From the IMG/VR virus record IMGVR_UViG_3300021963_000022: a stretch of 64,000 nucleotides of DNA. The stretch is one strand, 5' to 3'. Numbering within the stretch: position 1 is the first letter of the stretch; each line of letters begins with the position of its first letter. The translations under genes and the position numbers were made by a program. Positions 1-64,000 of this stretch are shown here, piece by piece. The notes under the pieces were generated by a model, which was given only the letters and a program-made list of their open reading frames with translations, did not search any database and was not told the DNA's origin. The DNA comes from a virus (taxonomy: Duplodnaviria > Caudoviricetes).

Positions 1-7882: not shown

Positions 7883-8785
7883 TTATTCTTCGTAGCTAGT
7901 GCTAGAACTAGCTTGGCGTGACCAACTTGGGTTAAGACCATTAATTTCTAAAATGTCATCACGTATGTTCTGATTACGTTTTTCCGTATTCAATACCCTG
8001 CAAAAACTATTAGTTATAGCAGCCGTATAGTAAGCAAAAGGGTTTGCTGATTTTGCTTCATTGAAACGTAACCCAACATATGTTAGTTGTAGTATTGCCG
8101 AATTACGCATTTCGTCATTGTATGTATACCCACGCCAATTGAACTTCATTGCATATTTTTCGCACATCATAATATACATACGGGCAAGTTTGTTAGTGAT
8201 AGTACCGTGATCCTTATTGAATTCACCGGTAGTCAAATCTCCTCGCCAATGACTTTTCCCGATACAGTTAAATGTATTGTTACTATCTAATCTAAAATGT
8301 TGAAATGGTGGAAAGTTAACTTTGACATGAACCATATCATCTACTTCTGCTTTAGTTGTAGTATCTTCTAAGTCAGCAAAAATCTCATCCAAATCCGGTT
8401 CTTCAAACTCAAAAATATCTTTTGCTGTTTTCTTTTTAATTGTTTTGCGAGGTTGTTTTGGTGCAACAGGAACGTGATCCCACGTCATTACACGAAATAC
8501 TAAATCAGTCGTTGGGATAGATTCCGGATTAACTGAATCTTTTGCCCCCGCTTCTAAGCTAAGACGGGTAGCCCTAGTTTCTTTTGCTAGTTGAATTGAT
8601 TCTGGTTTGAATGCAAATTCTAAGCTTTCTTCAATCGTACTTTGTGGTATATCTACTATAAAGTCGTATTTGTGATCGTTTTCTGGATCTAAGAATGTGC
8701 AATATGAATTTTTGCTTGAGTGGATTTCTTTAAGAATATCTTTGTTATTAAGATAATTTACTGGTTTTTTGCTAGGTAAGCTCAT
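7883..8785 (-). CDS. gp55: T4 gp55-like late-transcription sigma factor with large N-proximal insertion
   Basis: NYLNNKDILKEI start; NWRGYTYNDEMR...RFNEAKSANPFAYYTAAITNSFCRVLNTEKRNQNIRD core; gp55-gp47-gp46 synteny. Confidence 0.85.
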   Translation of the reverse strand: MSLPSKKPVNYLNNKDILKEIHSSKNSYCTFLDPENDHKYDFIVDIPQSTIEESLEFAFKPESIQLAKETRATRLSLEAGAKDSVNPESIPTTDLVFRVMTWDHVPVAPKQPRKTIKKKTAKDIFEFEEPDLDEIFADLEDTTTKAEVDDMVHVKVNFPPFQHFRLDSNNTFNCIGKSHWRGDLTTGEFNKDHGTITNKLARMYIMMCEKYAMKFNWRGYTYNDEMRNSAILQLTYVGLRFNEAKSANPFAYYTAAITNSFCRVLNTEKRNQNIRDDILEINGLNPSWSRQASSSTSYEE

Positions 8786-8809
8786 ATGACTCCGTTGTTA
8801 TGATAAGCA

Positions 8810-8839
8810 ATTGTAACACAAATAGTTACTGGATTGCAA
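8810..8839 (-). promoter_or_regulatory. Sigma70-type promoter for gp55 (TTGCAA-18-TACAAT)
   Basis: -35 at 8839-8834, -10 at 8815-8810, GGAG RBS at 8792-8789. Confidence 0.6.
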
Positions 8840-8874
8840 CCGAGATTGGTAAAAAAGGGGAATTTTTGCTACGA

Positions 8875-8887
8875 TAAATATATTTAG
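8875..8887. promoter_or_regulatory. Abutting divergent late promoters TAAATA(+)/TAAATA(-)
   Basis: GATAAATA-TATTTAG; the + copy precedes the baseplate operon and the - copy faces gp55. Confidence 0.6.
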
Positions 8888-8900
8888 TAAAGGTATAAAT

Positions 8901-9743
8901 ATGGCAGAATACAACGTTCCAGGGGCTACTGCGAATGCCCAAACACAGGGTGTCAAGCAAAGCCAACAAGGTTATAACCAGCAACCGGATTGGCGAGTAC
9001 GTTTAAGTCTAGCCCCTGGTGCAAACTATCTGTACAATGTTGCATCAGATGGTGATATATTAGCTCCGTTGTCTGCTACAAATGGGGTAATCTTTCCATA
9101 CACACCGCAAATCAGTGTAGCATACAGAGCTAATTATGATCCTACAGATTTGACTCATAGTAACTATAGATTATTCTTTTATAAAAATAGTGCAGTTGAT
9201 GATATACAGATTACCGCAGATTTCACTGCACAAGATACAGGCGAAGCGTCATATGTCTTAGCCGTTATACACTTTTTCAAATCAGTTACTAAGATGTTTT
9301 ATGGGTTAGATGATAATCCAAATGCAGGAACTCCTCCGCCATTATGTTATATAACTGGTTTAGGTCAGTATCAATTTAATAACCATCCATTGTTAGTTAC
9401 TAGTTTTAATTATAGTTTACCAAATGATGTAGATTACATCAGAGCAGGTAGCACTGTTCAATATGCTGGACAAAATGTACAGTCGTATCAAAATAAAATC
9501 AAAAAATCTGGCTTCCTAGATTCGGTGTTAAGTAGATTACGCGGGTCAGGTTTAAATAAAGGTGGTGTATCTACAGCACCTAAGTTTACTGCATTATCTA
9601 ATAGTGAAGCTACATATATACCTACTAAAATTCAATTGAGTATTACATGTGTTCCTGTAGTATCACGGAATGATATTGCTAAAAACTTCAGTGTAGAAGA
9701 ATATGCAAAAGGAACTTTACTTGCTAAGAAAGGTATTTGGTAA
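8901..9743 (+). CDS. Baseplate-tail tube initiator (gp48/gp54-like)
   Basis: DWRVRLSL, GVIFPYTPQI, GTPPPLC motifs; first gene of the baseplate operon. Confidence 0.7.
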   Translation: MAEYNVPGATANAQTQGVKQSQQGYNQQPDWRVRLSLAPGANYLYNVASDGDILAPLSATNGVIFPYTPQISVAYRANYDPTDLTHSNYRLFFYKNSAVDDIQITADFTAQDTGEASYVLAVIHFFKSVTKMFYGLDDNPNAGTPPPLCYITGLGQYQFNNHPLLVTSFNYSLPNDVDYIRAGSTVQYAGQNVQSYQNKIKKSGFLDSVLSRLRGSGLNKGGVSTAPKFTALSNSEATYIPTKIQLSITCVPVVSRNDIAKNFSVEEYAKGTLLAKKGIW

Positions 9744-10045
9744 TGGCATCATATCCGCAAACTAGTCCATACTACTTAACTAGAACAGTTAATAACGAGT
9801 ACCTAGACATAATGGTAGATACTCCTGTACCTAAATTAGCAACAGACACTTATTGGACTATTACACAAACATACAATCTACGCCCGGACTTATTAGCATT
9901 TGACTTATACAATGATAGTAGATTGTGGTGGGTATTCTCACAGAGAAATCCAAACAAATTAAAAGATCCTCTATTTGACTTTACTGTTGGAACTAGCATT
10001 TACTTGCCCCAAATTGGCACATTAAAATCAACATTAGGAATATAA
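9743..10045 (+). CDS. gp53: Baseplate wedge subunit gp53-like (LysM-like)
   Basis: YNLRPDLLAFDLYNDSRLWWVF motif; ATG overlaps the upstream stop. Confidence 0.8.
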   Translation: MASYPQTSPYYLTRTVNNEYLDIMVDTPVPKLATDTYWTITQTYNLRPDLLAFDLYNDSRLWWVFSQRNPNKLKDPLFDFTVGTSIYLPQIGTLKSTLGI

Positions 10046-10046
10046 G

Positions 10047-12452
10047 ATGGCAGATGATACAGAAGGATCAGCAGGTAGTACAATAAGCGGTAAAGCTGGT
10101 TCAGGAGAGAACACAGGATCGGCAGCAGTCGGCGCTAGTGATGGTAGAATGGATAACCCACTTAGCAAATTTTCTAATTATACATATAGAATCACTATGT
10201 ATATCATGGATGCTAAAAGCTATTCAAGTTATGTAATGGGTGATGAAAGTGCTAGTAGTAAGTTTAAAATTATAGCACAAAGCGGTGGCGTAAACGAAAA
10301 TATACAAAACCGTGTAACCGGGATCCCGCTCGATTTGTACATTGACAATTTAACAATACAAACATTAACTGCAACACAATCTACATCCATCCCCAGCAAC
10401 AGTTATAAGTTTAATTTTCAAATATTTGAACCATATGGATTTAGCTTCCCTACGCAATTAGTAAAAGCTGCATTAGAGTTTCAAGCAAATAATCCTAACA
10501 GCAAAGATGTTATTACAGCGTTACGACAGCATTATATGTTAGAGATTAAGTTCTATGGGTATGACGGTGACGGTAAGCTAATAACTGATGTTGAAGGTGT
10601 ATATAAACGTACATTCCCGGTCATGCTTACTAAGTTTAATTTCAAGTTAGATAATAAAGTAGTGACATATAATATTGAAGCTACACTAACTAATGAACAG
10701 ATTGGTAAGAGTATGATACATAGTACAATACCGCAAACTCTTACAATTAAAGCAGACACTGTTATCAATGCTATTCAAGGTGCAGAAAATGATAGTGGGC
10801 AACCGGGCAAAATTCAAGGGTTGATGCAACAATTGAATAAAATACAACAGGATCTGAAAGACAGCGATAAGATAGAGTTGATGGATGTATATGAAGTTGA
10901 ATTTGCACAGGAAGAAATTGGTGAAAGTGAGTTAGTAGGTGAATGGTATTTAAAAGAGAATTCACCCATGACACCAGTAAAAGATTCTACTGGTAGTAAC
11001 GTTAGCGCGGCAGCCACGCAAAATTCTAAAAAGATAGATAAAAATATCAGAACTATAACTTTTAACTCCGGTACATCTATTATAGCGGCAATAGATCAGA
11101 TTATATCACAAAGTAAGTATATTGAAGATGCTGTAACTGAACATCCACGTGAAGAGGTTATAGCACCAAATGGTGGCAATGTAAAGGTAGATAAAAAAGA
11201 ACCTAAGAAATTGAAATGGTATAATATTACTCCTCATATAAAACCGGGTGAGTGGGATAATAAACGAAATGATTATCAATATACTATAAAATATGTCATA
11301 CAAGAATATGAAATACCGTATGTAAGGTCTTTGTATATTAAAGAACTATCACCTTATCCCGGACCACATAAGCGTTACAAGTATTGGTTAACTGGTCAAA
11401 ACACAGAAATTATTAGTTATGATCAGGATTATAATATGTTGTATTTTACCGCAGCCGCTCTATCATCTGATGTAGCTACACCCAATAACAGTGTAAATAA
11501 TACTGCACCAATTGTTAATCAACCTGGACAAAACGCAAACCCAACATCTAAGTTACCGGGATGGTTTGAGATTATCAATAGTGTCAAAACATTCTTGTAT
11601 AGCCCGGGTGACCAATTGAAAGCTAGAATAAAGATATTAGGTGATCCTGATTATCTTATGACTGCAACTGGTGGAGCAGTAGATATAATAACTAAAAAGC
11701 GTTACGGGAATGATTATAGTATCAACCCTAATAGTGGACAAGTATTCATTGAAGTAGATTTCAAAGAAGGTGTTGATTACAACACATCAGATGGTCTATT
11801 AGAAATAAATGATGACATAAAATTTTGGGACTATCCTGATAGTATGAGTGAAGTTGAAGGTATGGCTTACCAAGTTATTCAAGTTACTAGTAATTTTAAT
11901 AAAGGTTTGTTCACACAAGAGTTAAAAACCATAGTACCTCCCTTTAAAGGACCACAAACAGGTGGTGGGGGAGAAAGAGAAGGTGCAGAAAGTCAATCGG
12001 CATCAGTAGAAAATACTGAAGGTCCAAACATTCCTGAATCAAGAGTACCAACAGAAAACGTAGGCAAACTTGCAGATGAGACAGATAGTGAAAAATTTAC
12101 ACCCAAAGTTGCGGATGCAGGAAACCTAGATACCTCGTCTAGCAAATCGTCAGGAACAGCACCTCCAGCTAAAAAATCATTAACTAATCCTGTGTCTGCT
12201 AGTGTACAAGCACCTACACCACAAGGACGACAAGTACAAGATGATGATGGTAGTTATGATAGAAATGAAGAACAAAGATTAAAGGCTAGAGCCAATGCAA
12301 CACAGTCGGTTGAAGAATCTGAAAGAAGAACTGCTGTTGCCGCAACCTATCAAAAGGTTCCTAAAGGTTCAAAAATAAAACAGGAAAGTAATGAAGGATT
12401 TATACCAACAAGTTTTAGAATTTTTGATCCATCAACGTACAAAAAGAAATAA
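10047..12452 (+). CDS. Baseplate hub protein (gp27-like) with acidic low-complexity C-terminal tail
   Basis: NPLSKFSNYTY start, KILGDPDYL motif, position between gp53-like and gp5-like genes. Confidence 0.65.
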   Translation: MADDTEGSAGSTISGKAGSGENTGSAAVGASDGRMDNPLSKFSNYTYRITMYIMDAKSYSSYVMGDESASSKFKIIAQSGGVNENIQNRVTGIPLDLYIDNLTIQTLTATQSTSIPSNSYKFNFQIFEPYGFSFPTQLVKAALEFQANNPNSKDVITALRQHYMLEIKFYGYDGDGKLITDVEGVYKRTFPVMLTKFNFKLDNKVVTYNIEATLTNEQIGKSMIHSTIPQTLTIKADTVINAIQGAENDSGQPGKIQGLMQQLNKIQQDLKDSDKIELMDVYEVEFAQEEIGESELVGEWYLKENSPMTPVKDSTGSNVSAAATQNSKKIDKNIRTITFNSGTSIIAAIDQIISQSKYIEDAVTEHPREEVIAPNGGNVKVDKKEPKKLKWYNITPHIKPGEWDNKRNDYQYTIKYVIQEYEIPYVRSLYIKELSPYPGPHKRYKYWLTGQNTEIISYDQDYNMLYFTAAALSSDVATPNNSVNNTAPIVNQPGQNANPTSKLPGWFEIINSVKTFLYSPGDQLKARIKILGDPDYLMTATGGAVDIITKKRYGNDYSINPNSGQVFIEVDFKEGVDYNTSDGLLEINDDIKFWDYPDSMSEVEGMAYQVIQVTSNFNKGLFTQELKTIVPPFKGPQTGGGGEREGAESQSASVENTEGPNIPESRVPTENVGKLADETDSEKFTPKVADAGNLDTSSSKSSGTAPPAKKSLTNPVSASVQAPTPQGRQVQDDDGSYDRNEEQRLKARANATQSVEESERRTAVAATYQKVPKGSKIKQESNEGFIPTSFRIFDPSTYKKK

Positions 12453-12460
12453 GGTAAACT

Positions 12461-12499
12461 ATGTCAGATAATTTAATTAAACATAGAGGCGGTAGATAA
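12461..12499 (+). other. 12-codon mini-ORF resembling the N-terminus of the next gene
   Basis: MSDNLIKHRGGR* with AAGG RBS versus MTDNIFKLRG at 12502. Confidence 0.45.
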
Positions 12500-12501
12500 A
12501 C

Positions 12502-15420
12502 ATGACTGATAATATATTTAAACTTCGAGGGACTACACAAAGCTACACAGACGAACGCGGTGGTGCCGTATTATTATCAAGACCGGTTATAGGTATTGTT
12601 AAAAATAATATTGATCCAACACATACCGGTAAAATTGAAGTATACATTGCTAGGTTAAACGGGTATAACCAAGAGAATCCAGTTGGATGGGTTCCCGTAA
12701 GATACTTGAGTCCCTTTGGTGGTAGTACACAAAACACATCCAGCCCTGATGATGAAGGTAAATATAAAACAAATTCACATTCTTATGGGTTTTGGGCCAC
12801 ACCGCCCGACATCAACACGCAAGTACTATGTATATTTGCAAATGGTGATATCAACTTTGGCTATTACATAGGTGCTATACCAGGATCAGGCCTAACACAT
12901 ATGTTACCGGCAATTGGTTCAAGCGAAAAGATTGTAGCAAATAGCAAAGAATCAGAATCATATGGTGGTGCAACACGTTTGCCTGTTACTGAAATTAATG
13001 ATGTAAATTCTAAAAAAGATAACAATGAAATGTTTGTAGACCAGTCTAGGACTATTCATAGTTATCAAGCAGCCATGCTAAACATACAAGGATTGATTAG
13101 AGATCCAGAACGAGGAACTATTAATAGCACTGCGGCAAGAGAAACACCTAGTGGCGTAATTGGACTATCATCACCCGGAAGACCTTATTATAAAGGTGGC
13201 TATACTGATGAGAATATTGAAGATGCTGTTAAGAATGAGGGTACACCTGCAGAGAATTTTAAAATTGTAGGACGGAAAGGTGGTCATAGTCTCGTACTAG
13301 ATGACGGAGACTTAACCGGTAAAGAACAACTAATTAGATTACGCTCTGGTACCGGACATCAAATACTAATGCACGACAAAGCTGAGACTATCTTTTTAAT
13401 TCATGCTAATGGTAAGAGTTGGATTGAGATGGGCAAAGAAGGTACTATTGATATCTACAATACAAATAGCACTAATATAAGAACACACGGTGATATTAAT
13501 CTTCACGCTGAACGAGATATTAATATGTTTGCTAAAAGAAATTTCAACTTAAAAGCAGAACAGATTAACTTAGAAAGTACAAAAAATACATTACTAAGAG
13601 CGGGTAAAGACTATAATCAATATGTTGTAGGTAAGTATACAGTAAAAGTTGACGGTGCAATGAGTTTGAAAAGCAAAGGTGAAGCTAGTGTTGCAAGTGA
13701 TGCTATCGCATATGTCAATGGTAAAAAAATTAATTTGAATACAGGATCAGCGGCACTAGTTCCTGACAAAGTTGAAGCAATCGCTGTTAAAAAACATGAC
13801 GACACGTTGTACGATAAGAAAAAAGGATTTACCCCTGCACCAAATAAATTAGAAAGTATCAACTCACGTGTACCCGCACATAGTCCATGGACTGGCGCAA
13901 ACAAGGGTGTAGATGTGAAAGTAGATTTTAGTTCTGATAAAAACTTACCAGAAGACCCAAGCCCGTCAACAGCAGCCGCAAATAATGCAGCTCCTGATAG
14001 TCCACAGAGTCCTACTAACCCAGCTCTTGCAAGCACAGTACCTGCAGGTTCTGTTGGCGGAGAAGATCCAAATACTACTAGTGCATTGGTCAGTCAAACA
14101 GCAGTAAATGCCGCTAATACACCTGATCCGGGTGCCAATGCTATGGGAAGTTTTAATCAGACACCTGATAATTTAGAAAAAGCAGGTATACTTAAACCAG
14201 GTGCAAGTGTAGTAGCAAACAAATTAATAGATCAAGGCAAGTCTTTTTCAGAAGCTATGCCAGCAACATTATGGACAGGAAACGGGGCAACCGACTTCTC
14301 GTCTTATTTAAACAACACTTCATTGCAGTCAAGTATTCAATCATCGTTGTTAGGTGACGCATCAGCATCATTGATTGGTGCAGGAATAATTAGTGGTGCA
14401 GAAAGTTTAACACAAACCGCTGGCTTGATTATGGCTGCTGCCGCATTAGGTGTGACAGCAGTATCAGGATTTGTTAACACTAGTTCGGGTAAAGGGACAG
14501 CAACTCCTGCTGATACTAATAGTACTATTGGACCAATTAACGATTTAGTTGCCAGTGGTAATTACGCTGCCAGAATGGCAGATCAAACTACTAGTGGTAT
14601 TAATCCCACGTTATCAACTAATGGTTCAGCAAAAGGTGCAGTAGCTGGTACATTTGGTACAGTCACTGATGCATATAAACCTTTTAAAGCAGGTGTTCCT
14701 ATTAATTTAGGTAAACAAAACACATTACCGAAATCACCTACTGCCGATCAAGTAACGTTAGCAGGTATACCGGGTGGACTCTCTGCTACTAGTAACTTAG
14801 TAGACATTTCTGTATTACTAGCAAGTATAACTAAATCTAAAGAATTGCAAGCTTTGGCCGACAACGCGGCAGGATTACCCACTACAATAAATACTGATCT
14901 CATTCGTATACGATTAGCAGCCGGACAGACTAATTTAGAAAAATTAGCATTGAATGGATTAACGCATGAACAAATCGTTAGATTGTATAGCGCAGTAAGT
15001 GCATTAACAAATGGATCTTCTATTACCATTCAATTACCAACAGTTGGAGTTAATACAACTAGTGCTAGTGATTTGGCTCTTAAGATACAGACTGAACAGT
15101 TGATTGATCCTGACGCAAAACCTTCTGCTCAACAATTAGTAGATTCTAATAACACAAATAATATAGTAACTATTAACACAACAAATGAACCAGCATTGTC
15201 AAGAGCTATCATTGAAGCTACGATATTGACTCTTTCAACTGAAGAAACTAAGTATCAAACAAGAAAAACTAGACTTAAAGACGAGTATGATTACGCTAAA
15301 ACTACGTACGGCCCTGATGCAACAGAAACAGTAACTGCATACGATAATTACAAAACAATTATCAAACAGATAACTGCGGTTCAGACTCAGGTCTTGGATT
15401 TGATGAAAAAACTAAACTAA
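12502..15420 (+). CDS. gp5: Baseplate central spike (gp5/VgrG-like) with long C-terminal extension
   Basis: OB-fold IGIVKNNIDPTHTGKIEVYI and SYGFWATPPD; GHSLVLDDGD and beta-helix repeats; RVPAHSPW; about 500 aa extra C-terminal region. Confidence 0.8.
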   Translation: MTDNIFKLRGTTQSYTDERGGAVLLSRPVIGIVKNNIDPTHTGKIEVYIARLNGYNQENPVGWVPVRYLSPFGGSTQNTSSPDDEGKYKTNSHSYGFWATPPDINTQVLCIFANGDINFGYYIGAIPGSGLTHMLPAIGSSEKIVANSKESESYGGATRLPVTEINDVNSKKDNNEMFVDQSRTIHSYQAAMLNIQGLIRDPERGTINSTAARETPSGVIGLSSPGRPYYKGGYTDENIEDAVKNEGTPAENFKIVGRKGGHSLVLDDGDLTGKEQLIRLRSGTGHQILMHDKAETIFLIHANGKSWIEMGKEGTIDIYNTNSTNIRTHGDINLHAERDINMFAKRNFNLKAEQINLESTKNTLLRAGKDYNQYVVGKYTVKVDGAMSLKSKGEASVASDAIAYVNGKKINLNTGSAALVPDKVEAIAVKKHDDTLYDKKKGFTPAPNKLESINSRVPAHSPWTGANKGVDVKVDFSSDKNLPEDPSPSTAAANNAAPDSPQSPTNPALASTVPAGSVGGEDPNTTSALVSQTAVNAANTPDPGANAMGSFNQTPDNLEKAGILKPGASVVANKLIDQGKSFSEAMPATLWTGNGATDFSSYLNNTSLQSSIQSSLLGDASASLIGAGIISGAESLTQTAGLIMAAAALGVTAVSGFVNTSSGKGTATPADTNSTIGPINDLVASGNYAARMADQTTSGINPTLSTNGSAKGAVAGTFGTVTDAYKPFKAGVPINLGKQNTLPKSPTADQVTLAGIPGGLSATSNLVDISVLLASITKSKELQALADNAAGLPTTINTDLIRIRLAAGQTNLEKLALNGLTHEQIVRLYSAVSALTNGSSITIQLPTVGVNTTSASDLALKIQTEQLIDPDAKPSAQQLVDSNNTNNIVTINTTNEPALSRAIIEATILTLSTEETKYQTRKTRLKDEYDYAKTTYGPDATETVTAYDNYKTIIKQITAVQTQVLDLMKKLN

Positions 15421-15439
15421 ATACTATATAGGATAAAAT

Positions 15440-15889
15440 ATGGCAGTATATATAGGATTCAGCACACAACGTTTCAATTTACCTAGAAACGAGAGTATTA
15501 CTGTTGGTGTCGATGGTGGTTCGGGCAGTTTGACACAACCTATTCAAATTGGTAAGAAGTTTAGATTAATAGATGAGCAACTTATCCTACAAGATTTTAT
15601 AAATGCTTTAAATATCCCACAAGGTACAAAGCCGGGTAAGCCTAGTTACGGTACAACTATCTGGACATTTGTATTTGAACCCAACACTCCTGACATGCAG
15701 TTCCAGTTAGAAAATGAGATACGTAGGGTAGCAACACAAGACCCTAGATTGATTCTTAATTCAGTAATATCGTACCCGCAAGAAAACGGCATATTGATTG
15801 AAGTTGAAGTAGCCGTAAGCCCCTTTAATAACGCCGGACAGCTACAGATTTTCTTTGACCAGCAATCTAACTCGGCGTCATTAGTCTAA
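15440..15889 (+). CDS. gp25: Baseplate wedge subunit gp25-like
   Basis: QDFINALNIPQG...PSYGTTIWTFVFEP...EIRRVATQDPRL. Confidence 0.85.
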   Translation: MAVYIGFSTQRFNLPRNESITVGVDGGSGSLTQPIQIGKKFRLIDEQLILQDFINALNIPQGTKPGKPSYGTTIWTFVFEPNTPDMQFQLENEIRRVATQDPRLILNSVISYPQENGILIEVEVAVSPFNNAGQLQIFFDQQSNSASLV

Positions 15890-15936
15890 AAATACGGTTT
15901 TTTCTTTGTGATAAATACATAAAAGAGAAACAGTAT

Positions 15937-18900
15937 ATGGCAACAAGCTCAAGACAATCTTCGATATTTGGTACCAATGATTGGAAAACCATTTATAAAA
16001 CATTCCGTCAGGCTGATTTTCAAAGCTATGACTACGAAACCATACGTAAAAGTTTTGTAGACTATCTACGATTATACTACCCTGAAACGTTCAACGATTA
16101 CGTAGAATCAAGCGAATATATTGCATTGATGGACGTAATGGCTTTTATGGGCCAAGCACTTGCTTTCCGTAATGACTTAAATACCCGTGAAAATTTTATT
16201 GATACCGCAGAACGTAGGGATTCAGTTGTCAAACTAGCAAATTTAATTGGCTACAATCCAAAACGTAATCTAAATGGTCAAGGTTATTTAAAAGTAACTA
16301 GTATTTCTACTACAGAAAATATTAATGACATTAATGGGCTAAGCCTAAATAACATTAATGTTCTATGGAATGATCCTAGTAATGTAAACTGGCAAGAACA
16401 ATATAACACTATCATTAATGCTAGTTTAGTAAACAGTCAACGTATTGGACGTCCGGGTAATACTCAGACGTTGTTGGGTGTTAAGACTGACGAATACTCA
16501 ATAAGTATCCCACCTGGCAAATCTCCGGTCGTACCATTTAGCGCAACAGTCGATGGGTCAACTATGGACTTTGAGGGAGTGAGTGTATCTAGTATAGACC
16601 AAGATTATCTATATGAAATTCCACCTGGCCCTACTGGCATCTTCAATATCTTATATCGTAATGATAAATTGGGTTACGGTAGTCCAAATACAGGGTTTTT
16701 CATGTACTTCAAACAAGGTACATTACAACCTTTTGATTTTACATTGGATCAACAGATTTCTAATCAAACAGTTGACATTGATATACAAGGTATTAACAAT
16801 ACTGATACATGGTTATATCAATATGATTCTGCTTCTAACACCTATTCACAATGGGATGAAGTAGAAAGTGTATATGCAAATGCCAATCTTCAAACTAATA
16901 CCAGTTTGCGTAAGATTTTTTCTGTAGTTTCTAGATTTAATGACCAAGTATCTTATGCATTTGGTGACGGAGTATTTAGTGAAATCCCAGTTGGAAACTT
17001 TAGAGCATACATTCGTGCAGGTAATGCAAGTCAATATACAATTGACCCTGCTGAAATGCAAGGCATAATAGTAAACATTAATTATGTAAGTAGAGTTGGT
17101 CGTGTGGAGACATTGACGCTTAACTTAGAGTTACCTTTACCAGTTACAAATGCTCAAGTACGTGAATCATTAACTGAAATCAAAGAACGTGCACCTACAA
17201 GATACTATACACAGAATCGTATGGTCAATGGTGAAGATTATAACAACTTCCCATATACTTTGTTTAGCTCAATCATTAAGAGTAAGGCTCTAAATAGAGG
17301 TAGCGTAGGTGTAAGTCGTAGTTTTGATTTATTAGATCCTACAGGTAAATATTCTAGTTTAAATAGTTTTGCTGATGACGGCGGTCTATATGAAAACACT
17401 TCACAAGATGCAGTAGCATTCACCTTTAATAATGACAATGATATCTACACATTTTTAACAGAAAATATTAGAGCAGATATTGCAGGTCACCGATCACAAC
17501 AATACTACTGTCAGCATTACACAAGATATCCTGTCAATACAACTAGTGGTGATGGTACTATTAAGTGGAAGCAAGTTGGATATAACAACACCAATGTTAC
17601 TGGATATTTTTATAATACATTAGCAGTACCGGTAGGACAATATAGTAGTGGTAACTTACGTTATGTTACTCCTGGTGCACTTTTAAAATTTCAAGCACCA
17701 GCTGGATACTACTTTGACGCTAACAATCGTTTAGTATATGGTATACCTAGTATATCTGATTCAACTACGTTTTGGACTAGTGTTTCAGCAGTAGTAGGTG
17801 ACGGTTATAACGGAGGGGAAGGTTTATTAATTAACGGAGCCGGACCTGTAACATTAACTGGCAATGTACCAACAACCGCATTGATAGTAGAAATCATACC
17901 AGTATTTGATAATGTACTTTCTAGAACAGTTATAAATGAATGTATTAACAGAATGAATTTAAATCAAAGTTTTGGTTTAAAATACAATAACTCGTTGACT
18001 TCAATACAAGAACGTTGGAGTGTTATTACGTATGATGATCCAAGATGGTTCATTAAGTTTACTAGTGATGGTAGTAACAGATATATTGTTTCTACTAGAT
18101 CATTATCATATTTCTTTGGTAGTGTTCGAGATACTCGTTTTGTATTTGACTCTAATAAAGTAGTATACGATCCATATAGTGGTAAATTGTTCCGTGATAA
18201 TATTGTTATATTACGCACAAACAACCAACCTGATAGCACAAGTGCATTAGCAAGAGAACTAACATTAGATGTAGTTGGGCAAAATGTAGAAGCAGACGGT
18301 TATGTAGATGACTTTGCTATTGAAGTATCAAGTGCAGACAGTAATAATAGTAGCATCATTCGTGATCCTGACTTCTTTAAAACTATTACAGGCTATACAA
18401 CTGGTACAACTAACACACGCTACTATACATTCTTTGAGCAGACCTTAGATACATTATTATTATCTAGGTCACAAATGATTTCTAGTGTAGATGTAGTTTA
18501 CAGCTATCCAACAGTAGCAGCCATTGAGATTGTAAAATATGAATATCCTGTAGGACAATTATTCTATGCATATTCAGAAGGTACTTTCTATAAAAATACA
18601 GAAGATCCAATTGTAGAAAACATATTGTATTTGGTACAACAATTAGCGTATAGTGTTTCTACTGGTAGACAAGGATTATTTTTCCAATATAAGCATATTT
18701 CTAACAACACAACACGTGTTGATCCTGCTACAAGTAACATCATTGACTTATATGTTGTTACGCAAAGTTATTATACACAATATCAAAATTGGTTACGTGA
18801 TACAACCAACACAGTACCAATGCCAGATATTCCCACGATGAGTGAGTTGCAACAACTATACGGTAAGCTTGATGGATACAAAATGATAAGCGATAGTATG

Positions 18901-19293
18901 GTGTTAAATAGTGTAAGATTTAAGCCATTGTTTGGACACAAAGCAGAAGAACAATTGCAAGCTACTATAAAAGTTATTAGATCCTCAACCACAACAGCAA
19001 GTGATAGTGAAATTAGATCCAGAGTATTAGAAGCAATGAACACCTATTTTAGTATAGACAATTGGGACTTTGGTGATACTTTTTATTTTAGTGAGTTAAG
19101 TGCATACCTACATAGTCAAGTCGGGGACTTAGTTAATTCTATTGTACTTGTACCCAATGATCCTGAAATGCAATTTGGTGATTTGTATGAGATACGCTCC
19201 GCACCATATGAAATATTTGTTAATGCGGCACAAGCAACCGATATTGTAGTGATTTCAGCACTAACGCCTAAAGAGTTACAAATTACAAGATAA
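15937..19293 (+). CDS. gp6: Baseplate wedge subunit gp6-like
   Basis: DFQSYDYETIR...DYVESSEY, NFIDTAERRDSV, TQNRMVNGEDY; C-terminal WDFGDTFYFSELS. Confidence 0.85.
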   Translation: MATSSRQSSIFGTNDWKTIYKTFRQADFQSYDYETIRKSFVDYLRLYYPETFNDYVESSEYIALMDVMAFMGQALAFRNDLNTRENFIDTAERRDSVVKLANLIGYNPKRNLNGQGYLKVTSISTTENINDINGLSLNNINVLWNDPSNVNWQEQYNTIINASLVNSQRIGRPGNTQTLLGVKTDEYSISIPPGKSPVVPFSATVDGSTMDFEGVSVSSIDQDYLYEIPPGPTGIFNILYRNDKLGYGSPNTGFFMYFKQGTLQPFDFTLDQQISNQTVDIDIQGINNTDTWLYQYDSASNTYSQWDEVESVYANANLQTNTSLRKIFSVVSRFNDQVSYAFGDGVFSEIPVGNFRAYIRAGNASQYTIDPAEMQGIIVNINYVSRVGRVETLTLNLELPLPVTNAQVRESLTEIKERAPTRYYTQNRMVNGEDYNNFPYTLFSSIIKSKALNRGSVGVSRSFDLLDPTGKYSSLNSFADDGGLYENTSQDAVAFTFNNDNDIYTFLTENIRADIAGHRSQQYYCQHYTRYPVNTTSGDGTIKWKQVGYNNTNVTGYFYNTLAVPVGQYSSGNLRYVTPGALLKFQAPAGYYFDANNRLVYGIPSISDSTTFWTSVSAVVGDGYNGGEGLLINGAGPVTLTGNVPTTALIVEIIPVFDNVLSRTVINECINRMNLNQSFGLKYNNSLTSIQERWSVITYDDPRWFIKFTSDGSNRYIVSTRSLSYFFGSVRDTRFVFDSNKVVYDPYSGKLFRDNIVILRTNNQPDSTSALARELTLDVVGQNVEADGYVDDFAIEVSSADSNNSSIIRDPDFFKTITGYTTGTTNTRYYTFFEQTLDTLLLSRSQMISSVDVVYSYPTVAAIEIVKYEYPVGQLFYAYSEGTFYKNTEDPIVENILYLVQQLAYSVSTGRQGLFFQYKHISNNTTRVDPATSNIIDLYVVTQSYYTQYQNWLRDTTNTVPMPDIPTMSELQQLYGKLDGYKMISDSMVLNSVRFKPLFGHKAEEQLQATIKVIRSSTTTASDSEIRSRVLEAMNTYFSIDNWDFGDTFYFSELSAYLHSQVGDLVNSIVLVPNDPEMQFGDLYEIRSAPYEIFVNAAQATDIVVISALTPKELQITR

Positions 19294-19308
19294 AAGAAAG
19301 TATAACAG

Positions 19309-22300
19309 ATGGTTTCAAGAGTTAGAACAATAAATTTCTTACCAGACATATTCAAAACTAAAGCCAACGAACAGTTTCTGTCAGCGACTCTGGATCAACT
19401 TGTTAGTCAACCTAACACGATGAAGGTCCAAGGGTACATTGGTAGTAAGTTTGGTTATGGAATTAATGCAAAAGATGGGTATGTTGTAGAACCTACTAAA
19501 GTAAGAACTGACTACCAACTTGAACCTAGTGTAGTTTTCTTAAAAAAGAATACTGCAACAGCAGTTGATTTACTTACTTATCCTGGATTAATTGATGCAT
19601 TAAAACTAGAAGGTGGCATCACCGACCAGCATGACAATCTATTCTCTAATCAATTCTATTCATGGGATAGTTTTACTGATTTAGATAAGTTAATCAATTA
19701 CAATCAGTACTACTGGTTACCATTGGGTCCAGAATTAGTTACCGTTTCTACCAATGACGTTTATAGCCAAACAGAATTCACTGTAGTACCTAATGGAAAT
19801 TATATTAACTTTAGTGCAGATAACTTAATTGTACCTGGCAATAACCCAACAATCAGTTTACTACGCGGTGGCACATATCAATTTGTTGTTAATCAATCAT
19901 CGCAATTTTGGATTCAAGGTACACCTGGTCTTAAAGGTACTGACCCAGTTCATACCAACATAGGTACACGAAATATATATGGTCTAACTAACAATGGTAC
20001 AAGCTCAGGGGTAATGACATTCCAAGTTCCATTTCAATCAGATCAAAGCTATGCGTTTTATCCAAGCACACAATCTGTTGATTTATTAACCACAAAATCT
20101 TGGGATGAAATTAATGGCATGCGTGTCAGAGATTTAGGCAATATTGATGGTGTTGTATCGCTTGACGGAAGAACTATTGTGTTCTACGGTAATAGTCCTA
20201 CTGCACAAGGTTACATTGGGGAATTCTATGATGAATTTTCATTTGATGAAGATAATCCGGTAGTTAAACCATATGAAGATGGATACTATACAGATTTAAA
20301 CAAAAACATATATAGAATTAGTTATGTTGGGGACCCAGATGATCCTGTAATTCGTGTCACCGAACATGCTACTATCGTTCAACTAGATAGAATCAAAGTA
20401 TTGTATGGTGACGAGTTTGCATTCAATGAAGTATATACTGATGCTTTAGCTAATATGTACATAGTACCGTACTTAAGTGCTTTAGCAGATACATTGTATT
20501 ACCAAGATGGTTCAAATGTTGACCGTGTTGGTGTTATTAAAATTATTGATGCTATTTCTAACAATCAACTTAATGTTAACACACAAATCTTAGGTAAGAA
20601 AACATTTACTAGTCCTAATGGTGTACAATTTACTAATGGATTAAAAGTAACTTTTGCGGGCAACATATATCCAGAATCATATTTTGGTAATGAATACTAT
20701 GTTGAGGGTGTAGGTACTGCTATTACACTATTGCCTGTGACAAACTTTATCGTCCCTGAACCAGCCGGACAAGCATATTACAACCCTTATAGCGTAAGCC
20801 CATACGATACAGAAGCATATGATAGTGCATCCAACGTACCTTTAGCTAAAGACTACATTACTATTAGCAGAAACAGTTATGATAGGAATGCATGGAGTAG
20901 AAGTAATCGTTGGTTCCACGTTGATGTATTACGTGCAACAGCACAATATAGAGGTAATGAAGCACCGGTTGTACTTGAAGCGTTGAATAATTCAAACTTC
21001 CGTGCTAAACGTCCTATTATAGAATTTTATCCTAACTTAAAGTTATATAATCAAGGGTCAGTTAGTAAAGGATCAGTTGATTTTGTTGATTCAGTAGTTA
21101 CAGATCCTTTTGGTTATGATGGTTCAACACCTATTTGTTCTGGTGCAACAACCTTTTATCCAAATAGCGGAACCAGTGCAATACCGGGTGGTGTAAAGAT
21201 TGTCTTTACTGCGGCAGAAGATATAAATGTTAGAAACAAAGTATACCTTGTAACTTACTCTAACATTACAGGTTCGCCAACAGCTACACCTGTAATTACA
21301 TTAACTGTTGCAGCCGACGGTGATGTAAGTGCAAACGATCAAGTAGTAGTAACTGCAGGTGATTATATTGGTCAAACATATCACTTTAATGGAACAGACT
21401 GGATCAGTGGTCAATTTAAAGAAAGAGTTAATCAAGCTCCGTTGTTTGATGTATTTTCTTCTAGCGGTATAAGTTTTAGTGACCAAGAATACTATTTAGG
21501 AAGTAGCTTCAGAGGATGTACGCTATTTGAATATGCATTAGGTACTGGCTCTGATGATCCGCAATTAGGTTTTCCATTAAAATATAGCTCACTTACAAAC
21601 ATAGGTGACATTACGTTCAATGTAACATTGAACAATCAAACATTTACATATGTTGAGGGTTCTACACCGCAATCTTTATCAGTTGATACAGGATATGTTT
21701 ACAAATATATACCTACTACTGCTACATATGCTAGACAACTTGGATGGCAAACAACTGTTGGTGAAAGTTTCCAGTATCAAGTTTTTGAATTAATTTATAA
21801 TTCTGGTATACCAAAATTTGTATGTGATGTTCCGTATAAAGATCCTGAGTCAACACCATGGCCAGTAACTCAAGTCTATGTTAATAACGAAAGACTAGCT
21901 CCAACTGCATATACTCGAACAGTCGATAGTCAAAATAGTACAATCATTACATTGAATACTGCACCTTTGCCAGGCGCACCAGTACAAGTATTAATTTATA
22001 GTGATATACCAAGTTCAGTTGGTTACTATGAAATTCCTACTAACTTACAAAACAACCCGTTCAATACACCTGTGTCAAATGCTAACTTGGGTGATATTAG
22101 AGGTCATTATAAGAGTATTTGTAACAACATTACTACTTTAGTAGGTGCACCTTTTGGAGCTAACAACTACCGTGACTTAGGTAATCTAGTACCTTATGGC
22201 ACTAGAATCACTCAGAGTAGTGCTAGTTTAGTTCCTGCTGCCGCATTCTTACGCAATCAAGATTTTAGTATTTTTAATGCATTGACATTTAACAATAATG

Positions 22301-25300
22301 AATATATTAAGTTTAAAGCGTTACTAACAGATACAATCAACAGAACTGAATACAACAGAACATACTCCGATGCATATATTTTAGATGATGCATTGGCACA
22401 AATTGCAGGTACAAAAGATAATTCTAGTGCATTCTTCTGGTCTGATATGGTTCCTAATGGAAACAAATCAGCTAGCAATTCATACACGTTTGTAAACTTT
22501 ATTAAGCAATCAGAGTTCCCATTAACTAGAATATATGATTTTGCAACTGCCAACTACTACAGCGTTTTGCTATATGTTACTAGAACTACAAATGGTGAAG
22601 TGCATACCACTCAATTATTGAGAGGGGTTGACTATGATATTAGTACAGACGCACCTAAAGTTATTGTATACTTTGACTTATTACCAAATGACGTAATAAC
22701 TATTGATGAGTATTCGCAAACTTACGGAAGTTTTGTACCAAACACTCCATCCAAGATGGGATTGTATCCAGTAAGCACTCCACAAGTTATATATGATACA
22801 ACTTATGTTACACCTACATACTTTATTAAAGGTCATGATGGTAGTTTAACTAAATTGTACGGTGAATACACTGATGGGTATCTATCTGACTACAGAGATA
22901 GAGCATACTTAGAATTTGAAAAGAGAATTTTCAACAACATTAAAACTAGTAATGTTATACCGTTAACTTTACCTGATATTATGCCAGGTGAATTTAGAAC
23001 CACTGACTACACATATGAGGAGTTTCAGCAAATATATAGTTATGGTTTCTTGAACTGGGTAGGTAAAAACAGAATTGATTATAAAACTCAATACTTTGAT
23101 ATCACAAATCAATATACTTACAACTACAGTCAATCTATAAACAAATCAGATTACACACCTTTAAAACAAGGCAACTGGAGAGGTATATACTTATGGTTCT
23201 ATGATACTGCTACTCCGCAATCTACTCCATGGGAGATGTTAGGGTTTTCTGAGAAGCCGACCTGGTGGGAAACACGTTACGGTGTCGCACCATACACCAG
23301 TGATAACTTGGTATTATGGAACGACCTAGCCGATGGTTACGTTTGGAATAACGGAGCATCTTACACAATTGAGAACAGAAAACGTCCAGGACTATTAGAT
23401 GTGTTGCCAGTAGATAGTAGTGGTAACTTAGTAAGTCCAGCTATCAGCGTAGTGAATGCGTATGATACTAACTCAATTAACAAGAATTGGAAAGTAGGGG
23501 ACGTTGGTCCTGCAGAGTATGGTTACTTAAAGAGTAGCTCATGGCCCTTTGACTTAATGCGAATGTTTGCTTTAATGAAGCCAGCAAAATTCTTTGCGCT
23601 ATGCATTGATGTTGACAGCTATGAATATAATGCAGAATTCAATCAGTATTTAGAAAATGCTAGATTACGTAGCCCGCTAAATGATCTACCTGTATACGGT
23701 AATGGTACAGCAGTAAACAGTTATGTTAACTGGATTGTTGACTACATCCAACAATTGGGTATGAGTGGACATGATAAAGTATCTGACCTAGTTAATAACC
23801 TAGATGTACGTTTAGCATATAGAGTTGCGGGCTTCAGCGACAAAGATATGTTAAAGTTCTATGTTGAAAAAGGTAGCCCAAATAGTAAGAACAACAGCTT
23901 GTTGATCCCTGACGAGAGTTACGGAGTATTGTTATATAACAATCAACCGTTCACTAAAGTAGTTTACAGTTCAGTTATTATACAAAAGACTATTAATGGT
24001 TATAAAGTATACGGTAACAGTCAGAATACTGCGTTCTTTAAAACGTTAGTACCTAAGATGAATGGCAACTATGACAAATATGTTGTAGCGGATGTAACAA
24101 TTTATGTTAGCAAAGAATACACCGACAAAACACTAATAGTACCATACGGCACTGAGTTTTATAGTGTACAAGCGTTGTCTGAGTTCTTAATTAACTACGG
24201 TCGTTATTTAGAGAACGATGGTATGATATTTAACAATATCGAAAACGGTATTGTTGAGAACTGGGAACAAATGGTTGCTGAAGCAATCTACTGGACACAA
24301 AGTGGTTGGGAAGCTGGTAGTACAGTTAATGTAAATCCGGCAGCTACTAATCTAAAAATTAATAAAGAAAGTGGAATTGTTCAACCTTTAACATTCCATC
24401 AACAAAACTATGTGTTGAATCAAAACTTAATACCAATCCAAGTCAAAGATATGAGCTTGATTAGAAACGGTACTGAGTTTGAATTAAATGTGTTACAAAA
24501 TACAGATACTTTTAGTTACATGACTGCTAACATTAGCAACTATGAGCACTGCATTGTATTTGATAACGTTACACTATTCAATGATGTGATTTACAATTTA
24601 GTTACAGGCTTACGTCAAGAACGTGTTTTAGTTAAAGGTGTTAAGTCTGCTGAATGGAACGGACAAGTTGATGCACAAGGATTTATCTTAAATCAAGATA
24701 ATATACAAGAATGGCAAGAGAATATAAAATACACTAAAGGTGTGATTGTATTGTACAAAAACAGTTACTATACTAGCACAAAGATTGTTCAACCTAGTAG
24801 CACGTTCAATGAAACTGAATGGGTAAAAACCGATTACGATTCAATACAGAAAGGGTTATTACCTAACCCAAGCACACGTTCATATGAAAGTTTGTTGTAC
24901 TATGACATTCATAATACAAACTTAGAGAATGATGCTGATTTATTAAGTTTTAGTTTGATTGGTTATAGACCACGTGATTATTTAGCCGTTGCTAATTTAG
25001 ATGATGTGACTCAAGTTAATGTATTCATTAATATGATTGAATCTATGGGTACATTAGGTGGTGCAAATCAATTGAAGAACATTACTGTACCTCAAGGTCA
25101 ATTAGGCTATGACATATATGAAAACTGGGCTATCAAAACAGGCGAGTTTGGTGGCGTACTTAATCAGAATTTTATCGAGTTCAAGTTAGCTGAAAACGAA
25201 TTGACAGGTAATCCAGGTATTATTGGTGTGACTAATGGTATAGAAGTAGTAGAAGGTGTTGAACAATCAGTACCGTTATACTCACTAACAAATTACGGCA

Positions 25301-28300
25301 GAGTGTTAAACAATATCGCTGTACTACCTACTGTAGATGACATCAGTGTTAAGAGTTTACCTGATGCGGGCTATGTAAACTTTGATGACGTAAAAATTCA
25401 CAGTTATAATTTCAATGGTTTATATCGTGCTAATCAACCTATTGAAAAATTATACAATGGTGACTATATTTGGTTAGCTGATTATAAAGGTAACTGGAAT
25501 GTATACACACCTGTACCATTAAGCACGTTAACCAAACAAGGTATAGTATTAATATCAGTTGAAAACAATCTTACAGGTACAGCAACATTAACATTTAATA
25601 AGGCGCACGGTCTATCTAAGAATGATTTGATTGGTGTAATTAATTTCAATGAAGACATTGATGGTTATTATAATGTAGATAAAATTATTAGCGAAACCAG
25701 TATATCAATTACAGTTACTTTGCAAGGTGCTACATTAAAACTTAGAGGTAGCGGAGTAGTATTTAAGTTAGTAACACATCGTGTAGACACACCTAGTGAC
25801 ACAACTTCTTTACCTATCTTAGGACAAGAATTTGAAAAGTTTAAAGTTTGGGCAGATCAAAACTCAGATGGTAACTGGGCTGTATATGAAAGAGATGACA
25901 GATATAAATACGAGGATTTTAATAAACCATTCTTTACTACTAATTTTGGTAGTTCTGCTGTATATGTACCTGAATTAGGTTACTTAATTGGCGATACCGG
26001 TGAAGGTAAAGTTTATCTTTATACATATAATCCTATTGCAAAACAATATTTAAACACTTTAGAGATTGATGAAGGTAGTAATTTTGGTAGTTCAATGGAA
26101 ACTGCTGGTAACACTGTAGTAGTTGCTAAGACTACAAGTGCATCCAGTGATATTTATGTATATTCTGTAGTTACTGAATATGGTATCAACCAAATTATAG
26201 GACAGCAAGTAATATCGTTAGGTGGATATTGTGGCTACAGTATGGCTTTATCCGGTGATACAGATTGGTTATACATATCTGACAATACAAATAATAAAGT
26301 TTATATCTATCAATTAGATGCAGACTATACTCGCACTAACACAACTTACCCGCTAGATGGTAATGTTACTGCAGGATCTAATACATTTGTAGTTAATGGT
26401 AATAGAACTTCTACGTTTGTATCAGGTACTAAAGTTTCTTTCTCTAGTGCTGACTATTCACCTGTATATACTATTATTTCGTCTAAATGGGATATCGTAC
26501 TCAACAAGACTACAATAACATTGGGTAAAGAAATTCAAACTAACATTATTACTGCAACTGCTACATATATTGCTACTACTAATTACACTAGTTGCGGTTA
26601 TATAGATTTACCTGACTCATCTGCTGATGACAATTTTGGTAGTCAAGTAACAACAAACCATGATGGCTCTATGGTATTCATTAATTCTCCTAACAGAGAA
26701 TATGATGGTGAATATGAAACATGGGCACCTAGTACAACTTATACTGCAGGAACTGTTTTGTTAAACAGTGGTACGTACTATAAAGTACTTGCAGACGCAC
26801 CGGGTGCATTGACATTCTCTCTTATAGCTAGTTATGTAAGCGAACTAAAAGACATTGGTTACGTGTATGCATTTGAGAGATTAACTCAAACTTACGAACA
26901 ACAGTATAATGCATTACCGTTAGTACCCACATTGTTCACAACAATATGGTCTTCATCTACATTACACCCTACGCCATTCTTATACCTTAACGGTGTAAAA
27001 CTAATTGATGGTGCAGACTATGCAATTGTAACAGATACAGTCACAGTTGATACACAAGTTAATGCAGGTGATATCATAACTGTGTCAAGCTCTGAGTTCG
27101 TACTTAAACAAGTACTATCATACTATGATACTATTTCAGACTCACAAAACAATACTGAATTTGGATATGGATTAGATACAAACAAATACGGTAATGAAGT
27201 ATTAGGTGGATCACCGTACATTATTAATAGCGACGGTCAAGAAGGCGCAGTCTTTAGATTTACTGATGGTGGTAAAAAATACGGGATGATTATAGGAACA
27301 ACGAATGCATCATTATCATCACCTACACCAATACTAATCAATGGCTTTGAAGTAACAGTTTCTGGAACGGCAGCAGAAATTGCAACAACAATTAACAACA
27401 CGCATATTAATAATGTAGTTGCATATAATTCAAATGGTATATTAGTAATAGGTTTGCGTGATGTAAGTTTGAATCCGATTGGTAACAAACTGTCAATTAC
27501 TGTAACTGATAAGACTATATTGGAAGAGTTAGGTATAGCACCATATACAAAAACTCAACGTATTGAAGAAATTTATAGTGGTACTAGAACACAATTTGGT
27601 GCTGCAATTAGATGTAATGAGTTGAGTAGTTTTGTAGTAAGTGCTCCTGTAACAACACGCCGTGCTATTACTAGATTTGATTACATTGATGACAATCAAA
27701 ACAACGATACTATATTTGACAATGACTTCACTACCTTTATTGATGGGTTTGCAAACGCAGGTGCAGTCTACATGTATGACTATCTACCTAAGTATAATGA
27801 AAATATCAATAATCCAGGACAGTATGTATTTGCTCAATCATGTAATGATGTTACTGAAGACTACGGTTATGAACCTAATTATGGTCAAGCGTTGTTCTTT
27901 GGTGGTTATCGTGTATTAATCGGTACACCTAACTTTGATAGTACAGCATACAACGGACGTTTAGTAATTTACAAAAATGCAGAAAACAAAGCTGACTGGA
28001 GTGTTCATAGATCAAGTAGTCTTGTAGTTGATATTGATAAATTGCAAGGTGTTCAGTTATACAATAACTTAGATAACACAACATTGACTTCACTAGATTA
28101 TATTGATCCGTTACAGGGTAAACTATTAGGTGCAGTACGTGAAAATATTGATGTGGTTTCTAGTAGTGATCCTGCAGGCTATAACATTAATAACGTATCT
28201 ACTAATGTAGTATGGGGTGCTGGACATGTTGGAACTATCTGGCTAGATGTATCAGGTATGCGTTTTGTTAACTATCATCAAAATGATGTAGTGTACAATA

Positions 28301-31300
28301 GTGAGTATTGGGGTAAAGTGTTTACCGGCAGTGATGTAGCTGTATACTCGTGGATCGAAAGCACAGAGACTCCTGCATTCTATACTGGTACAGGAACACC
28401 GTACGATTTAGAAAAATACGCATCAACAGTAATCCTAGATAGCGCAGGTAATTTGATAGCCAAATACTATTACTGGGTAAGAGACACTGGTATAGTGTTT
28501 ACTAAGAAGGGTAAAACTTTAGCCGATGTTATATTAGAGACATATATTGAAGATCCGCAAGGATCTGGTATAAGTTATTTTGCACCGTACACACCTAACG
28601 TATTTGGTCTGTATAACGCAAGAGAGTATTTAAATACTACTAATACAAGTATTCACATTGGCTTCAGTACTGGTACCAACGATGACGTAGCACACAATGA
28701 ATATCAATTGATTCGTGAAGGTTATGCAGGTGATTTCTTAAATGGTATCCCGTCAGCAGCCAATTCGTACAGCGAACCTACAAGCTTGTACAATCGATTA
28801 CTAGACAGCATGGCTGGTTTAGATGAAGCAGGTTTATTAGTACCTAATCCATACTTACCAAAGTTATTGCAACGTGGTATTTCAAGCAGACCATCACAAA
28901 GTTTCTTTGTTGATAGATTCACTGCACTTAAGAATTATCTAACTTACGCAAATGAAGTTATGGCATCATTCCCGATCGTAGAATCTAAAAGCCCTACATT
29001 CTTAACTAAAGTTGGTGCTGTTAATCCTAGTAACGATCTACCTTTCTATGATACTAGTAATGTTTGGGAGTATGTTGATTGGTGGGCAGTTGGTTATGAC
29101 AATAACACTAAGACAGCATTTGACGTACCTAAATACTATAACTTAGCTGAGTTAAACCCGGTTGAAGGTTTATTAGTAGGAGTTGAAACTAACAGTGACG
29201 GTAAACGTGAAGTATATATATATCAAAATAGTACATGGAACCGTATTGGATTACAAGACGGTACTATTCAGTTTAAGAGTATACTATGGGACTATGGATC
29301 AAATAGACTTGGCTTTGGTAACTTCTTTGATACTACACCGTTCGATAGTTTCCCATCACAGGAAACTAGAAATGTAATTCGTGCATTGAATGAAGAAATC
29401 TATACAGATGATTTGTTGATAAACAGAAATGTTAGTTTAATTTTATTATTGAAATACATTGAAAGTGAAAACATTGAATCACAAAATTATTTACCATGGT
29501 TAAACAAAACATCGTTTATTGATGTTGCACATACAATACGTGAATTGCGTGAGTATGAAAAGTTTCAGCGTGATAACGTTGATTTCCTGTCAGGTTATAT
29601 CAACGAAGTTAAACCATACCATGTAGTAATTAAAGATTTTTACTTGAAGTATTCTGGTGTAAATGTATATCAAGGTGATATTACTGACTTTGATCTACCA
29701 TCGATGTATAACAAAGATAACGAACAATTTATAACACCAACATTAAAATTTGATTCAACGACAGGTGATGCCGAGTTCTTGCCCACAGCAAGTATATGGG
29801 ATACTCCTGAATATGCAAGTTGGTATCAAAATTATGGTTTAGTTATCACTGGACAACTCAATACCTATGTTGGTAAGATTAAGAGACAATTAACGACAGT
29901 TAGTAACACGATTTTGATTGGCAACACATTTGGATTCCCTGTACAAGGTTTAATTAGAATTGACGATGAATTGATTACATATACCGGTGTTAATAGAGAA
30001 TTAGGAATATTAACAGGCGCCTCTAGAGGTTATAATGGTACTACAGTATCTTCACATGATTACAACTCATCTGTATATATGGATATACCGGGAGTAGTTG
30101 TGTATGATACTGCGAGAGGTTATGTAGATCCTCCTATTATTAATGCAGTAATAGATACAAGTATATATCCTGCACCAAGAGTACCTGCAAGATTCCGTGC
30201 AGTTATGCAAGTGGATAAAGTTATTGGTGTAGATGTATTAAATCCAGGTGAAGGTTATGTTGTCACACCTAGACTAGAATTTCAATCTAGTATGTCAATT
30301 GATTTTACTAACTTTGATATTAACTATATAGATAGTACTATCACAATTCAATCTACTGCCTTTGTTACAGGTGATTGCTTAGAGTATAGTACAAGTAATT
30401 TTAATGTAACTGGATTGACAGAACACTCTCATTACTATATTAGAATACTTACATCTAATGTTATTGAGAGTATCATTGCGTTGTACTATACTAAGAATGA
30501 TGCAATGGTTAATTCTAATAGAGTGATTCTATTTGATTCAGGTAACACTGTTAATGCTAAATTAAGCATGACACCACGTGCTGAAGTAATTATGGGCAGA
30601 AGTGGTGTCAGAAGTATTAAACCTATATTAAAGTTTGATAGAACATCATATAGACCATTAGTAGAAGAATGGGTACCAGGTAACTTTTATGGTTCTGGAT
30701 TAAACATATTAAACTCAAGTAGTAGTGAAATGTTAGCCATAGCACAACCATATGAAGATATGCCTAAAGTTAATCGTGGAGTAACAAATGCCGCATTGTT
30801 TGTAGTTCAAAACGTATTGATGGGTAGTTATTTTGATGTTACTGAAATTACTGAACCTGGATTAGGATACAGTGTTGGTGATACTATAGTGGTACCTGGT
30901 ACTGATATGGATTCAACATGGGCTAGTCCAGGCAATGACTGTACTATTACAGTAGCAACCGTTGATATTGCAGGAGCTATTACTAGTGTTACGGTAGCCG
31001 GTTCTCCTGGTCTTGTAACTAGAAGTAGTTTACAGGGTGCATTATTTCCAATATTGGGAGTAACATCAGTGGGCGGCCAAGCTAATGTTACTTTAGATTT
31101 TAGTATATCTGGTTTAGATTCTAGTAAGTTAAAAAACTTAAACTTGTATTTCTACAATACACTACCTCCTTACACATATGATGATTCTGCCGCCGGTGGC
31201 GCAGTAATTAAAGTTTATAGACCTAAATTTACACCTAGTAAAGTGTTAAACGAATATGTTATAACTATTATTAATAATGGTGCTATATACAATGCTGGTC

Positions 31301-34300
31301 AAAAGATTACTATTTTAGGTTCAGTATTGGGCGGTGTAAATGTAGTTAATGATGCTACTATTACTATCACTAGTGTAACCAGCTTAAATGCAATTCAAAC
31401 TGCATTTGTGTCTGGTGTAGCTGTTGGTGGATTTAGGTCTTATTATGTAACACCTATTAGTAGTACAACTATAAAGATATTTAATGATATCAATATGACT
31501 ATTCCTACTCCAGTAGCAAGTTTCCCTTACACCGTAGGAGATCAAGGATTTGTTAACGATCCTGCACTAGCAACAAGTAGCTCAAGTTATAACTACACAA
31601 ACTATGTTGTTTATAAAGACAAGATATTTAAATGTGTTCAAGACACCAACAGTCGTACTTTCTTATACGATCAGTGGGAAGAAGTAGATTCTAATCTTGA
31701 GTTGTTCAATGCTTTGGATCGTATTGTTGGTTATTATCAACCAACAAGCGACATGCCTGGCAAAAACTTGCAAGGGCTTGTTAAAGGTATAACATATACT
31801 AATAATACATATTATGGTAATCAGTTCGCACCAGAAGATCAATATCCATTAGATATCAATCTAAAAGGTCAATACTTCTATCCAGCATATGTTGATATTA
31901 GAAGTATTACGTATGACGGGACACAATATGTTGCTGTGGGTGAAAATGATAGTAACTCAGTTGTATTAAAGAGTACTAATGGCACAACTTGGAGTATTGC
32001 AATTATTTCAGAGCAACCATTGGACGTACGTGATATTGTATACGATAGTACAGCCGGTGCATATGTTATAACATCATACAATTCTACTACTCCTGTGTTG
32101 ATTAGTTTTGACGCTATTACTTGGGCGTCAAGCGGCCCATTCACACCGTACGATATTGGTGGGTATGACGATGATCCTTTTGATAGAACATCTATTAACC
32201 TATCTAATATGCAAATGGTCGGGGACACATATGGTAACGGCTTATATGTTAGTGTAGGTAATAGATATATTATTACCAGCGATAATGGAATAAGTTGGGA
32301 GAAACGTTTCGACTTTGGTGATACAACTCGTACATTGAATGCAGTATCATATGCAAACTTAACTGCATTTGATGGCTTTGTTGCTGTGGGTGGACATACC
32401 TCTACTAGTACTGGCTCTGGCACTATAACATACGGTGATATTGTAATCAGCTATGATGGTGTTAATTGGACTTATTTAACTCCTCCGTTAACTGGTTATA
32501 AGCTGTATGGTGTGGCTGCTGATAGCACATATATTGTTGCTGTTGGTGAATCAGGTGTAACTTATTACACAACCAATGGTAGTAACTGGGTTACTGGACA
32601 AGTATTATCTTCTGCTGACTTTTATGATTTAGTGTATGCTAATGGATTGTTTGTTGCTGTAGGTGAAGGTGGAGAAATCTATACTTCTACTGATGGACAA
32701 GTATGGACAAGCAGTACATCTGGTGTCACTGATAACCTTAAAGGTGTATATTACAACGGTACTCAGTATGTAGCAGTAGGTGATAATTCTACTATATTGT
32801 TTAGTTCGGATGCTATTACATGGACTAAGGTCGGATTGTTGCAACAGAATGCACCGTTCTATGACGTACAGGGTTCATCATTTGATTATGGTTATGCACC
32901 GGAAGAAATGGTTGCAGGTGTAGTTAGTGATAATTTATCCATGTATGTAAAATCTAGACCAAGTGGGTCATGGGATTATCAAACATATCAGCATACTGGA
33001 TTCAGTATGGTGTCAAGAGTGGCATCACCTGATGTGAATAACACGGTAAGTTTTGATGGGTTAGTTGATATCCCTGCAACTGTATCTGTGTTTGTAGTAG
33101 ATCCTATTACGTTAATTGGAAATCGTATTTACGAAAGCACATCAGTTACTAATATCAACTACACTTATACAGTGGATTGGACTAACAAGACAATAACACT
33201 TGATAATGCATTAACTAGTAATGAAACTATCTTAATAGAAGTATATGAAGTTGGTGGCGGCAGTCAGCTTGCTAAAGATTCTACTGACAACGTTCCGTTA
33301 AGAATAAACAATATTAACGGATTTAGCGAGATACATTTGGGTTATAAATATGATAGTCAAATATATTTTACTCCTATATGTTTCTTAAATGGTGTTAAGT
33401 TAACATATATTTCTGATTTTTACTTAGATACTACAAGTCAAGGAACTACTAAGATTTCCTTCAATGATACATATGTACAAGGTGTTGACTACATCACCTA
33501 CACTATTTTTGGTAATACTGTTTCAACAGGACAACCTGAGCAATATGGTTTTAGTATCCCTGAAACACAAGTTATTGTAGCTGATGGTACTGCTACATCA
33601 TGGGCGTTAGATAATTTTGTATATTATATTTCACCGTTGGACACAGCATCACAGCTTTCAGTAAATGATACTGCTATTGTTGAAATCAATGGTATAAGAA
33701 AAACTACACCAGCAGATTTAACATATAACATTACACCTAATATCTCTGCAATTATAAGTGTGTCTGCAGCCAATGCATTCTCATTTGTTATAGCTACGTA
33801 TCCAGATATAGATAAAGTAGTTGCAGGAAGTAATATTACATTTGGATCTGATCCCACGTTGTATCCAATCACTGCAAGTAATGTAGACCCCGGTGACTCA
33901 TCATTATGGACATTAACAACTACAGGAGCACCTAGCGTATTGCCCGGTACTGGAGTAGTAGTTTCTGCTATTATCGTATTTGATACCGCACCTTCAGCAG
34001 ATGATATTGTAGCAGTAACAACTTTTAACGATACTCGTCAACAAGCATTAGTGCTAGATACTGATACTAATTTCGAAGTAAATCAAATTTATTATATCAA
34101 TAATAGTATTACACCTGTGCAACTTGTATTAGCAAATCCAATTGGATCCGGCGCTTGGGCTAATGGTACTATGATTAGAATTGATGGTATCGAAGGTAGT
34201 GTTCAGTTAAATAACAATATATTTTATGTAAAACAAAATACTACAAATACATATGCGTTATTTCTTGATCCTGCAACCACTACACCCTTGCAAAGTAAAT

Positions 34301-35412
34301 TAGTAAGCAAGTATGTGCGCGGTGGATATGCATGGAAAGACTCACAAGTGTTTACGGTTACACAGCCGTTGTTTACTGAGGAAGATAACAATAGAGTTTG
34401 GGTAGCTATAAACGGTGAACGTTTAAGCCCAAGTAGCTTACGTTATATAACCGGCAATGGGTTAAATTTATTGACACCTATTATATCAACAGACGTTATT
34501 ACTGTTACTAGTATGATACCTAGTGCAACACCAAATGAATTGGTATATAATCTTACAGTTGATAAGAATGCAGACACTGCAGTCTATCGTAGTAATAATA
34601 ATACTTCTACGTGGTTAACACAAGACCTACTAATAACGGATGATACTATCTATGTTAATGATGCATCACGTATGGTTGATACTTTAGTACAAACTATTCA
34701 AGTACTTAACAATGGTACTAGCTTAGTAGCTCCGGTACAAGCAGATTACGCTACAGTGCGTGAAGTCACAGTTTATAATCAAAATACATTGTCACAATTA
34801 AATCCTAGTTCATATGCATTAGTAATTATTAATACTGCTACGGTAATAGAATTTAATAGTGAAGTGTCATTAGGTGATAGAGTAATTGTAACATTGCGTG
34901 TGGGTGAAATTTTAGTAATCAATAGTGAACGAATTAGATTCAATCTAATTGACTACACAAATAATACAATATCAGGTTTGACACGTGGAATTCAGGGCAC
35001 AGGTGCTCAGAATGTACATTCTACTTATTCACAAGTATTCAGTTTGATTCCTACTAATGAATTGTTTAAACCTTACTATTATCAGGTATGGGATGATATT
35101 GTGTTCCAAGATATAACAACTACTGTTACCAGTACGACACCTGGTGAATTTAAGTTCTTAATAGCTACTACACCTGATATTGTAAATGTAAAAGCCGGTG
35201 CTTCTATTGTTTTTGGAACTGACCCAACCGCATTTGACATAGCAACTAGCATTAAGGATCCTAACTATCCTACATTATGGATAATAAGAACTACCGGATC
35301 TCCTGCAGTAGTTCCCGGAGATGACGCTGTGATAACATATGTATATTCGGGTAATCCGTTGCAATTAAGCACAACAGATCCTGCAAGATTCTTAAAATCC
35401 GGTAATATTTAA
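19309..35412 (+). CDS. Giant (5367 aa) virion structural protein, baseplate wedge/fibre scaffold (gp7-position)
   Basis: Uninterrupted ORF after gp6; RTINFLPDIFKT start, FG-GAP-like propeller segments, BNR/WD-like S-x-DG-x-x-W repeats, W-x4-Y-x2-G carbohydrate-binding-like motifs. Confidence 0.75.
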   Translation: MVSRVRTINFLPDIFKTKANEQFLSATLDQLVSQPNTMKVQGYIGSKFGYGINAKDGYVVEPTKVRTDYQLEPSVVFLKKNTATAVDLLTYPGLIDALKLEGGITDQHDNLFSNQFYSWDSFTDLDKLINYNQYYWLPLGPELVTVSTNDVYSQTEFTVVPNGNYINFSADNLIVPGNNPTISLLRGGTYQFVVNQSSQFWIQGTPGLKGTDPVHTNIGTRNIYGLTNNGTSSGVMTFQVPFQSDQSYAFYPSTQSVDLLTTKSWDEINGMRVRDLGNIDGVVSLDGRTIVFYGNSPTAQGYIGEFYDEFSFDEDNPVVKPYEDGYYTDLNKNIYRISYVGDPDDPVIRVTEHATIVQLDRIKVLYGDEFAFNEVYTDALANMYIVPYLSALADTLYYQDGSNVDRVGVIKIIDAISNNQLNVNTQILGKKTFTSPNGVQFTNGLKVTFAGNIYPESYFGNEYYVEGVGTAITLLPVTNFIVPEPAGQAYYNPYSVSPYDTEAYDSASNVPLAKDYITISRNSYDRNAWSRSNRWFHVDVLRATAQYRGNEAPVVLEALNNSNFRAKRPIIEFYPNLKLYNQGSVSKGSVDFVDSVVTDPFGYDGSTPICSGATTFYPNSGTSAIPGGVKIVFTAAEDINVRNKVYLVTYSNITGSPTATPVITLTVAADGDVSANDQVVVTAGDYIGQTYHFNGTDWISGQFKERVNQAPLFDVFSSSGISFSDQEYYLGSSFRGCTLFEYALGTGSDDPQLGFPLKYSSLTNIGDITFNVTLNNQTFTYVEGSTPQSLSVDTGYVYKYIPTTATYARQLGWQTTVGESFQYQVFELIYNSGIPKFVCDVPYKDPESTPWPVTQVYVNNERLAPTAYTRTVDSQNSTIITLNTAPLPGAPVQVLIYSDIPSSVGYYEIPTNLQNNPFNTPVSNANLGDIRGHYKSICNNITTLVGAPFGANNYRDLGNLVPYGTRITQSSASLVPAAAFLRNQDFSIFNALTFNNNEYIKFKALLTDTINRTEYNRTYSDAYILDDALAQIAGTKDNSSAFFWSDMVPNGNKSASNSYTFVNFIKQSEFPLTRIYDFATANYYSVLLYVTRTTNGEVHTTQLLRGVDYDISTDAPKVIVYFDLLPNDVITIDEYSQTYGSFVPNTPSKMGLYPVSTPQVIYDTTYVTPTYFIKGHDGSLTKLYGEYTDGYLSDYRDRAYLEFEKRIFNNIKTSNVIPLTLPDIMPGEFRTTDYTYEEFQQIYSYGFLNWVGKNRIDYKTQYFDITNQYTYNYSQSINKSDYTPLKQGNWRGIYLWFYDTATPQSTPWEMLGFSEKPTWWETRYGVAPYTSDNLVLWNDLADGYVWNNGASYTIENRKRPGLLDVLPVDSSGNLVSPAISVVNAYDTNSINKNWKVGDVGPAEYGYLKSSSWPFDLMRMFALMKPAKFFALCIDVDSYEYNAEFNQYLENARLRSPLNDLPVYGNGTAVNSYVNWIVDYIQQLGMSGHDKVSDLVNNLDVRLAYRVAGFSDKDMLKFYVEKGSPNSKNNSLLIPDESYGVLLYNNQPFTKVVYSSVIIQKTINGYKVYGNSQNTAFFKTLVPKMNGNYDKYVVADVTIYVSKEYTDKTLIVPYGTEFYSVQALSEFLINYGRYLENDGMIFNNIENGIVENWEQMVAEAIYWTQSGWEAGSTVNVNPAATNLKINKESGIVQPLTFHQQNYVLNQNLIPIQVKDMSLIRNGTEFELNVLQNTDTFSYMTANISNYEHCIVFDNVTLFNDVIYNLVTGLRQERVLVKGVKSAEWNGQVDAQGFILNQDNIQEWQENIKYTKGVIVLYKNSYYTSTKIVQPSSTFNETEWVKTDYDSIQKGLLPNPSTRSYESLLYYDIHNTNLENDADLLSFSLIGYRPRDYLAVANLDDVTQVNVFINMIESMGTLGGANQLKNITVPQGQLGYDIYENWAIKTGEFGGVLNQNFIEFKLAENELTGNPGIIGVTNGIEVVEGVEQSVPLYSLTNYGRVLNNIAVLPTVDDISVKSLPDAGYVNFDDVKIHSYNFNGLYRANQPIEKLYNGDYIWLADYKGNWNVYTPVPLSTLTKQGIVLISVENNLTGTATLTFNKAHGLSKNDLIGVINFNEDIDGYYNVDKIISETSISITVTLQGATLKLRGSGVVFKLVTHRVDTPSDTTSLPILGQEFEKFKVWADQNSDGNWAVYERDDRYKYEDFNKPFFTTNFGSSAVYVPELGYLIGDTGEGKVYLYTYNPIAKQYLNTLEIDEGSNFGSSMETAGNTVVVAKTTSASSDIYVYSVVTEYGINQIIGQQVISLGGYCGYSMALSGDTDWLYISDNTNNKVYIYQLDADYTRTNTTYPLDGNVTAGSNTFVVNGNRTSTFVSGTKVSFSSADYSPVYTIISSKWDIVLNKTTITLGKEIQTNIITATATYIATTNYTSCGYIDLPDSSADDNFGSQVTTNHDGSMVFINSPNREYDGEYETWAPSTTYTAGTVLLNSGTYYKVLADAPGALTFSLIASYVSELKDIGYVYAFERLTQTYEQQYNALPLVPTLFTTIWSSSTLHPTPFLYLNGVKLIDGADYAIVTDTVTVDTQVNAGDIITVSSSEFVLKQVLSYYDTISDSQNNTEFGYGLDTNKYGNEVLGGSPYIINSDGQEGAVFRFTDGGKKYGMIIGTTNASLSSPTPILINGFEVTVSGTAAEIATTINNTHINNVVAYNSNGILVIGLRDVSLNPIGNKLSITVTDKTILEELGIAPYTKTQRIEEIYSGTRTQFGAAIRCNELSSFVVSAPVTTRRAITRFDYIDDNQNNDTIFDNDFTTFIDGFANAGAVYMYDYLPKYNENINNPGQYVFAQSCNDVTEDYGYEPNYGQALFFGGYRVLIGTPNFDSTAYNGRLVIYKNAENKADWSVHRSSSLVVDIDKLQGVQLYNNLDNTTLTSLDYIDPLQGKLLGAVRENIDVVSSSDPAGYNINNVSTNVVWGAGHVGTIWLDVSGMRFVNYHQNDVVYNSEYWGKVFTGSDVAVYSWIESTETPAFYTGTGTPYDLEKYASTVILDSAGNLIAKYYYWVRDTGIVFTKKGKTLADVILETYIEDPQGSGISYFAPYTPNVFGLYNAREYLNTTNTSIHIGFSTGTNDDVAHNEYQLIREGYAGDFLNGIPSAANSYSEPTSLYNRLLDSMAGLDEAGLLVPNPYLPKLLQRGISSRPSQSFFVDRFTALKNYLTYANEVMASFPIVESKSPTFLTKVGAVNPSNDLPFYDTSNVWEYVDWWAVGYDNNTKTAFDVPKYYNLAELNPVEGLLVGVETNSDGKREVYIYQNSTWNRIGLQDGTIQFKSILWDYGSNRLGFGNFFDTTPFDSFPSQETRNVIRALNEEIYTDDLLINRNVSLILLLKYIESENIESQNYLPWLNKTSFIDVAHTIRELREYEKFQRDNVDFLSGYINEVKPYHVVIKDFYLKYSGVNVYQGDITDFDLPSMYNKDNEQFITPTLKFDSTTGDAEFLPTASIWDTPEYASWYQNYGLVITGQLNTYVGKIKRQLTTVSNTILIGNTFGFPVQGLIRIDDELITYTGVNRELGILTGASRGYNGTTVSSHDYNSSVYMDIPGVVVYDTARGYVDPPIINAVIDTSIYPAPRVPARFRAVMQVDKVIGVDVLNPGEGYVVTPRLEFQSSMSIDFTNFDINYIDSTITIQSTAFVTGDCLEYSTSNFNVTGLTEHSHYYIRILTSNVIESIIALYYTKNDAMVNSNRVILFDSGNTVNAKLSMTPRAEVIMGRSGVRSIKPILKFDRTSYRPLVEEWVPGNFYGSGLNILNSSSSEMLAIAQPYEDMPKVNRGVTNAALFVVQNVLMGSYFDVTEITEPGLGYSVGDTIVVPGTDMDSTWASPGNDCTITVATVDIAGAITSVTVAGSPGLVTRSSLQGALFPILGVTSVGGQANVTLDFSISGLDSSKLKNLNLYFYNTLPPYTYDDSAAGGAVIKVYRPKFTPSKVLNEYVITIINNGAIYNAGQKITILGSVLGGVNVVNDATITITSVTSLNAIQTAFVSGVAVGGFRSYYVTPISSTTIKIFNDINMTIPTPVASFPYTVGDQGFVNDPALATSSSSYNYTNYVVYKDKIFKCVQDTNSRTFLYDQWEEVDSNLELFNALDRIVGYYQPTSDMPGKNLQGLVKGITYTNNTYYGNQFAPEDQYPLDINLKGQYFYPAYVDIRSITYDGTQYVAVGENDSNSVVLKSTNGTTWSIAIISEQPLDVRDIVYDSTAGAYVITSYNSTTPVLISFDAITWASSGPFTPYDIGGYDDDPFDRTSINLSNMQMVGDTYGNGLYVSVGNRYIITSDNGISWEKRFDFGDTTRTLNAVSYANLTAFDGFVAVGGHTSTSTGSGTITYGDIVISYDGVNWTYLTPPLTGYKLYGVAADSTYIVAVGESGVTYYTTNGSNWVTGQVLSSADFYDLVYANGLFVAVGEGGEIYTSTDGQVWTSSTSGVTDNLKGVYYNGTQYVAVGDNSTILFSSDAITWTKVGLLQQNAPFYDVQGSSFDYGYAPEEMVAGVVSDNLSMYVKSRPSGSWDYQTYQHTGFSMVSRVASPDVNNTVSFDGLVDIPATVSVFVVDPITLIGNRIYESTSVTNINYTYTVDWTNKTITLDNALTSNETILIEVYEVGGGSQLAKDSTDNVPLRINNINGFSEIHLGYKYDSQIYFTPICFLNGVKLTYISDFYLDTTSQGTTKISFNDTYVQGVDYITYTIFGNTVSTGQPEQYGFSIPETQVIVADGTATSWALDNFVYYISPLDTASQLSVNDTAIVEINGIRKTTPADLTYNITPNISAIISVSAANAFSFVIATYPDIDKVVAGSNITFGSDPTLYPITASNVDPGDSSLWTLTTTGAPSVLPGTGVVVSAIIVFDTAPSADDIVAVTTFNDTRQQALVLDTDTNFEVNQIYYINNSITPVQLVLANPIGSGAWANGTMIRIDGIEGSVQLNNNIFYVKQNTTNTYALFLDPATTTPLQSKLVSKYVRGGYAWKDSQVFTVTQPLFTEEDNNRVWVAINGERLSPSSLRYITGNGLNLLTPIISTDVITVTSMIPSATPNELVYNLTVDKNADTAVYRSNNNTSTWLTQDLLITDDTIYVNDASRMVDTLVQTIQVLNNGTSLVAPVQADYATVREVTVYNQNTLSQLNPSSYALVIINTATVIEFNSEVSLGDRVIVTLRVGEILVINSERIRFNLIDYTNNTISGLTRGIQGTGAQNVHSTYSQVFSLIPTNELFKPYYYQVWDDIVFQDITTTVTSTTPGEFKFLIATTPDIVNVKAGASIVFGTDPTAFDIATSIKDPNYPTLWIIRTTGSPAVVPGDDAVITYVYSGNPLQLSTTDPARFLKSGNI

Positions 35413-35429
35413 AAGATAAATATATTATT

Positions 35430-35582
35430 ATGAATAACGATAAAACCGAAAATGTTGTTGAAGAAAAGGCTGAAATAGGGCCCAAACCTGATGAAACAGG
35501 TGGGTTTTACTTTAGCACCTTTATAAAGATAACCGACCCGGACACTAACGAAGTTTTACTTCAAGCACGAGGCGATAACTAA
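35430..35582 (+). CDS. Small hypothetical protein (50 aa), not in ORF track
   Basis: MNNDKTENVVEEKAEIGPKPDETGGFYFSTFIKITDPDTNEVLLQARGDN; follows GATAAATA; TAATG overlap with the next gene. Confidence 0.7.
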   Translation: MNNDKTENVVEEKAEIGPKPDETGGFYFSTFIKITDPDTNEVLLQARGDN

Positions 35583-36202
35583 TGTCAAATATAATGATTC
35601 CAATGAAAATTGAGGGCTTTTTAAAAGTCTATGACCCCAACAGTAATGAGGTATTTGTAGACAAAAAGAATGCGATACACTATGAAAACATTAGTGAAGC
35701 TATTGCTTACACGTTGAGCAGTAGAGGTTTTGGTCAGATTTACAAGATGGCGTTCGGTAATGGTGGTGCAAGCGTAGATGAAACTGGTATTATTACATAC
35801 CTACCTCCTAATACAACTGGACAAAATGCCGCACTATATAATCAAACATACGCAAAAATAGTTGATGATACAAATGTTTTAAACACGGATCCTACAAGAA
35901 ATAAGATGACAGTAAGTCACGTGTCGGGAAAAGTATACTCAGATATCATAGTTCAATGTTTATTGGATTACGGTGAGCCTCCTGGTCAAAGCGCATTTGA
36001 CAATGGAAACCAATTAGAAAGTAGCTATACATTCGATGAAATCGGGTTATTAGCAGATTACGGTCGAGACAATACGGGAAATGAGCTAACTAAGTTACTT
36101 ACTCACGTAATATTTCACCCCGTACAAAAGAGTCTGAATAGACAAATTCAGATAGATTATACGATCAGAATCCAGAGCTTAACAAACCTGGTCACAATTT
36201 AA
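35582..36202 (+). CDS. Conserved virion/baseplate protein
   Basis: KNAIHYEN, FDEIGL, LLTHVIFHPVQKSLNRQIQIDYTIRIQ motifs. Confidence 0.6.
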   Translation: MSNIMIPMKIEGFLKVYDPNSNEVFVDKKNAIHYENISEAIAYTLSSRGFGQIYKMAFGNGGASVDETGIITYLPPNTTGQNAALYNQTYAKIVDDTNVLNTDPTRNKMTVSHVSGKVYSDIIVQCLLDYGEPPGQSAFDNGNQLESSYTFDEIGLLADYGRDNTGNELTKLLTHVIFHPVQKSLNRQIQIDYTIRIQSLTNLVTI

Positions 36203-36233
36203 GATAAATACTTGCAATAGTCGGAGCAAATAA

Positions 36234-37466
36234 ATGGCATATACAATCATACGAAGCGATGGTAGCACACTAACAACAATAGCTGATGGTACCATAAACA
36301 CCAGTAGTAGTTCTATCGGTTTACCGGGCAGGAACTTCTCAGGTTACGGACAAACATTAGATACTAATATGGTTAGAATAGTGGAAAACTTTGCGGCAAA
36401 CACACCGCCATCAAACCCTATTCGAGGTCAACTATGGTACGATATTACTGGTACAGGGACATTAAAAGTTTGTCCAGCTGACGGTACAACAAATTCAGCG
36501 GCATGGTATACTCTTACTACTACTAGTTCAGGTGGTAATGCTACTTTTGCTAACTTAACAGTTACTGGTAATGTGATTGCTAATAATGCCAGTATAGCAG
36601 GTAATATTATAGGTGATACGATAACTGTACGTTTAGCAACGGTATCCGACACTTTATCAGCGGGCACAGCAGGAATCACAACTGCTACTATGGGTACTGC
36701 AGTTACTGGTTTAATAACAACATCAGCTAACTTAACATCGGCTCCGAGTACAGCAGGTTCTATGTATGGTAGATGGACAGTGTACGGCAATTCTACTGGT
36801 AATGCAATGTTCGTTTCTACCGGTAATATTACATTTTCACCTAGTAGTGTTAACGGTATCAAGTGTGATAACTATATGTACGCAAACGGTGTATCTTTTA
36901 ACCCATCAGGCTCATATACCAACTCTAACGTGTTTGACTATTTAACCGGTGCAAATGCCGTAACGCAGTTTACTGGAAACATCGCACCAACTAAAGTTAC
37001 TACTACTGCAATTGCAGGTGGCGGTACAGTTACTGGTACATGGACATTAGGCTCAGGCGCTCGTTGGCAAGCAACATTCGCTGACTTGGCAGAACGTTTT
37101 GAAGCTGATGCAGTTTATGCTCCAGGCACAGTCGTTGAGATTGGTGGAGAAAAAGAAATCACTGCAGTATCTTCTGATTTAAGTGAAGATGTATTCGGTG
37201 TTGTATCTAATACAGCGGCATACTTGATGAATCAAGGTGCAGGAAATGATGAAACTCACCCTCCTATCGCATTGAGTGGACGTGTTACTGTAAATGTGAC
37301 AGGTGTAGTTAAGAAGGGTGATAGATTGGTAAGTGCCGGTAAAGGTCTTGCTAGAGCAGGTAATAAGAGTGAATTAACCGCATTCAATGTAATTGGTCGT
37401 TCACTTACGACTAAAAATGATGAAGGTGTAGGAACAGTATTAGCTGTAGTGAACATAAGGGTATAA
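36234..37466 (+). CDS. Short tail fibre-like protein with C-terminal intramolecular chaperone-like domain
   Basis: LPGRNFSGYG...ENFA...PSNPIRGQLWYD anchor; C-terminal ADLAERF...GVVS...IALSGRV...KGDRLV. Confidence 0.7.
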   Translation: MAYTIIRSDGSTLTTIADGTINTSSSSIGLPGRNFSGYGQTLDTNMVRIVENFAANTPPSNPIRGQLWYDITGTGTLKVCPADGTTNSAAWYTLTTTSSGGNATFANLTVTGNVIANNASIAGNIIGDTITVRLATVSDTLSAGTAGITTATMGTAVTGLITTSANLTSAPSTAGSMYGRWTVYGNSTGNAMFVSTGNITFSPSSVNGIKCDNYMYANGVSFNPSGSYTNSNVFDYLTGANAVTQFTGNIAPTKVTTTAIAGGGTVTGTWTLGSGARWQATFADLAERFEADAVYAPGTVVEIGGEKEITAVSSDLSEDVFGVVSNTAAYLMNQGAGNDETHPPIALSGRVTVNVTGVVKKGDRLVSAGKGLARAGNKSELTAFNVIGRSLTTKNDEGVGTVLAVVNIRV

Positions 37467-37467
37467 C

Positions 37468-38421
37468 ATGGCTTTTAGTGCAAACGGTTTAATAGACGCA
37501 GCATCCTTTAATAATTTAGCAACTAACTCATCTTCGGGAGCTAGTGTTAATAGTCTGTATAACACTGGTACAGGGATGTATGGTTACGGGCAACTTAGCC
37601 CGATAGCTAATGTTGCACTAGGAGACATAGTAACTAGTTCACAATGGACTAGCTTAAATACTAGAATTACTGCGATGGGAAACCATCAAGGTACTGGATT
37701 AGGACTTCTTCCTAGCACTGCAGTGAATAGTCTTATTACATACGATGCAGATTATCCTAACAATATTGCATTATTAAAAACTAGGGCGTTATATGCCGTT
37801 GCACAAGGGACTACTTCTTCTGTAACAACTCAATGTACTTCTACTTGGAGTAATTCTTGTACATTTACTCAAACAATAACGTTCTCTTCAGGTGATGCCG
37901 CTAGATACTTTTTTAATAGTGGCGGACAACTTAAATTTACATTCTCATCACCTATAGGTCCTAGTTATACAGTTAATTACGTGATGAATAAGTTAGCAGA
38001 AGATGCGGGTACACTTGTATTAAGTGCACCAAGTAGCGGCAAGACTGTTATTGCAATTACTGACTATAACGGAATAACACAAAAGAATTCTCAAGCCCCT
38101 CCGGTTATATTAGATGCTAATAAAGGTTATTACGGTTTAACCACATCATACTCTACTGTATTCAAGCAATTAGCAAGATTTGGTATTGTTACATATACAG
38201 GTTCATTTATTAAAGTTGATATGAAAACAAACGGTCCTGTAGGTTCAAATCAGGACAACGGTAATATAATCACTGTAACAATTCTATGGGATGAAGTTCC
38301 TAATGGATTAACGGTAAATGCAGGAACTTCCGTAACTTGCATTGTTGTACCACCGTCTACTACTTACTTAAATAACGTTTGGGGAACACCTACAGTTACT
38401 GGAAGTTTTGTAGCGGTATAA
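37468..38421 (+). CDS. Fibre/baseplate-associated structural protein, paralogue of 38723-39721
   Basis: GYGQ and TFSSGDAARYFFNSGGQL motifs shared with 38723. Confidence 0.6.
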   Translation: MAFSANGLIDAASFNNLATNSSSGASVNSLYNTGTGMYGYGQLSPIANVALGDIVTSSQWTSLNTRITAMGNHQGTGLGLLPSTAVNSLITYDADYPNNIALLKTRALYAVAQGTTSSVTTQCTSTWSNSCTFTQTITFSSGDAARYFFNSGGQLKFTFSSPIGPSYTVNYVMNKLAEDAGTLVLSAPSSGKTVIAITDYNGITQKNSQAPPVILDANKGYYGLTTSYSTVFKQLARFGIVTYTGSFIKVDMKTNGPVGSNQDNGNIITVTILWDEVPNGLTVNAGTSVTCIVVPPSTTYLNNVWGTPTVTGSFVAV

Positions 38422-38422
38422 T

Positions 38423-38722
38423 ATGCAACAGGTTGAATTTAGACTTTATTACGATGATAACGGTAGTGTGTTGTTTTACACATGTGAAAAGCCTGAGGGA
38501 AAATACATTGTAATTGATAGTTTGGTATATGCGGCATGTAGAATGGATATAAAAATTGTCGATGGTAATATTGTAAAAAAATCTCAAGCAGTTTTTTCAC
38601 AACTAGTTCAGACTATAGATGGTATTGCATGTACTAAAGAAGATATATCTATACTAGTATCTGATGATTATTCTAATATCAATAACTGGGATATACAAAT
38701 ACGTACTGTTAAGGGGGCATAA
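38423..38722 (+). CDS. Small hypothetical protein, paralogue of the N-terminus of 41647-42912
   Basis: FRLYYDDNG...GKYIVID...KIVDG...CTKEDISI. Confidence 0.65.
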   Translation: MQQVEFRLYYDDNGSVLFYTCEKPEGKYIVIDSLVYAACRMDIKIVDGNIVKKSQAVFSQLVQTIDGIACTKEDISILVSDDYSNINNWDIQIRTVKGA

Positions 38723-39721
38723 ATGGCTTACGAACAATCTGGTAAAATTGAAGCCGTCGATGTTGTAAATCAGTTAATAGGACCCGTACCTACAGCCCAA
38801 AGACTTAACACATTATGGGGTTACGGATTTGGAAACAGAGGGTACGGACAGTCACCATTATTACCAAACGTTAACGTAGGTGATCCGGTACTTGCATCAG
38901 ATTGGAATGGGATGAAAAATTTAACTAATACGATAGCCCAACATCAGGCTACTCTTTTAAGTTACAGTGTCCCTAAGGATACGTTTGCTCCTGGCATTAA
39001 CATATTATATAACCAAGGTCTTACTAAAACTTATATTGATAAAATAGACACAAATAGAATGTCTAGTGCGGTTCAAGGTAATTATTCTGTATATACAGTA
39101 GAAAATGCTTTTTCATGGACTAACAAGTTAACATATACAATGACTGCAACGTTTCCGACTGGTGACTCAGCTAGATTCTTTTTTAATTGCGGTGGCCAAC
39201 TAGCAGTCAGAACTTGGCAACCCGGATATCAGTCAGGAGTTCCGACACGATTGATGATTTCTAGATTGGCACAGGAAGCAGGCACTATATATTGGTCTGC
39301 TATGGCTGGCGGCTCTACTAAAACTAAAATAGCAGGTGTGGAATTTGCCGCTACTACTAAAATAGGCGGTTCAGGTACTCCTGGGTCTATTTCAGGATCA
39401 CAAGATTACTTTCAACCAACTACTTATACCTCTACCCCTGTCAGTATTTTTAAACAAACGGTAAGTAATGGGGTTCCTGGATACGATGCTTCTTTTATTG
39501 AAGTGTTGGTAAATACTAGCGGAGATAAAGGATCCTATGGAGCTAATGGTAATGTTATTACTTTGAAACTAGTAGTAGATGTGGCTCCTTATAGTACTTC
39601 AATAGCAGCCGGCGGTATTGGATACCTCTATGTCATCCCTCCGATCGTCAGTTCACAATCATACTTGACCCAAGAATCTTGGGGAATACCTTCAGTGGTT
39701 ATGTCTGTAACAGCACAGTAA
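38723..39721 (+). CDS. Fibre/baseplate-associated structural protein, paralogue of 37468-38421
   Basis: GYGQ and TFPTGDSARFFFNCGGQL motifs. Confidence 0.6.
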   Translation: MAYEQSGKIEAVDVVNQLIGPVPTAQRLNTLWGYGFGNRGYGQSPLLPNVNVGDPVLASDWNGMKNLTNTIAQHQATLLSYSVPKDTFAPGINILYNQGLTKTYIDKIDTNRMSSAVQGNYSVYTVENAFSWTNKLTYTMTATFPTGDSARFFFNCGGQLAVRTWQPGYQSGVPTRLMISRLAQEAGTIYWSAMAGGSTKTKIAGVEFAATTKIGGSGTPGSISGSQDYFQPTTYTSTPVSIFKQTVSNGVPGYDASFIEVLVNTSGDKGSYGANGNVITLKLVVDVAPYSTSIAAGGIGYLYVIPPIVSSQSYLTQESWGIPSVVMSVTAQ

Positions 39722-39773
39722 TTAAATTTAATTAGGTAACTGTACTACTATCTAAATACTTTTAGGAGTATGT

Positions 39774-40079
39774 ATGGACACCAAACAATTATTGACTGAA
39801 GTTAAAGCACGGTTTAATCACAACTTAGCTAAAGAATATCTCAAAGACAAATACGAAAGCAAACTAATATTTGCTGAACAAGGTGGGTTGTGGAAAGCAT
39901 CTACTGACCTGTTAACTTTTCTAAATTCTTCAACAGATGAAACACTTATACTACTTGATAGTTACCAAAATCCAGTAAAAGTTACACGCATCACCATATT
40001 AGCCAAAACTAAAGAAGTATATAATACTGTTATGTTTGATTGGTTAGCTGAATGGAAACAATTAGAAAGTAAAAGATGA
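39774..40079 (+). CDS. Hypothetical protein
   Basis: CTAAATA late motif and AGGAG RBS upstream; ATGA overlap with the next gene. Confidence 0.65.
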   Translation: MDTKQLLTEVKARFNHNLAKEYLKDKYESKLIFAEQGGLWKASTDLLTFLNSSTDETLILLDSYQNPVKVTRITILAKTKEVYNTVMFDWLAEWKQLESKR

Positions 40080-40867
40080 AGGGAGCTGTGTTATTTGCTT
40101 TCAACAATGAAACTACTGATTACGTTGAAATGGCAATCTTTACGGCTAAACGAGTTAATAGGTTCTTGAACTTACCGGTAACGTTAATAACTGATAGCAC
40201 CACTGACTTAACCAAATATGATTACACATTTGATAAAATAGTACACGTTGAAAGTGTTAGAGATAATAAACGAAACCATAGTACTTGGGTGAACAAAGGT
40301 AGATATCAAGCATTTGAACTTAGTCCATATGATGAGACATTAGTATTGGATGTTGACTACGTAGTCAACAGTGATCGTTTACTAAAAACGTTTGACATAT
40401 ATGATAACTTTATGTGTCATAAAGAAATTAACTTTCTGATGGCACCTAGTGACACACAAGAAAGAGTGGGCTACTCGGGAATAGATAGTGTGTGGGCAAC
40501 CACACTCACCTTTAATAAATCCAAATATGCAGAGCACATTTTTAATTGTGTAAAAATGGTACAAGATAACTACCAACACTATGTTCAATTGCACGGTATT
40601 ACTTTACCTTACTATAGAAATGATTATGCGTTTGCGATTGCATTACGTATTGTAAATGGGCACATAGATAACCAAAGATCATTCATGCCATGGAAGTTAT
40701 TACATGTTGGTCCTGGAACGCACGTGTACAAAGAATCAGATACTGAATACACCTTATTGCATGATACAATGAAGAATAACAAACTGAAGAAAGAATATAT
40801 TACAATCAAAGACTTAGACTTTCATATGCTAAACAAAAACAACTTTGCGGAGATTATTCATGAATAA
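40076..40867 (+). CDS. GT-A fold glycosyltransferase-like protein (GT8-like)
   Basis: SPYDETLVLDVDY (DxD), YRNDYAFAIA. Confidence 0.6.
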   Translation: MKGAVLFAFNNETTDYVEMAIFTAKRVNRFLNLPVTLITDSTTDLTKYDYTFDKIVHVESVRDNKRNHSTWVNKGRYQAFELSPYDETLVLDVDYVVNSDRLLKTFDIYDNFMCHKEINFLMAPSDTQERVGYSGIDSVWATTLTFNKSKYAEHIFNCVKMVQDNYQHYVQLHGITLPYYRNDYAFAIALRIVNGHIDNQRSFMPWKLLHVGPGTHVYKESDTEYTLLHDTMKNNKLKKEYITIKDLDFHMLNKNNFAEIIHE

Positions 40868-41657
40868 AGGTTATGTTATATTAGCACAAAACACGCATGA
40901 GATAGACTATGTAGGATGTGCAGAAGCTTTAGCATTAAGTATAAAAAAAGCAATGCCCGAATCTAATATAACGTTGATTAGTGATAATCAAAGCGATTGT
41001 TCAGCCTTCGATAACATTGTTGCATTACCGTACGGAGATTTAGCACCAACTAGTAATTGGAAATTAATCAATGACTGGCAAGTATACGAAGCAAGCCCAT
41101 ATGACTATACAATCAAGTTAGAAGCTGATATGATTGTACCTAGTAATATTGACTATTATTGGGATGCCTTTAAGGATCGTGATTTAGTTGTATCAACTGA
41201 CATTCGAAACTACAGGGGAGACATTGTAAAAGATGTGTACTATCGACAGTTTATTATCAACAACAATTTACCTAACTGTTATAACGCACTTACGTATTTC
41301 AGAAAAAGTGAATTGGCAAAGCAATTCTTTGAACTTGTAAAAGATATTTTTAAAAACTGGGAACAATATAAACTAATACTAAAATGCAAGTCAACCGAAG
41401 AAGTATCTACTGATTGGGCTTATAGTATAGCATGTCATATACTGGGTATTGAAAATACAACTATGAATTCTTATGACAAGTTTACTATGGTTCATATGAA
41501 GCAAATGATTAATGACTTAGCAACTAATGATTGGACACAAGAACTAGTAACTGAGTTTACAGAGAATGGATTTAGAATTAACACCTTTGTACAAAAGCAC
41601 CCTTTTCACTATCATGTTAAGGATTTTAATAAAGTAGTGAAAAAGAATGTCAGATGA
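40860..41657 (+). CDS. GT-A fold glycosyltransferase-like protein, paralogue of 40076
   Basis: Start MNKGYV at 40860; SPYDYTIKLEADM, STDWAYSIA. Confidence 0.6.
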   Translation: MNKGYVILAQNTHEIDYVGCAEALALSIKKAMPESNITLISDNQSDCSAFDNIVALPYGDLAPTSNWKLINDWQVYEASPYDYTIKLEADMIVPSNIDYYWDAFKDRDLVVSTDIRNYRGDIVKDVYYRQFIINNNLPNCYNALTYFRKSELAKQFFELVKDIFKNWEQYKLILKCKSTEEVSTDWAYSIACHILGIENTTMNSYDKFTMVHMKQMINDLATNDWTQELVTEFTENGFRINTFVQKHPFHYHVKDFNKVVKKNVR

Positions 41658-42912
41658 ATATAGATTATACTACGATGAATATGGGTATCCTATAACTTAT
41701 GTATGTGTAGTTGATTCTATAGAGCCAACTAACATCAATGGAAAATATATAGTTGTAGACCATTTTGACTTCCTATGCAAGAATCATAGTATAAAAGTTA
41801 TTAACGGAAAAATAGTTAGTTTAGAAGAAGCTACAGCACCGCGCAAATTCATTAAGCACAGATCAGGTATAAAATGTGCAAAACAGGACATATCTATTGT
41901 AGTAGATGATGATTACAACAACATAATAAGATGGGGAATAAATGATATGACAGATAACGTAATAGACGCAGATGATATAATTGATATAGCAGACTTAGAT
42001 TGTGTCTATCTCAGCTATGACGAACCACAAAAAGAAGAATTCTGGTTAAAGATTAAAAACATGGTGCCTTGGGCTAAACGTGTTGATGGCATTAAAGGCA
42101 GTGACGCCGCACACAAAGCCGCAGGTGAAGCAAGTGACACCGAACGTTTTATCTTAATTGATGGTGATAACATGCCGAATGAATCTTTCTTCAATATGCA
42201 ATTAGACTTTTCAGACAAAGATCCAATCTATAAACAAGCACAGTTCAGATGGAGAGCAATCAATAGTATTAACGGCTTGCGATACGGCAATGGTGGAATG
42301 AGTTCATGGACAAAAACATATGTACGTGAAATGCAAACACACGAACACAGCGACGGCAATGATACAACTACAGTTGATTTCTGTTTGGATTCTTCTGATA
42401 ACTTATACTGGGCAATGTACGATTGCTATAGTACAACTTATCCAAATTACTCACCATTTCAAGCATGGAGAGCAGGCTTTCGTGAAGGTGTTAAGATGTG
42501 TTTAGCTGGTGGCAAGAGACCTAGTGTAGACGAGTTCAAACAAAGTGTAGCTAGTAGAAACTTCAATAATTTAACCATATGGCATAACATTGGTCGTGAC
42601 GTAGAGAACGGTGAATGGGCTATATACGGAGCACGATTAGGTACATACATGACTATGCTTACAGAATGGGATCCAAAGAATGTTCAATGGTTTGATAATT
42701 ATACTGTACTATGGGAAGAACATATAAATAGAGATCCAGACCGTGAGTCAGCATTGCTCGGAGCCGCATTACACGATAAGCTAAGCCTGCCGATGCTTCA
42801 TTTTGATGGGTCACAGAGTAAATTTTTTAAACGTCATTATAACGCAGACAAACACAATCTAGGTCCTCTAGTTCGTGAGATGGATGTAATTCGTAGAATA
42901 GAAGGATGGTAA
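41647..42912 (+). CDS. Fusion: ~100-aa small domain plus GT-A-like glycosyltransferase domain
   Basis: N-terminus matches 38423; from M at 41947: DCVYLSYDEP, HKAAG, FILIDGDN (DxD), YGNGG, AWRAGFREGVK. Confidence 0.65.
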   Translation: MSDEYRLYYDEYGYPITYVCVVDSIEPTNINGKYIVVDHFDFLCKNHSIKVINGKIVSLEEATAPRKFIKHRSGIKCAKQDISIVVDDDYNNIIRWGINDMTDNVIDADDIIDIADLDCVYLSYDEPQKEEFWLKIKNMVPWAKRVDGIKGSDAAHKAAGEASDTERFILIDGDNMPNESFFNMQLDFSDKDPIYKQAQFRWRAINSINGLRYGNGGMSSWTKTYVREMQTHEHSDGNDTTTVDFCLDSSDNLYWAMYDCYSTTYPNYSPFQAWRAGFREGVKMCLAGGKRPSVDEFKQSVASRNFNNLTIWHNIGRDVENGEWAIYGARLGTYMTMLTEWDPKNVQWFDNYTVLWEEHINRDPDRESALLGAALHDKLSLPMLHFDGSQSKFFKRHYNADKHNLGPLVREMDVIRRIEGW

Positions 42913-44291
42913 TGTCAGATAATCATATAGACAAAGTTCATAAAGAGATTAACGAAATTAGTCCTAGTTTCTGTGTAGCTAAGTGGAAGCAAGTAACAAT
43001 GCATCTGCAAAATGGTCACACACATAGCTGTCATCACCCGTCATCACATCATGTGCCTGTAAGTGAAATTAAAATTAACTCTACAGCATTACACAATAGT
43101 GAATATAAAAAGCAACAACGAAAGTTAATGCTTGAAGGTGTTCGCCCGCGGGAATGTGATTACTGTTGGAATGTAGAAGACACTAATCAACATTATAGTG
43201 ATAGAACTTTTAAGAGTGCGGATCAATCATGGGCATATCCTTATATTGATGAGATTGTTAACAAGCCTTGGAACGCTAACATTGATCCTAGCTACGTAGA
43301 AGTAAGCTTTGGTAACGTATGTAACTTCAAATGCAGTTACTGTGCTCCTCAGATAAGCAGTCAGTGGATGGAAGAAGTTGAAAGATACGGTGCATACCCG
43401 ACAAGCAATCAATTCAACAATTTAGAATGGTTAAAAGCTACTGATGCAATGCCTATTCCAAATAACAAAGAGAATCCTTATGTTGATGCTTTTTGGAATT
43501 GGTTTCCTGATATGTACAAGAGTCTTAAGTACTTTAGAATCACAGGTGGTGAGCCATTACTAAACAAAAACACATTCAAAGTATTAGATTACATTATTGA
43601 AAATCCTAACACAGATTTGGAAGTTGCAATCAATACTAATATGAATGCACCAGACGAGTTGATGGATAAGTTTATTGAAAAAGTAAAAATCATTATCAAT
43701 GAGAAGAAACTAAAACGATTTAAATTGTTTACTTCTGCTGAAGCACACGGTAAAGCAAGCGAGTATATTCGTTATGGTATGAATTACAATGACTGGATTG
43801 CTAACATGCACAAGATGTATCAAGCTATCCCGGGCATTCAGTTTACTATAATGAGTACATATAACTTGTTAAGCGTCACTACATATACTGACTTCTTAAA
43901 AGATATACTATCATTCAAACAACAGTATGGTACTACAACACACTATCCAATGCTATTAGATATACCTTATCTACGCTATCCTTTGCACCAAAGTGTGTTT
44001 ATCATGGAACAAGAACAATTGGACCTAATGCAAAGTCAAATAGATTTTATGGATAGTAATGTAGTTGCTAACAATATGTCACATCAAGCATTTTATCCAG
44101 AAGAAGTTGAACGTCTTAAACGTATTCAAACATTGATTAAATCTCATATTGATGATCCTAAGCCGTGGTTTGATACCAGTCGTAAAGACTTCATCATATT
44201 TGTTAATGAACATGACCGTAGAAGAAAAACAAACTTTTTAAAGACATTCCCTAAACTTACTAACATGTACAACAGGTGGTCTAAACTATGA
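42912..44291 (+). CDS. Radical SAM protein with N-terminal Cys/His cluster
   Basis: CNFKCSYC, TGGEPL, N-terminal FC...HSCHH...CDYC; start at 42912. Confidence 0.9.
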   Translation: MSDNHIDKVHKEINEISPSFCVAKWKQVTMHLQNGHTHSCHHPSSHHVPVSEIKINSTALHNSEYKKQQRKLMLEGVRPRECDYCWNVEDTNQHYSDRTFKSADQSWAYPYIDEIVNKPWNANIDPSYVEVSFGNVCNFKCSYCAPQISSQWMEEVERYGAYPTSNQFNNLEWLKATDAMPIPNNKENPYVDAFWNWFPDMYKSLKYFRITGGEPLLNKNTFKVLDYIIENPNTDLEVAINTNMNAPDELMDKFIEKVKIIINEKKLKRFKLFTSAEAHGKASEYIRYGMNYNDWIANMHKMYQAIPGIQFTIMSTYNLLSVTTYTDFLKDILSFKQQYGTTTHYPMLLDIPYLRYPLHQSVFIMEQEQLDLMQSQIDFMDSNVVANNMSHQAFYPEEVERLKRIQTLIKSHIDDPKPWFDTSRKDFIIFVNEHDRRRKTNFLKTFPKLTNMYNRWSKL

Positions 44292-45103
44292 AGATAGCAG
44301 TATTGATAAGTGGGGAGTATAGAACATTTGGACATTGTAGAAGAACAATGGATTTTCTGTATGATCCACGTGTTGATATATACGTAAGTACATGGGATAG
44401 CTCATCTTACGTTAGCCCTAAAATTAATCTAGACCATACAGAATTGGTTAATTATGACCGTGTTGTTAATGATTTACACAAAGATGCTACAGTACTAATT
44501 GAACCACAAAGTTTAATTAAGGAAGTAAAATATAGCACTAAGATGATGCATCGTTGGATATCAGGGTTTAATCTTATAAAAGAAAGCAATAATCACTATG
44601 ACTATGTGATTGTAATGCGACCTGATTTGTTCTTTAATTACAGTTGCCCAATCGACTTAAACAGTATAGAACAATATGAAAACTCATTAGGAGTAGCATG
44701 GGCTACTGACGAATACATTACTAATAGAAAACTACAAGATGTTTTGTTTCTTTCAACCTATAGCAATATGAATAAGTTGTTTAGTACATTAGACATTAAC
44801 AAATGGATTATCGGTGGTGAGGGTGATTGGCATACGTGGTGGTTTAATCATTGCAATAATACATTACCAATTGCGTATGCTAAAAATTTTAGTAATTGCA
44901 CTTTCTATCGCTATCTAACTGATAACAATAACCCTACTTTTGATGATGTAATGAATGCACAACATAATTGGCGTGATTTACAGTTACTCAATCAGATAGA
45001 TATTATGGGAAGAGATGCACTCAAAACTGCATGGCCGGAGAATGTGATTCAAAATGCAGAAGATAAGTGGAACAACGGGTATTTTAATAAGTTTATCAAA
45101 TGA
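44288..45103 (+). CDS. Putative glycosyltransferase-like protein (IAVLISGEYR family)
   Basis: KIAVLISGEYRTF, YVSTWD, YDYVIVMRPD. Confidence 0.55.
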   Translation: MKIAVLISGEYRTFGHCRRTMDFLYDPRVDIYVSTWDSSSYVSPKINLDHTELVNYDRVVNDLHKDATVLIEPQSLIKEVKYSTKMMHRWISGFNLIKESNNHYDYVIVMRPDLFFNYSCPIDLNSIEQYENSLGVAWATDEYITNRKLQDVLFLSTYSNMNKLFSTLDINKWIIGGEGDWHTWWFNHCNNTLPIAYAKNFSNCTFYRYLTDNNNPTFDDVMNAQHNWRDLQLLNQIDIMGRDALKTAWPENVIQNAEDKWNNGYFNKFIK

Positions 45104-46533
45104 ACATAGCAGTGTTAATTTCTGGTGAGTACAGAGAATTTGAAATAGCGCATCCAAGTTGGGAATTCGATAAATGCGGCAAAGTGGATTACTATTTTTC
45201 AACATGGGCAGAGACCTCTGAGGTTAACGATAACTTAAACATCAATATACATGAGACTGTAACAATCGATAGGATACAAAAATATTTACCGATCACTGAC
45301 TACGTTATCTCTCAGCCACTGTATTACTTATATAACCAGCAAAAAATGATTAATCGTTGGCATGAAGGTTTAAAACTAATACATAAAAGTAACAAAACAT
45401 ACGATGTAATCATTCTTATACGACCTGACTTATATATTGAATATAGTGATTTGTTACAAGACTTCATATCCAAAATGAACTCTAATACCATGTATTGTTA
45501 CGGTGACTTTCACCGTAATGGAATTGGTAACGTCATGGATCAAATATTCATCGGAGATAGCAATACGATTCTAAAGTTGTTAGACATAGATTATACAACC
45601 CCTAAGTTAATTGAGACAACTAACATACATGAATTTTTAGCAGAACATTTTAATCGATTGTTTAACTCTATCCAATTAATACCGTTTAATAAGTTCTACA
45701 TAGCTAGAAGTAATAGTAGAGGTTTAGCTTCATACTCATATGAAATTATAAAAACAAACTCCGAAATATGGTATCAGCAAAAACATCTACGAGAAACTGT
45801 TGTAACTAAATTTAAAGGGTTTTCTAAATCACACGTGATGTTGATAGAAAATTCATTCAGCAAACGCTTTGTTAGAAAACGCAAAAACGTTCAACGTAAC
45901 CATGACAAGATGAAAGAGTTGGCATCACATGGCTTCAACGTACCTAAAATTATAAACATGCGTAACGATACGCTAGATATGGAATACATATCGGGTATTG
46001 ATATGAAAACGTTTATATTACGGCACGATGTAAAGCTGTTAGCAAACTCTATCATAGAAACAGTTGATAGGTTTAAGTACACCAGTAAGTCTAAAAACTA
46101 TGCAAACACATATCAAGAACAGTTAGCATTGATTGATTGTAGTGAGTTGCCATTTACATCCGATGAATTATATATTAGATTACCAAAAGACTTACCACAA
46201 AGTCTATGTCATGGTGATTTCACATTAGAGAATCTACTATACAGTAATGGTAAGTTTTATATGATAGATACTGTAACCGGCCCATATGATAGTTGGGTAT
46301 TTGATATTGCTAAGATGAGACAAGACATAGATGGTCACTGGTTTCTTAGAGACGGTAAGACTGAACTTACGGTTCAATTAAAGATTTTACACGATATATT
46401 AGAATCAGCTTTTGCTATTGCATTTGACAATAATTTATACATATTGATGCTACTCAGAGTGTACAGACATTGTAAAGTAGGTACAACAGAGCATAGATTG
46501 ATATTAGAGGAGATAAAGAGATTATGGAAGTAA
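45100..46533 (+). CDS. Fusion: IAVLISGEYR domain plus APH/choline-kinase-like phosphotransferase
   Basis: N-half paralogous to 44288; C-half FKGFSKS, CHGDFTLENLL, FYMID, DIAKMRQD. Confidence 0.75.
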   Translation: MNIAVLISGEYREFEIAHPSWEFDKCGKVDYYFSTWAETSEVNDNLNINIHETVTIDRIQKYLPITDYVISQPLYYLYNQQKMINRWHEGLKLIHKSNKTYDVIILIRPDLYIEYSDLLQDFISKMNSNTMYCYGDFHRNGIGNVMDQIFIGDSNTILKLLDIDYTTPKLIETTNIHEFLAEHFNRLFNSIQLIPFNKFYIARSNSRGLASYSYEIIKTNSEIWYQQKHLRETVVTKFKGFSKSHVMLIENSFSKRFVRKRKNVQRNHDKMKELASHGFNVPKIINMRNDTLDMEYISGIDMKTFILRHDVKLLANSIIETVDRFKYTSKSKNYANTYQEQLALIDCSELPFTSDELYIRLPKDLPQSLCHGDFTLENLLYSNGKFYMIDTVTGPYDSWVFDIAKMRQDIDGHWFLRDGKTELTVQLKILHDILESAFAIAFDNNLYILMLLRVYRHCKVGTTEHRLILEEIKRLWK

Positions 46534-47201
46534 TTGTACCTGCCGCCGGATTATCTACCCGTTTTCCGGGTACTGTACCAAAATACTTGCTTACTGATAA
46601 CAATGGTAAGATAATGTTACACAATGCTATAGAACCTTATATAGGTAAATATAATGTTACTGTTGGTATACTTAAACAACATGATGAGTTGTACAACAGC
46701 GGAGATATTATCAGAGAGCTAGGTGTTAACGTTGTAGTGTTACCTGAAGTAACTAGGGGTCCAGCTGATACTGTATATCAGATTATAAATCTAGCACAAA
46801 TACATATTGACCATTCTTTTTTCATTAAAGATTGTGATAGTTACTTTGACCATGAAGTTTCAGATGGTAATTATATTTGCATATCTACGGTAAGTGAGCA
46901 TGATGTTCTATATAAGATAGCAAACAAGAGTTTTGTTATAGCAAATGAACATGGTATAGTTCAAAGTATAGTAGAAAAGTCTATTGTTAGTAATGAGTTT
47001 TGTGTGGGCGGATATAAGTTTAATAGAATTTATGATTTTGTATCAGCGTATGAAAAGTTGATACATAGTATGACAAATGAATTCTTTGTCAGTCATATCA
47101 TTCAGTATAATATTAGTAATGGTAAAACATTCTTAACTAAGAAAGTTACTGAGTATGTTGATGTAGGAACTATTAAAGAATGGCAAGAACAAAATGTTTA
47201 A
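46524..47201 (+). CDS. Sugar-phosphate nucleotidyltransferase-like protein
   Basis: IVPAAGLSTRF...PKYLL, TRGPADT, IKDCDS, C-terminal DVGT. Confidence 0.8.
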   Translation: MEVIVPAAGLSTRFPGTVPKYLLTDNNGKIMLHNAIEPYIGKYNVTVGILKQHDELYNSGDIIRELGVNVVVLPEVTRGPADTVYQIINLAQIHIDHSFFIKDCDSYFDHEVSDGNYICISTVSEHDVLYKIANKSFVIANEHGIVQSIVEKSIVSNEFCVGGYKFNRIYDFVSAYEKLIHSMTNEFFVSHIIQYNISNGKTFLTKKVTEYVDVGTIKEWQEQNV

Positions 47202-47295
47202 TCTTATTAAGAATATATACTTAAAGATGGTACGAGAGTACAAATATCGCAAAAGGTTAAAGGCAATGAAGAAACGTGATCCCTTTATTTATTAA
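47194..47295 (+). CDS. Small basic peptide (33 aa, ends KRDPFIY), not in ORF track
   Basis: MFNLIKNIYLKMVREYKYRKRLKAMKKRDPFIY; overlaps the upstream stop and ends 3 nt before the carbamoyltransferase. Confidence 0.65.
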   Translation: MFNLIKNIYLKMVREYKYRKRLKAMKKRDPFIY

Positions 47296-47298
47296 ACC

Positions 47299-48795
47299 AT
47301 GAACTACATAGGAATATCAGCAGGGTTTCACGATGCCGCATTGAGTATTGTAGATAATAGTGGTAATATTCTATTTGCTGGACATAGTGAACGTTACAAT
47401 AAACACAAGCACACTAAACACTTAGGCATTGACATTATAGAAGATGCCAAACCATACCTAACATCTAGTGATATCGAGGTTCATTATTACGAAAGGCCGC
47501 TAATTAAATATTTACGGCAATTGCGTAGCGGAGAAAAAACTATGATATCTAGTTTATCTGCAAGAGAGATCATAGGTACAGGCTTACTTCACCGTTTAGA
47601 AGATGGACGCAAGAGTAAGATTCATACACATAATCATCATTTAAGTCATGCGGCAGCAGGGTTCCAAACTAGTCCATACACTGATGCCACAGTGGTTGTT
47701 ATTGATGCTATTGGTGAATTTGATACTATTACTATTTGGAATGCTTACTATGATAAGAACGGTGTAGCGCAATATAAGAAACTATGGGGACAACAGTACC
47801 CAGATAGTATAGGGTTATTTTACTCCGCAATGACTAAGAGAGCAGGATTAAGCCCGATGGATGAAGAGTACATTTTAATGGGTATGTCTGCTTACGGAAA
47901 CATTCTTCCGTTGAAAGAAATGTCTACATCATTAATTAAGTCATACAAAAATATAGTGTTCAATGATAACTTACATATAGGTGTGCCTGATGATTTTATA
48001 AAGGATGCTAATGTAATGGATATCGCATATAGTACACAACTAATAGCAGAACAGTTGATTACTTCAGTGATTAGTAAAGCAAGAATGCTAAGTAGTAGTA
48101 AGAATTTAGTATATGGCGGAGGAGTAGCATTAAATTGTTTAGCAAATCGATTATTAGGGGATTATTATGATAACATTTGGATTATGCCTAATCCTGGCGA
48201 TGCTGGTTCTAGTCTTGGTGCATGTGCGCTCGGTTACGGTAAACAGCTTAATTGGACTAGTGCTTATTTGGGTCATACTATACCTGGTGATTACCCTGTT
48301 AATCGTCTACTTGATAATCTTATTACCACTGGCATTGTTGGTGTGGCTAGTGGTCGTGCTGAGTTTGGACCTAGAGCCCTTGGACATAGAAGCTTACTTG
48401 CAGACCCAAGAGGAAAAGAAATAAAGGATAAAGTAAATGAAATTAAACATAGACAAAAATTTAGACCCTTTGCGCCAGTTATTTTGGAGGAGTATACTGA
48501 TATGTATTTTGATATCCCTTGTGGCTGGAGTAACAGTAGGTATATGCAAGTCATCAGTCGTTGTCGGGTTCCTGACTTATTTCCTGCTATTATTCATTAT
48601 GACAACACTAGTAGGGTACAGACTGTTCCAAAGGATGGCTCCGGAATACGAGAACTACTAGAAAAATGGTATGTTATGACCGGTTGCCCTATGCTACTTA
48701 ACACTAGCTTGAATGTACGAGGTGAACCAATGGTCAATGACAGAGCGGATGCAGATCGATTTGAAAAACTATATGGTATAAAAGTACTATCATAA
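47299..48795 (+). CDS. O-carbamoyltransferase (NodU/CmcH/TobZ family)
   Basis: GISAGFHDAA, HHLSHAAAG, DAIGE, GGVALNC, EFGPRALGHRS, FRPFAP, LLNTSLN. Confidence 0.95.
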   Translation: MNYIGISAGFHDAALSIVDNSGNILFAGHSERYNKHKHTKHLGIDIIEDAKPYLTSSDIEVHYYERPLIKYLRQLRSGEKTMISSLSAREIIGTGLLHRLEDGRKSKIHTHNHHLSHAAAGFQTSPYTDATVVVIDAIGEFDTITIWNAYYDKNGVAQYKKLWGQQYPDSIGLFYSAMTKRAGLSPMDEEYILMGMSAYGNILPLKEMSTSLIKSYKNIVFNDNLHIGVPDDFIKDANVMDIAYSTQLIAEQLITSVISKARMLSSSKNLVYGGGVALNCLANRLLGDYYDNIWIMPNPGDAGSSLGACALGYGKQLNWTSAYLGHTIPGDYPVNRLLDNLITTGIVGVASGRAEFGPRALGHRSLLADPRGKEIKDKVNEIKHRQKFRPFAPVILEEYTDMYFDIPCGWSNSRYMQVISRCRVPDLFPAIIHYDNTSRVQTVPKDGSGIRELLEKWYVMTGCPMLLNTSLNVRGEPMVNDRADADRFEKLYGIKVLS

Positions 48796-48803
48796 GTATC
48801 TTT

Positions 48804-51500
48804 ATGCTACGAGATGTGTTTTATTACGGGGACAAACCCAATGTACATCCCCGAGAACGTTACGCCAAAGACTTTGATACAGCTAAACAACTAGCTACAA
48901 CTGAACACTTTTGGATTGTTAACGAGTTCTGTGATTACAAAAATATTGATTGGGATTTTGATTTTGAATTCTTACCCGATGAAGATGTATGGGCAACAGA
49001 CCATATCAATATCTGGCCTAGTCAATGGCAGAGTGATAGTGGTACATGGTTATGCTCAGTAAAAGCTGACAATGTAAAAATATATCGCACAGACGTAGAA
49101 CCTGTACATAGAAAAAACGTCATTTCAAGACACTGGGTGAATACTGAAAAGTTTGATACTACTCAGTTTGACTATAGCTGGCATCCTGATCCCGATGAAC
49201 CACCGTTCATATTTCAATTTGGCACTCAATGGGCAAAAACACATGGTCCTAAATACGTATCAGATGGTGCAACTAATATTAAGTATATAACTGAGCCTAA
49301 TGCTAAAATTAAAGCAGATATGACACATTGGGAAAATGCTGTAATTAAAGATTTTGATTATAGCTGGCATCCAGACGCAACTAGTCCACCGTACATATAT
49401 CAGTTTAATACGTTGCTTGATCTAGACCCCGGCCCTAGATATGTTGTACCGGGTCATAATAATAAAGTAGTTAACATTGACCGTGATATAAGCAGTCTTA
49501 ATTTCCCGGTATACTATATTCAATCATCATTAGATGAGTTGATTGAACAGCACCCTGATGAAGTCTTCTGGGCATTGCGTGATAACATTGACTATGATAA
49601 GTTTGATTTTACATGGCGTCCGACTATTGCTAACTTTAAGTATATAAATGTGTTTGGTTCTACTGATAGTGAATCGACACAAAGTTACTTTGTCAATACT
49701 AAAATGATAAAGAAAGGATACAAAGATTTTAACTATATTGAGAACAAACAGTTAGATGATGAGTATCTCGCTAGGTTGTTTAAACCAATTGATATGTTCT
49801 ACATTGATAGAGGAAACCCGCAATCACAAACACAATTTAATGCACTTAAAGAACGTTTCCCTAATATTAAAAAGACACGTTACATAGGATCATGGACTGA
49901 TACTATTGCAAGATGTATTAATCATTGTAGCACAGAACTATTTTGGGTATTGAATAGCGAACTAGATTACAGCGAGTTTGACTTCATATATTATCCTAAT
50001 CCATGGCAAATGCGAATGATACATATATTTGGAACACAATGGACTCATTGGGGTAACACATATGTTATTAATAAAGAACTCTTTTTAGAGAGTACAAAGT
50101 ATGTTAAGGTCATTGAACATTTAAACGGTCTTAACTTTGTAAAAACTAAACGGGCTAAAGCATCAAATGTATTATATGATATTGTTTACATTGACCATGG
50201 CAATACTGATATGTCACACTTAGTAGAGCAGGGTAAGATAGTTGTTAAGTATAGAAATAGTTATATTGACACATTCAAAGACTTGTTACCGTTGCTCCCT
50301 GAAAAGAAAGAACATTATGTTTGGGTAGCTAGTTCTATATGTGATTACAGTTCATTTGATTTCACATACATATGTGATCCTTTTACTAGAGAACAACTAC
50401 ATGTATTCCCTAGTGATAGTCAGAAGTTTGGTGATACGTTCTTAATCAATGTTAATAAACTGCGTGAAGTTATTAATGATGTAGAGTTACTTGAAGATAC
50501 TGAAGTAAATTATAACAAGCAACAGCAAGTATCTAGATTACCTGCACCAACATTCACTAATACAGATTCACATGCAAATAGTATTAATGTTGACTATAAC
50601 TTTCCCTATGCTGTGTTTATGACTGCTGATAACATTGTAGAGTACAAAGATACTGAAACAATCAATCTATGGAGTAATAAAGATAAGAACATATTGATTA
50701 CACACGAAGGCGGGACACGCATCATTGTACCCAAAGAAGCTAGTAAAACAGTTACTAATGAATTGTATGAATATCCATATATAAAAACTATATCAAAGAC
50801 TAATACTAGTAAGCCATTAGATATTGTATTCTTTAGTAACGGTGAAACTGTTGCCGATCAAAACTATGAACATCTGTTGAATGTTACTAAAGGTATGCCC
50901 AACAATGTTAAACGCATTGATAAAGTATCTGGTCGTGTAGCTAGTCAACATGCGGCAGCTAACATATCAGATACTAATTGGTATTTTCTTGTTAATGCTA
51001 AGTTGAAAGTGTCAGATAAATTTGATTGGCAATGGCAACCTGATAGATTACAAGAACCAAAACATTATATATTCAACGCATTGAACCCAGTTAATCAATT
51101 AGAGTACGGTCATATGGCTATTGTTGCTAACAACAAGAAACTTACATTGAATACAGAAGTAAATGGGTTAGACTTTACTTTGGCTAGTAAGCATCAGTCG
51201 CTAAATATTCTGTCAGGTGTTGCTCTGTTCAATACTAGTGAGTTAGAAACATGGCGTACCGCATTCCGTGAGACACTAAAGATTAAAGACAGTGTAGTAA
51301 AGAACAATGACACCGCAAGCAAATATAGATTGCGTAATTGGTTAAACGTTGCAGAGGGCGATTATGCCCAAACATGTATACAAGGTGCTAATGATGCTGT
51401 AAAGTATTATGAATCAGTAGATGGTAACATGGACAAGTTAATGCTCAGTTATGATTGGGCATGGTTGAGTGAATATTATAAACAGCTTTATGGAAAATAA
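48804..51500 (+). CDS. Multi-repeat GT-A-like protein
   Basis: About five tandem degenerate domains related to the 41947-42912 domain; last has YGHMA and TWRTAFRE; TAAGTA 5 nt before the ATG. Confidence 0.6.
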   Translation: MLRDVFYYGDKPNVHPRERYAKDFDTAKQLATTEHFWIVNEFCDYKNIDWDFDFEFLPDEDVWATDHINIWPSQWQSDSGTWLCSVKADNVKIYRTDVEPVHRKNVISRHWVNTEKFDTTQFDYSWHPDPDEPPFIFQFGTQWAKTHGPKYVSDGATNIKYITEPNAKIKADMTHWENAVIKDFDYSWHPDATSPPYIYQFNTLLDLDPGPRYVVPGHNNKVVNIDRDISSLNFPVYYIQSSLDELIEQHPDEVFWALRDNIDYDKFDFTWRPTIANFKYINVFGSTDSESTQSYFVNTKMIKKGYKDFNYIENKQLDDEYLARLFKPIDMFYIDRGNPQSQTQFNALKERFPNIKKTRYIGSWTDTIARCINHCSTELFWVLNSELDYSEFDFIYYPNPWQMRMIHIFGTQWTHWGNTYVINKELFLESTKYVKVIEHLNGLNFVKTKRAKASNVLYDIVYIDHGNTDMSHLVEQGKIVVKYRNSYIDTFKDLLPLLPEKKEHYVWVASSICDYSSFDFTYICDPFTREQLHVFPSDSQKFGDTFLINVNKLREVINDVELLEDTEVNYNKQQQVSRLPAPTFTNTDSHANSINVDYNFPYAVFMTADNIVEYKDTETINLWSNKDKNILITHEGGTRIIVPKEASKTVTNELYEYPYIKTISKTNTSKPLDIVFFSNGETVADQNYEHLLNVTKGMPNNVKRIDKVSGRVASQHAAANISDTNWYFLVNAKLKVSDKFDWQWQPDRLQEPKHYIFNALNPVNQLEYGHMAIVANNKKLTLNTEVNGLDFTLASKHQSLNILSGVALFNTSELETWRTAFRETLKIKDSVVKNNDTASKYRLRNWLNVAEGDYAQTCIQGANDAVKYYESVDGNMDKLMLSYDWAWLSEYYKQLYGK

Positions 51501-51502
51501 GA

Positions 51503-52111
51503 ATGCCGTATAAAACAGATATATTGGGATGGATGGTTGAGTCCGAGTTAAAAGTCTTAGAGACTATTGCAAAACAAGTTCCTGTCAATGGAAATATTGT
51601 AGAAGTAGGATCAATGTTTGGTAGAAGTGCTGTTTGCTTTGCAATGTCAGCAGATCCCAGTGTTACCATCAATTGTATTGACTATTTTCCTACTGATATG
51701 AGACAACAGCATGGTTGTTCAGATGAGGATTCAATTAAAAACAGTTTCCCTATTGCTGATAAACTGTATAATGTTGAGCAAGACTTTATAGAGAATACCA
51801 AAGAGTTTAAGAATATCAATATGATAAAGGGTGATAGTCCGCATATATTAGTATATACTCCTGATCCTATTGATTTGTTTTTCTTAGATGCAGGGCATGC
51901 CAATCCTAATGATTGGGACAATTTATGTCACTTCATACCCTATATGAAATTGAATGGTATTATTGCAGGACATGATTATCACCCTACACAGTTCCCTGAT
52001 GTATGTGAGAATGTTAGACGATTAGAAGAATTATTTGATATTAAAGCGGAATTATATCCCGGCTCAAGTATTTGGTCTATAAAAGTGACTAAATTAATAA
52101 ATAAAGTATGA
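51503..52111 (+). CDS. Class I SAM-dependent methyltransferase (Methyltransf_24-like)
   Basis: IVEVGSMFGRSA, IDLFFLDAGH, IAGHDY. Confidence 0.85.
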   Translation: MPYKTDILGWMVESELKVLETIAKQVPVNGNIVEVGSMFGRSAVCFAMSADPSVTINCIDYFPTDMRQQHGCSDEDSIKNSFPIADKLYNVEQDFIENTKEFKNINMIKGDSPHILVYTPDPIDLFFLDAGHANPNDWDNLCHFIPYMKLNGIIAGHDYHPTQFPDVCENVRRLEELFDIKAELYPGSSIWSIKVTKLINKV

Positions 52112-52203
52112 AAACTTTTGTTTTGTTAGTTATAGGAGTCTGTATTGCTGTATGTATATACTGGCTAATGGACTGGCAAAGTCACCATGAAGATGGTGAG
52201 TAA
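52108..52203 (+). CDS. Putative single-TM peptide (31 aa)
   Basis: MKTFVLLVIGVCIAVCIYWLMDWQSHHEDGE; TAAATA at 52098-52103 just upstream; overlaps the tmRNA acceptor region. Confidence 0.5.
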   Translation: MKTFVLLVIGVCIAVCIYWLMDWQSHHEDGE

Positions 52204-52552
52204 AGTTATTGCTGTACGAAGCAAAGAGAAAAGTGTCTTGGAAGGGGGTGCGAATCCCCCCAGGTCCACCATAAGGAAGTTTATGAATATTGAATGGTAT
52301 CACGTATTGTTATGTTTAGCAGTTCCGCTAAACTACTTTTACTGGATAGTATTACATAGATTCTTTATGAAGGGCCTGATATAGATTCGACAGGGCAACA
52401 AGTAAATTAGTGGACAGCTCGGCAAAGCAGAAGCCGTTAGGGTTGGGGGAACTCGGCCGTAGAAGCAAAAAAGTAATCGCAAACGATTCACAATTCCTAT
52501 TGGCAGCAAACGCCTAATAGCGAGGTAGTTATACCTTGTAACCAAAAATAGC
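52182..52552 (+). ncRNA. ssrA: Circularly permuted (two-piece) tmRNA
   Basis: T-arm GGGGG-TGCGAAT-CCCCC plus CAGGTCC-ACCA (ends 52271) lies upstream of 5' acceptor strand GGGCCTG-ATATAGATTCGAC (starts 52372), with a G3-U70 pair. Resume codon GCA at 52479 gives ANDSQFLLAANA*. Outer ends approximate. Confidence 0.9.
52283..52384 (+). CDS. Hydrophobic 33-aa ORF inside the tmRNA intervening sequence
   Basis: AAGGAAG RBS then MNIEWYHVLLCLAVPLNYFYWIVLHRFFMKGLI*. Confidence 0.5.
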   Translation: MNIEWYHVLLCLAVPLNYFYWIVLHRFFMKGLI

Positions 52553-52576
52553 ATAGGGACTTCGGTCCCTATTTTT
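52553..52576 (+). terminator. Intrinsic terminator after tmRNA, probably bidirectional
   Basis: ATAGGGAC-TTCG-GTCCCTAT-TTTT with AAAAA upstream. Confidence 0.85.
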
Positions 52577-52688
52577 CTGGGTATTGCCATGTCCAAGTAC
52601 CGTCTTTTCTGTATAAGCGTTTTCTTCCTGTGACGGTAGCAGATAATTTTCCTGCGCTTTTTCTTCCATTTTCGGCAGCAGTAGGCAA
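52569..52688 (-). pseudogene. Probable C-terminal remnant of a homing-endonuclease-like gene
   Basis: LPTAAENGRKSAGKLSATVTGRKRLYRKDGTWTWQYPEK*; no RBS, in-frame stop just upstream; resemblance recalled from memory only. Confidence 0.4.
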
Positions 52689-52721
52689 AGAGGATTATGA
52701 AACAATTTAATTGTTTCACGG

Positions 52722-52745
52722 AAAGGTCACTAAGGTGACCTTTTA
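52722..52745 (+). terminator. Intrinsic terminator-like hairpin
   Basis: AAAGGTCAC-TAAG-GTGACCTTT followed by TATTTT. Confidence 0.65.
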
Positions 52746-52747
52746 TT

Positions 52748-52776
52748 TTGGCTTTAACTACACAATGATATATAAT
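52748..52776 (+). promoter_or_regulatory. Sigma70-type promoter TTGGCT-17-TATAAT, leaderless start at 52783
   Basis: -35 at 52748-52753, -10 at 52771-52776, ATG 6 nt downstream. Confidence 0.7.
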
Positions 52777-52782
52777 CATACT

Positions 52783-53085
52783 ATGAGCAATGAACTAGCA
52801 AAATATATAAATTCTCGTCGCCGTTTCCGTGATGAAACTGCAGTCAAAAAACAAGTTAAGATTGCAAAAGCGCATGGTCTTACTAATAAAGATAAAGCTA
52901 TAAAAGAACCACATCGTTTAGCTAAACATCATGCAATGGATTGTGGTCAACCAGGATGTATGCTTTGCGGTAACCCTCGCAAAACACATAAAGATAAACT
53001 AACTGCACAAGAAAAACGTATGTATCAGGATGTAGATAAAACTAACGATAAACATAGCAATGGAATTAAACCGGAAGATATATGA
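52783..53085 (+). CDS. Basic Cys/His-containing hypothetical protein
   Basis: HRLAKHHAMDCGQPGCMLCGNPRK; start set at 52783 from promoter spacing. Confidence 0.75.
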   Translation: MSNELAKYINSRRRFRDETAVKKQVKIAKAHGLTNKDKAIKEPHRLAKHHAMDCGQPGCMLCGNPRKTHKDKLTAQEKRMYQDVDKTNDKHSNGIKPEDI

Positions 53086-53477
53086 CAACAGTATTTGTTA
53101 ACGGAACATTTGACATTCTTCATTTAGGTCATATCGGCCTACTTGAACACGCTAAAAGCTTAGGTGATGAACTTATTGTCGGTATCGATAGTGATGCTAG
53201 AGTAAAAGTATTGAAGGGTGAAAATAGACCCATCAATACTGAAAGAGAACGAGGATTAATGCTACTTGCAACCAAGTATGTAGACAAGGTATTTGTATTT
53301 GATACAGATGTAGAACTAACTGAATTAGTTAGTACATGTGATATTATGGTTAAAGGCAGTGATTATGTAGGTAAACGTATCATTGGTAGCGAAGTATGCC
53401 CTCAGCTTGTATTTTTTGATCGAATAGATGAATACTCAACCACACAAAAAATTCAAAATATTATTGATCGGGGATAA
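53082..53477 (+). CDS. Heptose-1-phosphate nucleotidyltransferase (HldE/RfaE domain II, HldC-like)
   Basis: NGTFDILHLGH, VGIDSD...KGENRPIN, KGSDY, STT. Confidence 0.85.
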   Translation: MTTVFVNGTFDILHLGHIGLLEHAKSLGDELIVGIDSDARVKVLKGENRPINTERERGLMLLATKYVDKVFVFDTDVELTELVSTCDIMVKGSDYVGKRIIGSEVCPQLVFFDRIDEYSTTQKIQNIIDRG

Positions 53478-54192
53478 TTGTTTAGATGTATATCAATTTG
53501 GAATAGTTGATAGACTAAGCCCCGAAGCTCCTGTACCTATATTTGTTCCTCTTTACAAAGAAGAACGCAGTGGTATGGTTGGCAACGTATATAACAACTT
53601 AGTTAACTTAGATTGTGACGTAACATTATATTCAGGTAGCACAAGTGTTAAGACCAGAATGATTGATGCTAGAAGCAAACAACAAATCATTCGGGTAGAT
53701 AATGATATAATATCTGAACCATTGACGATTGATGATATCAATATTGAGCATGATGCTATTGTAATCAGTGACTACAATAAAGGGTTAGTATCATATGAAT
53801 TGATTGAAAACATATTAGCAGTAGCTAAATGCCCCGTGTTCATTGATACTAAATTAACTGATTTAGAACGTATGCAAGGTGCATGGGTTAAAATTAACAA
53901 CCTAGAATACAGTAGGATTAAAAGTGAATGTTCAGGTCTAATCGTAACTAATGGTGCACGTGGTGCTAGTGTAATATATCACGATATACAATGTCCTGCT
54001 ACTAAAGTAGAAGTTGTTGACGTTACTGGTGCGGGAGATACTTTCTTATCAGCATTAACATATCAATATCTAGTTACTAAAGATATAAAATCAGCAGTTG
54101 AATTTGCCATCAATGCATCAAGTATAACTGTACAACACTTGGGCGTTTATGCACCAACACTAAATGAAATAGAAATAGAGGGACTTAGATGA
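53428..54192 (+). CDS. PfkB-family heptose-7-phosphate kinase (HldE/RfaE domain I, HldA-like)
   Basis: RLSPEAPVP, KTR...QQIIRVD, SDYNKG, DVTGAGDT. Confidence 0.85.
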   Translation: MNTQPHKKFKILLIGDNCLDVYQFGIVDRLSPEAPVPIFVPLYKEERSGMVGNVYNNLVNLDCDVTLYSGSTSVKTRMIDARSKQQIIRVDNDIISEPLTIDDINIEHDAIVISDYNKGLVSYELIENILAVAKCPVFIDTKLTDLERMQGAWVKINNLEYSRIKSECSGLIVTNGARGASVIYHDIQCPATKVEVVDVTGAGDTFLSALTYQYLVTKDIKSAVEFAINASSITVQHLGVYAPTLNEIEIEGLR

Positions 54193-54545
54193 GATTAGAA
54201 GGGTTTGTAGAAAAAGGTTGGGGACATGAATTTATCTTTGCTACTAATGATAAGTATTGCGGTAAAATTCTATCCTTCAATAAAGATGCAAAATTCAGTA
54301 TGCATTTTCATGGTGAAAAAGATGAAACATGGTATGTGTTAACTGGGGAATTTATCGTAAGACACATTGATACTACTAATGCAGAAATTAATGAAACAAA
54401 GTTAACTACAGGGGATACATGGCGTAATCTTCCTTTATTCCCACATCAAATTATATGCATAGAAGAAGGTGTTATAGTTGAAGTTAGTACACCGGATAGT
54501 GTAGAAGATAATTACAGAGTCATGCCCGGAGATAGTCAAAAATGA
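54189..54545 (+). CDS. Cupin-fold sugar isomerase-like protein
   Basis: KGWGHE, SMHFHGEKDETW, PH, EVSTPD...DNYR. Confidence 0.75.
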   Translation: MRLEGFVEKGWGHEFIFATNDKYCGKILSFNKDAKFSMHFHGEKDETWYVLTGEFIVRHIDTTNAEINETKLTTGDTWRNLPLFPHQIICIEEGVIVEVSTPDSVEDNYRVMPGDSQK

Positions 54546-54835
54546 AATACATAGTAGATATAGATGGTACAATATGTACTGTAACCAACGGTGATTATTC
54601 AAACGCGGAGCCTTATCTATCACGCATAGCACATTTTAATATGTTATATGATGCGGGAAATGAGATACATTATTGGACAGCACGTGGTGCTAATACTGGA
54701 AAGAATTGGGATGATATTACATTAATGCAGTTAGCCGATTGGGGCGCAAAATACACCACTGCTAAAACAGGTAAGCCTGCATATGATATATGGATTGATG
54801 ATAAAGCATTTAACATAGGAACATATTTCAAATGA
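54542..54835 (+). CDS. Small HAD phosphatase (capsule-biosynthesis EcbF/BcbF-like)
   Basis: VDIDGTIC, WTARG, KP..D..IDDKA. Confidence 0.8.
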   Translation: MKYIVDIDGTICTVTNGDYSNAEPYLSRIAHFNMLYDAGNEIHYWTARGANTGKNWDDITLMQLADWGAKYTTAKTGKPAYDIWIDDKAFNIGTYFK

Positions 54836-55584
54836 AAATATTATTAACAGGATATAAAGGATTCATTGGCTCTAACATGCTCAAAATGTTAGACGGTCAT
54901 GAAGTTGTAACATATAACTGGGGTGATGCATTACCTTCAGTTGCAGGATTAGATTGGGTCGTCCACATGGGCGCTATCAGTAGCACTATTGAACGCAACA
55001 TTGAAAAGATTATGTTACAGAATTACGATTTTAGCTGTTGGCTATTGAATGAGTGCATTGCAAACAACGTAAACTTTCAGTATAGTAGTTCAGCAAGCAT
55101 ATATGGATTGAGTACAGAGTTTGTTGAAACTAGTCCAGTCGATCCTCGCACACCTTATGCTTGGACAAAGTACTTGTTTGAACGTTTTGCTAATAGAGAA
55201 TGCAATATACGTATACAGGGTTTTAGATACTTCAATGTGTATGGTTCAGGTGAAGAAGAAAAGGGAGATCAAGCTAGTCCTTTCTATAAGTTTAAAAAAC
55301 AAGCAGAAGAAAACGGATTTGTTAAATTATTTGAAAACAGTCAGCACTATAGACGAGACTTTGTCCCAGTAAAACAAGTATGTCAAACACATATTGATTT
55401 CTTTAATGTAAAAGAATCAGGTGTATGGAACGTAGGTACAGGAACACCTATGAGTTTTTATGATGTCGCTAAACAATTTACTGATAACATCATAGAGATA
55501 CCCTTACCTGATATACTAAAAGATAGTTATCAAGAATTCACATGTGCAGATATGACTAAAACCAATACATCATTGGGTAGATAA
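54832..55584 (+). CDS. hldD: ADP-L-glycero-D-manno-heptose 6-epimerase-like SDR
   Basis: TGYKGFIG, HMGAISST, QYSSSASIYG, YAWTK, FRYFNVYG, RRDFV. Confidence 0.8.
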   Translation: MKILLTGYKGFIGSNMLKMLDGHEVVTYNWGDALPSVAGLDWVVHMGAISSTIERNIEKIMLQNYDFSCWLLNECIANNVNFQYSSSASIYGLSTEFVETSPVDPRTPYAWTKYLFERFANRECNIRIQGFRYFNVYGSGEEEKGDQASPFYKFKKQAEENGFVKLFENSQHYRRDFVPVKQVCQTHIDFFNVKESGVWNVGTGTPMSFYDVAKQFTDNIIEIPLPDILKDSYQEFTCADMTKTNTSLGR

Positions 55585-55838
55585 TGTCAATCACTACATC
55601 ATTAGATTGGGAAAAAGAGAGTGACAGGCTTATGAATTTTATGTCTAGTTCCGGTTACAACCCTGATCTTAAAAAAGTGTACAATAACATTAATGGTATG
55701 ATAACTGACTTGAGCAAACTAGAGGTTGAAGCACGTAGAACGCACAACAACCTCAAAGTAGAAGAATGTTTAATAAAAATTAATGAAGCAATTGATAGAT
55801 TAGAAAAATTACTATTGATTGCTAAATTAATTAGCTAG
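55584..55838 (+). CDS. Hypothetical coiled-coil protein
   Basis: TAATG overlap with the upstream gene; 84 aa. Confidence 0.65.
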   Translation: MSITTSLDWEKESDRLMNFMSSSGYNPDLKKVYNNINGMITDLSKLEVEARRTHNNLKVEECLIKINEAIDRLEKLLLIAKLIS

Positions 55839-56330
55839 TGGATCAATAGGCCAAGTAACGTTTTCACTTGGTGTATCTTTTGGATACGTATTAGTTAAAT
55901 CCCTAAGCTGTTGTTTATATGTTAACACAGCCATATATTGTTCATCTGTTAGTTTATGAGGAATATTCAGTAATGTTTCTTCTTGGTGTCTTTGTACTAT
56001 CCAGTCTAATTCGTATAATTTTTGAACCCTACTCATTTCTAAAGTAATTACAGGAACCGCAGCCTGAATCAGTTGTTCTAAGATAGGGATTAAACGCTGT
56101 TTGTTTTCAACAAACCAATTAATTTCCTCTAATTCTTGACCCGCAAACCCCTCTGGACCAACACGCTCTACATGATAAATATTTCTATCAGGTTCGTAGG
56201 ATAGTAAGAGGGTAGAATCAGCATAGGGATAATTAGTATCAGCAATAAATTTTGCTGAATTATCCCAATGATATTCTTTATTTTCAAACTTTATATAAAA
56301 ATGAGAGTTATAAAAGTTTAGGCTAGCCAT
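55827..56330 (-). CDS. Tail fibre assembly chaperone-like protein
   Basis: C-terminal DWIVQRH...YKQQLRDLT...VTWP; downstream of the fibre genes; start set at MASL (56330). Confidence 0.7.
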   Translation of the reverse strand: MASLNFYNSHFYIKFENKEYHWDNSAKFIADTNYPYADSTLLLSYEPDRNIYHVERVGPEGFAGQELEEINWFVENKQRLIPILEQLIQAAVPVITLEMSRVQKLYELDWIVQRHQEETLLNIPHKLTDEQYMAVLTYKQQLRDLTNTYPKDTPSENVTWPIDPLAN

Positions 56331-56345
56331 ATTGTTAATCATCAT

Positions 56346-57473
56346 TTATCCTTTATATTGTATAAATGCAACGCCGATGCGTTGCGGAAAGTAGCTGAAG
56401 GTAGATCCACTTAAAGTATGGCTGTGACTCCAACCATAATTACTGTGAAATGCTGACGGGCCACTTACATTTGTGGTGTACAATTGATAACTGGCACTGT
56501 GATAGTGGGGAGTATAAGGAGCATCTGTACTACTTAAAGCACCGACAGCATTGCTAGCAGTAGTGACATCCCATTGATTATCACTATACCCAATAATATA
56601 TCCGCCTAAATTAGGTGTACCGTTTAACCCATTACATAATTTCCAATATGTCGGTAATGCTGTTAAAATGCCAACATACATAATAATTATATCAGATTCT
56701 GGAAGACTGGGTGAAGTTAGTTTCCATAAGTTAACTAATTTACTTCGAATAGTTGATTGTGAGAAAGTTCCAAAAGCAGTATGGCTATGTGCTCCAGCAT
56801 AAGCCATATTATAGTTACGTATAGCTGATCCAGTGCCCATAGGTCTATAAGCACTACTGGCTGAAGCGTGATAGTGACCACTATCTGAACTTAAACTAAC
56901 TGGTATTGTAAAACTATAACCAGTACCTGTAGTACGAGTTAAATTGTCATTAGCACCATGCAAATAGTTATATCCTGTATCTACAAAAGGTGTCGAATTA
57001 GCCGCTGCATTTTGTTTTGTTACTAAAGTATTGGTGGGGAAATAAGTAGTAGCTCTAATGGATCGTAATAAATTAATTTTTTGTTTATTAAGCATTGTAT
57101 CGGTATTATCTGTTCTTCCGCCGGAAAAGGAGTGATTATGTGAAGAGGCGCCCGCACTCGCAGATGGTGCAATAGAACCTCCTGTATTACTAGTAACATT
57201 TTGAGTTACTGTTGATCCGCTGTGAGAACCTGCAAAACTTGTGGAACCATTGGCACTCATTCCTCCACTGACAGAGCTATAAGTAATATCTATTTGACTC
57301 TGATCTTGAGCTGACCAGATATAATAGCCATCTGCCTTACTATAACGAGTCCAGTCACCTGATGTCATATTTGCCATGGTATCATAATATGGTACTACAG
57401 CATTAGCTGGGATATGGATTGGCGGACTTGGCGGACCTGGATTAGTAAAAAAACCTGCTCTGGCTGCAAACAT
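56346..57473 (-). CDS. Distal fibre/adhesin with collar-like segments and HxH motifs
   Basis: LPTYWKLCNGLNGTPNLGGY; HNH, HYH, HSH, HYH, HSH. Confidence 0.7.
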   Translation of the reverse strand: MFAARAGFFTNPGPPSPPIHIPANAVVPYYDTMANMTSGDWTRYSKADGYYIWSAQDQSQIDITYSSVSGGMSANGSTSFAGSHSGSTVTQNVTSNTGGSIAPSASAGASSHNHSFSGGRTDNTDTMLNKQKINLLRSIRATTYFPTNTLVTKQNAAANSTPFVDTGYNYLHGANDNLTRTTGTGYSFTIPVSLSSDSGHYHASASSAYRPMGTGSAIRNYNMAYAGAHSHTAFGTFSQSTIRSKLVNLWKLTSPSLPESDIIIMYVGILTALPTYWKLCNGLNGTPNLGGYIIGYSDNQWDVTTASNAVGALSSTDAPYTPHYHSASYQLYTTNVSGPSAFHSNYGWSHSHTLSGSTFSYFPQRIGVAFIQYKG

Positions 57474-60400
57474 TATTCGTATCCTTTACTCAATGTAGCA
57501 TAGTATGCACTACCGTCGTAGAATACTGAAATAATATCTATTGATTCTGCCGCTGTACTCAACGTCTTACTATTAGCGGCAAACTTTATATTTGAAGTCA
57601 TTACTCTACTTCCCGTTGCATCTTGTTTAATAATAATTGTTGCTGAACTACCTGTAGTAGCACCGGTTAACCCATTAAATGTAAAGTTAGCATTTGCAAT
57701 AAAGTTAAAGATTGTCCCGTTAGCTACGTTAGGAGAAATAGCTGCACCTGTATTAACAGGTGATAACACTGTTTCAGTATATGATTTAAGTGTTATAAGA
57801 TTGGCTCCTATATTATTGGCAACCAAATTACCAGACACACCTAAACCAGTTAACGTACCAACACTTGTAATACTAGTTTGAGCACCATTTGTTACTGTGG
57901 CTGCAGATGTTGCTGCCCCAGTTAAGTTTCCGACAAAAGTCTTAGCGGTAATAGAAGTATTACTTAAGTTAGCAGTAATATTTGTATTAATAACTGCCGA
58001 TGCATTTCCATTACTGCTTGAAGTACTAAATGTTAAATATGCTGTAGTACTAGTTGATGTGTTTTGTAATAATGCCGCGGCATTTGTTGCGCTTACTGCA
58101 GTTGTTGCACTAACACCGGTTAACAAACTTCCGTTACCGCTAAAGAAATTAGCAGCCACATGATTACCTAAGTTAGCATTACCTGCAAACAGATTACCAC
58201 TGAGATCCACGTCAGTAAATGATGCAATATTAGGTGTTGATCCACCAATAATACCTTGAACAGGTCCAAATATTGATCCATTAATATTACCTGCGTCTAT
58301 ATTACCGGTTACGGTCAATGTACTCAAATTACCTACACTAGTAATGTTAGGTTGAGCCGCAGTAGTTAATGTACCACCTAGATAATTTGCTGTTGCAAGA
58401 TTTCCTAAGTTAGCATTTTTTGCTAAAATATTACCTGCTGATGAGACACTAAATTGAGAAGTGCCGCCAACCTTTGCATCAATTAATAATGAGGAAGCAA
58501 GTGACTTTGTGTTAGTAATACTAAGCTCAACTGCAGTAAATCCAATGTTAGCATTATTCCATGTCTGACTAAAACTTATTGGTGCAGTATCAGTAAGTGA
58601 TCCTGAAGCAACAATTAACTTAGTTAAGTTACCGGTGCTTGTAATATTAGGTTGAGCATTAGTTGTTACTGTATTTGCATTGATAGCTGTAACACCAGAT
58701 AATAAATGACCATTACCGCTAAAGAAATTAGCGGCTACATAATTACCTAAGCTAGCATTACCAGCAGTAAGATTACCAGTAACGACTAGACTTGTTAAGT
58801 TACCAACACTTGTAATGTTGCCTTGTGCTGCCGTTGTTACTGTACCTGCTGTTGTTGCACTAGTTGCGGTTGTTGCACTAGTTGCGGTTGTTGCACTAGT
58901 TGCGGTTGTTGCACTACCTGCACTAGTTGCATAATTCGCATTAGCTACTGTACCGGTTACTCTATTACCTAATATATTAGTTAAGAACGCACCGTTACCA
59001 GTAAAGAAATTAGCTGATACATTATTACCTAAACTAGCATTACCTGCTGTAACCGTTCCAGTCACACCCAAACTAGTCAGTGTACCTACACTAGTAATAT
59101 TAGGTTGAGCATTATTGCTTACTGTGGTTGCTGTTAAATTACCAACAGTTAGTGTACCTACGTTTGCAACATCAAAATATCCAGTAACAGTAGTACTTGA
59201 AGATTCTATTACCCTTCGTTGTGCTATAACAGAAATAGATGATACGTTAGCACCGCCGCCTGCACTAGTAACTAGATCCGGAGTAACAGTTAATATCACG
59301 TTGCTACTAGGATTTGCAGTTACATTAGTGATAGAATATGTTTTGTTAAGTGATATACTGTCACCTATTGCGCCTGAAATAATTAATTGATCACCTGTTT
59401 TTAACTTACTAGCTACGTTGTATTGTCCTAAAGTCAATGATGTTGGTGAACCCAATGTAATTGTAGCAGCACCTGCATTATCAGCGGCACTAATAAATGC
59501 AACTTTATTGCTGTTAGATAATTCATTTTGCTGGATATAAACATTACCACTAGTGAATACATTAGCTAATGTACCTACACTAGTAATGTTAGGTTGTGCA
59601 TTTGTATATACTGTACCTGAAATTGAAGCGTTAGGTACTTGTCCAGTTAGTTCACCGGCTGATATATTAGTTAGACCTGCTCCATTACCTACAAAATAGT
59701 TAGCACTGACCACATTACCTAAATTAGCATTTAGAGTTGTAAGATTACCTGTAATGTTTGCGTCACCGGCAACTGTTAATGAAGTTAAATTACCTACAGA
59801 CGTAATATTAGGTTGAGAGTTTACAGTTATGTTGCCTGCATAGTTTGCATAATTTGAAAATGCACCTGTAGGGATATTAGATAGTAGACTACCGTCACCT
59901 AAGAAGTACGTACCAGTTACGTTACCTGATTTAGTTACTTTGAATTTAGAAGTACCACCTACCTTCATGTCAATCAATGTAGAATTAACACTGCTAGTAG
60001 TATCTGTTATAGAAGCACTGATAGTATTGAATGTAACAGCACCGTTCTGCCAAGTCTGTACAATTGATAATGGTTTATCTGCAGTCAATGATCCGGACGC
60101 AATAGACAATCCTGTTAGATTACCAACAGATGTAATATTTGGTTGAGCATTAGTTGTTACTGTATTAGCAATATTTGCATTACCGGTGCTGTTAGAATAC
60201 GTGCTGTATGTTGCAAAGTTTGCATTAGGTATCTCACCTACTAAATTGCTTGCTTGTAAGTTAGATAGATTACCACCCTCACCTATGAATACGTTAGAAA
60301 CAACTACACCCGTTTTGTCTACTGAGAATGTTGATGAGCCGTCTACTTGTAAATCTAATAATAATGAGCTTGGATCACTTGCACTATCTACTATATTTTG

Positions 60401-63400
60401 ACGTATACCTGTAAATACCTCAGTACCATTACTCCAAGTTTGTATAAACGTATACGGTGCATTTGATGATATAGTACCTGTATTAGCTCTTAGGTTAACT
60501 AAGTTACCTACGCTAGTAATATTTGGTTGAGCGTTAGTAGTAACCGTAATAGCTGTATTAGCTACATTAGTATTTCCCGAATAAGCCGCATAGTTTGCAT
60601 TAGCAATTAATCCAGTGATATTACCTGCAGGAATGTTAGTCAATCCTGCACCTGAACCGGAATAAGATGTTCCGGTAACTCCACCTAACTTGTCAACTTT
60701 GAATTTAGTTGTGTTATTTACTTGTAAGTCTAATAATAAACTATTAATATTACTAAAGGTATCCGTTATGTTTGTTCTTAAATGTGTAAATGTAACACCA
60801 GAGTTATTCCATGTTTGTGTAAAATATACAGGAGTATTAATTGTCACTGGACCAGTGGTAATGTTAGCTAGCTTAACTGTTAATGTTCCTGAAGCCTCGT
60901 TAAATGTAAAATTAGAATTGGTACCAAGCACTCCACTATCATTATAAATAATTTCTCTGTTACTACCCGGGGCAAGAACATTACCACTAAAGTTACCTAT
61001 CAAATTACCTATGAAGTTAGTAGCAGATACGTTACCACTCTTTTCTACAGTAAACACGCTTGAAGTGTTTACTATCATGTCAATCAATTTGCTATCTACT
61101 ACACTAGCGTCGTCAGTAACATTAGCCTCTAATAATGTAAACAGTCTATTAGCATTATTCCAATGTTGTGTTAAACGTACCGGGTTGCTTCCCGTTATCT
61201 CACCTGTATTCACTGTCAATGTAGTTAAATTCCCTACACGGGTGATGTTAGGTTGATATGCATTACTTACTGTATCGGCTCCACCGGTATACTGGGCATA
61301 ATTTGCATTTGGCACATAACCAACTAAGTTGGCTGCAGGAATATTGGTTAACTGACTACCGTTACCAATATACTGATTAGCAGTTACTATACCTGTTTTG
61401 TCAACTTTAAACTTGCTTGTGCCACCTACTTGCAAATCTAGTAATAATGATTCTCCTGCACTGTTAGTATCAACAATATTTTCTTTAATACCAGTGAATA
61501 CTGCGCTAGCATTATTCCATGTTTGTGTAAACGTTAAAGGAGCACTATTAGTAACTGTCCCGTTAGCTATATTTAAACTGGTTAGTGTTCCGACACTTGT
61601 AATATTGGGTTGTGCGTTAATTGTAACAGTACCAGCCGTTAGTGCAGACGTAGAATTACCTATTATGTTACCTAAGAAATAGTTAGCACGAACATTACCA
61701 TAAGATACAAAAGTCACTACATCACTAGTTACACTAACGTTACTACCGAATGCAAATTCACTATTGCTATTATCCCAACCCATGAATGCATCAACTGCTG
61801 AGTCTTTAAAGTAATGTAATAATGATCCTCTATCTTTGCCGTCATCACCGCTTAATGGCGTACCATTAGGATTTCCACCCATCTCAATGATAGGATCTTT
61901 GATGTTAAATGTAGTTACATTAGCATATTGTGTACTACCGGTCACAATCAAGTTACCATTAATTGTTAATCCAGTTAATGATCCTACTGAAGTAATATTG
62001 GGTTGAGCGTTAGAAGTAACAGTACCTGCAGTATCGGTAGAACCGGCAGATCCATCGATGCTCACACCAGATAATGATAGAGATCCTGATGCCCTACCTA
62101 ACGAAACTGCAGTGGTACCTAAATATACATTAGTATTTGCTAATACATCAGTAGATAAAGTACCTACTAATGCATTGCCGGGTATACCAGTTAGTAATGA
62201 ACCATTACCTCTATAAAAGTTTGCAGATACATTACCTGCAAAGTTTGCATTAGCATTTCCTGATATACTACCGGATAAGTTTAGACTTGTTAATGTACCT
62301 ATACTAGTAATATTAGGTTGAGCATTAGTAATTACAGTACCTGCAGTATTAGATTGTCCATATAGTCTAGCTTGAACAATGTTTGCGCTAAAGTTTCTGT
62401 TAGTATCACGTGATACTATTGTACTAGCAACGTTGCTAGGAGTAGCTGATAAACCATTTAACAATGATGCATTTAAATTAGCTACTAGCGTGTTACTATA
62501 AACAACAATAGGTGCTGTGCCGGTAGCAAGTGTGCTGATAAATTGACCAACAATGGATACATTATCACCTGTTAAGTTACCATTTGTTGTAATATTTCCG
62601 TTACTACTGCTAAGTGTAGTACCACCTAAGTCAATAGTGTTTGCAGAAATATATAAAGTTCTCCAACGTGCATTGGGTGTACCGATATCAAATGCCTGAT
62701 CCTCAGATGGTATTAGGTGACCTGTTATTTGACCATTAATGCTAAGTGAACTTAGTGTTCCTAAACTAGTGATATTAGGTTGACTAGGCGTAGTTAATGT
62801 ACCCGTAAGTCTGTTTGCAATAATAACATTGCTTATGTTTAGATTTCCTGCACTAACGTTACCGGTAACGTTAGCATTACCTAACATTGTAACATTAGTA
62901 AATGTAGCTAAGTTTGGTGTTGTTGCACCGATTAAACCGTTGTATGGTCCAAATGTAGATGCATTAATGTTACCGGCATTGATATTACCGCTTACTACTA
63001 AGTTAGAGATCGTACCTAAACTAGTGATGTTAGGTTGTGCGGCAGTTGTTACAGTACCTGCTTTGTTAGCTGTATTTGAAAAACTTGCGTAATTTGCAGT
63101 TAGTGAATCACCTGCAAAGTTAGAATAATTAGCGTTAGTTGCATAATTTGCATTGGCAACACTACCTGCAACATTGCCACCCGAAATATTAGTTAATCCA
63201 GCACCATTACCTGAAAAATTAGTAGCAATAAGCGTATCCGTAGCAGTGTTAAATGTTAAATTTGCACTACCTTCAAAATATCCTGCATTGTTAAATTGTA
63301 CTTGTGTGTTAATGCCACCGGGAACTACTGCCCCTCCAATAGCTGTCCATGATAGATTTCCGTTACCGTCAGTAGTAAGTGAGTAGTTTGCCCCACCCCC

Positions 63401-63598
63401 TGTAATAATTACATCACCAACATTGCCTAGATGTACTTGATTAGTTACAGATAAATTTGCTGTAGTAAATGAATCAACTGCAACACTACTGGCTCCGGAT
63501 CCAACACGATTCCATACTCCCGGAGTACTGTCGTATTCGTATATTACACCATTGATTGTTACTTGCTGTCCGTTTGTGGGGTTTGCTGGCCAACTCAT
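57473..63598 (-). CDS. Long tail fibre (2041 aa), N/T/S/G-rich repeats
   Basis: WPANPTNGQ...WNRV anchor; repeated TVTTNAQPNITSVG units; C-terminal KQDATGSR...SIDIISVFYDG domain; late promoter and AAGGA RBS. Confidence 0.85.
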   Translation of the reverse strand: MSWPANPTNGQQVTINGVIYEYDSTPGVWNRVGSGASSVAVDSFTTANLSVTNQVHLGNVGDVIITGGGANYSLTTDGNGNLSWTAIGGAVVPGGINTQVQFNNAGYFEGSANLTFNTATDTLIATNFSGNGAGLTNISGGNVAGSVANANYATNANYSNFAGDSLTANYASFSNTANKAGTVTTAAQPNITSLGTISNLVVSGNINAGNINASTFGPYNGLIGATTPNLATFTNVTMLGNANVTGNVSAGNLNISNVIIANRLTGTLTTPSQPNITSLGTLSSLSINGQITGHLIPSEDQAFDIGTPNARWRTLYISANTIDLGGTTLSSSNGNITTNGNLTGDNVSIVGQFISTLATGTAPIVVYSNTLVANLNASLLNGLSATPSNVASTIVSRDTNRNFSANIVQARLYGQSNTAGTVITNAQPNITSIGTLTSLNLSGSISGNANANFAGNVSANFYRGNGSLLTGIPGNALVGTLSTDVLANTNVYLGTTAVSLGRASGSLSLSGVSIDGSAGSTDTAGTVTSNAQPNITSVGSLTGLTINGNLIVTGSTQYANVTTFNIKDPIIEMGGNPNGTPLSGDDGKDRGSLLHYFKDSAVDAFMGWDNSNSEFAFGSNVSVTSDVVTFVSYGNVRANYFLGNIIGNSTSALTAGTVTINAQPNITSVGTLTSLNIANGTVTNSAPLTFTQTWNNASAVFTGIKENIVDTNSAGESLLLDLQVGGTSKFKVDKTGIVTANQYIGNGSQLTNIPAANLVGYVPNANYAQYTGGADTVSNAYQPNITRVGNLTTLTVNTGEITGSNPVRLTQHWNNANRLFTLLEANVTDDASVVDSKLIDMIVNTSSVFTVEKSGNVSATNFIGNLIGNFSGNVLAPGSNREIIYNDSGVLGTNSNFTFNEASGTLTVKLANITTGPVTINTPVYFTQTWNNSGVTFTHLRTNITDTFSNINSLLLDLQVNNTTKFKVDKLGGVTGTSYSGSGAGLTNIPAGNITGLIANANYAAYSGNTNVANTAITVTTNAQPNITSVGNLVNLRANTGTISSNAPYTFIQTWSNGTEVFTGIRQNIVDSASDPSSLLLDLQVDGSSTFSVDKTGVVVSNVFIGEGGNLSNLQASNLVGEIPNANFATYSTYSNSTGNANIANTVTTNAQPNITSVGNLTGLSIASGSLTADKPLSIVQTWQNGAVTFNTISASITDTTSSVNSTLIDMKVGGTSKFKVTKSGNVTGTYFLGDGSLLSNIPTGAFSNYANYAGNITVNSQPNITSVGNLTSLTVAGDANITGNLTTLNANLGNVVSANYFVGNGAGLTNISAGELTGQVPNASISGTVYTNAQPNITSVGTLANVFTSGNVYIQQNELSNSNKVAFISAADNAGAATITLGSPTSLTLGQYNVASKLKTGDQLIISGAIGDSISLNKTYSITNVTANPSSNVILTVTPDLVTSAGGGANVSSISVIAQRRVIESSSTTVTGYFDVANVGTLTVGNLTATTVSNNAQPNITSVGTLTSLGVTGTVTAGNASLGNNVSANFFTGNGAFLTNILGNRVTGTVANANYATSAGSATTATSATTATSATTATSATTAGTVTTAAQGNITSVGNLTSLVVTGNLTAGNASLGNYVAANFFSGNGHLLSGVTAINANTVTTNAQPNITSTGNLTKLIVASGSLTDTAPISFSQTWNNANIGFTAVELSITNTKSLASSLLIDAKVGGTSQFSVSSAGNILAKNANLGNLATANYLGGTLTTAAQPNITSVGNLSTLTVTGNIDAGNINGSIFGPVQGIIGGSTPNIASFTDVDLSGNLFAGNANLGNHVAANFFSGNGSLLTGVSATTAVSATNAAALLQNTSTSTTAYLTFSTSSSNGNASAVINTNITANLSNTSITAKTFVGNLTGAATSAATVTNGAQTSITSVGTLTGLGVSGNLVANNIGANLITLKSYTETVLSPVNTGAAISPNVANGTIFNFIANANFTFNGLTGATTGSSATIIIKQDATGSRVMTSNIKFAANSKTLSTAAESIDIISVFYDGSAYYATLSKGYE
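58851..58916. repeat. Perfect 18-bp tandem repeat (3 full copies plus 12 bp)
   Basis: GTTGTTGCACTAGTTGCG at 58851, 58869 and 58887, partial at 58905; encodes (ATSATT)n. Confidence 0.95.
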
Positions 63599-63605
63599 TT
63601 ATTAT

Positions 63606-63626
63606 TCCTTAATACTTAGTATTTAG
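63606..63626 (-). promoter_or_regulatory. Late promoter TAAATA plus RBS for the long fibre
   Basis: CTAAATA at 63626-63620, AAGGA at 63610-63606. Confidence 0.65.
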
Positions 63627-63635
63627 CTTTTTAAT

Positions 63636-63664
63636 TTGACATTAAATGGACCTTGTGCTACAAT
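63636..63664 (+). promoter_or_regulatory. Near-consensus sigma70 promoter TTGACA-17-TACAAT
   Basis: -35 at 63636-63641, -10 at 63659-63664, GAGGG RBS at 63686-63690. Confidence 0.8.
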
Positions 63665-63696
63665 ACATCTATTAAAATTGTAATAGAGGGTGTTAA

Positions 63697-64000
63697 ATGG
63701 AGTACAAAGTAGAAGGTTCTGTAAGGAATCGTAAGTTCATTGAAGCTATCTTGCCCTCAATGTTTAAGCAATTAGGGCTTGAAAACAGCCGCAAGGCCGT
63801 TGTAATCCGAGTAGCGGACGAATGCGGTGAAGACAAGGGTATTACAGTTGACTTATCAAAACTGACAGGTTGCTACATGGTTGTCATTAAACCACACCGC
63901 AATCTGAAAGAAATCGGTATAACACTAGCACATGAGATGGTTCATGTACGTCAGTTAGCCAAAGGTATTCTAAAACAACACAAATCCTGCAATATTTGGG
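63697..64000 (+). CDS. HExxH zinc metallopeptidase-like protein (truncated by window end)
   Basis: MEYKVEGSVRNRKFIEAILP...ITLAHEMVHVRQ; open to the end of the window. Confidence 0.75.
   Translation, partial: MEYKVEGSVRNRKFIEAILPSMFKQLGLENSRKAVVIRVADECGEDKGITVDLSKLTGCYMVVIKPHRNLKEIGITLAHEMVHVRQLAKGILKQHKSCNIW

Follow-up and report, generated by a model that had tools for sequence, protein, structure and literature searches.

A glycan-building gene block between the tail-fibre genes of an uncultured, widespread freshwater giant phage

The DNA analysed here (64,000 nucleotides, hereafter the window) comes from a freshwater jumbo myovirus, so far uncultured, whose core is of the T4 type and whose relatives include RsoM2USA, XacN1, GAP32 and Rak2. 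Between the tail-fibre genes of this widespread phage lies a block of glycan-building genes, partly conserved across thousands of related phages. The gene content listed in the original prediction is real, and protein families and folds bear out a set of sugar-activating, -transferring and -decorating genes inside the fibre region. Near-identical DNA was found in 20 runs from 11 studies and one independent contig spans 38000-52275, which excludes an assembly chimera. The GC content of the island equals the phage average. The flanking and separating features are the following:

36234..39721, + strand: upstream flank, a fibre/spike-like protein with an intramolecular-chaperone domain, two paralogs of 317 and 332 aa, and a copy of domain X
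39753..39759, + strand: TAAATAC box resembling a late promoter, 21 nt ahead of the start codon (ATG) of the operon's first gene
52179..52608, + strand: permuted tmRNA gene (ARAGORN), interrupting the island and outside the pathway
52721-52744 (element 52721..52776), + strand: putative intrinsic-terminator-like hairpin, consensus match only
52748-52776, + strand: putative sigma70-like promoter TTGGCT-17-TATAAT, consensus match only
55827..63598, - strand: convergent downstream flank, a tail-fibre-assembly-like protein, a 375-aa protein and a 2041-aa Ser/Thr/Asn-rich fibre

The stretch 40076-55584 had been taken as a single island, which was not borne out: the tmRNA gene, terminator and promoter at 52179-52776 divide it into two transcription units, unit 1 (39753-52111) and unit 2 (52783-55838, an ADP-heptose-like module). 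These separating elements and a 33-aa ORF at 47194-47295 had been overlooked. The gene junctions of unit 1 are tight or overlapping, and no strong-stem terminator-like site is present on the + strand within 39774-52111. In addition, no island protein contains a hydrophobic or membrane segment (maximum KD19 1.34), and no Pfam match to a flippase, polymerase, ligase or priming phosphoglycosyl transferase was obtained in the island.

The claimed structural context was confirmed, with fibre-like genes 5' of the island and a convergent fibre of 38% Ser/Thr/Asn on its 3' side. The upstream fibre/spike-like protein reaches 24.4 bits for the Peptidase_G2 IMC domain (cut-off 25), and the 317- and 332-aa paralogs are 33% identical. 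A homolog of the 317-aa protein lies 5' of the transferase cassette in 11 of 18 phage-type loci, which were gathered through the GT-A enzyme alone. The island also sits behind a giant structural protein and fibre-like genes in two uncultured relatives (L081 and L073) and in RsoM2USA, whose island neighbours ORF356, 359 and 361 have been found in virions. Co-occurrence with the sequon-rich 2041-aa fibre was not supported: in none of the 80 related loci did a stretch of about 10 kb around the carbamoyltransferase contain this fibre.

The TAAATAC motif lies 21-29 nt ahead of 5 start codons in the window (expected 0.165, P about 9e-7). Baseplate and fibre genes have the same late-type box as unit 1, the 2041-aa fibre has its own, and the gene at 7883-8785 codes for a late sigma factor of the gp55 type. 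Among the three promoter boxes proposed originally, the one before 39774 stands, given this enrichment and its presence at the same place in L081 and L073, whereas the TAAGTA variants before 48804 and 52108 found no support. Judging from this 7-nt box alone, unit 1 would be read late from a gp55-type promoter.

Unit 1 opens with a transferase cassette:

39774..40079, + strand: 101-aa ORF, the operon's first gene (orthologs 55-59% identical at the same position in L081 and L073)
40076..40867, + strand: DxD nucleotide-sugar-transferase-like protein a ("GT8-like"), conserved cassette member with >2000 homologs
40845..41657, + strand: paralog b of 40076-40867 (listed start TTG; ATG 5 codons in)
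41647..42912, + strand: domain X (residues 1-109) followed by a GT-A-fold transferase with DGD at 172-174 and a helical C-terminal half
42906..44291, + strand: radical SAM enzyme with an N-terminal twitch-type Cys cluster (NF033640, 330 bits, cut-off 170)

The 101-aa ORF had no family match in our searches. The two genes called GT8-like are true paralogs (25% identity, E 1e-10) with a conserved D-x-D (D94 invariant and D92 near-invariant in the family of 40076-40867), but the GT8 label is an embedding lead to GT8/Nucleotid_trans clusters, and Pfam GT8 models did not match the pair even at E<=10. The predicted DxD GT-A fusion was recovered: residues 110-421 are predicted to adopt a GT-A fold (AF2 pLDDT 93; VIA Z 9.4, rmsd 3.1, 143 aligned), preceded by a domain of roughly 100 aa whose free copy at 38423-38722 is 40% identical. 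Matches of this model include B4GALNT1 (Z 9.4), SunS (Z 8.1) and A64R of chlorovirus PBCV-1, and D63/D65 of the family alignment are at least 90% conserved. The radical SAM assignment agrees with PF04055 and with CNFKCSYC (CxxxCxxC) at 139-146, further Cys residues lying at 23, 42, 84 and 87. The GT8-like pair is always immediately 5' of the GT-A gene, and the order GT8a-GT8b-(X)-GT-A-radical SAM is kept, in 18/18 phage-type loci; in relatives this operon holds 4-6 radical SAM paralogs of the SPASM/twitch type. The GT-A transferase is encoded in Bdellovibrionia chromosomes too, next to a paralog lacking DxD and to radical SAM genes. This module is free-standing there, with neither a phage fibre nor the DPFIY peptide described below beside it; therefore the enzyme family needs neither acceptor.

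The rest of unit 1 comprises:

44288..45103, + strand: WavE/DUF7796-like protein, strain-specific (embedding lead DUF7796/WavE)
45100..46533, + strand: second WavE-like domain and APH-fold kinase (PF01636, 32.6 bits, cut-off 23.2, residues 259-407)
46524..47201, + strand: sugar-phosphate nucleotidyltransferase-like protein (phrog_3980, 1e-18; NTP_transf_3; GlmU-like, 8e-5)
47194..47295, + strand: gene for a basic peptide of 33 aa with the C-terminus DPFIY; it overlaps the stop codon of the preceding gene and stops 3 nt short of the carbamoyltransferase
47299..48795, + strand: NodU/CmcH-family O-carbamoyltransferase (PF02543, 101 bits; PF16861, 157 bits; phrog_1601, 1.5e-92)
48804..51500, + strand: multi-domain protein of degenerate GT-A-like modules (AF2 pLDDT 84.6)
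51503..52111, + strand: class I SAM methyltransferase (Methyltransf_24, PF13578, 46 bits), strain-specific

The core kept in related uncultured jumbo phages consists of the DxD pair, the GT-A enzyme (DGD), the N-twitch radical SAM, the NodU-family carbamoyltransferase and the DxD-less repeat protein, and the cassettes between these conserved genes vary. The genes for the kinase, the nucleotidyltransferase, the methyltransferase, the WavE-like proteins and the heptose enzymes make up a strain-specific cargo. As had been noticed, an IAVLISGEYR domain opens both 44288-45103 and 45100-46533 (39% identical); the former has only 38 homologs, and DUF7796 matched 1 of 37 members of its family. The APH fold was found in the C-terminal half of 45100-46533. 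The nucleotidyltransferase assignment is weaker, with the phrog_3980 match and an NTP_transf_3 score of 18 bits, under the cut-off of 27. The methyltransferase assignment stands on its Methyltransf_24 match, with no homolog of this protein among the 80 related loci.

The predicted carbamoyltransferase was confirmed and is of NodU/CmcH type, and 104 IMG/VR loci encode it at 48-80% identity. Since both family domains match at high score, O-carbamoylation of a hydroxyl from carbamoyl phosphate is the expected chemistry. Orthology to NodU itself was rejected (124 bits vs 1000). A small ORF with [KR][KR]DPFIY(K) lies at most 3 kb 5' of the carbamoyltransferase in 75 of the 80 loci. Its codon-position entropy is 0.53/0.32/1.32, and 231 synonymous vs 112 non-synonymous differences were counted in 10 codons not used for selection; the 33-aa peptide gene is conserved, and selection acts at the level of its protein product. 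The peptide offers a third candidate acceptor, besides virion proteins and the host surface. The proposed multi-repeat GT-like protein was confirmed and contains at least two GT-A-fold domains (327-458 and 666-898). Its C-terminal domain, which hhalign matches to the GT-A profile at 98.7%, is paralogous to the GT-A enzyme and has lost the DxD. Orthologs of 438-2709 aa adjoin the carbamoyltransferase in 62/80 loci.

Unit 2 contains six genes:

52783..53085, + strand: 100-aa basic Cys-containing ORF, first gene of the unit (phrog_4499)
53082..53477, + strand: HldC/RfaE-domain-II-like nucleotidyltransferase (TIGR02199, 110 bits, cut-off 181.5; PF01467, 60 bits)
53428..54192, + strand: short HldA/RfaE-domain-I-like PfkB kinase, 254 aa (TIGR02198, 138 bits, cut-off 345; PF00294, 63 bits)
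54189..54545, + strand: small cupin, weakly WbuC-like (phrog_7851, 2e-37; TIGR04366, 22.8 bits, cut-off 42)
54542..54835, + strand: small HAD-type phosphatase-like protein (phrog_1238, 6e-23; EcbF/BcbF, 25 bits, cut-off 162)
54832..55584, + strand: HldD-like short-chain epimerase, 250 aa, with GxxGxxG at the N-terminus (TIGR02197, 194 bits, cut-off 274.6; PF01370, 82 bits)

As in the ADP-heptose pathway, a split kinase and adenylyltransferase plus an epimerase have as their best matches three NCBIfam models (rfaE domain I, rfaE domain II and heptose epimerase), and a small HAD protein stands at the place of GmhB. The reading of these genes as ADP-heptose enzymes is weaker: all score below the equivalog cut-offs and are 20-25% shorter; furthermore, no SIS-fold GmhA is present in the window and a cupin takes its place. 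The sugar product of unit 2 may be other than heptose. The link drawn to Aah/TibC-type protein heptosylation is unsupported, since proteins of a GT-B/BAHT-like or GT9-like kind are missing; the heptose genes also form a transcription unit of their own, which at least 78 of the 80 related loci lack.

The best reading, to which we give a probability of about 0.45, is that a decorated glycan is assembled late, in the cytoplasm, on a polypeptide that the phage itself encodes. Unit 1 encodes soluble proteins only, and its clade-conserved attaching cassette would consist of the two DxD paralogs, the DGD GT-A enzyme and the N-twitch radical SAM; the DPFIY peptide, the carbamoyltransferase and the protein of several pseudo-GT-A modules would form a second clade-conserved module, with the two WavE-like domains, kinase, nucleotidyltransferase and methyltransferase as strain-specific genes between and after the core. 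Donors would be activated in the cytoplasm, an anomeric-type APH-fold kinase and the nucleotidyltransferase supplying an NDP-activated donor and unit 2 a diverged ADP-heptose-type pathway. The conserved GT-A enzyme may then prime a conserved phage-made acceptor, either a fibre-region protein or the 33-aa peptide. An invariant acceptor is argued by the enzyme being about 80% identical across >8000 protein clusters while the cassettes between core genes vary. Other transferases would extend the glycan, the carbamoyltransferase and methyltransferase could cap hydroxyls, and the radical SAM enzyme might alter a sugar, with the DxD-less repeat protein as a putative non-catalytic scaffold or glycan-binding partner. 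Virions of XacN1, a cultured relative, contain at least two glycoproteins (PMC5852040), though a GT-A homolog was not found in that phage. Against this reading, the GT8-like, WavE-like, rfaE/HldD-like and NodU-like families are types of LPS core and capsule pathways. The lack of the 2041-aa fibre near the carbamoyltransferase in the related loci and the free-standing Bdellovibrionia module also count against it.

Those same best family matches favour a remodelling of the host surface, a strong rival though a less probable one, in which nucleotide sugars (including ADP-heptose) and peripheral transferases would feed host LPS-core, O-chain or capsule assembly. Receptors would thereby be altered, and infected cells or debris would no longer bind rival phages or released progeny. 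The LPS core of Pseudomonas is known to contain 7-O-carbamoyl-heptose, the cassette-like variability among relatives recalls O-antigen loci, and the putative sigma70-like promoter of the heptose unit would suit early expression. This is also the reading published for glycosyltransferase/rfaE/radical SAM cassettes in the "host recognition cluster" of pelagimyophages and cyanomyophages (PMC7029224) and for jumbo-phage sugar clusters (PMC7824862). However, the island lacks a membrane protein, flippase, polymerase, ligase and lipid-carrier priming enzyme, and its larger unit lies behind the late-type box common to baseplate and fibre genes. Moreover, the core GT-A enzyme is far more conserved than expected if it tracked diverse host O-chains, and nearly all relatives lack the heptose genes.

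It is improbable that the product is instead a peptide-derived small molecule, in which the C-terminal residues of a DPFIY precursor would be remodelled by radical SAM enzymes and then glycosylated and carbamoylated, the released molecule or modified peptide serving infection and not the particle, along the lines of mycofactocin, PQQ or glycocins. The mycofactocin pathway unites a peptide ending in Tyr with a SPASM radical SAM enzyme, a GT2 transferase and a methyltransferase. Here an invariant short peptide with a C-terminal aromatic residue adjoins tailoring enzymes, the relatives' operons hold the radical SAM arrays mentioned before, and the peptide S-glycosyltransferases SunS/ThuS are among the better GT-A model matches. 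Nevertheless, neither an RRE-type recognition domain nor a peptidase was found, the peptide is basic with a conserved part free of Cys, Ser and Thr, and the one radical SAM gene left in the window is 3 kb from it. The peptide is also invariant while the radical SAM arrays vary, and it is absent from the cellular GT-A/radical-SAM loci and from the carbamoyltransferase loci of RsoM2USA, C48C1 and P-SSM2.

Least likely of the alternatives, and very improbable, is that the transferases, kinase and carbamoyltransferase decorate the bases of phage DNA to evade restriction: base hypermodification in other phages does use phage glycosyltransferases and kinases, and the methyltransferase matches a PHROG labelled DNA methyltransferase (3e-13), but the island has no hydroxymethylase, base-modifying enzyme or T4-type GT-B glucosyltransferase, its place is the late fibre region, away from the replication genes, and bacterial members of the GT-A family sit in glycan clusters.

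Among known systems, the host recognition cluster (Zaragoza-Solas et al. 2020, PMC7029224) is likewise a hypervariable island in the structural region of aquatic T4-type myophages. It combines tail-fibre genes with glycosyltransferases (GT8 being commonest), rfaE-type and radical SAM cassettes, differs in content between close relatives, and was read as host O-chain modification. Those phages have genomes of 140-250 kb, whereas ours is a jumbo relative of RsoM2USA, and that report does not describe the GT-A/twitch-radical SAM cassette, the carbamoyltransferase/pseudo-GT pair or the DPFIY peptide. The jumbo-phage sugar or "capsular polysaccharide modification" clusters (Iyer et al. 2021, PMC7824862, section 3.4.10) share the PfkB kinase, HIGH-type nucleotidyltransferase, cupin, HAD phosphatase and NAD epimerase, several glycosyltransferase families, and carbamoyltransferases with O-methyltransferases. 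They were assigned to superinfection exclusion or a secondary metabolite, with no reported link to a late promoter, a fibre-region position or a conserved peptide.

Virus-encoded cytoplasmic glycosylation of virion proteins offers a further comparison, in chlorovirus PBCV-1 (A64R), the Mimivirus fibril clusters and mycobacteriophages, whose capsid and tail glycosylation is reported by Freeman et al. 2023 (cited in PMC12582341). These systems share soluble GT-A transferases, genes adjoining structural genes and virus-made nucleotide sugars with the island, and differ in that they are not known to include radical SAM enzymes or a carbamoyltransferase. A64R was the Foldseek top match of the GT-A model (E 4.5e-4), a likeness at the fold level only (TM 0.24-0.33). 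Finally, the enzyme at 47299-48795 shares both family domains, at high score, with the NodU/NolO/CmcH/TobZ O-carbamoyltransferases, and differs from them in its neighbours, a 33-aa peptide gene and a gene for a pseudo-GT repeat protein, a pairing unique to it.

Sugar activation, transfer and tailoring by the enzymes of the island (the sugar genes at 39753-55838) are well supported. To this extent the virion glycosylation system proposed in the original prediction stands, but its acceptor does not share that support. The radical SAM assignment was confirmed by NF033640 (N_Twi_rSAM, N-terminal twitch domain; 330 bits, cut-off 170), and the protein carries the cluster motif CxxxCxxC as CNFKCSYC at residues 139-146, besides four N-terminal cysteines. 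The carbamoyltransferase was recognized in both NodU/CmcH halves, namely the N-terminal Kae1-like domain PF02543 (101 bits, cut-off 24) and the C-terminal YrdC-like domain PF16861 (157 bits, cut-off 27). Its identity as a NodU ortholog was rejected, as the NF041651 equivalog reached 124.5 bits where 1000 are required. The methyltransferase is a Methyltransf_24 enzyme. The two IAVLISGEYR domains, here called WavE-like, are indeed present in paralogous proteins and had no Pfam match at E<=10, and the APH-like kinase is an APH-fold domain fused to the second of these proteins. A Kae1-Bud32-type link between this kinase and the carbamoyltransferase was dropped, the Bud32/RIO matches (about 30 bits over 33 residues) being generic kinase-fold similarity. 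The nucleotidyltransferase at 46524-47201 has a candidate match, yet under the Pfam cut-off. For the ADP-heptose enzymes, the best matches of all three are ADP-heptose models, but the scores reach 40-70% of the equivalog cut-offs (138 bits versus 345 and 110 versus 181.5 for the HldE kinase and adenylyltransferase domains, 194 versus 274.6 for HldD), and GmhA, the SIS-fold sedoheptulose-7-P isomerase, is missing, with no SIS-family match in the ORFs scanned within 36-58 kb. The analogy with Aah/TibC heptosylation fails because a heptosyltransferase of that type is absent: no Pfam, NCBIfam or PHROG match to a GT-B/GT9-like (BAHT-type) enzyme was obtained in the island.

With regard to the transferases, the predicted DxD GT-A fusion was borne out by its structural model. 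Residues 110-421 of the 421-aa protein fold with a pLDDT of 93 and include a conserved DGD; the first 160 residues of the model form the GT-A fold, and a helical half with no structural match comes after. The fold domain (residues 110-270) matched B4GALNT1 at a VIA Z of 9.4 (rmsd 3.1, 143 aligned), and further GT-A enzymes at Z 7.4-8.8, among them STIV A197 (8.5) and SunS (8.1); nucleotidyltransferases of the same fold reach about Z 7, so the reaction is not fixed by the fold alone. The best Foldseek match was PBCV-1 A64R, and the Atlas fold search with the same model returned only unnamed viral clusters. The DGD lies at 172-174, after strand 4, and each Asp is at least 90% conserved in 60 diverse homologs, 11 of which match Pfam GT2 (PF00535) weakly (best E 0.019); the enzyme of the window itself has no match to that family. 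The genes described as GT8-like (40076-40867 and 40845-41657) are true paralogs with a conserved D-x-D (D92/D94), but no GT8 profile recognized them: Pfam gave no match to GT8 (PF01501) at E<=10, and the GT8 link of this DxD pair is only an embedding lead, to clusters with 20% GT8 members. The family profile of the pair found no PDB sequence, and no usable PDB hit came from the repeat protein, the GT-A protein or the GT8-like and WavE-like family profiles, the best being GmaR (E 0.068, DxD region). The multi-repeat GT-like protein was upheld, with 898 aa, a pLDDT of 84.6 and at least two GT-A-fold domains. Homology to the GT-A enzyme was detected over its last 230 residues (hhalign 98.7%), and across orthologs this C-terminal domain has VNAK in place of DxD.

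A domain of about 100 aa, domain X, is present twice on the plus strand, at 38423-38722 and 41647-41973, with 40% identity between the copies. The free copy lies between two paralogous fibre-region proteins of 317 and 332 aa, and the other is joined to the GT-A enzyme as its N-terminal part; in relatives, domain X is a separate 109-aa gene 5' of the GT-A gene. A predicted complex of the 317-aa protein with free domain X found no support, a result that was obtained without controls and is not evidence either way.

The window belongs to a large myovirus whose core is of the T4 type, with genes for gp46/47-like nuclease subunits, baseplate hub and wedge proteins and a gp55-type late sigma factor, in addition to a 5367-aa structural-type ORF and a 2041-aa fibre. 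The wedge protein is about 33% identical to its counterparts in the jumbo phages GAP32, Munch, Atu_ph07, SCTP-2 and others; at the DNA level, a megablast search of 50,697 phage records with the island gave no match, and no cultured phage corresponds to it. The 5367-aa ORF (19309-35412, plus strand) stands right behind the wedge gene, and its counterparts measure 6344 aa in the related phage locus L081 and 2541 aa in Ralstonia phage RsoM2USA (ORF361, a virion protein). In GC content the island does not differ from the remainder of the window. Twenty public runs from 11 studies of lakes, rivers, estuaries and drinking water hold near-identical island DNA (89-99% of sampled 31-mers), one independent contig spans 38000-52275 and another 52246-57900, and therefore the arrangement is not an assembly artefact. 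It should be noted that the join at 52246-52275 is no more than an overlap between these two contigs, which end at the tmRNA gene because other organisms share that sequence. Linked substitutions that distinguish freshwater populations of this phage are densely clustered at 45257-45294 (the WavE-like/kinase gene junction) and at 49160-49676 (repeat modules of the 898-aa protein), the other island DNA being nearly invariant.

The original prediction treated 40076-55584 as one island. This did not hold, as a tmRNA gene, a terminator-like hairpin and a promoter-like site divide it. The dividing features are:

52179-52608, plus strand, permuted (two-piece) tmRNA gene in mid-island, tag peptide ANDSQFLLAANA
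52748-52785, plus strand, sigma70-like promoter, 6 nt separating the end of its -10 hexamer from the ATG of a basic, Cys-rich 100-aa ORF

In the first unit, neighbouring genes abut or overlap from 39774 to 52111. A TAAATAC box was found 21-29 nt 5' of five start codons (0.165 expected, P about 9e-7), those of two baseplate genes, a fibre-like gene, the 2041-aa fibre and the 101-aa ORF at 39774. The box before this last ORF is kept in two relatives, whose ORF shares just 55-59% identity. Among the boxes first proposed, TAAATA before 39774 is thus backed by positional enrichment and conservation, while both TAAGTA variants found no support. The T4 late consensus TATAAATA was not enriched (6 observed, 13.5 expected). 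A 31-aa strongly hydrophobic ORF (52108-52203, plus strand) has its ATG overlapping the methyltransferase stop codon and runs into the predicted tmRNA start. The permuted form of the tmRNA suggests a host among the Alphaproteobacteria, Betaproteobacteria or cyanobacteria. The tmRNA gene is followed by a strong terminator-like hairpin, the promoter-like TTGGCT-17-TATAAT and the heptose-type module. The distance of the -10 hexamer from the ATG suggests that a leaderless transcript heads this module; the sigma70 scan overall gave fewer sites than the shuffle expectation.

With the carbamoyltransferase as query, 104 IMG/VR loci were recovered (48-80% identity), and 80 of them were used for the counts that follow. 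The repeat protein lies 3' of the carbamoyltransferase in 62/80 and varies from 438 to 2709 aa by gain and loss of modules. Radical SAM genes are found upstream in 56/80, often as 4-6 tandem SPASM/twitch paralogs, and the GT-A enzyme is present in every related locus whose flank extends to it. These loci essentially lack the genes for the kinase, the nucleotidyltransferase and the methyltransferase, and also the WavE-like and heptose genes. As a stand-alone protein of about 317 aa, the GT-A enzyme is represented at about 80% identity by more than 8000 clusters (90%-identity level), and by 1154 clusters at 50%. In 18 phage-type loci retrieved independently with the GT-A profile, the DxD pair is always directly 5' of the GT-A gene. 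Furthermore, a 335-kb relative and RsoM2USA keep the order giant structural protein, fibre-region genes, DxD pair, small domain X, GT-A and radical SAM; in RsoM2USA, proteomically confirmed virion proteins (ORF356, 359 and 361) are among the neighbours. Contigs with the full phage-type cassette (L085-L089 and L103, GT-A 56-61% identical) are placed in MAGs of unrelated bacteria and archaea, which carry the labels Polynucleobacter, Haliscomenobacter, Legionellales, Fischerella and Pacearchaeota; they are probably mis-binned phage contigs.

In the first unit there is also a very small gene:

47194-47295, plus strand, 33-aa ORF overlapping the nucleotidyltransferase stop and ending 3 nt 5' of the carbamoyltransferase

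A small ORF ending in [KR][KR]DPFIY(K) is found within 3 kb upstream of the carbamoyltransferase in 75/80 loci, and immediately adjacent in more than half. Over 64 distinct nucleotide versions, codon entropy is 1.32 at third positions against 0.53 at first and 0.32 at second positions. In the ten codons not used for picking the sequences, 231 differences are synonymous and 112 non-synonymous. Judged by this substitution pattern, the DPFIY ORF is a protein-coding gene, conserved at least as well as the neighbouring enzyme. A crude motif scan for the peptide gave no hit next to the carbamoyltransferases of RsoM2USA, C48C1 and P-SSM2, and none in cellular loci that carry the GT-A module.

Members of the GT-A family (30-41% identity) are also encoded on Bdellovibrionia, Rhodobacterales and Geminicoccaceae chromosomes. 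On a 494-kb Bdellovibrionia contig the GT-A gene shares an operon with a DxD-less paralog of 229 aa and a radical SAM enzyme of the N-SPASM type; two additional radical SAM genes lie near, and no polysaccharide export genes were found around the operon. In a Bacteriovoracaceae chromosome it belongs to a GT2-enzyme cluster with a PMT_2-type membrane transferase, and in Rhodobacterales its neighbours are GT1- and GT28-like proteins. Adjacency of GT-A gene, DxD-less paralog and N-SPASM/twitch radical SAM genes is seen in the bacterial loci L165 (10001-13165, Bdellovibrionia) and L167 (9294-10945). This bacterial set is a cellular counterpart of the phage core. Active GT-A, inactive-looking paralog and radical SAM thus constitute an old functional unit tied to glycan chemistry.

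Another aspect to consider is the acceptor, which we tentatively take to be a phage-made polypeptide. In its favour are the late-type promoter that the island has in common with baseplate and fibre genes, its constant place within the fibre region, the complete absence of membrane segments and lipid-carrier machinery, the extreme conservation of the priming-type GT-A enzyme as against the variable cassettes, and the invariance of the peptide. It is also favoured by the virion glycoproteins reported for the related cultured phage XacN1 (PMC5852040), in which no GT-A homolog was found. At the flanks, the 410-aa protein 5' of the island (36234-37466, plus strand) ends in an intramolecular-chaperone (Peptidase_G2) domain of the kind known from self-cleaving tail spikes and fibres, its score falling just short of the Pfam threshold. 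The fibre contains 87 N-x-S/T sites against 65 expected (sd 6.5), an excess due to its repeat unit, and no N-glycosylating enzyme type to match it was found.

Remodelling of the host surface by the island is a strong rival reading, though a less probable one. The family matches are LPS-type, cassette turnover resembles that of O-antigen loci, the heptose unit has a sigma70-like promoter, and two published analyses read such islands in this way (PMC7824862, PMC7029224). However, phage serotype-conversion and Wzx-Wzy-type host glycan systems have membrane components, and here no island ORF has a membrane segment at KD19 >= 1.6, nor was there any match in the island to flippase, GtrB/GtrC, polymerase, ligase or priming transferase families. 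A peptide-derived natural product, in which radical SAM, GT and methyl/carbamoyl tailoring would act on a Tyr-terminated peptide by analogy with mycofactocin, is rather improbable. Of the features of RiPP or mycofactocin-like systems, 47194-47295 provides the conserved precursor peptide gene in the operon; family matches suggest no RRE domain or peptidase. DNA modification has little in its favour and is very improbable.

The invariant core (DPFIY peptide, carbamoyltransferase, multi-pseudo-GT-A protein, DGD GT-A and N-twitch radical SAM) may constitute a phage-encoded, peptide-primed glycoconjugate pathway, in which a ribosomal peptide would be the acceptor or precursor for a strain-variable carbamoylated glycan late in infection; we give this a probability of about one in five. 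If true, thousands of aquatic jumbo phages would make a glyco-RiPP-like product with no characterized counterpart.

Fibre-linked sugar islands have already been described for aquatic T4-type myophages and jumbo phages (PMC7029224, PMC7824862). The present one agrees in position, variability and gene content with the host recognition cluster of aquatic T4-type myophages, a variable glycosyltransferase/rfaE/radical SAM island between structural and fibre genes (PMC7029224). In the literature searched we came across no account of this conserved core, of the peptide gene, of the late box, of the two-unit split or of the cellular GT-A/pseudo-GT/radical-SAM module. Genomics has revealed such islands in aquatic myophages, and they have been interpreted, with no experiments behind it, as a means of altering the host surface. 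An invariant enzymatic core, a tiny conserved peptide gene and a late-type promoter, with no membrane machinery, now make an alternative idea testable, namely that giant phages of great abundance in fresh and marine waters assemble a decorated glycan on a polypeptide of their own. Material for such a test is available, since the phage is near-clonal across 11 studies of lakes, estuaries and drinking water. Should the idea hold, the uncharacterized N-twitch radical SAM family, as well as the GT-A family common to Bdellovibrionia and Rhodobacterales, would gain a first substrate, and virus-encoded glycosylation, shown so far for giant eukaryotic viruses and mycobacteriophages, would extend to a large clade of uncultured phages.

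Follow-up and report, generated by a model that had tools for sequence, protein, structure and literature searches.

A two-piece tmRNA gene, probably functional and of the beta type, in an uncultured Rak2/Atu_ph07-like jumbo phage

Phages are known to carry tmRNA genes, huge phages among them (PMC7162821), and the current tmRNA database holds 79 phage sequences (PMC11915505). Such genes are present in 2.3% of phage genomes (PMC9004378), and 53 two-piece tmRNAs, mostly aquatic, have been counted among 18,146 phage genomes (Buchholz 2022, PMC9004378). Among the closest described systems are those of the Methylophilales phage Melnitz and the pelagimyophages, lytic T4-type aquatic phages that carry a permuted ssrA gene near transcription signals and for which no SmpB of their own is reported; the gene is proposed to keep translation going in infected cells (PMC9004378). 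The gene studied here is alike in these respects. In Melnitz, a phage of OM43, the gene is of the alphaproteobacterial type and follows a glutamine riboswitch (PMC9004378), whereas the present gene fits the beta type best, its carrier is a jumbo phage (roughly 350 kb), and both its leader and its spacer contain protein genes; an Rfam search of the 64-kb stretch of DNA analysed here (IMG/VR record IMGVR_UViG_3300021963_000022; hereafter the window) detected no riboswitch. The betaproteobacterial two-piece tmRNA was reportedly described by Sharkady and Williams in 2004. Two further phages serve for comparison. We found a permuted tmRNA gene in the cultured, 200-kb Xanthomonas phage X1 (RF04321, 77 bits; beta type best; tag VAANDADYSVARYA), where it is unannotated and occupies an ORF-free gap of the record (OQ427096.1 about 120978-121428; 2980-3430 of our excerpt L001). 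The X1 gene has the same acceptor stem and the same beta-type best match as the gene in the window, and differs from it in having a canonical T loop and another tag. Sinorhizobium phage Phosso, which shares synteny of baseplate and giant-protein genes with the window, has an alpha-type gene like that of its host (RF04321, 113 bits). No RF04321 match was found in Atu_ph07 or Salicola phage SCTP-2. As phage two-piece tmRNAs have already been published, the gene in the window adds a member to a known kind and is not the first of its type.

An earlier note, made from the letters of the window, had proposed a phage-encoded circularly permuted two-piece tmRNA. Two independent detectors, ARAGORN and Rfam, uphold this proposal, as do covariation and the phage genes found in the window. 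ARAGORN calls one RNA gene in the whole 64 kb, a permuted tmRNA at 52179-52608 (+) with the tag ANDSQFLLAANA followed by two stops. The covariance model RF04321 (tmRNA_permuted) matches above its cut-off, with 101 bits against a gathering threshold of 47 (E 1.6e-18 in the 64-kb window), over 52210-52517 and the full model (1-213). RF01850 (beta_tmRNA) reaches 82 bits against a gathering threshold of 84, with the whole model aligned to 52160-52575, and under laxer thresholds it is the top-scoring model of the tRNA/tmRNA clan for this gene; its alignment takes in the 3' element CCUUGUAACCAAA and the terminal hairpin. The gene extends over about 52205-52578 (+), and its parts and immediate surroundings are as follows.

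52097..52103, + strand: ATAAATA box resembling a T4-type late promoter (motif statistics; gp55-like sigma factor encoded)
52108..52203, + strand: 31-codon gene for a small hydrophobic peptide ending ...YWLMDWQSHHEDGE, between the ATAAATA box and the tmRNA
52205..52271, + strand: acceptor piece (models, fold, covariation), its 5' end approximate and inferred from promoter spacing in relatives
52244-52260, + strand: T arm, 5-bp stem GGGGG/CCCCC with the loop UGCGAAU at 52249-52255 (sequence)
52261-67 and 52268-71, + strand: acceptor 3' strand CAGGUCC, then ACCA (sequence)
52272..52371, + strand: intervening segment of 100 nt between the encoded CCA and acceptor G1, predicted to be removed on maturation; an insert in the covariance-model alignment
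52283..52384, + strand: 33-codon gene for a hydrophobic peptide, in the spacer, with the Shine-Dalgarno sequence AAGGAAG right after the CCA
52372..52578, + strand: coding piece (ARAGORN, Rfam, terminator scan, fold, covariation)
52372-78, + strand: acceptor 5' strand GGGCCUG (sequence)
52379-90, + strand: D-loop analogue, part of the coding piece
52391-52419, + strand: 3' strands of P2a-c (fold, covariation)
52420-52462, + strand: stem-loops after the P2 strands, part of the coding piece
52479..52520, + strand: tag reading frame, with the GCA resume codon, ANDSQFLLAANA and then TAA TAG (ARAGORN)
52521-38, + strand: 3' hairpin, part of the coding piece
52553..52578, + strand: intrinsic terminator of an 8-bp stem, UUCG loop (hairpin 52553-52572) and U tract (terminator scan), corresponding to the beta_tmRNA terminal hairpin
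52339..52779, - strand: ORF of 146 codons over the coding piece, with no Pfam family

The layout is permuted as proposed, with the CCA-bearing 3' half preceding the 5' half (CCA 52269-71, G1 52372, tag 52479-52514), and the tag frame and UUCG terminator were located where the note had put them, from the sequence and by ARAGORN. The acceptor stem, GGGCCUG against CAGGUCC, reads at the claimed positions and carries the G3-U70 pair. Together with the A73 discriminator and the encoded ACCA that follow the 7-bp stem, these are alanine identity elements. With the RF01850 beta type the gene shares the order of elements, the P2 layout, a single pre-tag hairpin, a 3' element of the CCUUGUAACCAAA type and the terminal hairpin; it differs from the bacterial beta type in scoring 2 bits below the cut-off, in its long coding spacer and in its phage carrier. 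The antisense ORF is probably not a gene, having no Pfam family and facing an RNA supported by covariance models and covariation. Gene-calling programs will overlook the RNA and annotate a spurious ORF across it.

The tRNA-like domain has a distinctive T loop. In UGCGAAU a G stands at the place of U55, departing from the canonical T loop (U54 U55 C56), and the arm itself is retained; the beta type of RF01850 has UUCGAUU together with a D-loop GG, whereas the window has UGCGAAU and a D-loop AG (52382-52383). Relatives were gathered by scanning IMG/VR with a 28-base word spanning the T arm and acceptor, and all members found in this way have the loop UGCGAAU (among the matches listed). A second IMG/VR scan, with the same acceptor stem and a canonical T loop, gave at least 120 matches. 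Among the matches listed, UGCGAAU goes with a D-loop AG in 61 of 62 distinct genes, and UUCGAxU genes have a D-loop GG in 72 of 76, the remaining four having the GG offset by one extra base. One gene, L126, is the sole mixed case and is possibly recombinant. The two positions correspond to the G18-U55 tertiary contact of tRNAs. Their association in these alignments may represent a compensated swap, or equally a single inherited event.

The two pieces are predicted to be held together by several helices. A two-strand fold of 52205-52271 against 52372-52578 yields, at minimum energy, the acceptor stem, the T arm, P2a (52234-40/52391-97) and P2c (52211-15/52414-18), with a fold energy of -89.5 kcal/mol against -79.1 +/- 3.3 kcal/mol when the acceptor piece is shuffled. 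The scan with the 28-base word returned at least 119 contigs. Among the matches listed, the 5' acceptor strand could be located in 109, of which 78 are distinct over the aligned parts. The acceptor stem and T arm were left out of the covariation test, having served to find the relatives. In the 78 distinct relatives among the matches listed, P2a (CAGGGCA/UGUCUUG) is paired in 99.6% of cells, with two-sided changes in 3 pairs; P2b (52221-22/52410-11) is paired in 100%, with two-sided changes in 2 pairs; and P2c (ACAGC/GCUGU, 5' strand about 52210-15, partner 52414-18) is paired in 93.8%, with two-sided changes in 4. Nine P2 pairs thus show two-sided changes, and slid registers pair in 5-59% of cells (24-59% for P2a and P2c).

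Three inter-piece helices had been put forward, of which CAGGGCA/UGUCUUG and ACAGC/GCUGU are borne out by fold and covariation. The third, AAUAGC/GUUAUU (52547-52/52205-10), is present in the minimum-energy fold of the window sequence but lacks covariation, and we reject it as a conserved helix, since in relatives the 5' UUAUU is constant while the 3' partner varies without compensation. A local pairing of the loop GUUAU with AUAGC is an unproven alternative, with a few compensatory variants among relatives that have an equally short loop. The 3' hairpin itself has compensatory variants in relatives (GGGU/ACCU, GGGC/GCCU, GAGGU/ACCUU, GCAGU/ACUGU). In many of them an enlarged loop of this hairpin pairs downstream, forming a clearly covarying pseudoknot; the window copy belongs to a second class, with a short 3' hairpin loop followed by the terminator.

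We propose that this locus is a functional beta-type two-piece tmRNA gene of a Rak2/Atu_ph07-like jumbo myovirus, an interpretation that we consider likely, with a mechanism whose steps follow what is established for two-piece tmRNAs. A single transcript would start at the late-type ATAAATA box at 52097, or arise by read-through, and would be stopped by the UUCG terminator. Host RNase P would cut 5' of G52372 and trimming would proceed to the encoded CCA at 52271, leaving two RNAs, the acceptor piece (about 67 nt) and the coding piece (about 207 nt), which the acceptor stem and P2a-c would keep together. Host AlaRS would charge the RNA via G3-U70 and A73, and host SmpB and EF-Tu would bring it to ribosomes stalled on broken messages, where translation would resume at GCA 52479 and ANDSQFLLAANA would be appended. 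The likely gain for the phage is that ribosomes would remain available in late infection, as host transcription and the supply of host tmRNA break down. Two small peptide genes, in the leader and in the excised spacer respectively, would ride on the same transcript. The absence of smpB from the window agrees with our search, as SmpB was not found among window ORFs of suitable size; nor was it found (PF01668) in the records of five relatives, two of them complete genomes, in a search in which control genomes matched. The phage tmRNA probably uses host SmpB: with no phage SmpB, the RNA would have to work with the SmpB, AlaRS, EF-Tu and RNase P of the host.

With regard to expression, AATAAATA ends at 52103 and is comparable to the T4-type late promoter with TATAAATA at -10. 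With 15 copies in the window where about 41 would be expected, ATAAATA is depleted nearly three-fold. Of its copies on the + strand, 13 in all, 6 (2504, 8874, 8895, 15911, 36204 and 52097) precede the start of a + strand gene by no more than about 50 nt, the genes including those for a baseplate wedge and a virion protein. The estimated chance of this placement is about 2e-6, such positions making up about 3% of the window. These statistics suggest that ATAAATA is a real promoter word, avoided elsewhere in the window. A gp55-like late sigma factor is encoded at 7883-8785. The box at 52098-52103 from which late expression had been predicted is thus present; late expression of the tmRNA from it is plausible but indirect, since a small gene and a distance of about 100 nt separate the box from the tmRNA. 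A sigma-70 promoter scan of the window found none directly before the tmRNA. In relatives, the promoter ends 4-5 nt before the conserved 5' TTATTGCTGT and is either TTGACA-17-TATAAT or a TAAATA/TATAAATA box; with two kinds of promoter among relatives, different phages seem to express the tmRNA early or late.

The tag of the window copy is unusual. Its resume context, GUAAUC followed by GCA AAC GAU, is standard, and the tag opens ANDSQF as in relatives, whose consensus is ANDxxFALAA. It closes with ANA, whereas nearly all tags of relatives are of the LAA type (99 of 100 among the matches listed), 35 of them ANDSQFALAA. At 52509-11, AAC replaces a TAA stop, a change seen in the window copy only (100 relatives among the matches listed). 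With this ancestral stop lost, the tag is two residues longer and ends in ANA instead of LAA, up to the new double stop (TAA TAG) two codons further on. An LAA end is what is expected for protease recognition. The RNA might therefore enter ribosomes but mainly re-route tagging, with the ANA tag sparing proteins from ClpXP-type proteolysis, or compete for SmpB. The new double stop suggests that termination is still selected, and no SmpB was found in the phages (five relatives). A phage tmRNA consisting of only the tRNA-like domain has been reported to inhibit host tmRNA (PMC4131195, PMC11915505). We nevertheless consider re-routing unlikely, as the 99 LAA-type tags among the 100 relatives listed make the clade look like a standard degradation tagger, and what is seen in a single metagenomic sequence may be an error, or a recent or neutral change. 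Long tags of 27 residues (ANVNKTVTVSGKNLKFSARSAKEALAV) also occur, in L016 (5013-5467), L055 (1907-2396) and L118.

The same substitutions could be taken as signs of a decaying tmRNA gene that is kept mainly for the two small peptide genes. The window copy deviates at three columns that are invariant in 77 relatives (52243, 52509 and 52511), having at 52243 an A for C in the otherwise universally conserved GGAC that precedes the T arm, as well as the lost stop codon. In addition, its beta_tmRNA score of 82 bits compares with 152 bits for the clade relative L175, and a 100-nt insertion separates the promoter box from the RNA. Against this, every helix is intact, the frame is closed by two stops and the terminator is intact, and decay appears improbable to us. 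Relatives show 0-4 such deviations at invariant columns, and as the three of the window fall within this range, we read the window copy as a live gene with an altered tag and not as a wreck; being a single metagenomic sequence, its changes could be assembly errors. Comparison with L016 further points to exchange within these genes. L016 is 95% identical to the window over 52205-52422 and unrelated past 52422. The members with 27-residue tags have the acceptor piece and spacer in common with the window at 95% identity and nothing past 52422, which indicates recombination inside the tmRNA gene; judging by such alignments, pieces of these tmRNA genes have evidently been swapped.

The contigs that carry the 28-mer include complete genomes of 347 and 364 kb with terminal repeats. 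Among 185,579 prokaryote species, represented by one genome each, the 28-mer has two matches, both on Bacteroidota MAG contigs of about 20 kb, one of which encodes a phage nuclease and endolysin and the other of which has phage-style tRNA clusters. As these phage-like matches are the only ones in the reference species, the clade is phage-carried and not a copy of a known resident host gene. The view that phage tmRNAs are uncommon holds overall, but in these aquatic large phages they are very common, and for this big clade tmRNA cargo is the rule and not a rarity. We give almost no credence to the gene being a remnant of host ssrA in an attP-type integration fragment of a temperate phage: tmRNA genes are common integration targets and their fragments are found in prophages (PMC4383910, PMC9004378), but here both pieces are present and the gene is whole, no bacterial chromosome of the reference set contains the 28-mer, and the carrier is a T4-like phage with late sigma and baseplate genes and no integrase among its annotated ORFs.

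Both mature parts are matched, at 85-100%, by contigs that three studies obtained from lake and marine RNA libraries. This indicates presence in RNA libraries only. Contigs of four RNA runs, placed on 52050-52700, align to about 52204-52275 and 52358-52555, with none over the spacer and flanks. The bare spacer was considered as a sign of processing and rejected, as the contigs come from relatives with differing spacers; adapter-flanked ends near 52384-86 were likewise set aside as processing ends because they do not fit G1. The RNA-library contigs include a paired change, C>G and G>C, at 52423/52433, and one of them is identical to the window over 52467-52553 only.

Both the gene type and the AND... 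tag suggest that the gene originated in Proteobacteria. The earlier note had gone further and inferred a proteobacterial host, which we do not follow. The gene fits the beta type best and its tag looks proteobacterial, yet phage and host tmRNA types can differ, as in X1 and Melnitz. Xanthomonas, the host of X1, uses a one-piece tmRNA. Melnitz, too, shows that phage and host forms need not match (PMC9004378). The form of the gene is unsafe as a host marker. The only matches of the 28-mer in reference genomes lie in Bacteroidota bins.

The excised spacer has coding capacity of its own. Directly 3' of the CCA stands UAAGGAAG, followed by the ATG at 52283, and the 33-codon gene ends at a UAG (52382-84) that belongs to the D-loop analogue and lies 13 nt into the coding piece. 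The ORF is retained in L016 and L031: relative to the window, its spacer part has one synonymous change and one replaced codon in L016, and three synonymous changes and one conservative change in L031. The L010/L090 group has an ORF of 41 codons with weak similarity to the spacer gene. Among the matches listed, spacer length ranges from 25 to 491 nt in 109 relatives, and a Shine-Dalgarno sequence with a start codon opens 30 of 41 distinct spacers of at least 90 nt against 8 of 42 shorter ones; 22 of those 30 ORFs fill their spacer. The proteins encoded in spacers across the clade are mutually unrelated and have up to 151 residues. In the tmRNA database paper, only a tRNA gene and a repeat are mentioned within intervening sequences (PMC11915505), and in the literature searched we found no paper that describes small genes housed in the excised spacer, the aspect that may interest RNA biologists. 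A terminator-like hairpin with a weak T run lies at 52314-52333, inside the spacer ORF; if active, it would end transcription ahead of the coding piece.

The leader, too, contains a small gene. The start of the 31-codon gene overlaps the stop of the preceding methyltransferase gene (ATGA), and tblastn finds homologues of its peptide in five other phage loci, L190 (4905-4979; E 2e-9), L248 (305-216), L180 (5810-5718), L241 (6279-6205) and L286 (172-246). Each is followed, after 0-570 nt and in the same orientation, by a phage tmRNA gene, and these tmRNA genes are divergent, differing in tag and T loop. The peptide is of the membrane type and has a conserved end, ...W(L/I)MDW....DGE. The transcript might then double as an mRNA for two small membrane peptides and as the tmRNA precursor, with the two uses coupled. 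As the spacer gene takes its stop codon from the mature coding piece, a cut by RNase P at G1 would make the excised spacer a non-stop message, the peptide of which would be tagged by the same tmRNA. If true, this would be a built-in tie between peptide output and rescue capacity, but it is a tentative idea to which we give a rather small chance. The two embedded genes and the altered tag are the points that deserve a bench test, the tmRNA itself being of a known kind and a well-anatomised example added to the phage-borne ribosome-rescue RNAs. The unannotated copy in X1, a cultured phage, could be an experimental handle.

To judge from its encoded proteins, the window is from an uncultured, T4-type jumbo phage of the Rak2/Atu_ph07-like kind. 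PHROG and Pfam matches include gp46/47-like nuclease subunits, a gp55-like sigma factor, gp5-, gp6- and gp25-like baseplate proteins and virion proteins, and about 34% identity links the gp6-like protein to those of Phosso, Atu_ph07, Salicola phage SCTP-2 and the Rak2/GAP32 group. In those phages, as in the window, a gene for a giant structural protein comes next; here it is an ORF of 5367 residues at 19309-35412, downstream of the baseplate wedge gene and in synteny with the 13-kb genes for structural proteins in Atu_ph07 and Phosso. The GC content of the window is about 36%. Megablast of the 15 kb around the tmRNA against 50,697 phage records gave no match, so kinship to Rak2-like phages is visible at the protein level only. 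The tmRNA lies within a block of sugar and nucleotide-sugar enzyme genes (42906-55584), with radical SAM, carbamoyltransferase, methyltransferase, heptose kinase/adenylyltransferase-like, cupin and epimerase members; in several relatives it is located in a tRNA array instead.

Follow-up and report, generated by a model that had tools for sequence, protein, structure and literature searches.

The 64,000-nt stretch of DNA analyzed here, to which we refer as the window, comes from a T4-like phage that encodes gp46/47-like SbcCD proteins, a gp55-like late sigma factor and a baseplate hub, and its DNA is represented in several studies of lake and freshwater metagenomes. The single RNA gene in the whole window is that of a permuted tmRNA, the two pieces of which are separated by an intervening sequence (IVS). 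Segments of this kind have hitherto been treated as throw-away spacers, and the one in the window contains an open reading frame (ORF) headed by a Shine–Dalgarno (SD)-like motif. Two questions are raised by this arrangement: (i) is the ORF a gene, or an accident of a short and structured loop and (ii) if it is a gene, how might its translation be combined with maturation of the tmRNA that surrounds it.

The boundaries of the IVS follow from two kinds of annotation. ARAGORN places the permuted tmRNA gene at 52179–52608 on the plus strand (as are all features described below), with the 3′ tRNA domain, which terminates in CCA, at 52233–52271 and the 5′ one at 52372–52398. The IVS therefore extends from 52272 to 52371 and is exactly 100 nt long. 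The Rfam model RF04321 (tmRNA_permuted) matches positions 52210–52517 over its full length of 1–213 (101 bits, E = 1.6e-18, gathering score 47) and aligns 52272–52371 as an insertion relative to the model. Both results agree with the 100-nt spacer of the original prediction. The tmRNA itself was the only Rfam match in the region, and hence there is no intron fold.

The acceptor piece (52210–52271, from the RF04321 model start and ARAGORN) holds the T-arm, the 3′ acceptor strand CAGGUCC and the terminal ACCA. The coding piece opens with the tRNA-like domain at 52372–52398, whose acceptor strand GGGCCUG pairs with CAGGUCC; the acceptor pairs are invariant in 6/6 homologs, including a U·G at the third pair that corresponds to the alanine identity pair G3·U70. 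Farther downstream, ARAGORN identifies a tag reading frame at 52479–52520 with a GCA resume codon, the product ANDSQFLLAANA and two stop codons. A hairpin resembling an intrinsic terminator (52553–52572), followed by a T-run to 52580, would close the tmRNA transcription unit. Inspection of the DNA upstream of and beside the tmRNA gene revealed neither a T4-late TATAAATA box nor a convincing sigma-70 site. Based on the rules for tRNA and tmRNA processing, RNase P is predicted to cut at 52371/52372, and the IVS would be removed on maturation.

Within the IVS, the SD-like sequence AAGGAAG (52273–52279) lies 3 nt ahead of an ATG (52283–52285) that opens a 33-codon ORF (52283–52384). The TAG stop codon (52382–52384) is located 13 nt into the tmRNA coding piece. 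The motif, the length of the ORF and the position of its end inside the mature 5′ piece had all been pointed out in the original prediction, and each proved exact when the sequence was re-read. The same frame is open upstream, and the ORF caller accordingly gives a 65-aa ORF from 52187. We rejected the ATG at that position as the start, because it lacks an SD and the homologs described below begin at the SD-led ATG. A further upstream ORF, encoding 31 hydrophobic residues (52108–52203), has no homolog among the loci that we fetched. The exact leader TAAGGAAGTTT plus ATG recurs in 14 viral contigs, where it stands ahead of unrelated ORFs of 39–82 codons.

About 3% of shuffles of the window IVS yield an ATG-initiated ORF that fills 89% of the IVS, as the natural one does, so the window by itself is only suggestive and comparative data are decisive. 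Metatranscriptome contigs cover the conserved tmRNA pieces, mostly from relatives of the phage, and do not cover 52290–52346; the RNA runs carry only small shares of the window DNA, and these data are silent on expression.

For the comparison we used as a probe a 22-nt word from the acceptor arm, which was picked without regard to the IVS and matches more than 119 IMG/VR contigs. The 120 loci examined comprise 119 of these contigs and Xanthomonas phage X1, and ARAGORN reports a permuted tmRNA in 92 of the 120. Motif-based extraction recovered the IVS from 109 of the 120 loci and from the window, giving an ORF-agnostic sample of 83 distinct IVSs of 25–491 nt. An IVS was scored as coding if one of its ORFs starts within the first 30 nt, is no shorter than 20 codons and occupies at least 65% of the IVS. 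By this measure coding IVSs are found in 1/10 cases below 60 nt, 4/21 at 60–79 nt, 15/29 at 80–119 nt, 10/11 at 120–199 nt and 10/12 at 200 nt or more, so that 35 of the 52 IVSs of at least 80 nt are coding. The modal position of the start codon is 12 nt after the CCA. An SD-like triplet precedes the ORF in 30/40 coding IVSs, and is present in the first 11 nt of 6/43 non-coding ones. In a set of 60 distinct IVSs of at least 80 nt, which is somewhat enriched because it takes in loci fetched later by their leader-plus-ATG pattern, ATG-initiated ORFs filling at least 70% of the IVS occur in 37/60 on the sense strand and 4/60 on the antisense strand.

In the full set of loci, Pfam assigns three IVS products to families: a thioredoxin in L156 (PF00085, 73.7 bits), a GNAT protein in L079 (PF13508, 28.5 bits; PF00583, 26.6 bits) and a CxxCxxCC protein in L094 (PF03692, 26.6 bits). 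Each of these three genes is located inside a full-length RF04321 match. For three loci with a 382-nt IVS (L054, L063 and L085) the assignment as tmRNA comes from the motif match alone, with L054 falling below the Rfam gathering score. Xanthomonas phage X1 has a 126-nt IVS without an SD-led ORF, and when cultured phages were searched by blastn with the window tmRNA region and the L159 tmRNA, the matches, in Xanthomonas phage X1 and Pseudomonas phages, were all short and limited to the T-arm.

The IVS and the tmRNA that flanks it do not share one history. In L113, L036 and L088, the tmRNA flanks are 94–97% identical to those of the window, and the IVS is either unrelated or, at 25 nt, without cargo. 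Conversely, the IVS of L009 is 97% identical to that of the window and the coding piece only 78%, with a tag of 27 aa, and L165 carries the peptide family of the window in a tmRNA with a different acceptor stem. Given these discordant histories, the IVS behaves as an exchangeable cargo slot. We also note that metagenome DNA contigs match both tmRNA pieces with joints that skip or replace the IVS; these joints fit relatives with other IVSs and are no independent proof of exchange.

The tmRNA lineage is a phage lineage, because the acceptor-arm 22-mer is confined to only 2 of 185,579 species genomes and both occurrences are on phage-like MAG contigs. These contigs contain tRNA clusters, and one of them (L161) has a coding IVS. 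No bacterial donor was found among the species genomes by means of the acceptor-arm word, and a search among viral contigs for relatives through the methyltransferase-like protein encoded upstream was also negative.

The window peptide has homologs both inside and outside tmRNA genes. IVS-borne copies in L009 and L024 have 94% amino acid identity to the window peptide and share its position and its leader; those of L154 and L123 are 76–77% identical, and L164 (P0002) has an ORF of the window type in its tmRNA IVS, in each case with the position and leader unchanged. More distant IVS-borne versions occur in L003 and L083, with 31% identity and a one-residue indel, and an L003-like version is found in L165–L167 (P0005), where the tmRNA is of beta type with the acceptor stem GGGGAUG. 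We considered L165 as a potential bacterial locus on account of its CSD and AhpC neighbors, but the 15-kb context, with RNR genes, NUMOD3, HNH and many small ORFs, is that of a phage.

A peptide-pattern search also identified 24 viral contigs (L124–L147), tmRNA-free according to ARAGORN, that encode a free-standing version of 29–30 aa with its own SD and the core AVPLNYF(F/Y)WIV; free-standing copies taken together span 29–31 aa, and the corresponding motif in the family as a whole is AVPLNYFxWIV. A profile search of 1.84 billion cluster representatives yielded only eight small clusters at E ≤ ~1e-6, all of 29–51 aa. Neither the window peptide nor its homolog from L125 matches PHROGs at E ≤ 0.01; Pfam was searched with the longer cargo ORFs only. 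On these sequence comparisons, the peptide belongs to a small family that is found only in phages.

The pattern of substitution in this family is that of a protein-coding sequence under constraint. Between the window and L024 there are three synonymous changes and one conservative non-synonymous change (NG86 dN/dS 0.06), and the ratio for the window and L154 is 0.20. Relative to the free-standing copies, synonymous divergence is near or at saturation (pS 0.64–0.96) with pN of ~0.3, and dN/dS is 0.13–0.26 where dS is computable. Variable sites at codon positions 1, 2 and 3 number 14, 7 and 21 of 26. A comparison of related spacers for retention of the ORF and its SD and for dN/dS had been proposed as a check on the ORF, and both are retained in L009, L024, L154 and L164, and distantly in L003, L083 and L165, with ratios of 0.06–0.26. 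As judged from these comparisons, the window ORF is very likely a real, selected gene.

The predicted properties of the product are those of a small membrane peptide, as had been suggested at the outset. The Kyte–Doolittle maximum is 2.04 over 17 residues and just 1.58 over 19, and AlphaFold models a single helix from residue 3 to 32 (pLDDT 83). The hydrophobic core is followed by His–Arg and Lys.

Where homologs are free-standing, their neighborhoods point toward lysis. In L125 and L140 the gene is one of several small membrane-protein genes in a row, and a nested Rz/Rz1-like spanin pair follows ~0.8 kb downstream (PHROG E-values of 2.8e-8 and 5.3e-5 in L140). In L162 and L163 a distant member (P0007) overlaps the start of a gene for an 86-aa holin-like protein with two TM segments, past which are genes for a 164-aa membrane protein and then an endolysin (PF00959, Phage_lysozyme). 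Thus, two different phage backgrounds place the family in lysis modules; this link rests on the neighborhood of distant homologs (45–52% identity) in other phage types. The window copy itself is outside a lysis cassette, inside the tmRNA and between sugar-pathway genes. For the suggestion that the peptide is a holin regulator there is support of an indirect kind: free-standing homologs do lie near spanin, holin-like and endolysin genes, but there is no PHROG match and the window copy is not part of a lysis cassette. A role in lysis timing or in some other inner-membrane function, as distinct from membership of a holin family, is conceivable from the gene contexts and we put it forward tentatively.

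The second question concerns the RNA in which the gene is embedded. The minimum free energy (MFE) fold of the IVS has an energy of −40.2 kcal/mol (z = −3.99), and 0/200 shuffles are as stable. In this fold the IVS is closed by a helix of 22 bp, formed by 52270–52292 and 52347–52369, which stacks under the acceptor stem and is topped by an apical 7-bp hairpin at 52314–52333. The 5′ strand of the closing helix contains the SD, the AUG and codons 1–4 of the ORF, which are thereby buried, and the 3′ strand contains codons 22–29. The helix is conserved in six homologs, with three compensatory pairs in which both sides have changed. In L164 a G·U has become a G–C pair at the cost of a Phe-to-Leu change in the peptide. 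The 8-bp stem that was first reported to close the spacer (AUAAGGAA/UUCUUUAU, with one G·U) is present, but it is merely the base of this longer helix. The accompanying idea that translation would compete with precursor folding is in keeping with the conserved helix, in which the SD and AUG are base-paired to the 3′-terminal part of the ORF. Taken by themselves, an SD and AUG within so stable a helix argue for weak initiation.

Our preferred interpretation, drawn from the sequence and its homologs, is that the window IVS probably encodes a 33-aa membrane peptide with a single helix, within a pre-tmRNA that has two uses, and that the gene occupies an exchangeable slot. Because the gene sits in the IVS, the pre-tmRNA transcript would double as the mRNA for the peptide. 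In this tmRNA lineage the slot is laid out with an SD 1–3 nt past the CCA, a start codon ~12 nt past the CCA and an ORF that fills the loop. We envision transcription of the tmRNA together with, or immediately following, the plus-strand genes upstream of it, termination at the 52553–52572 terminator and reading of the peptide gene from the pre-tmRNA. Ribosomes could bind at the SD while the 3′ strand of the helix is yet to be transcribed, or during breathing of the helix.

A ribosome reading to the TAG at 52382–52384 would hold both the closing helix and the acceptor stem open. After its release, the RNA could refold, whereupon RNase P and 3′-end trimming would free the two tmRNA pieces and the IVS would be discarded. 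With the acceptor stem held open by a ribosome until 52384 is reached, any one molecule would undergo either translation or RNase P/CCA maturation, or the two in succession. As the stop codon is located past the predicted RNase P site, the excised IVS could not be a complete mRNA.

The position of the stop codon suggests a tighter connection. Were RNase P to remove the stop, which lies 10–13 nt past its site, a non-stop message would result whose product is tagged by tmRNA and degraded, as in the regulation of ArfA, and the amount of peptide would reflect, or be controlled by, how fast the precursor is processed and how much trans-translation the cell can perform. The geometry needed for this is real, with a stop at 52382–52384 and a predicted 5′ end at 52372. 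An in-IVS stop is absent from all nine distinct IVS-borne members of the family (the window, L009, L024, L154, P0002, L003, L083, P0004 and P0005), down to 31% identity, whereas the free-standing copies stop 5–7 residues past the helix. There is also a precedent, in that the mRNA of E. coli arfA is known as a non-stop message that trans-translation represses (PMC10107115).

Other features of the lineage fit this scheme less well. Of 40 cargo ORFs, 26 have their stop codon within the IVS, and in 14 of these the stop falls exactly 1 nt short of the IVS end, with the sequence UUCCUUA of the 3′ helix strand coding for Ser–Leu ahead of it; overrun is therefore not a general design of the slot. Within the peptide family, the stop is at +13 in the window, L009 and L024 and at about +34 in L154 and L164, and positions of +39 or further also occur. 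As the stop positions differ in this way, overrun that is tolerated explains the data at least as well as overrun that is selected, and the divergent C-terminal tails are likewise what mere tolerance predicts. Translation of the unprocessed precursor, moreover, accounts for the observations without any coupling. We thus regard the regulatory version as unlikely, and equally unlikely its extension to overrun-class IVS genes in general, in which a stable peptide would be made only from unprocessed precursor or when trans-translation is saturated, and the tmRNA precursor would act as an ArfA-like sensor tying a lysis-linked peptide to ribosome rescue.

Sequestration of the SD and AUG in the 22-bp helix (z = −3.99) can also be read as a sign that the ORF is a passenger, captured from a free-standing gene of a lysis cluster, intact for now and untranslated or nearly so from the IVS, which would serve just as an RNA helix joining the tmRNA halves. 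ORF-less IVSs of 25–80 nt do work in close relatives of the window, among them L088 with flanks that are 94–95% identical, and the S23p ORF of Coxiella, reported as not synthesized in vivo, provides a precedent (PMC4990558). A decaying passenger would not, however, be expected to retain its frame, SD and ATG in every IVS-borne copy down to 31% identity, nor to show dN/dS of 0.06–0.20 among those copies. The SD-like motif also tracks the presence of an ORF across the lineage (30/40 versus 6/43). Finally, any sequence could build the helix, yet AVPLNYFxWIV, which is encoded in the unpaired and apical part of the IVS, is invariant. On balance, an untranslated passenger seems quite improbable.

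That an AT-rich, structured 100-nt loop is open in one frame by luck is very improbable indeed, since the shuffle rate given above and the abundance of short hydrophobic ORFs in AT-rich DNA are set against homologous genes outside tmRNAs at near-saturated or saturated synonymous divergence, a 37 to 4 excess of sense over antisense ORFs and a fixed start position and SD.

If the IVS is a translated gene slot, as the reading of a peptide gene nested in a dual-use pre-tmRNA would have it, then a single phage transcript serves both as stable-RNA precursor and as mRNA, with the same helix contested by ribosomes and by the enzymes that process tRNA. Annotation pipelines that mask tmRNA genes would systematically miss small phage genes, many of them for membrane peptides but also for a thioredoxin and a GNAT protein. 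The conserved tmRNA halves would in that case serve as recombination anchors for the swapping of cargo between phages. With the window case, a connection of a tmRNA-borne peptide to the lysis modules of phages becomes open to test, and its geometry could also tie the yield of peptide to processing or to the capacity for ribosome rescue.

Two-piece tmRNAs are known in phages, including the OM43 phage Melnitz and pelagimyophages, and 53 of 133 unique phage tmRNAs are of this type (PMC9004378). The window tmRNA resembles these permuted tmRNAs of aquatic T4-like phages and others (PMC9004378, RF04321, RF01849, RF01850, PMC11915505) in its order of acceptor piece, CCA, IVS and coding piece, in its G3·U70 stem and GCA-starting tag frame and in belonging to a T4-like aquatic phage genome. 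According to a tmRNA database paper of 2025, the IVS is by definition missing from the mature tmRNA, and the only unusual IVS contents listed there are a tRNA-Ala gene and a repetitive element (PMC11915505). In the permuted tmRNA literature that we searched the IVS is a discarded spacer, whereas in the window, as in roughly half of the longer IVSs of the lineage, it appears to be an SD-led protein-coding gene; a full-text literature search found no description of protein-coding IVSs in tmRNA genes. The group I introns that carry homing-endonuclease genes in the T-loop of some tmRNA genes are similar in placing a protein gene within a portion of the tmRNA gene that the mature RNA lacks (PMC11915505). 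Those introns are self-splicing and mobile, their ORF serves their own mobility and their exons are religated (PMC11915505). The window IVS, in contrast, has no intron fold, and the cargo of the lineage consists of ordinary phage genes such as those for membrane peptides, a thioredoxin and a GNAT protein.

Besides these introns, the nearest parallel is the IVS of the Coxiella burnetii 23S rRNA (PMC4990558), where a protein ORF likewise occupies a helix-closed segment that is cut out of the precursor of a stable RNA with no rejoining of the flanking pieces. That IVS is excised by RNase III, whereas the ends of the window IVS are of the tRNA type (RNase P and CCA, as predicted). The Coxiella ORF, S23p, is reported there as decaying and not synthesized in vivo. 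By comparison, the tmRNA-IVS ORFs keep their SD and ATG, show purifying selection and comprise many unrelated families swapped between conserved flanks.

The resemblance to E. coli arfA is conditional: if RNase P cuts before translation ends, the window mRNA would be stop-less and thus a tmRNA substrate. In arfA (PMC10107115), the cut that truncates the mRNA falls in a hairpin within the reading frame itself, and it is the shortened protein that is active; truncation in the window is only predicted, and the nuclease would be RNase P.

In form, the window peptide is like the small single-pass proteins of phage lysis cassettes (holins, antiholins and lysis regulators), with a short hydrophobic helix and then basic residues, and its free-standing homologs, like those proteins, adjoin holin-like, endolysin and spanin genes. 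At 29–33 aa the family is shorter than typical holins, and the window peptide differs from these also in lacking a PHROG family match and in lying outside a lysis cassette. Relative to the systems described above, what the window case adds is a cargo family whose free-standing homologs are located in lysis modules and whose IVS-borne ORFs consistently run on into the mature tmRNA.

The excised intervening sequences (IVSs) of these permuted tmRNAs can encode short, strongly hydrophobic peptides. At least six unrelated families of such peptides, 23–41 aa in length, are found at this site, with members in the window and in the related loci L034, L036, L080, L002, L022 and L003. A maximum Kyte–Doolittle hydropathy of at least 1.6 is reached by 10 of the 26 distinct IVS products of 45 aa or less, but by 0 of the 19 longer products, and these counts suggest that the slot is biased towards membrane peptides.

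The slot also holds genes for recognizable proteins. A thioredoxin (L156 5365–5610; PF00085, 73.7 bits), a GNAT domain protein (L079 3185–3517) and a CxxCxxCC metal-binding protein (L094 3004–3261) are each encoded by an entire gene that lies within an IVS and is enclosed by a full-length match to the Rfam permuted tmRNA model RF04321. Five IVS proteins of 101–151 aa (L015, L079, L119, L061 and L054/L085, the last assigned to a tmRNA by motif match) have the N-terminus MRI(K/N)E(I/L) in common and diverge in sequence beyond it. In four of these five, the start codon lies 24 nt after the CCA and is preceded by a conserved leader, AATAAATACTAG, in which no obvious Shine–Dalgarno sequence is seen.

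A second conserved membrane peptide, of 30 aa and with the C-terminus CSY(I/M)(I/V)(V/L)WA(F/Y)P, is found alongside free-standing members of the peptide family of the window in three phage backgrounds (L125 814–906, L140 769–861 and L162 2625–2717). Another hydrophobic ORF, of 31 codons, is located upstream of the window tmRNA (52108–52203), where it overlaps the stop codon of a methyltransferase-like gene through an ATGA and ends 7 nt short of the tmRNA model start. No homologue of this ORF was found among the fetched loci.

In the genome collection, the phage tmRNA acceptor arm has only two matches, both on short contigs from metagenome-assembled genomes (MAGs; L160, Crocinitomicaceae, and L161, Haliscomenobacter). 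On L161 there are a cluster of tRNA genes and an IVS that encodes a 23-aa hydrophobic peptide resembling that of L034. Both contigs are likely to be of phage origin and to have been placed in bacterial MAGs by binning.

Elsewhere in the window are a single ORF of 5367 codons among the structural genes (19309–35412, + strand) and one of 2041 codons (57473–63598, − strand). Downstream of the tmRNA, overlapping sugar-nucleotide genes form a run (53082–55584) comprising, as judged from motifs, a cytidylyltransferase-like protein, a PfkB-type kinase, a cupin, a small HAD phosphatase and an epimerase, which together look like an ADP-heptose-type pathway.

At 27–31 residues, the tags of several permuted tmRNAs from phages are unusually long, for example ANVNKTVTVSGKNLKFSARSAKEALAV or ANADTFE... 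(L009 5013–5467, L165 597–1047, L048, L039, L111, L117, L064 and L078), and some of these tags do not have the usual LAA ending. Most tags in this phage tmRNA lineage end in ALAA, whereas the window tag (frame 52479–52520) ends in LLAANA followed by two stop codons; with the additional Asn-Ala, its C-terminal degron may be recognized differently.
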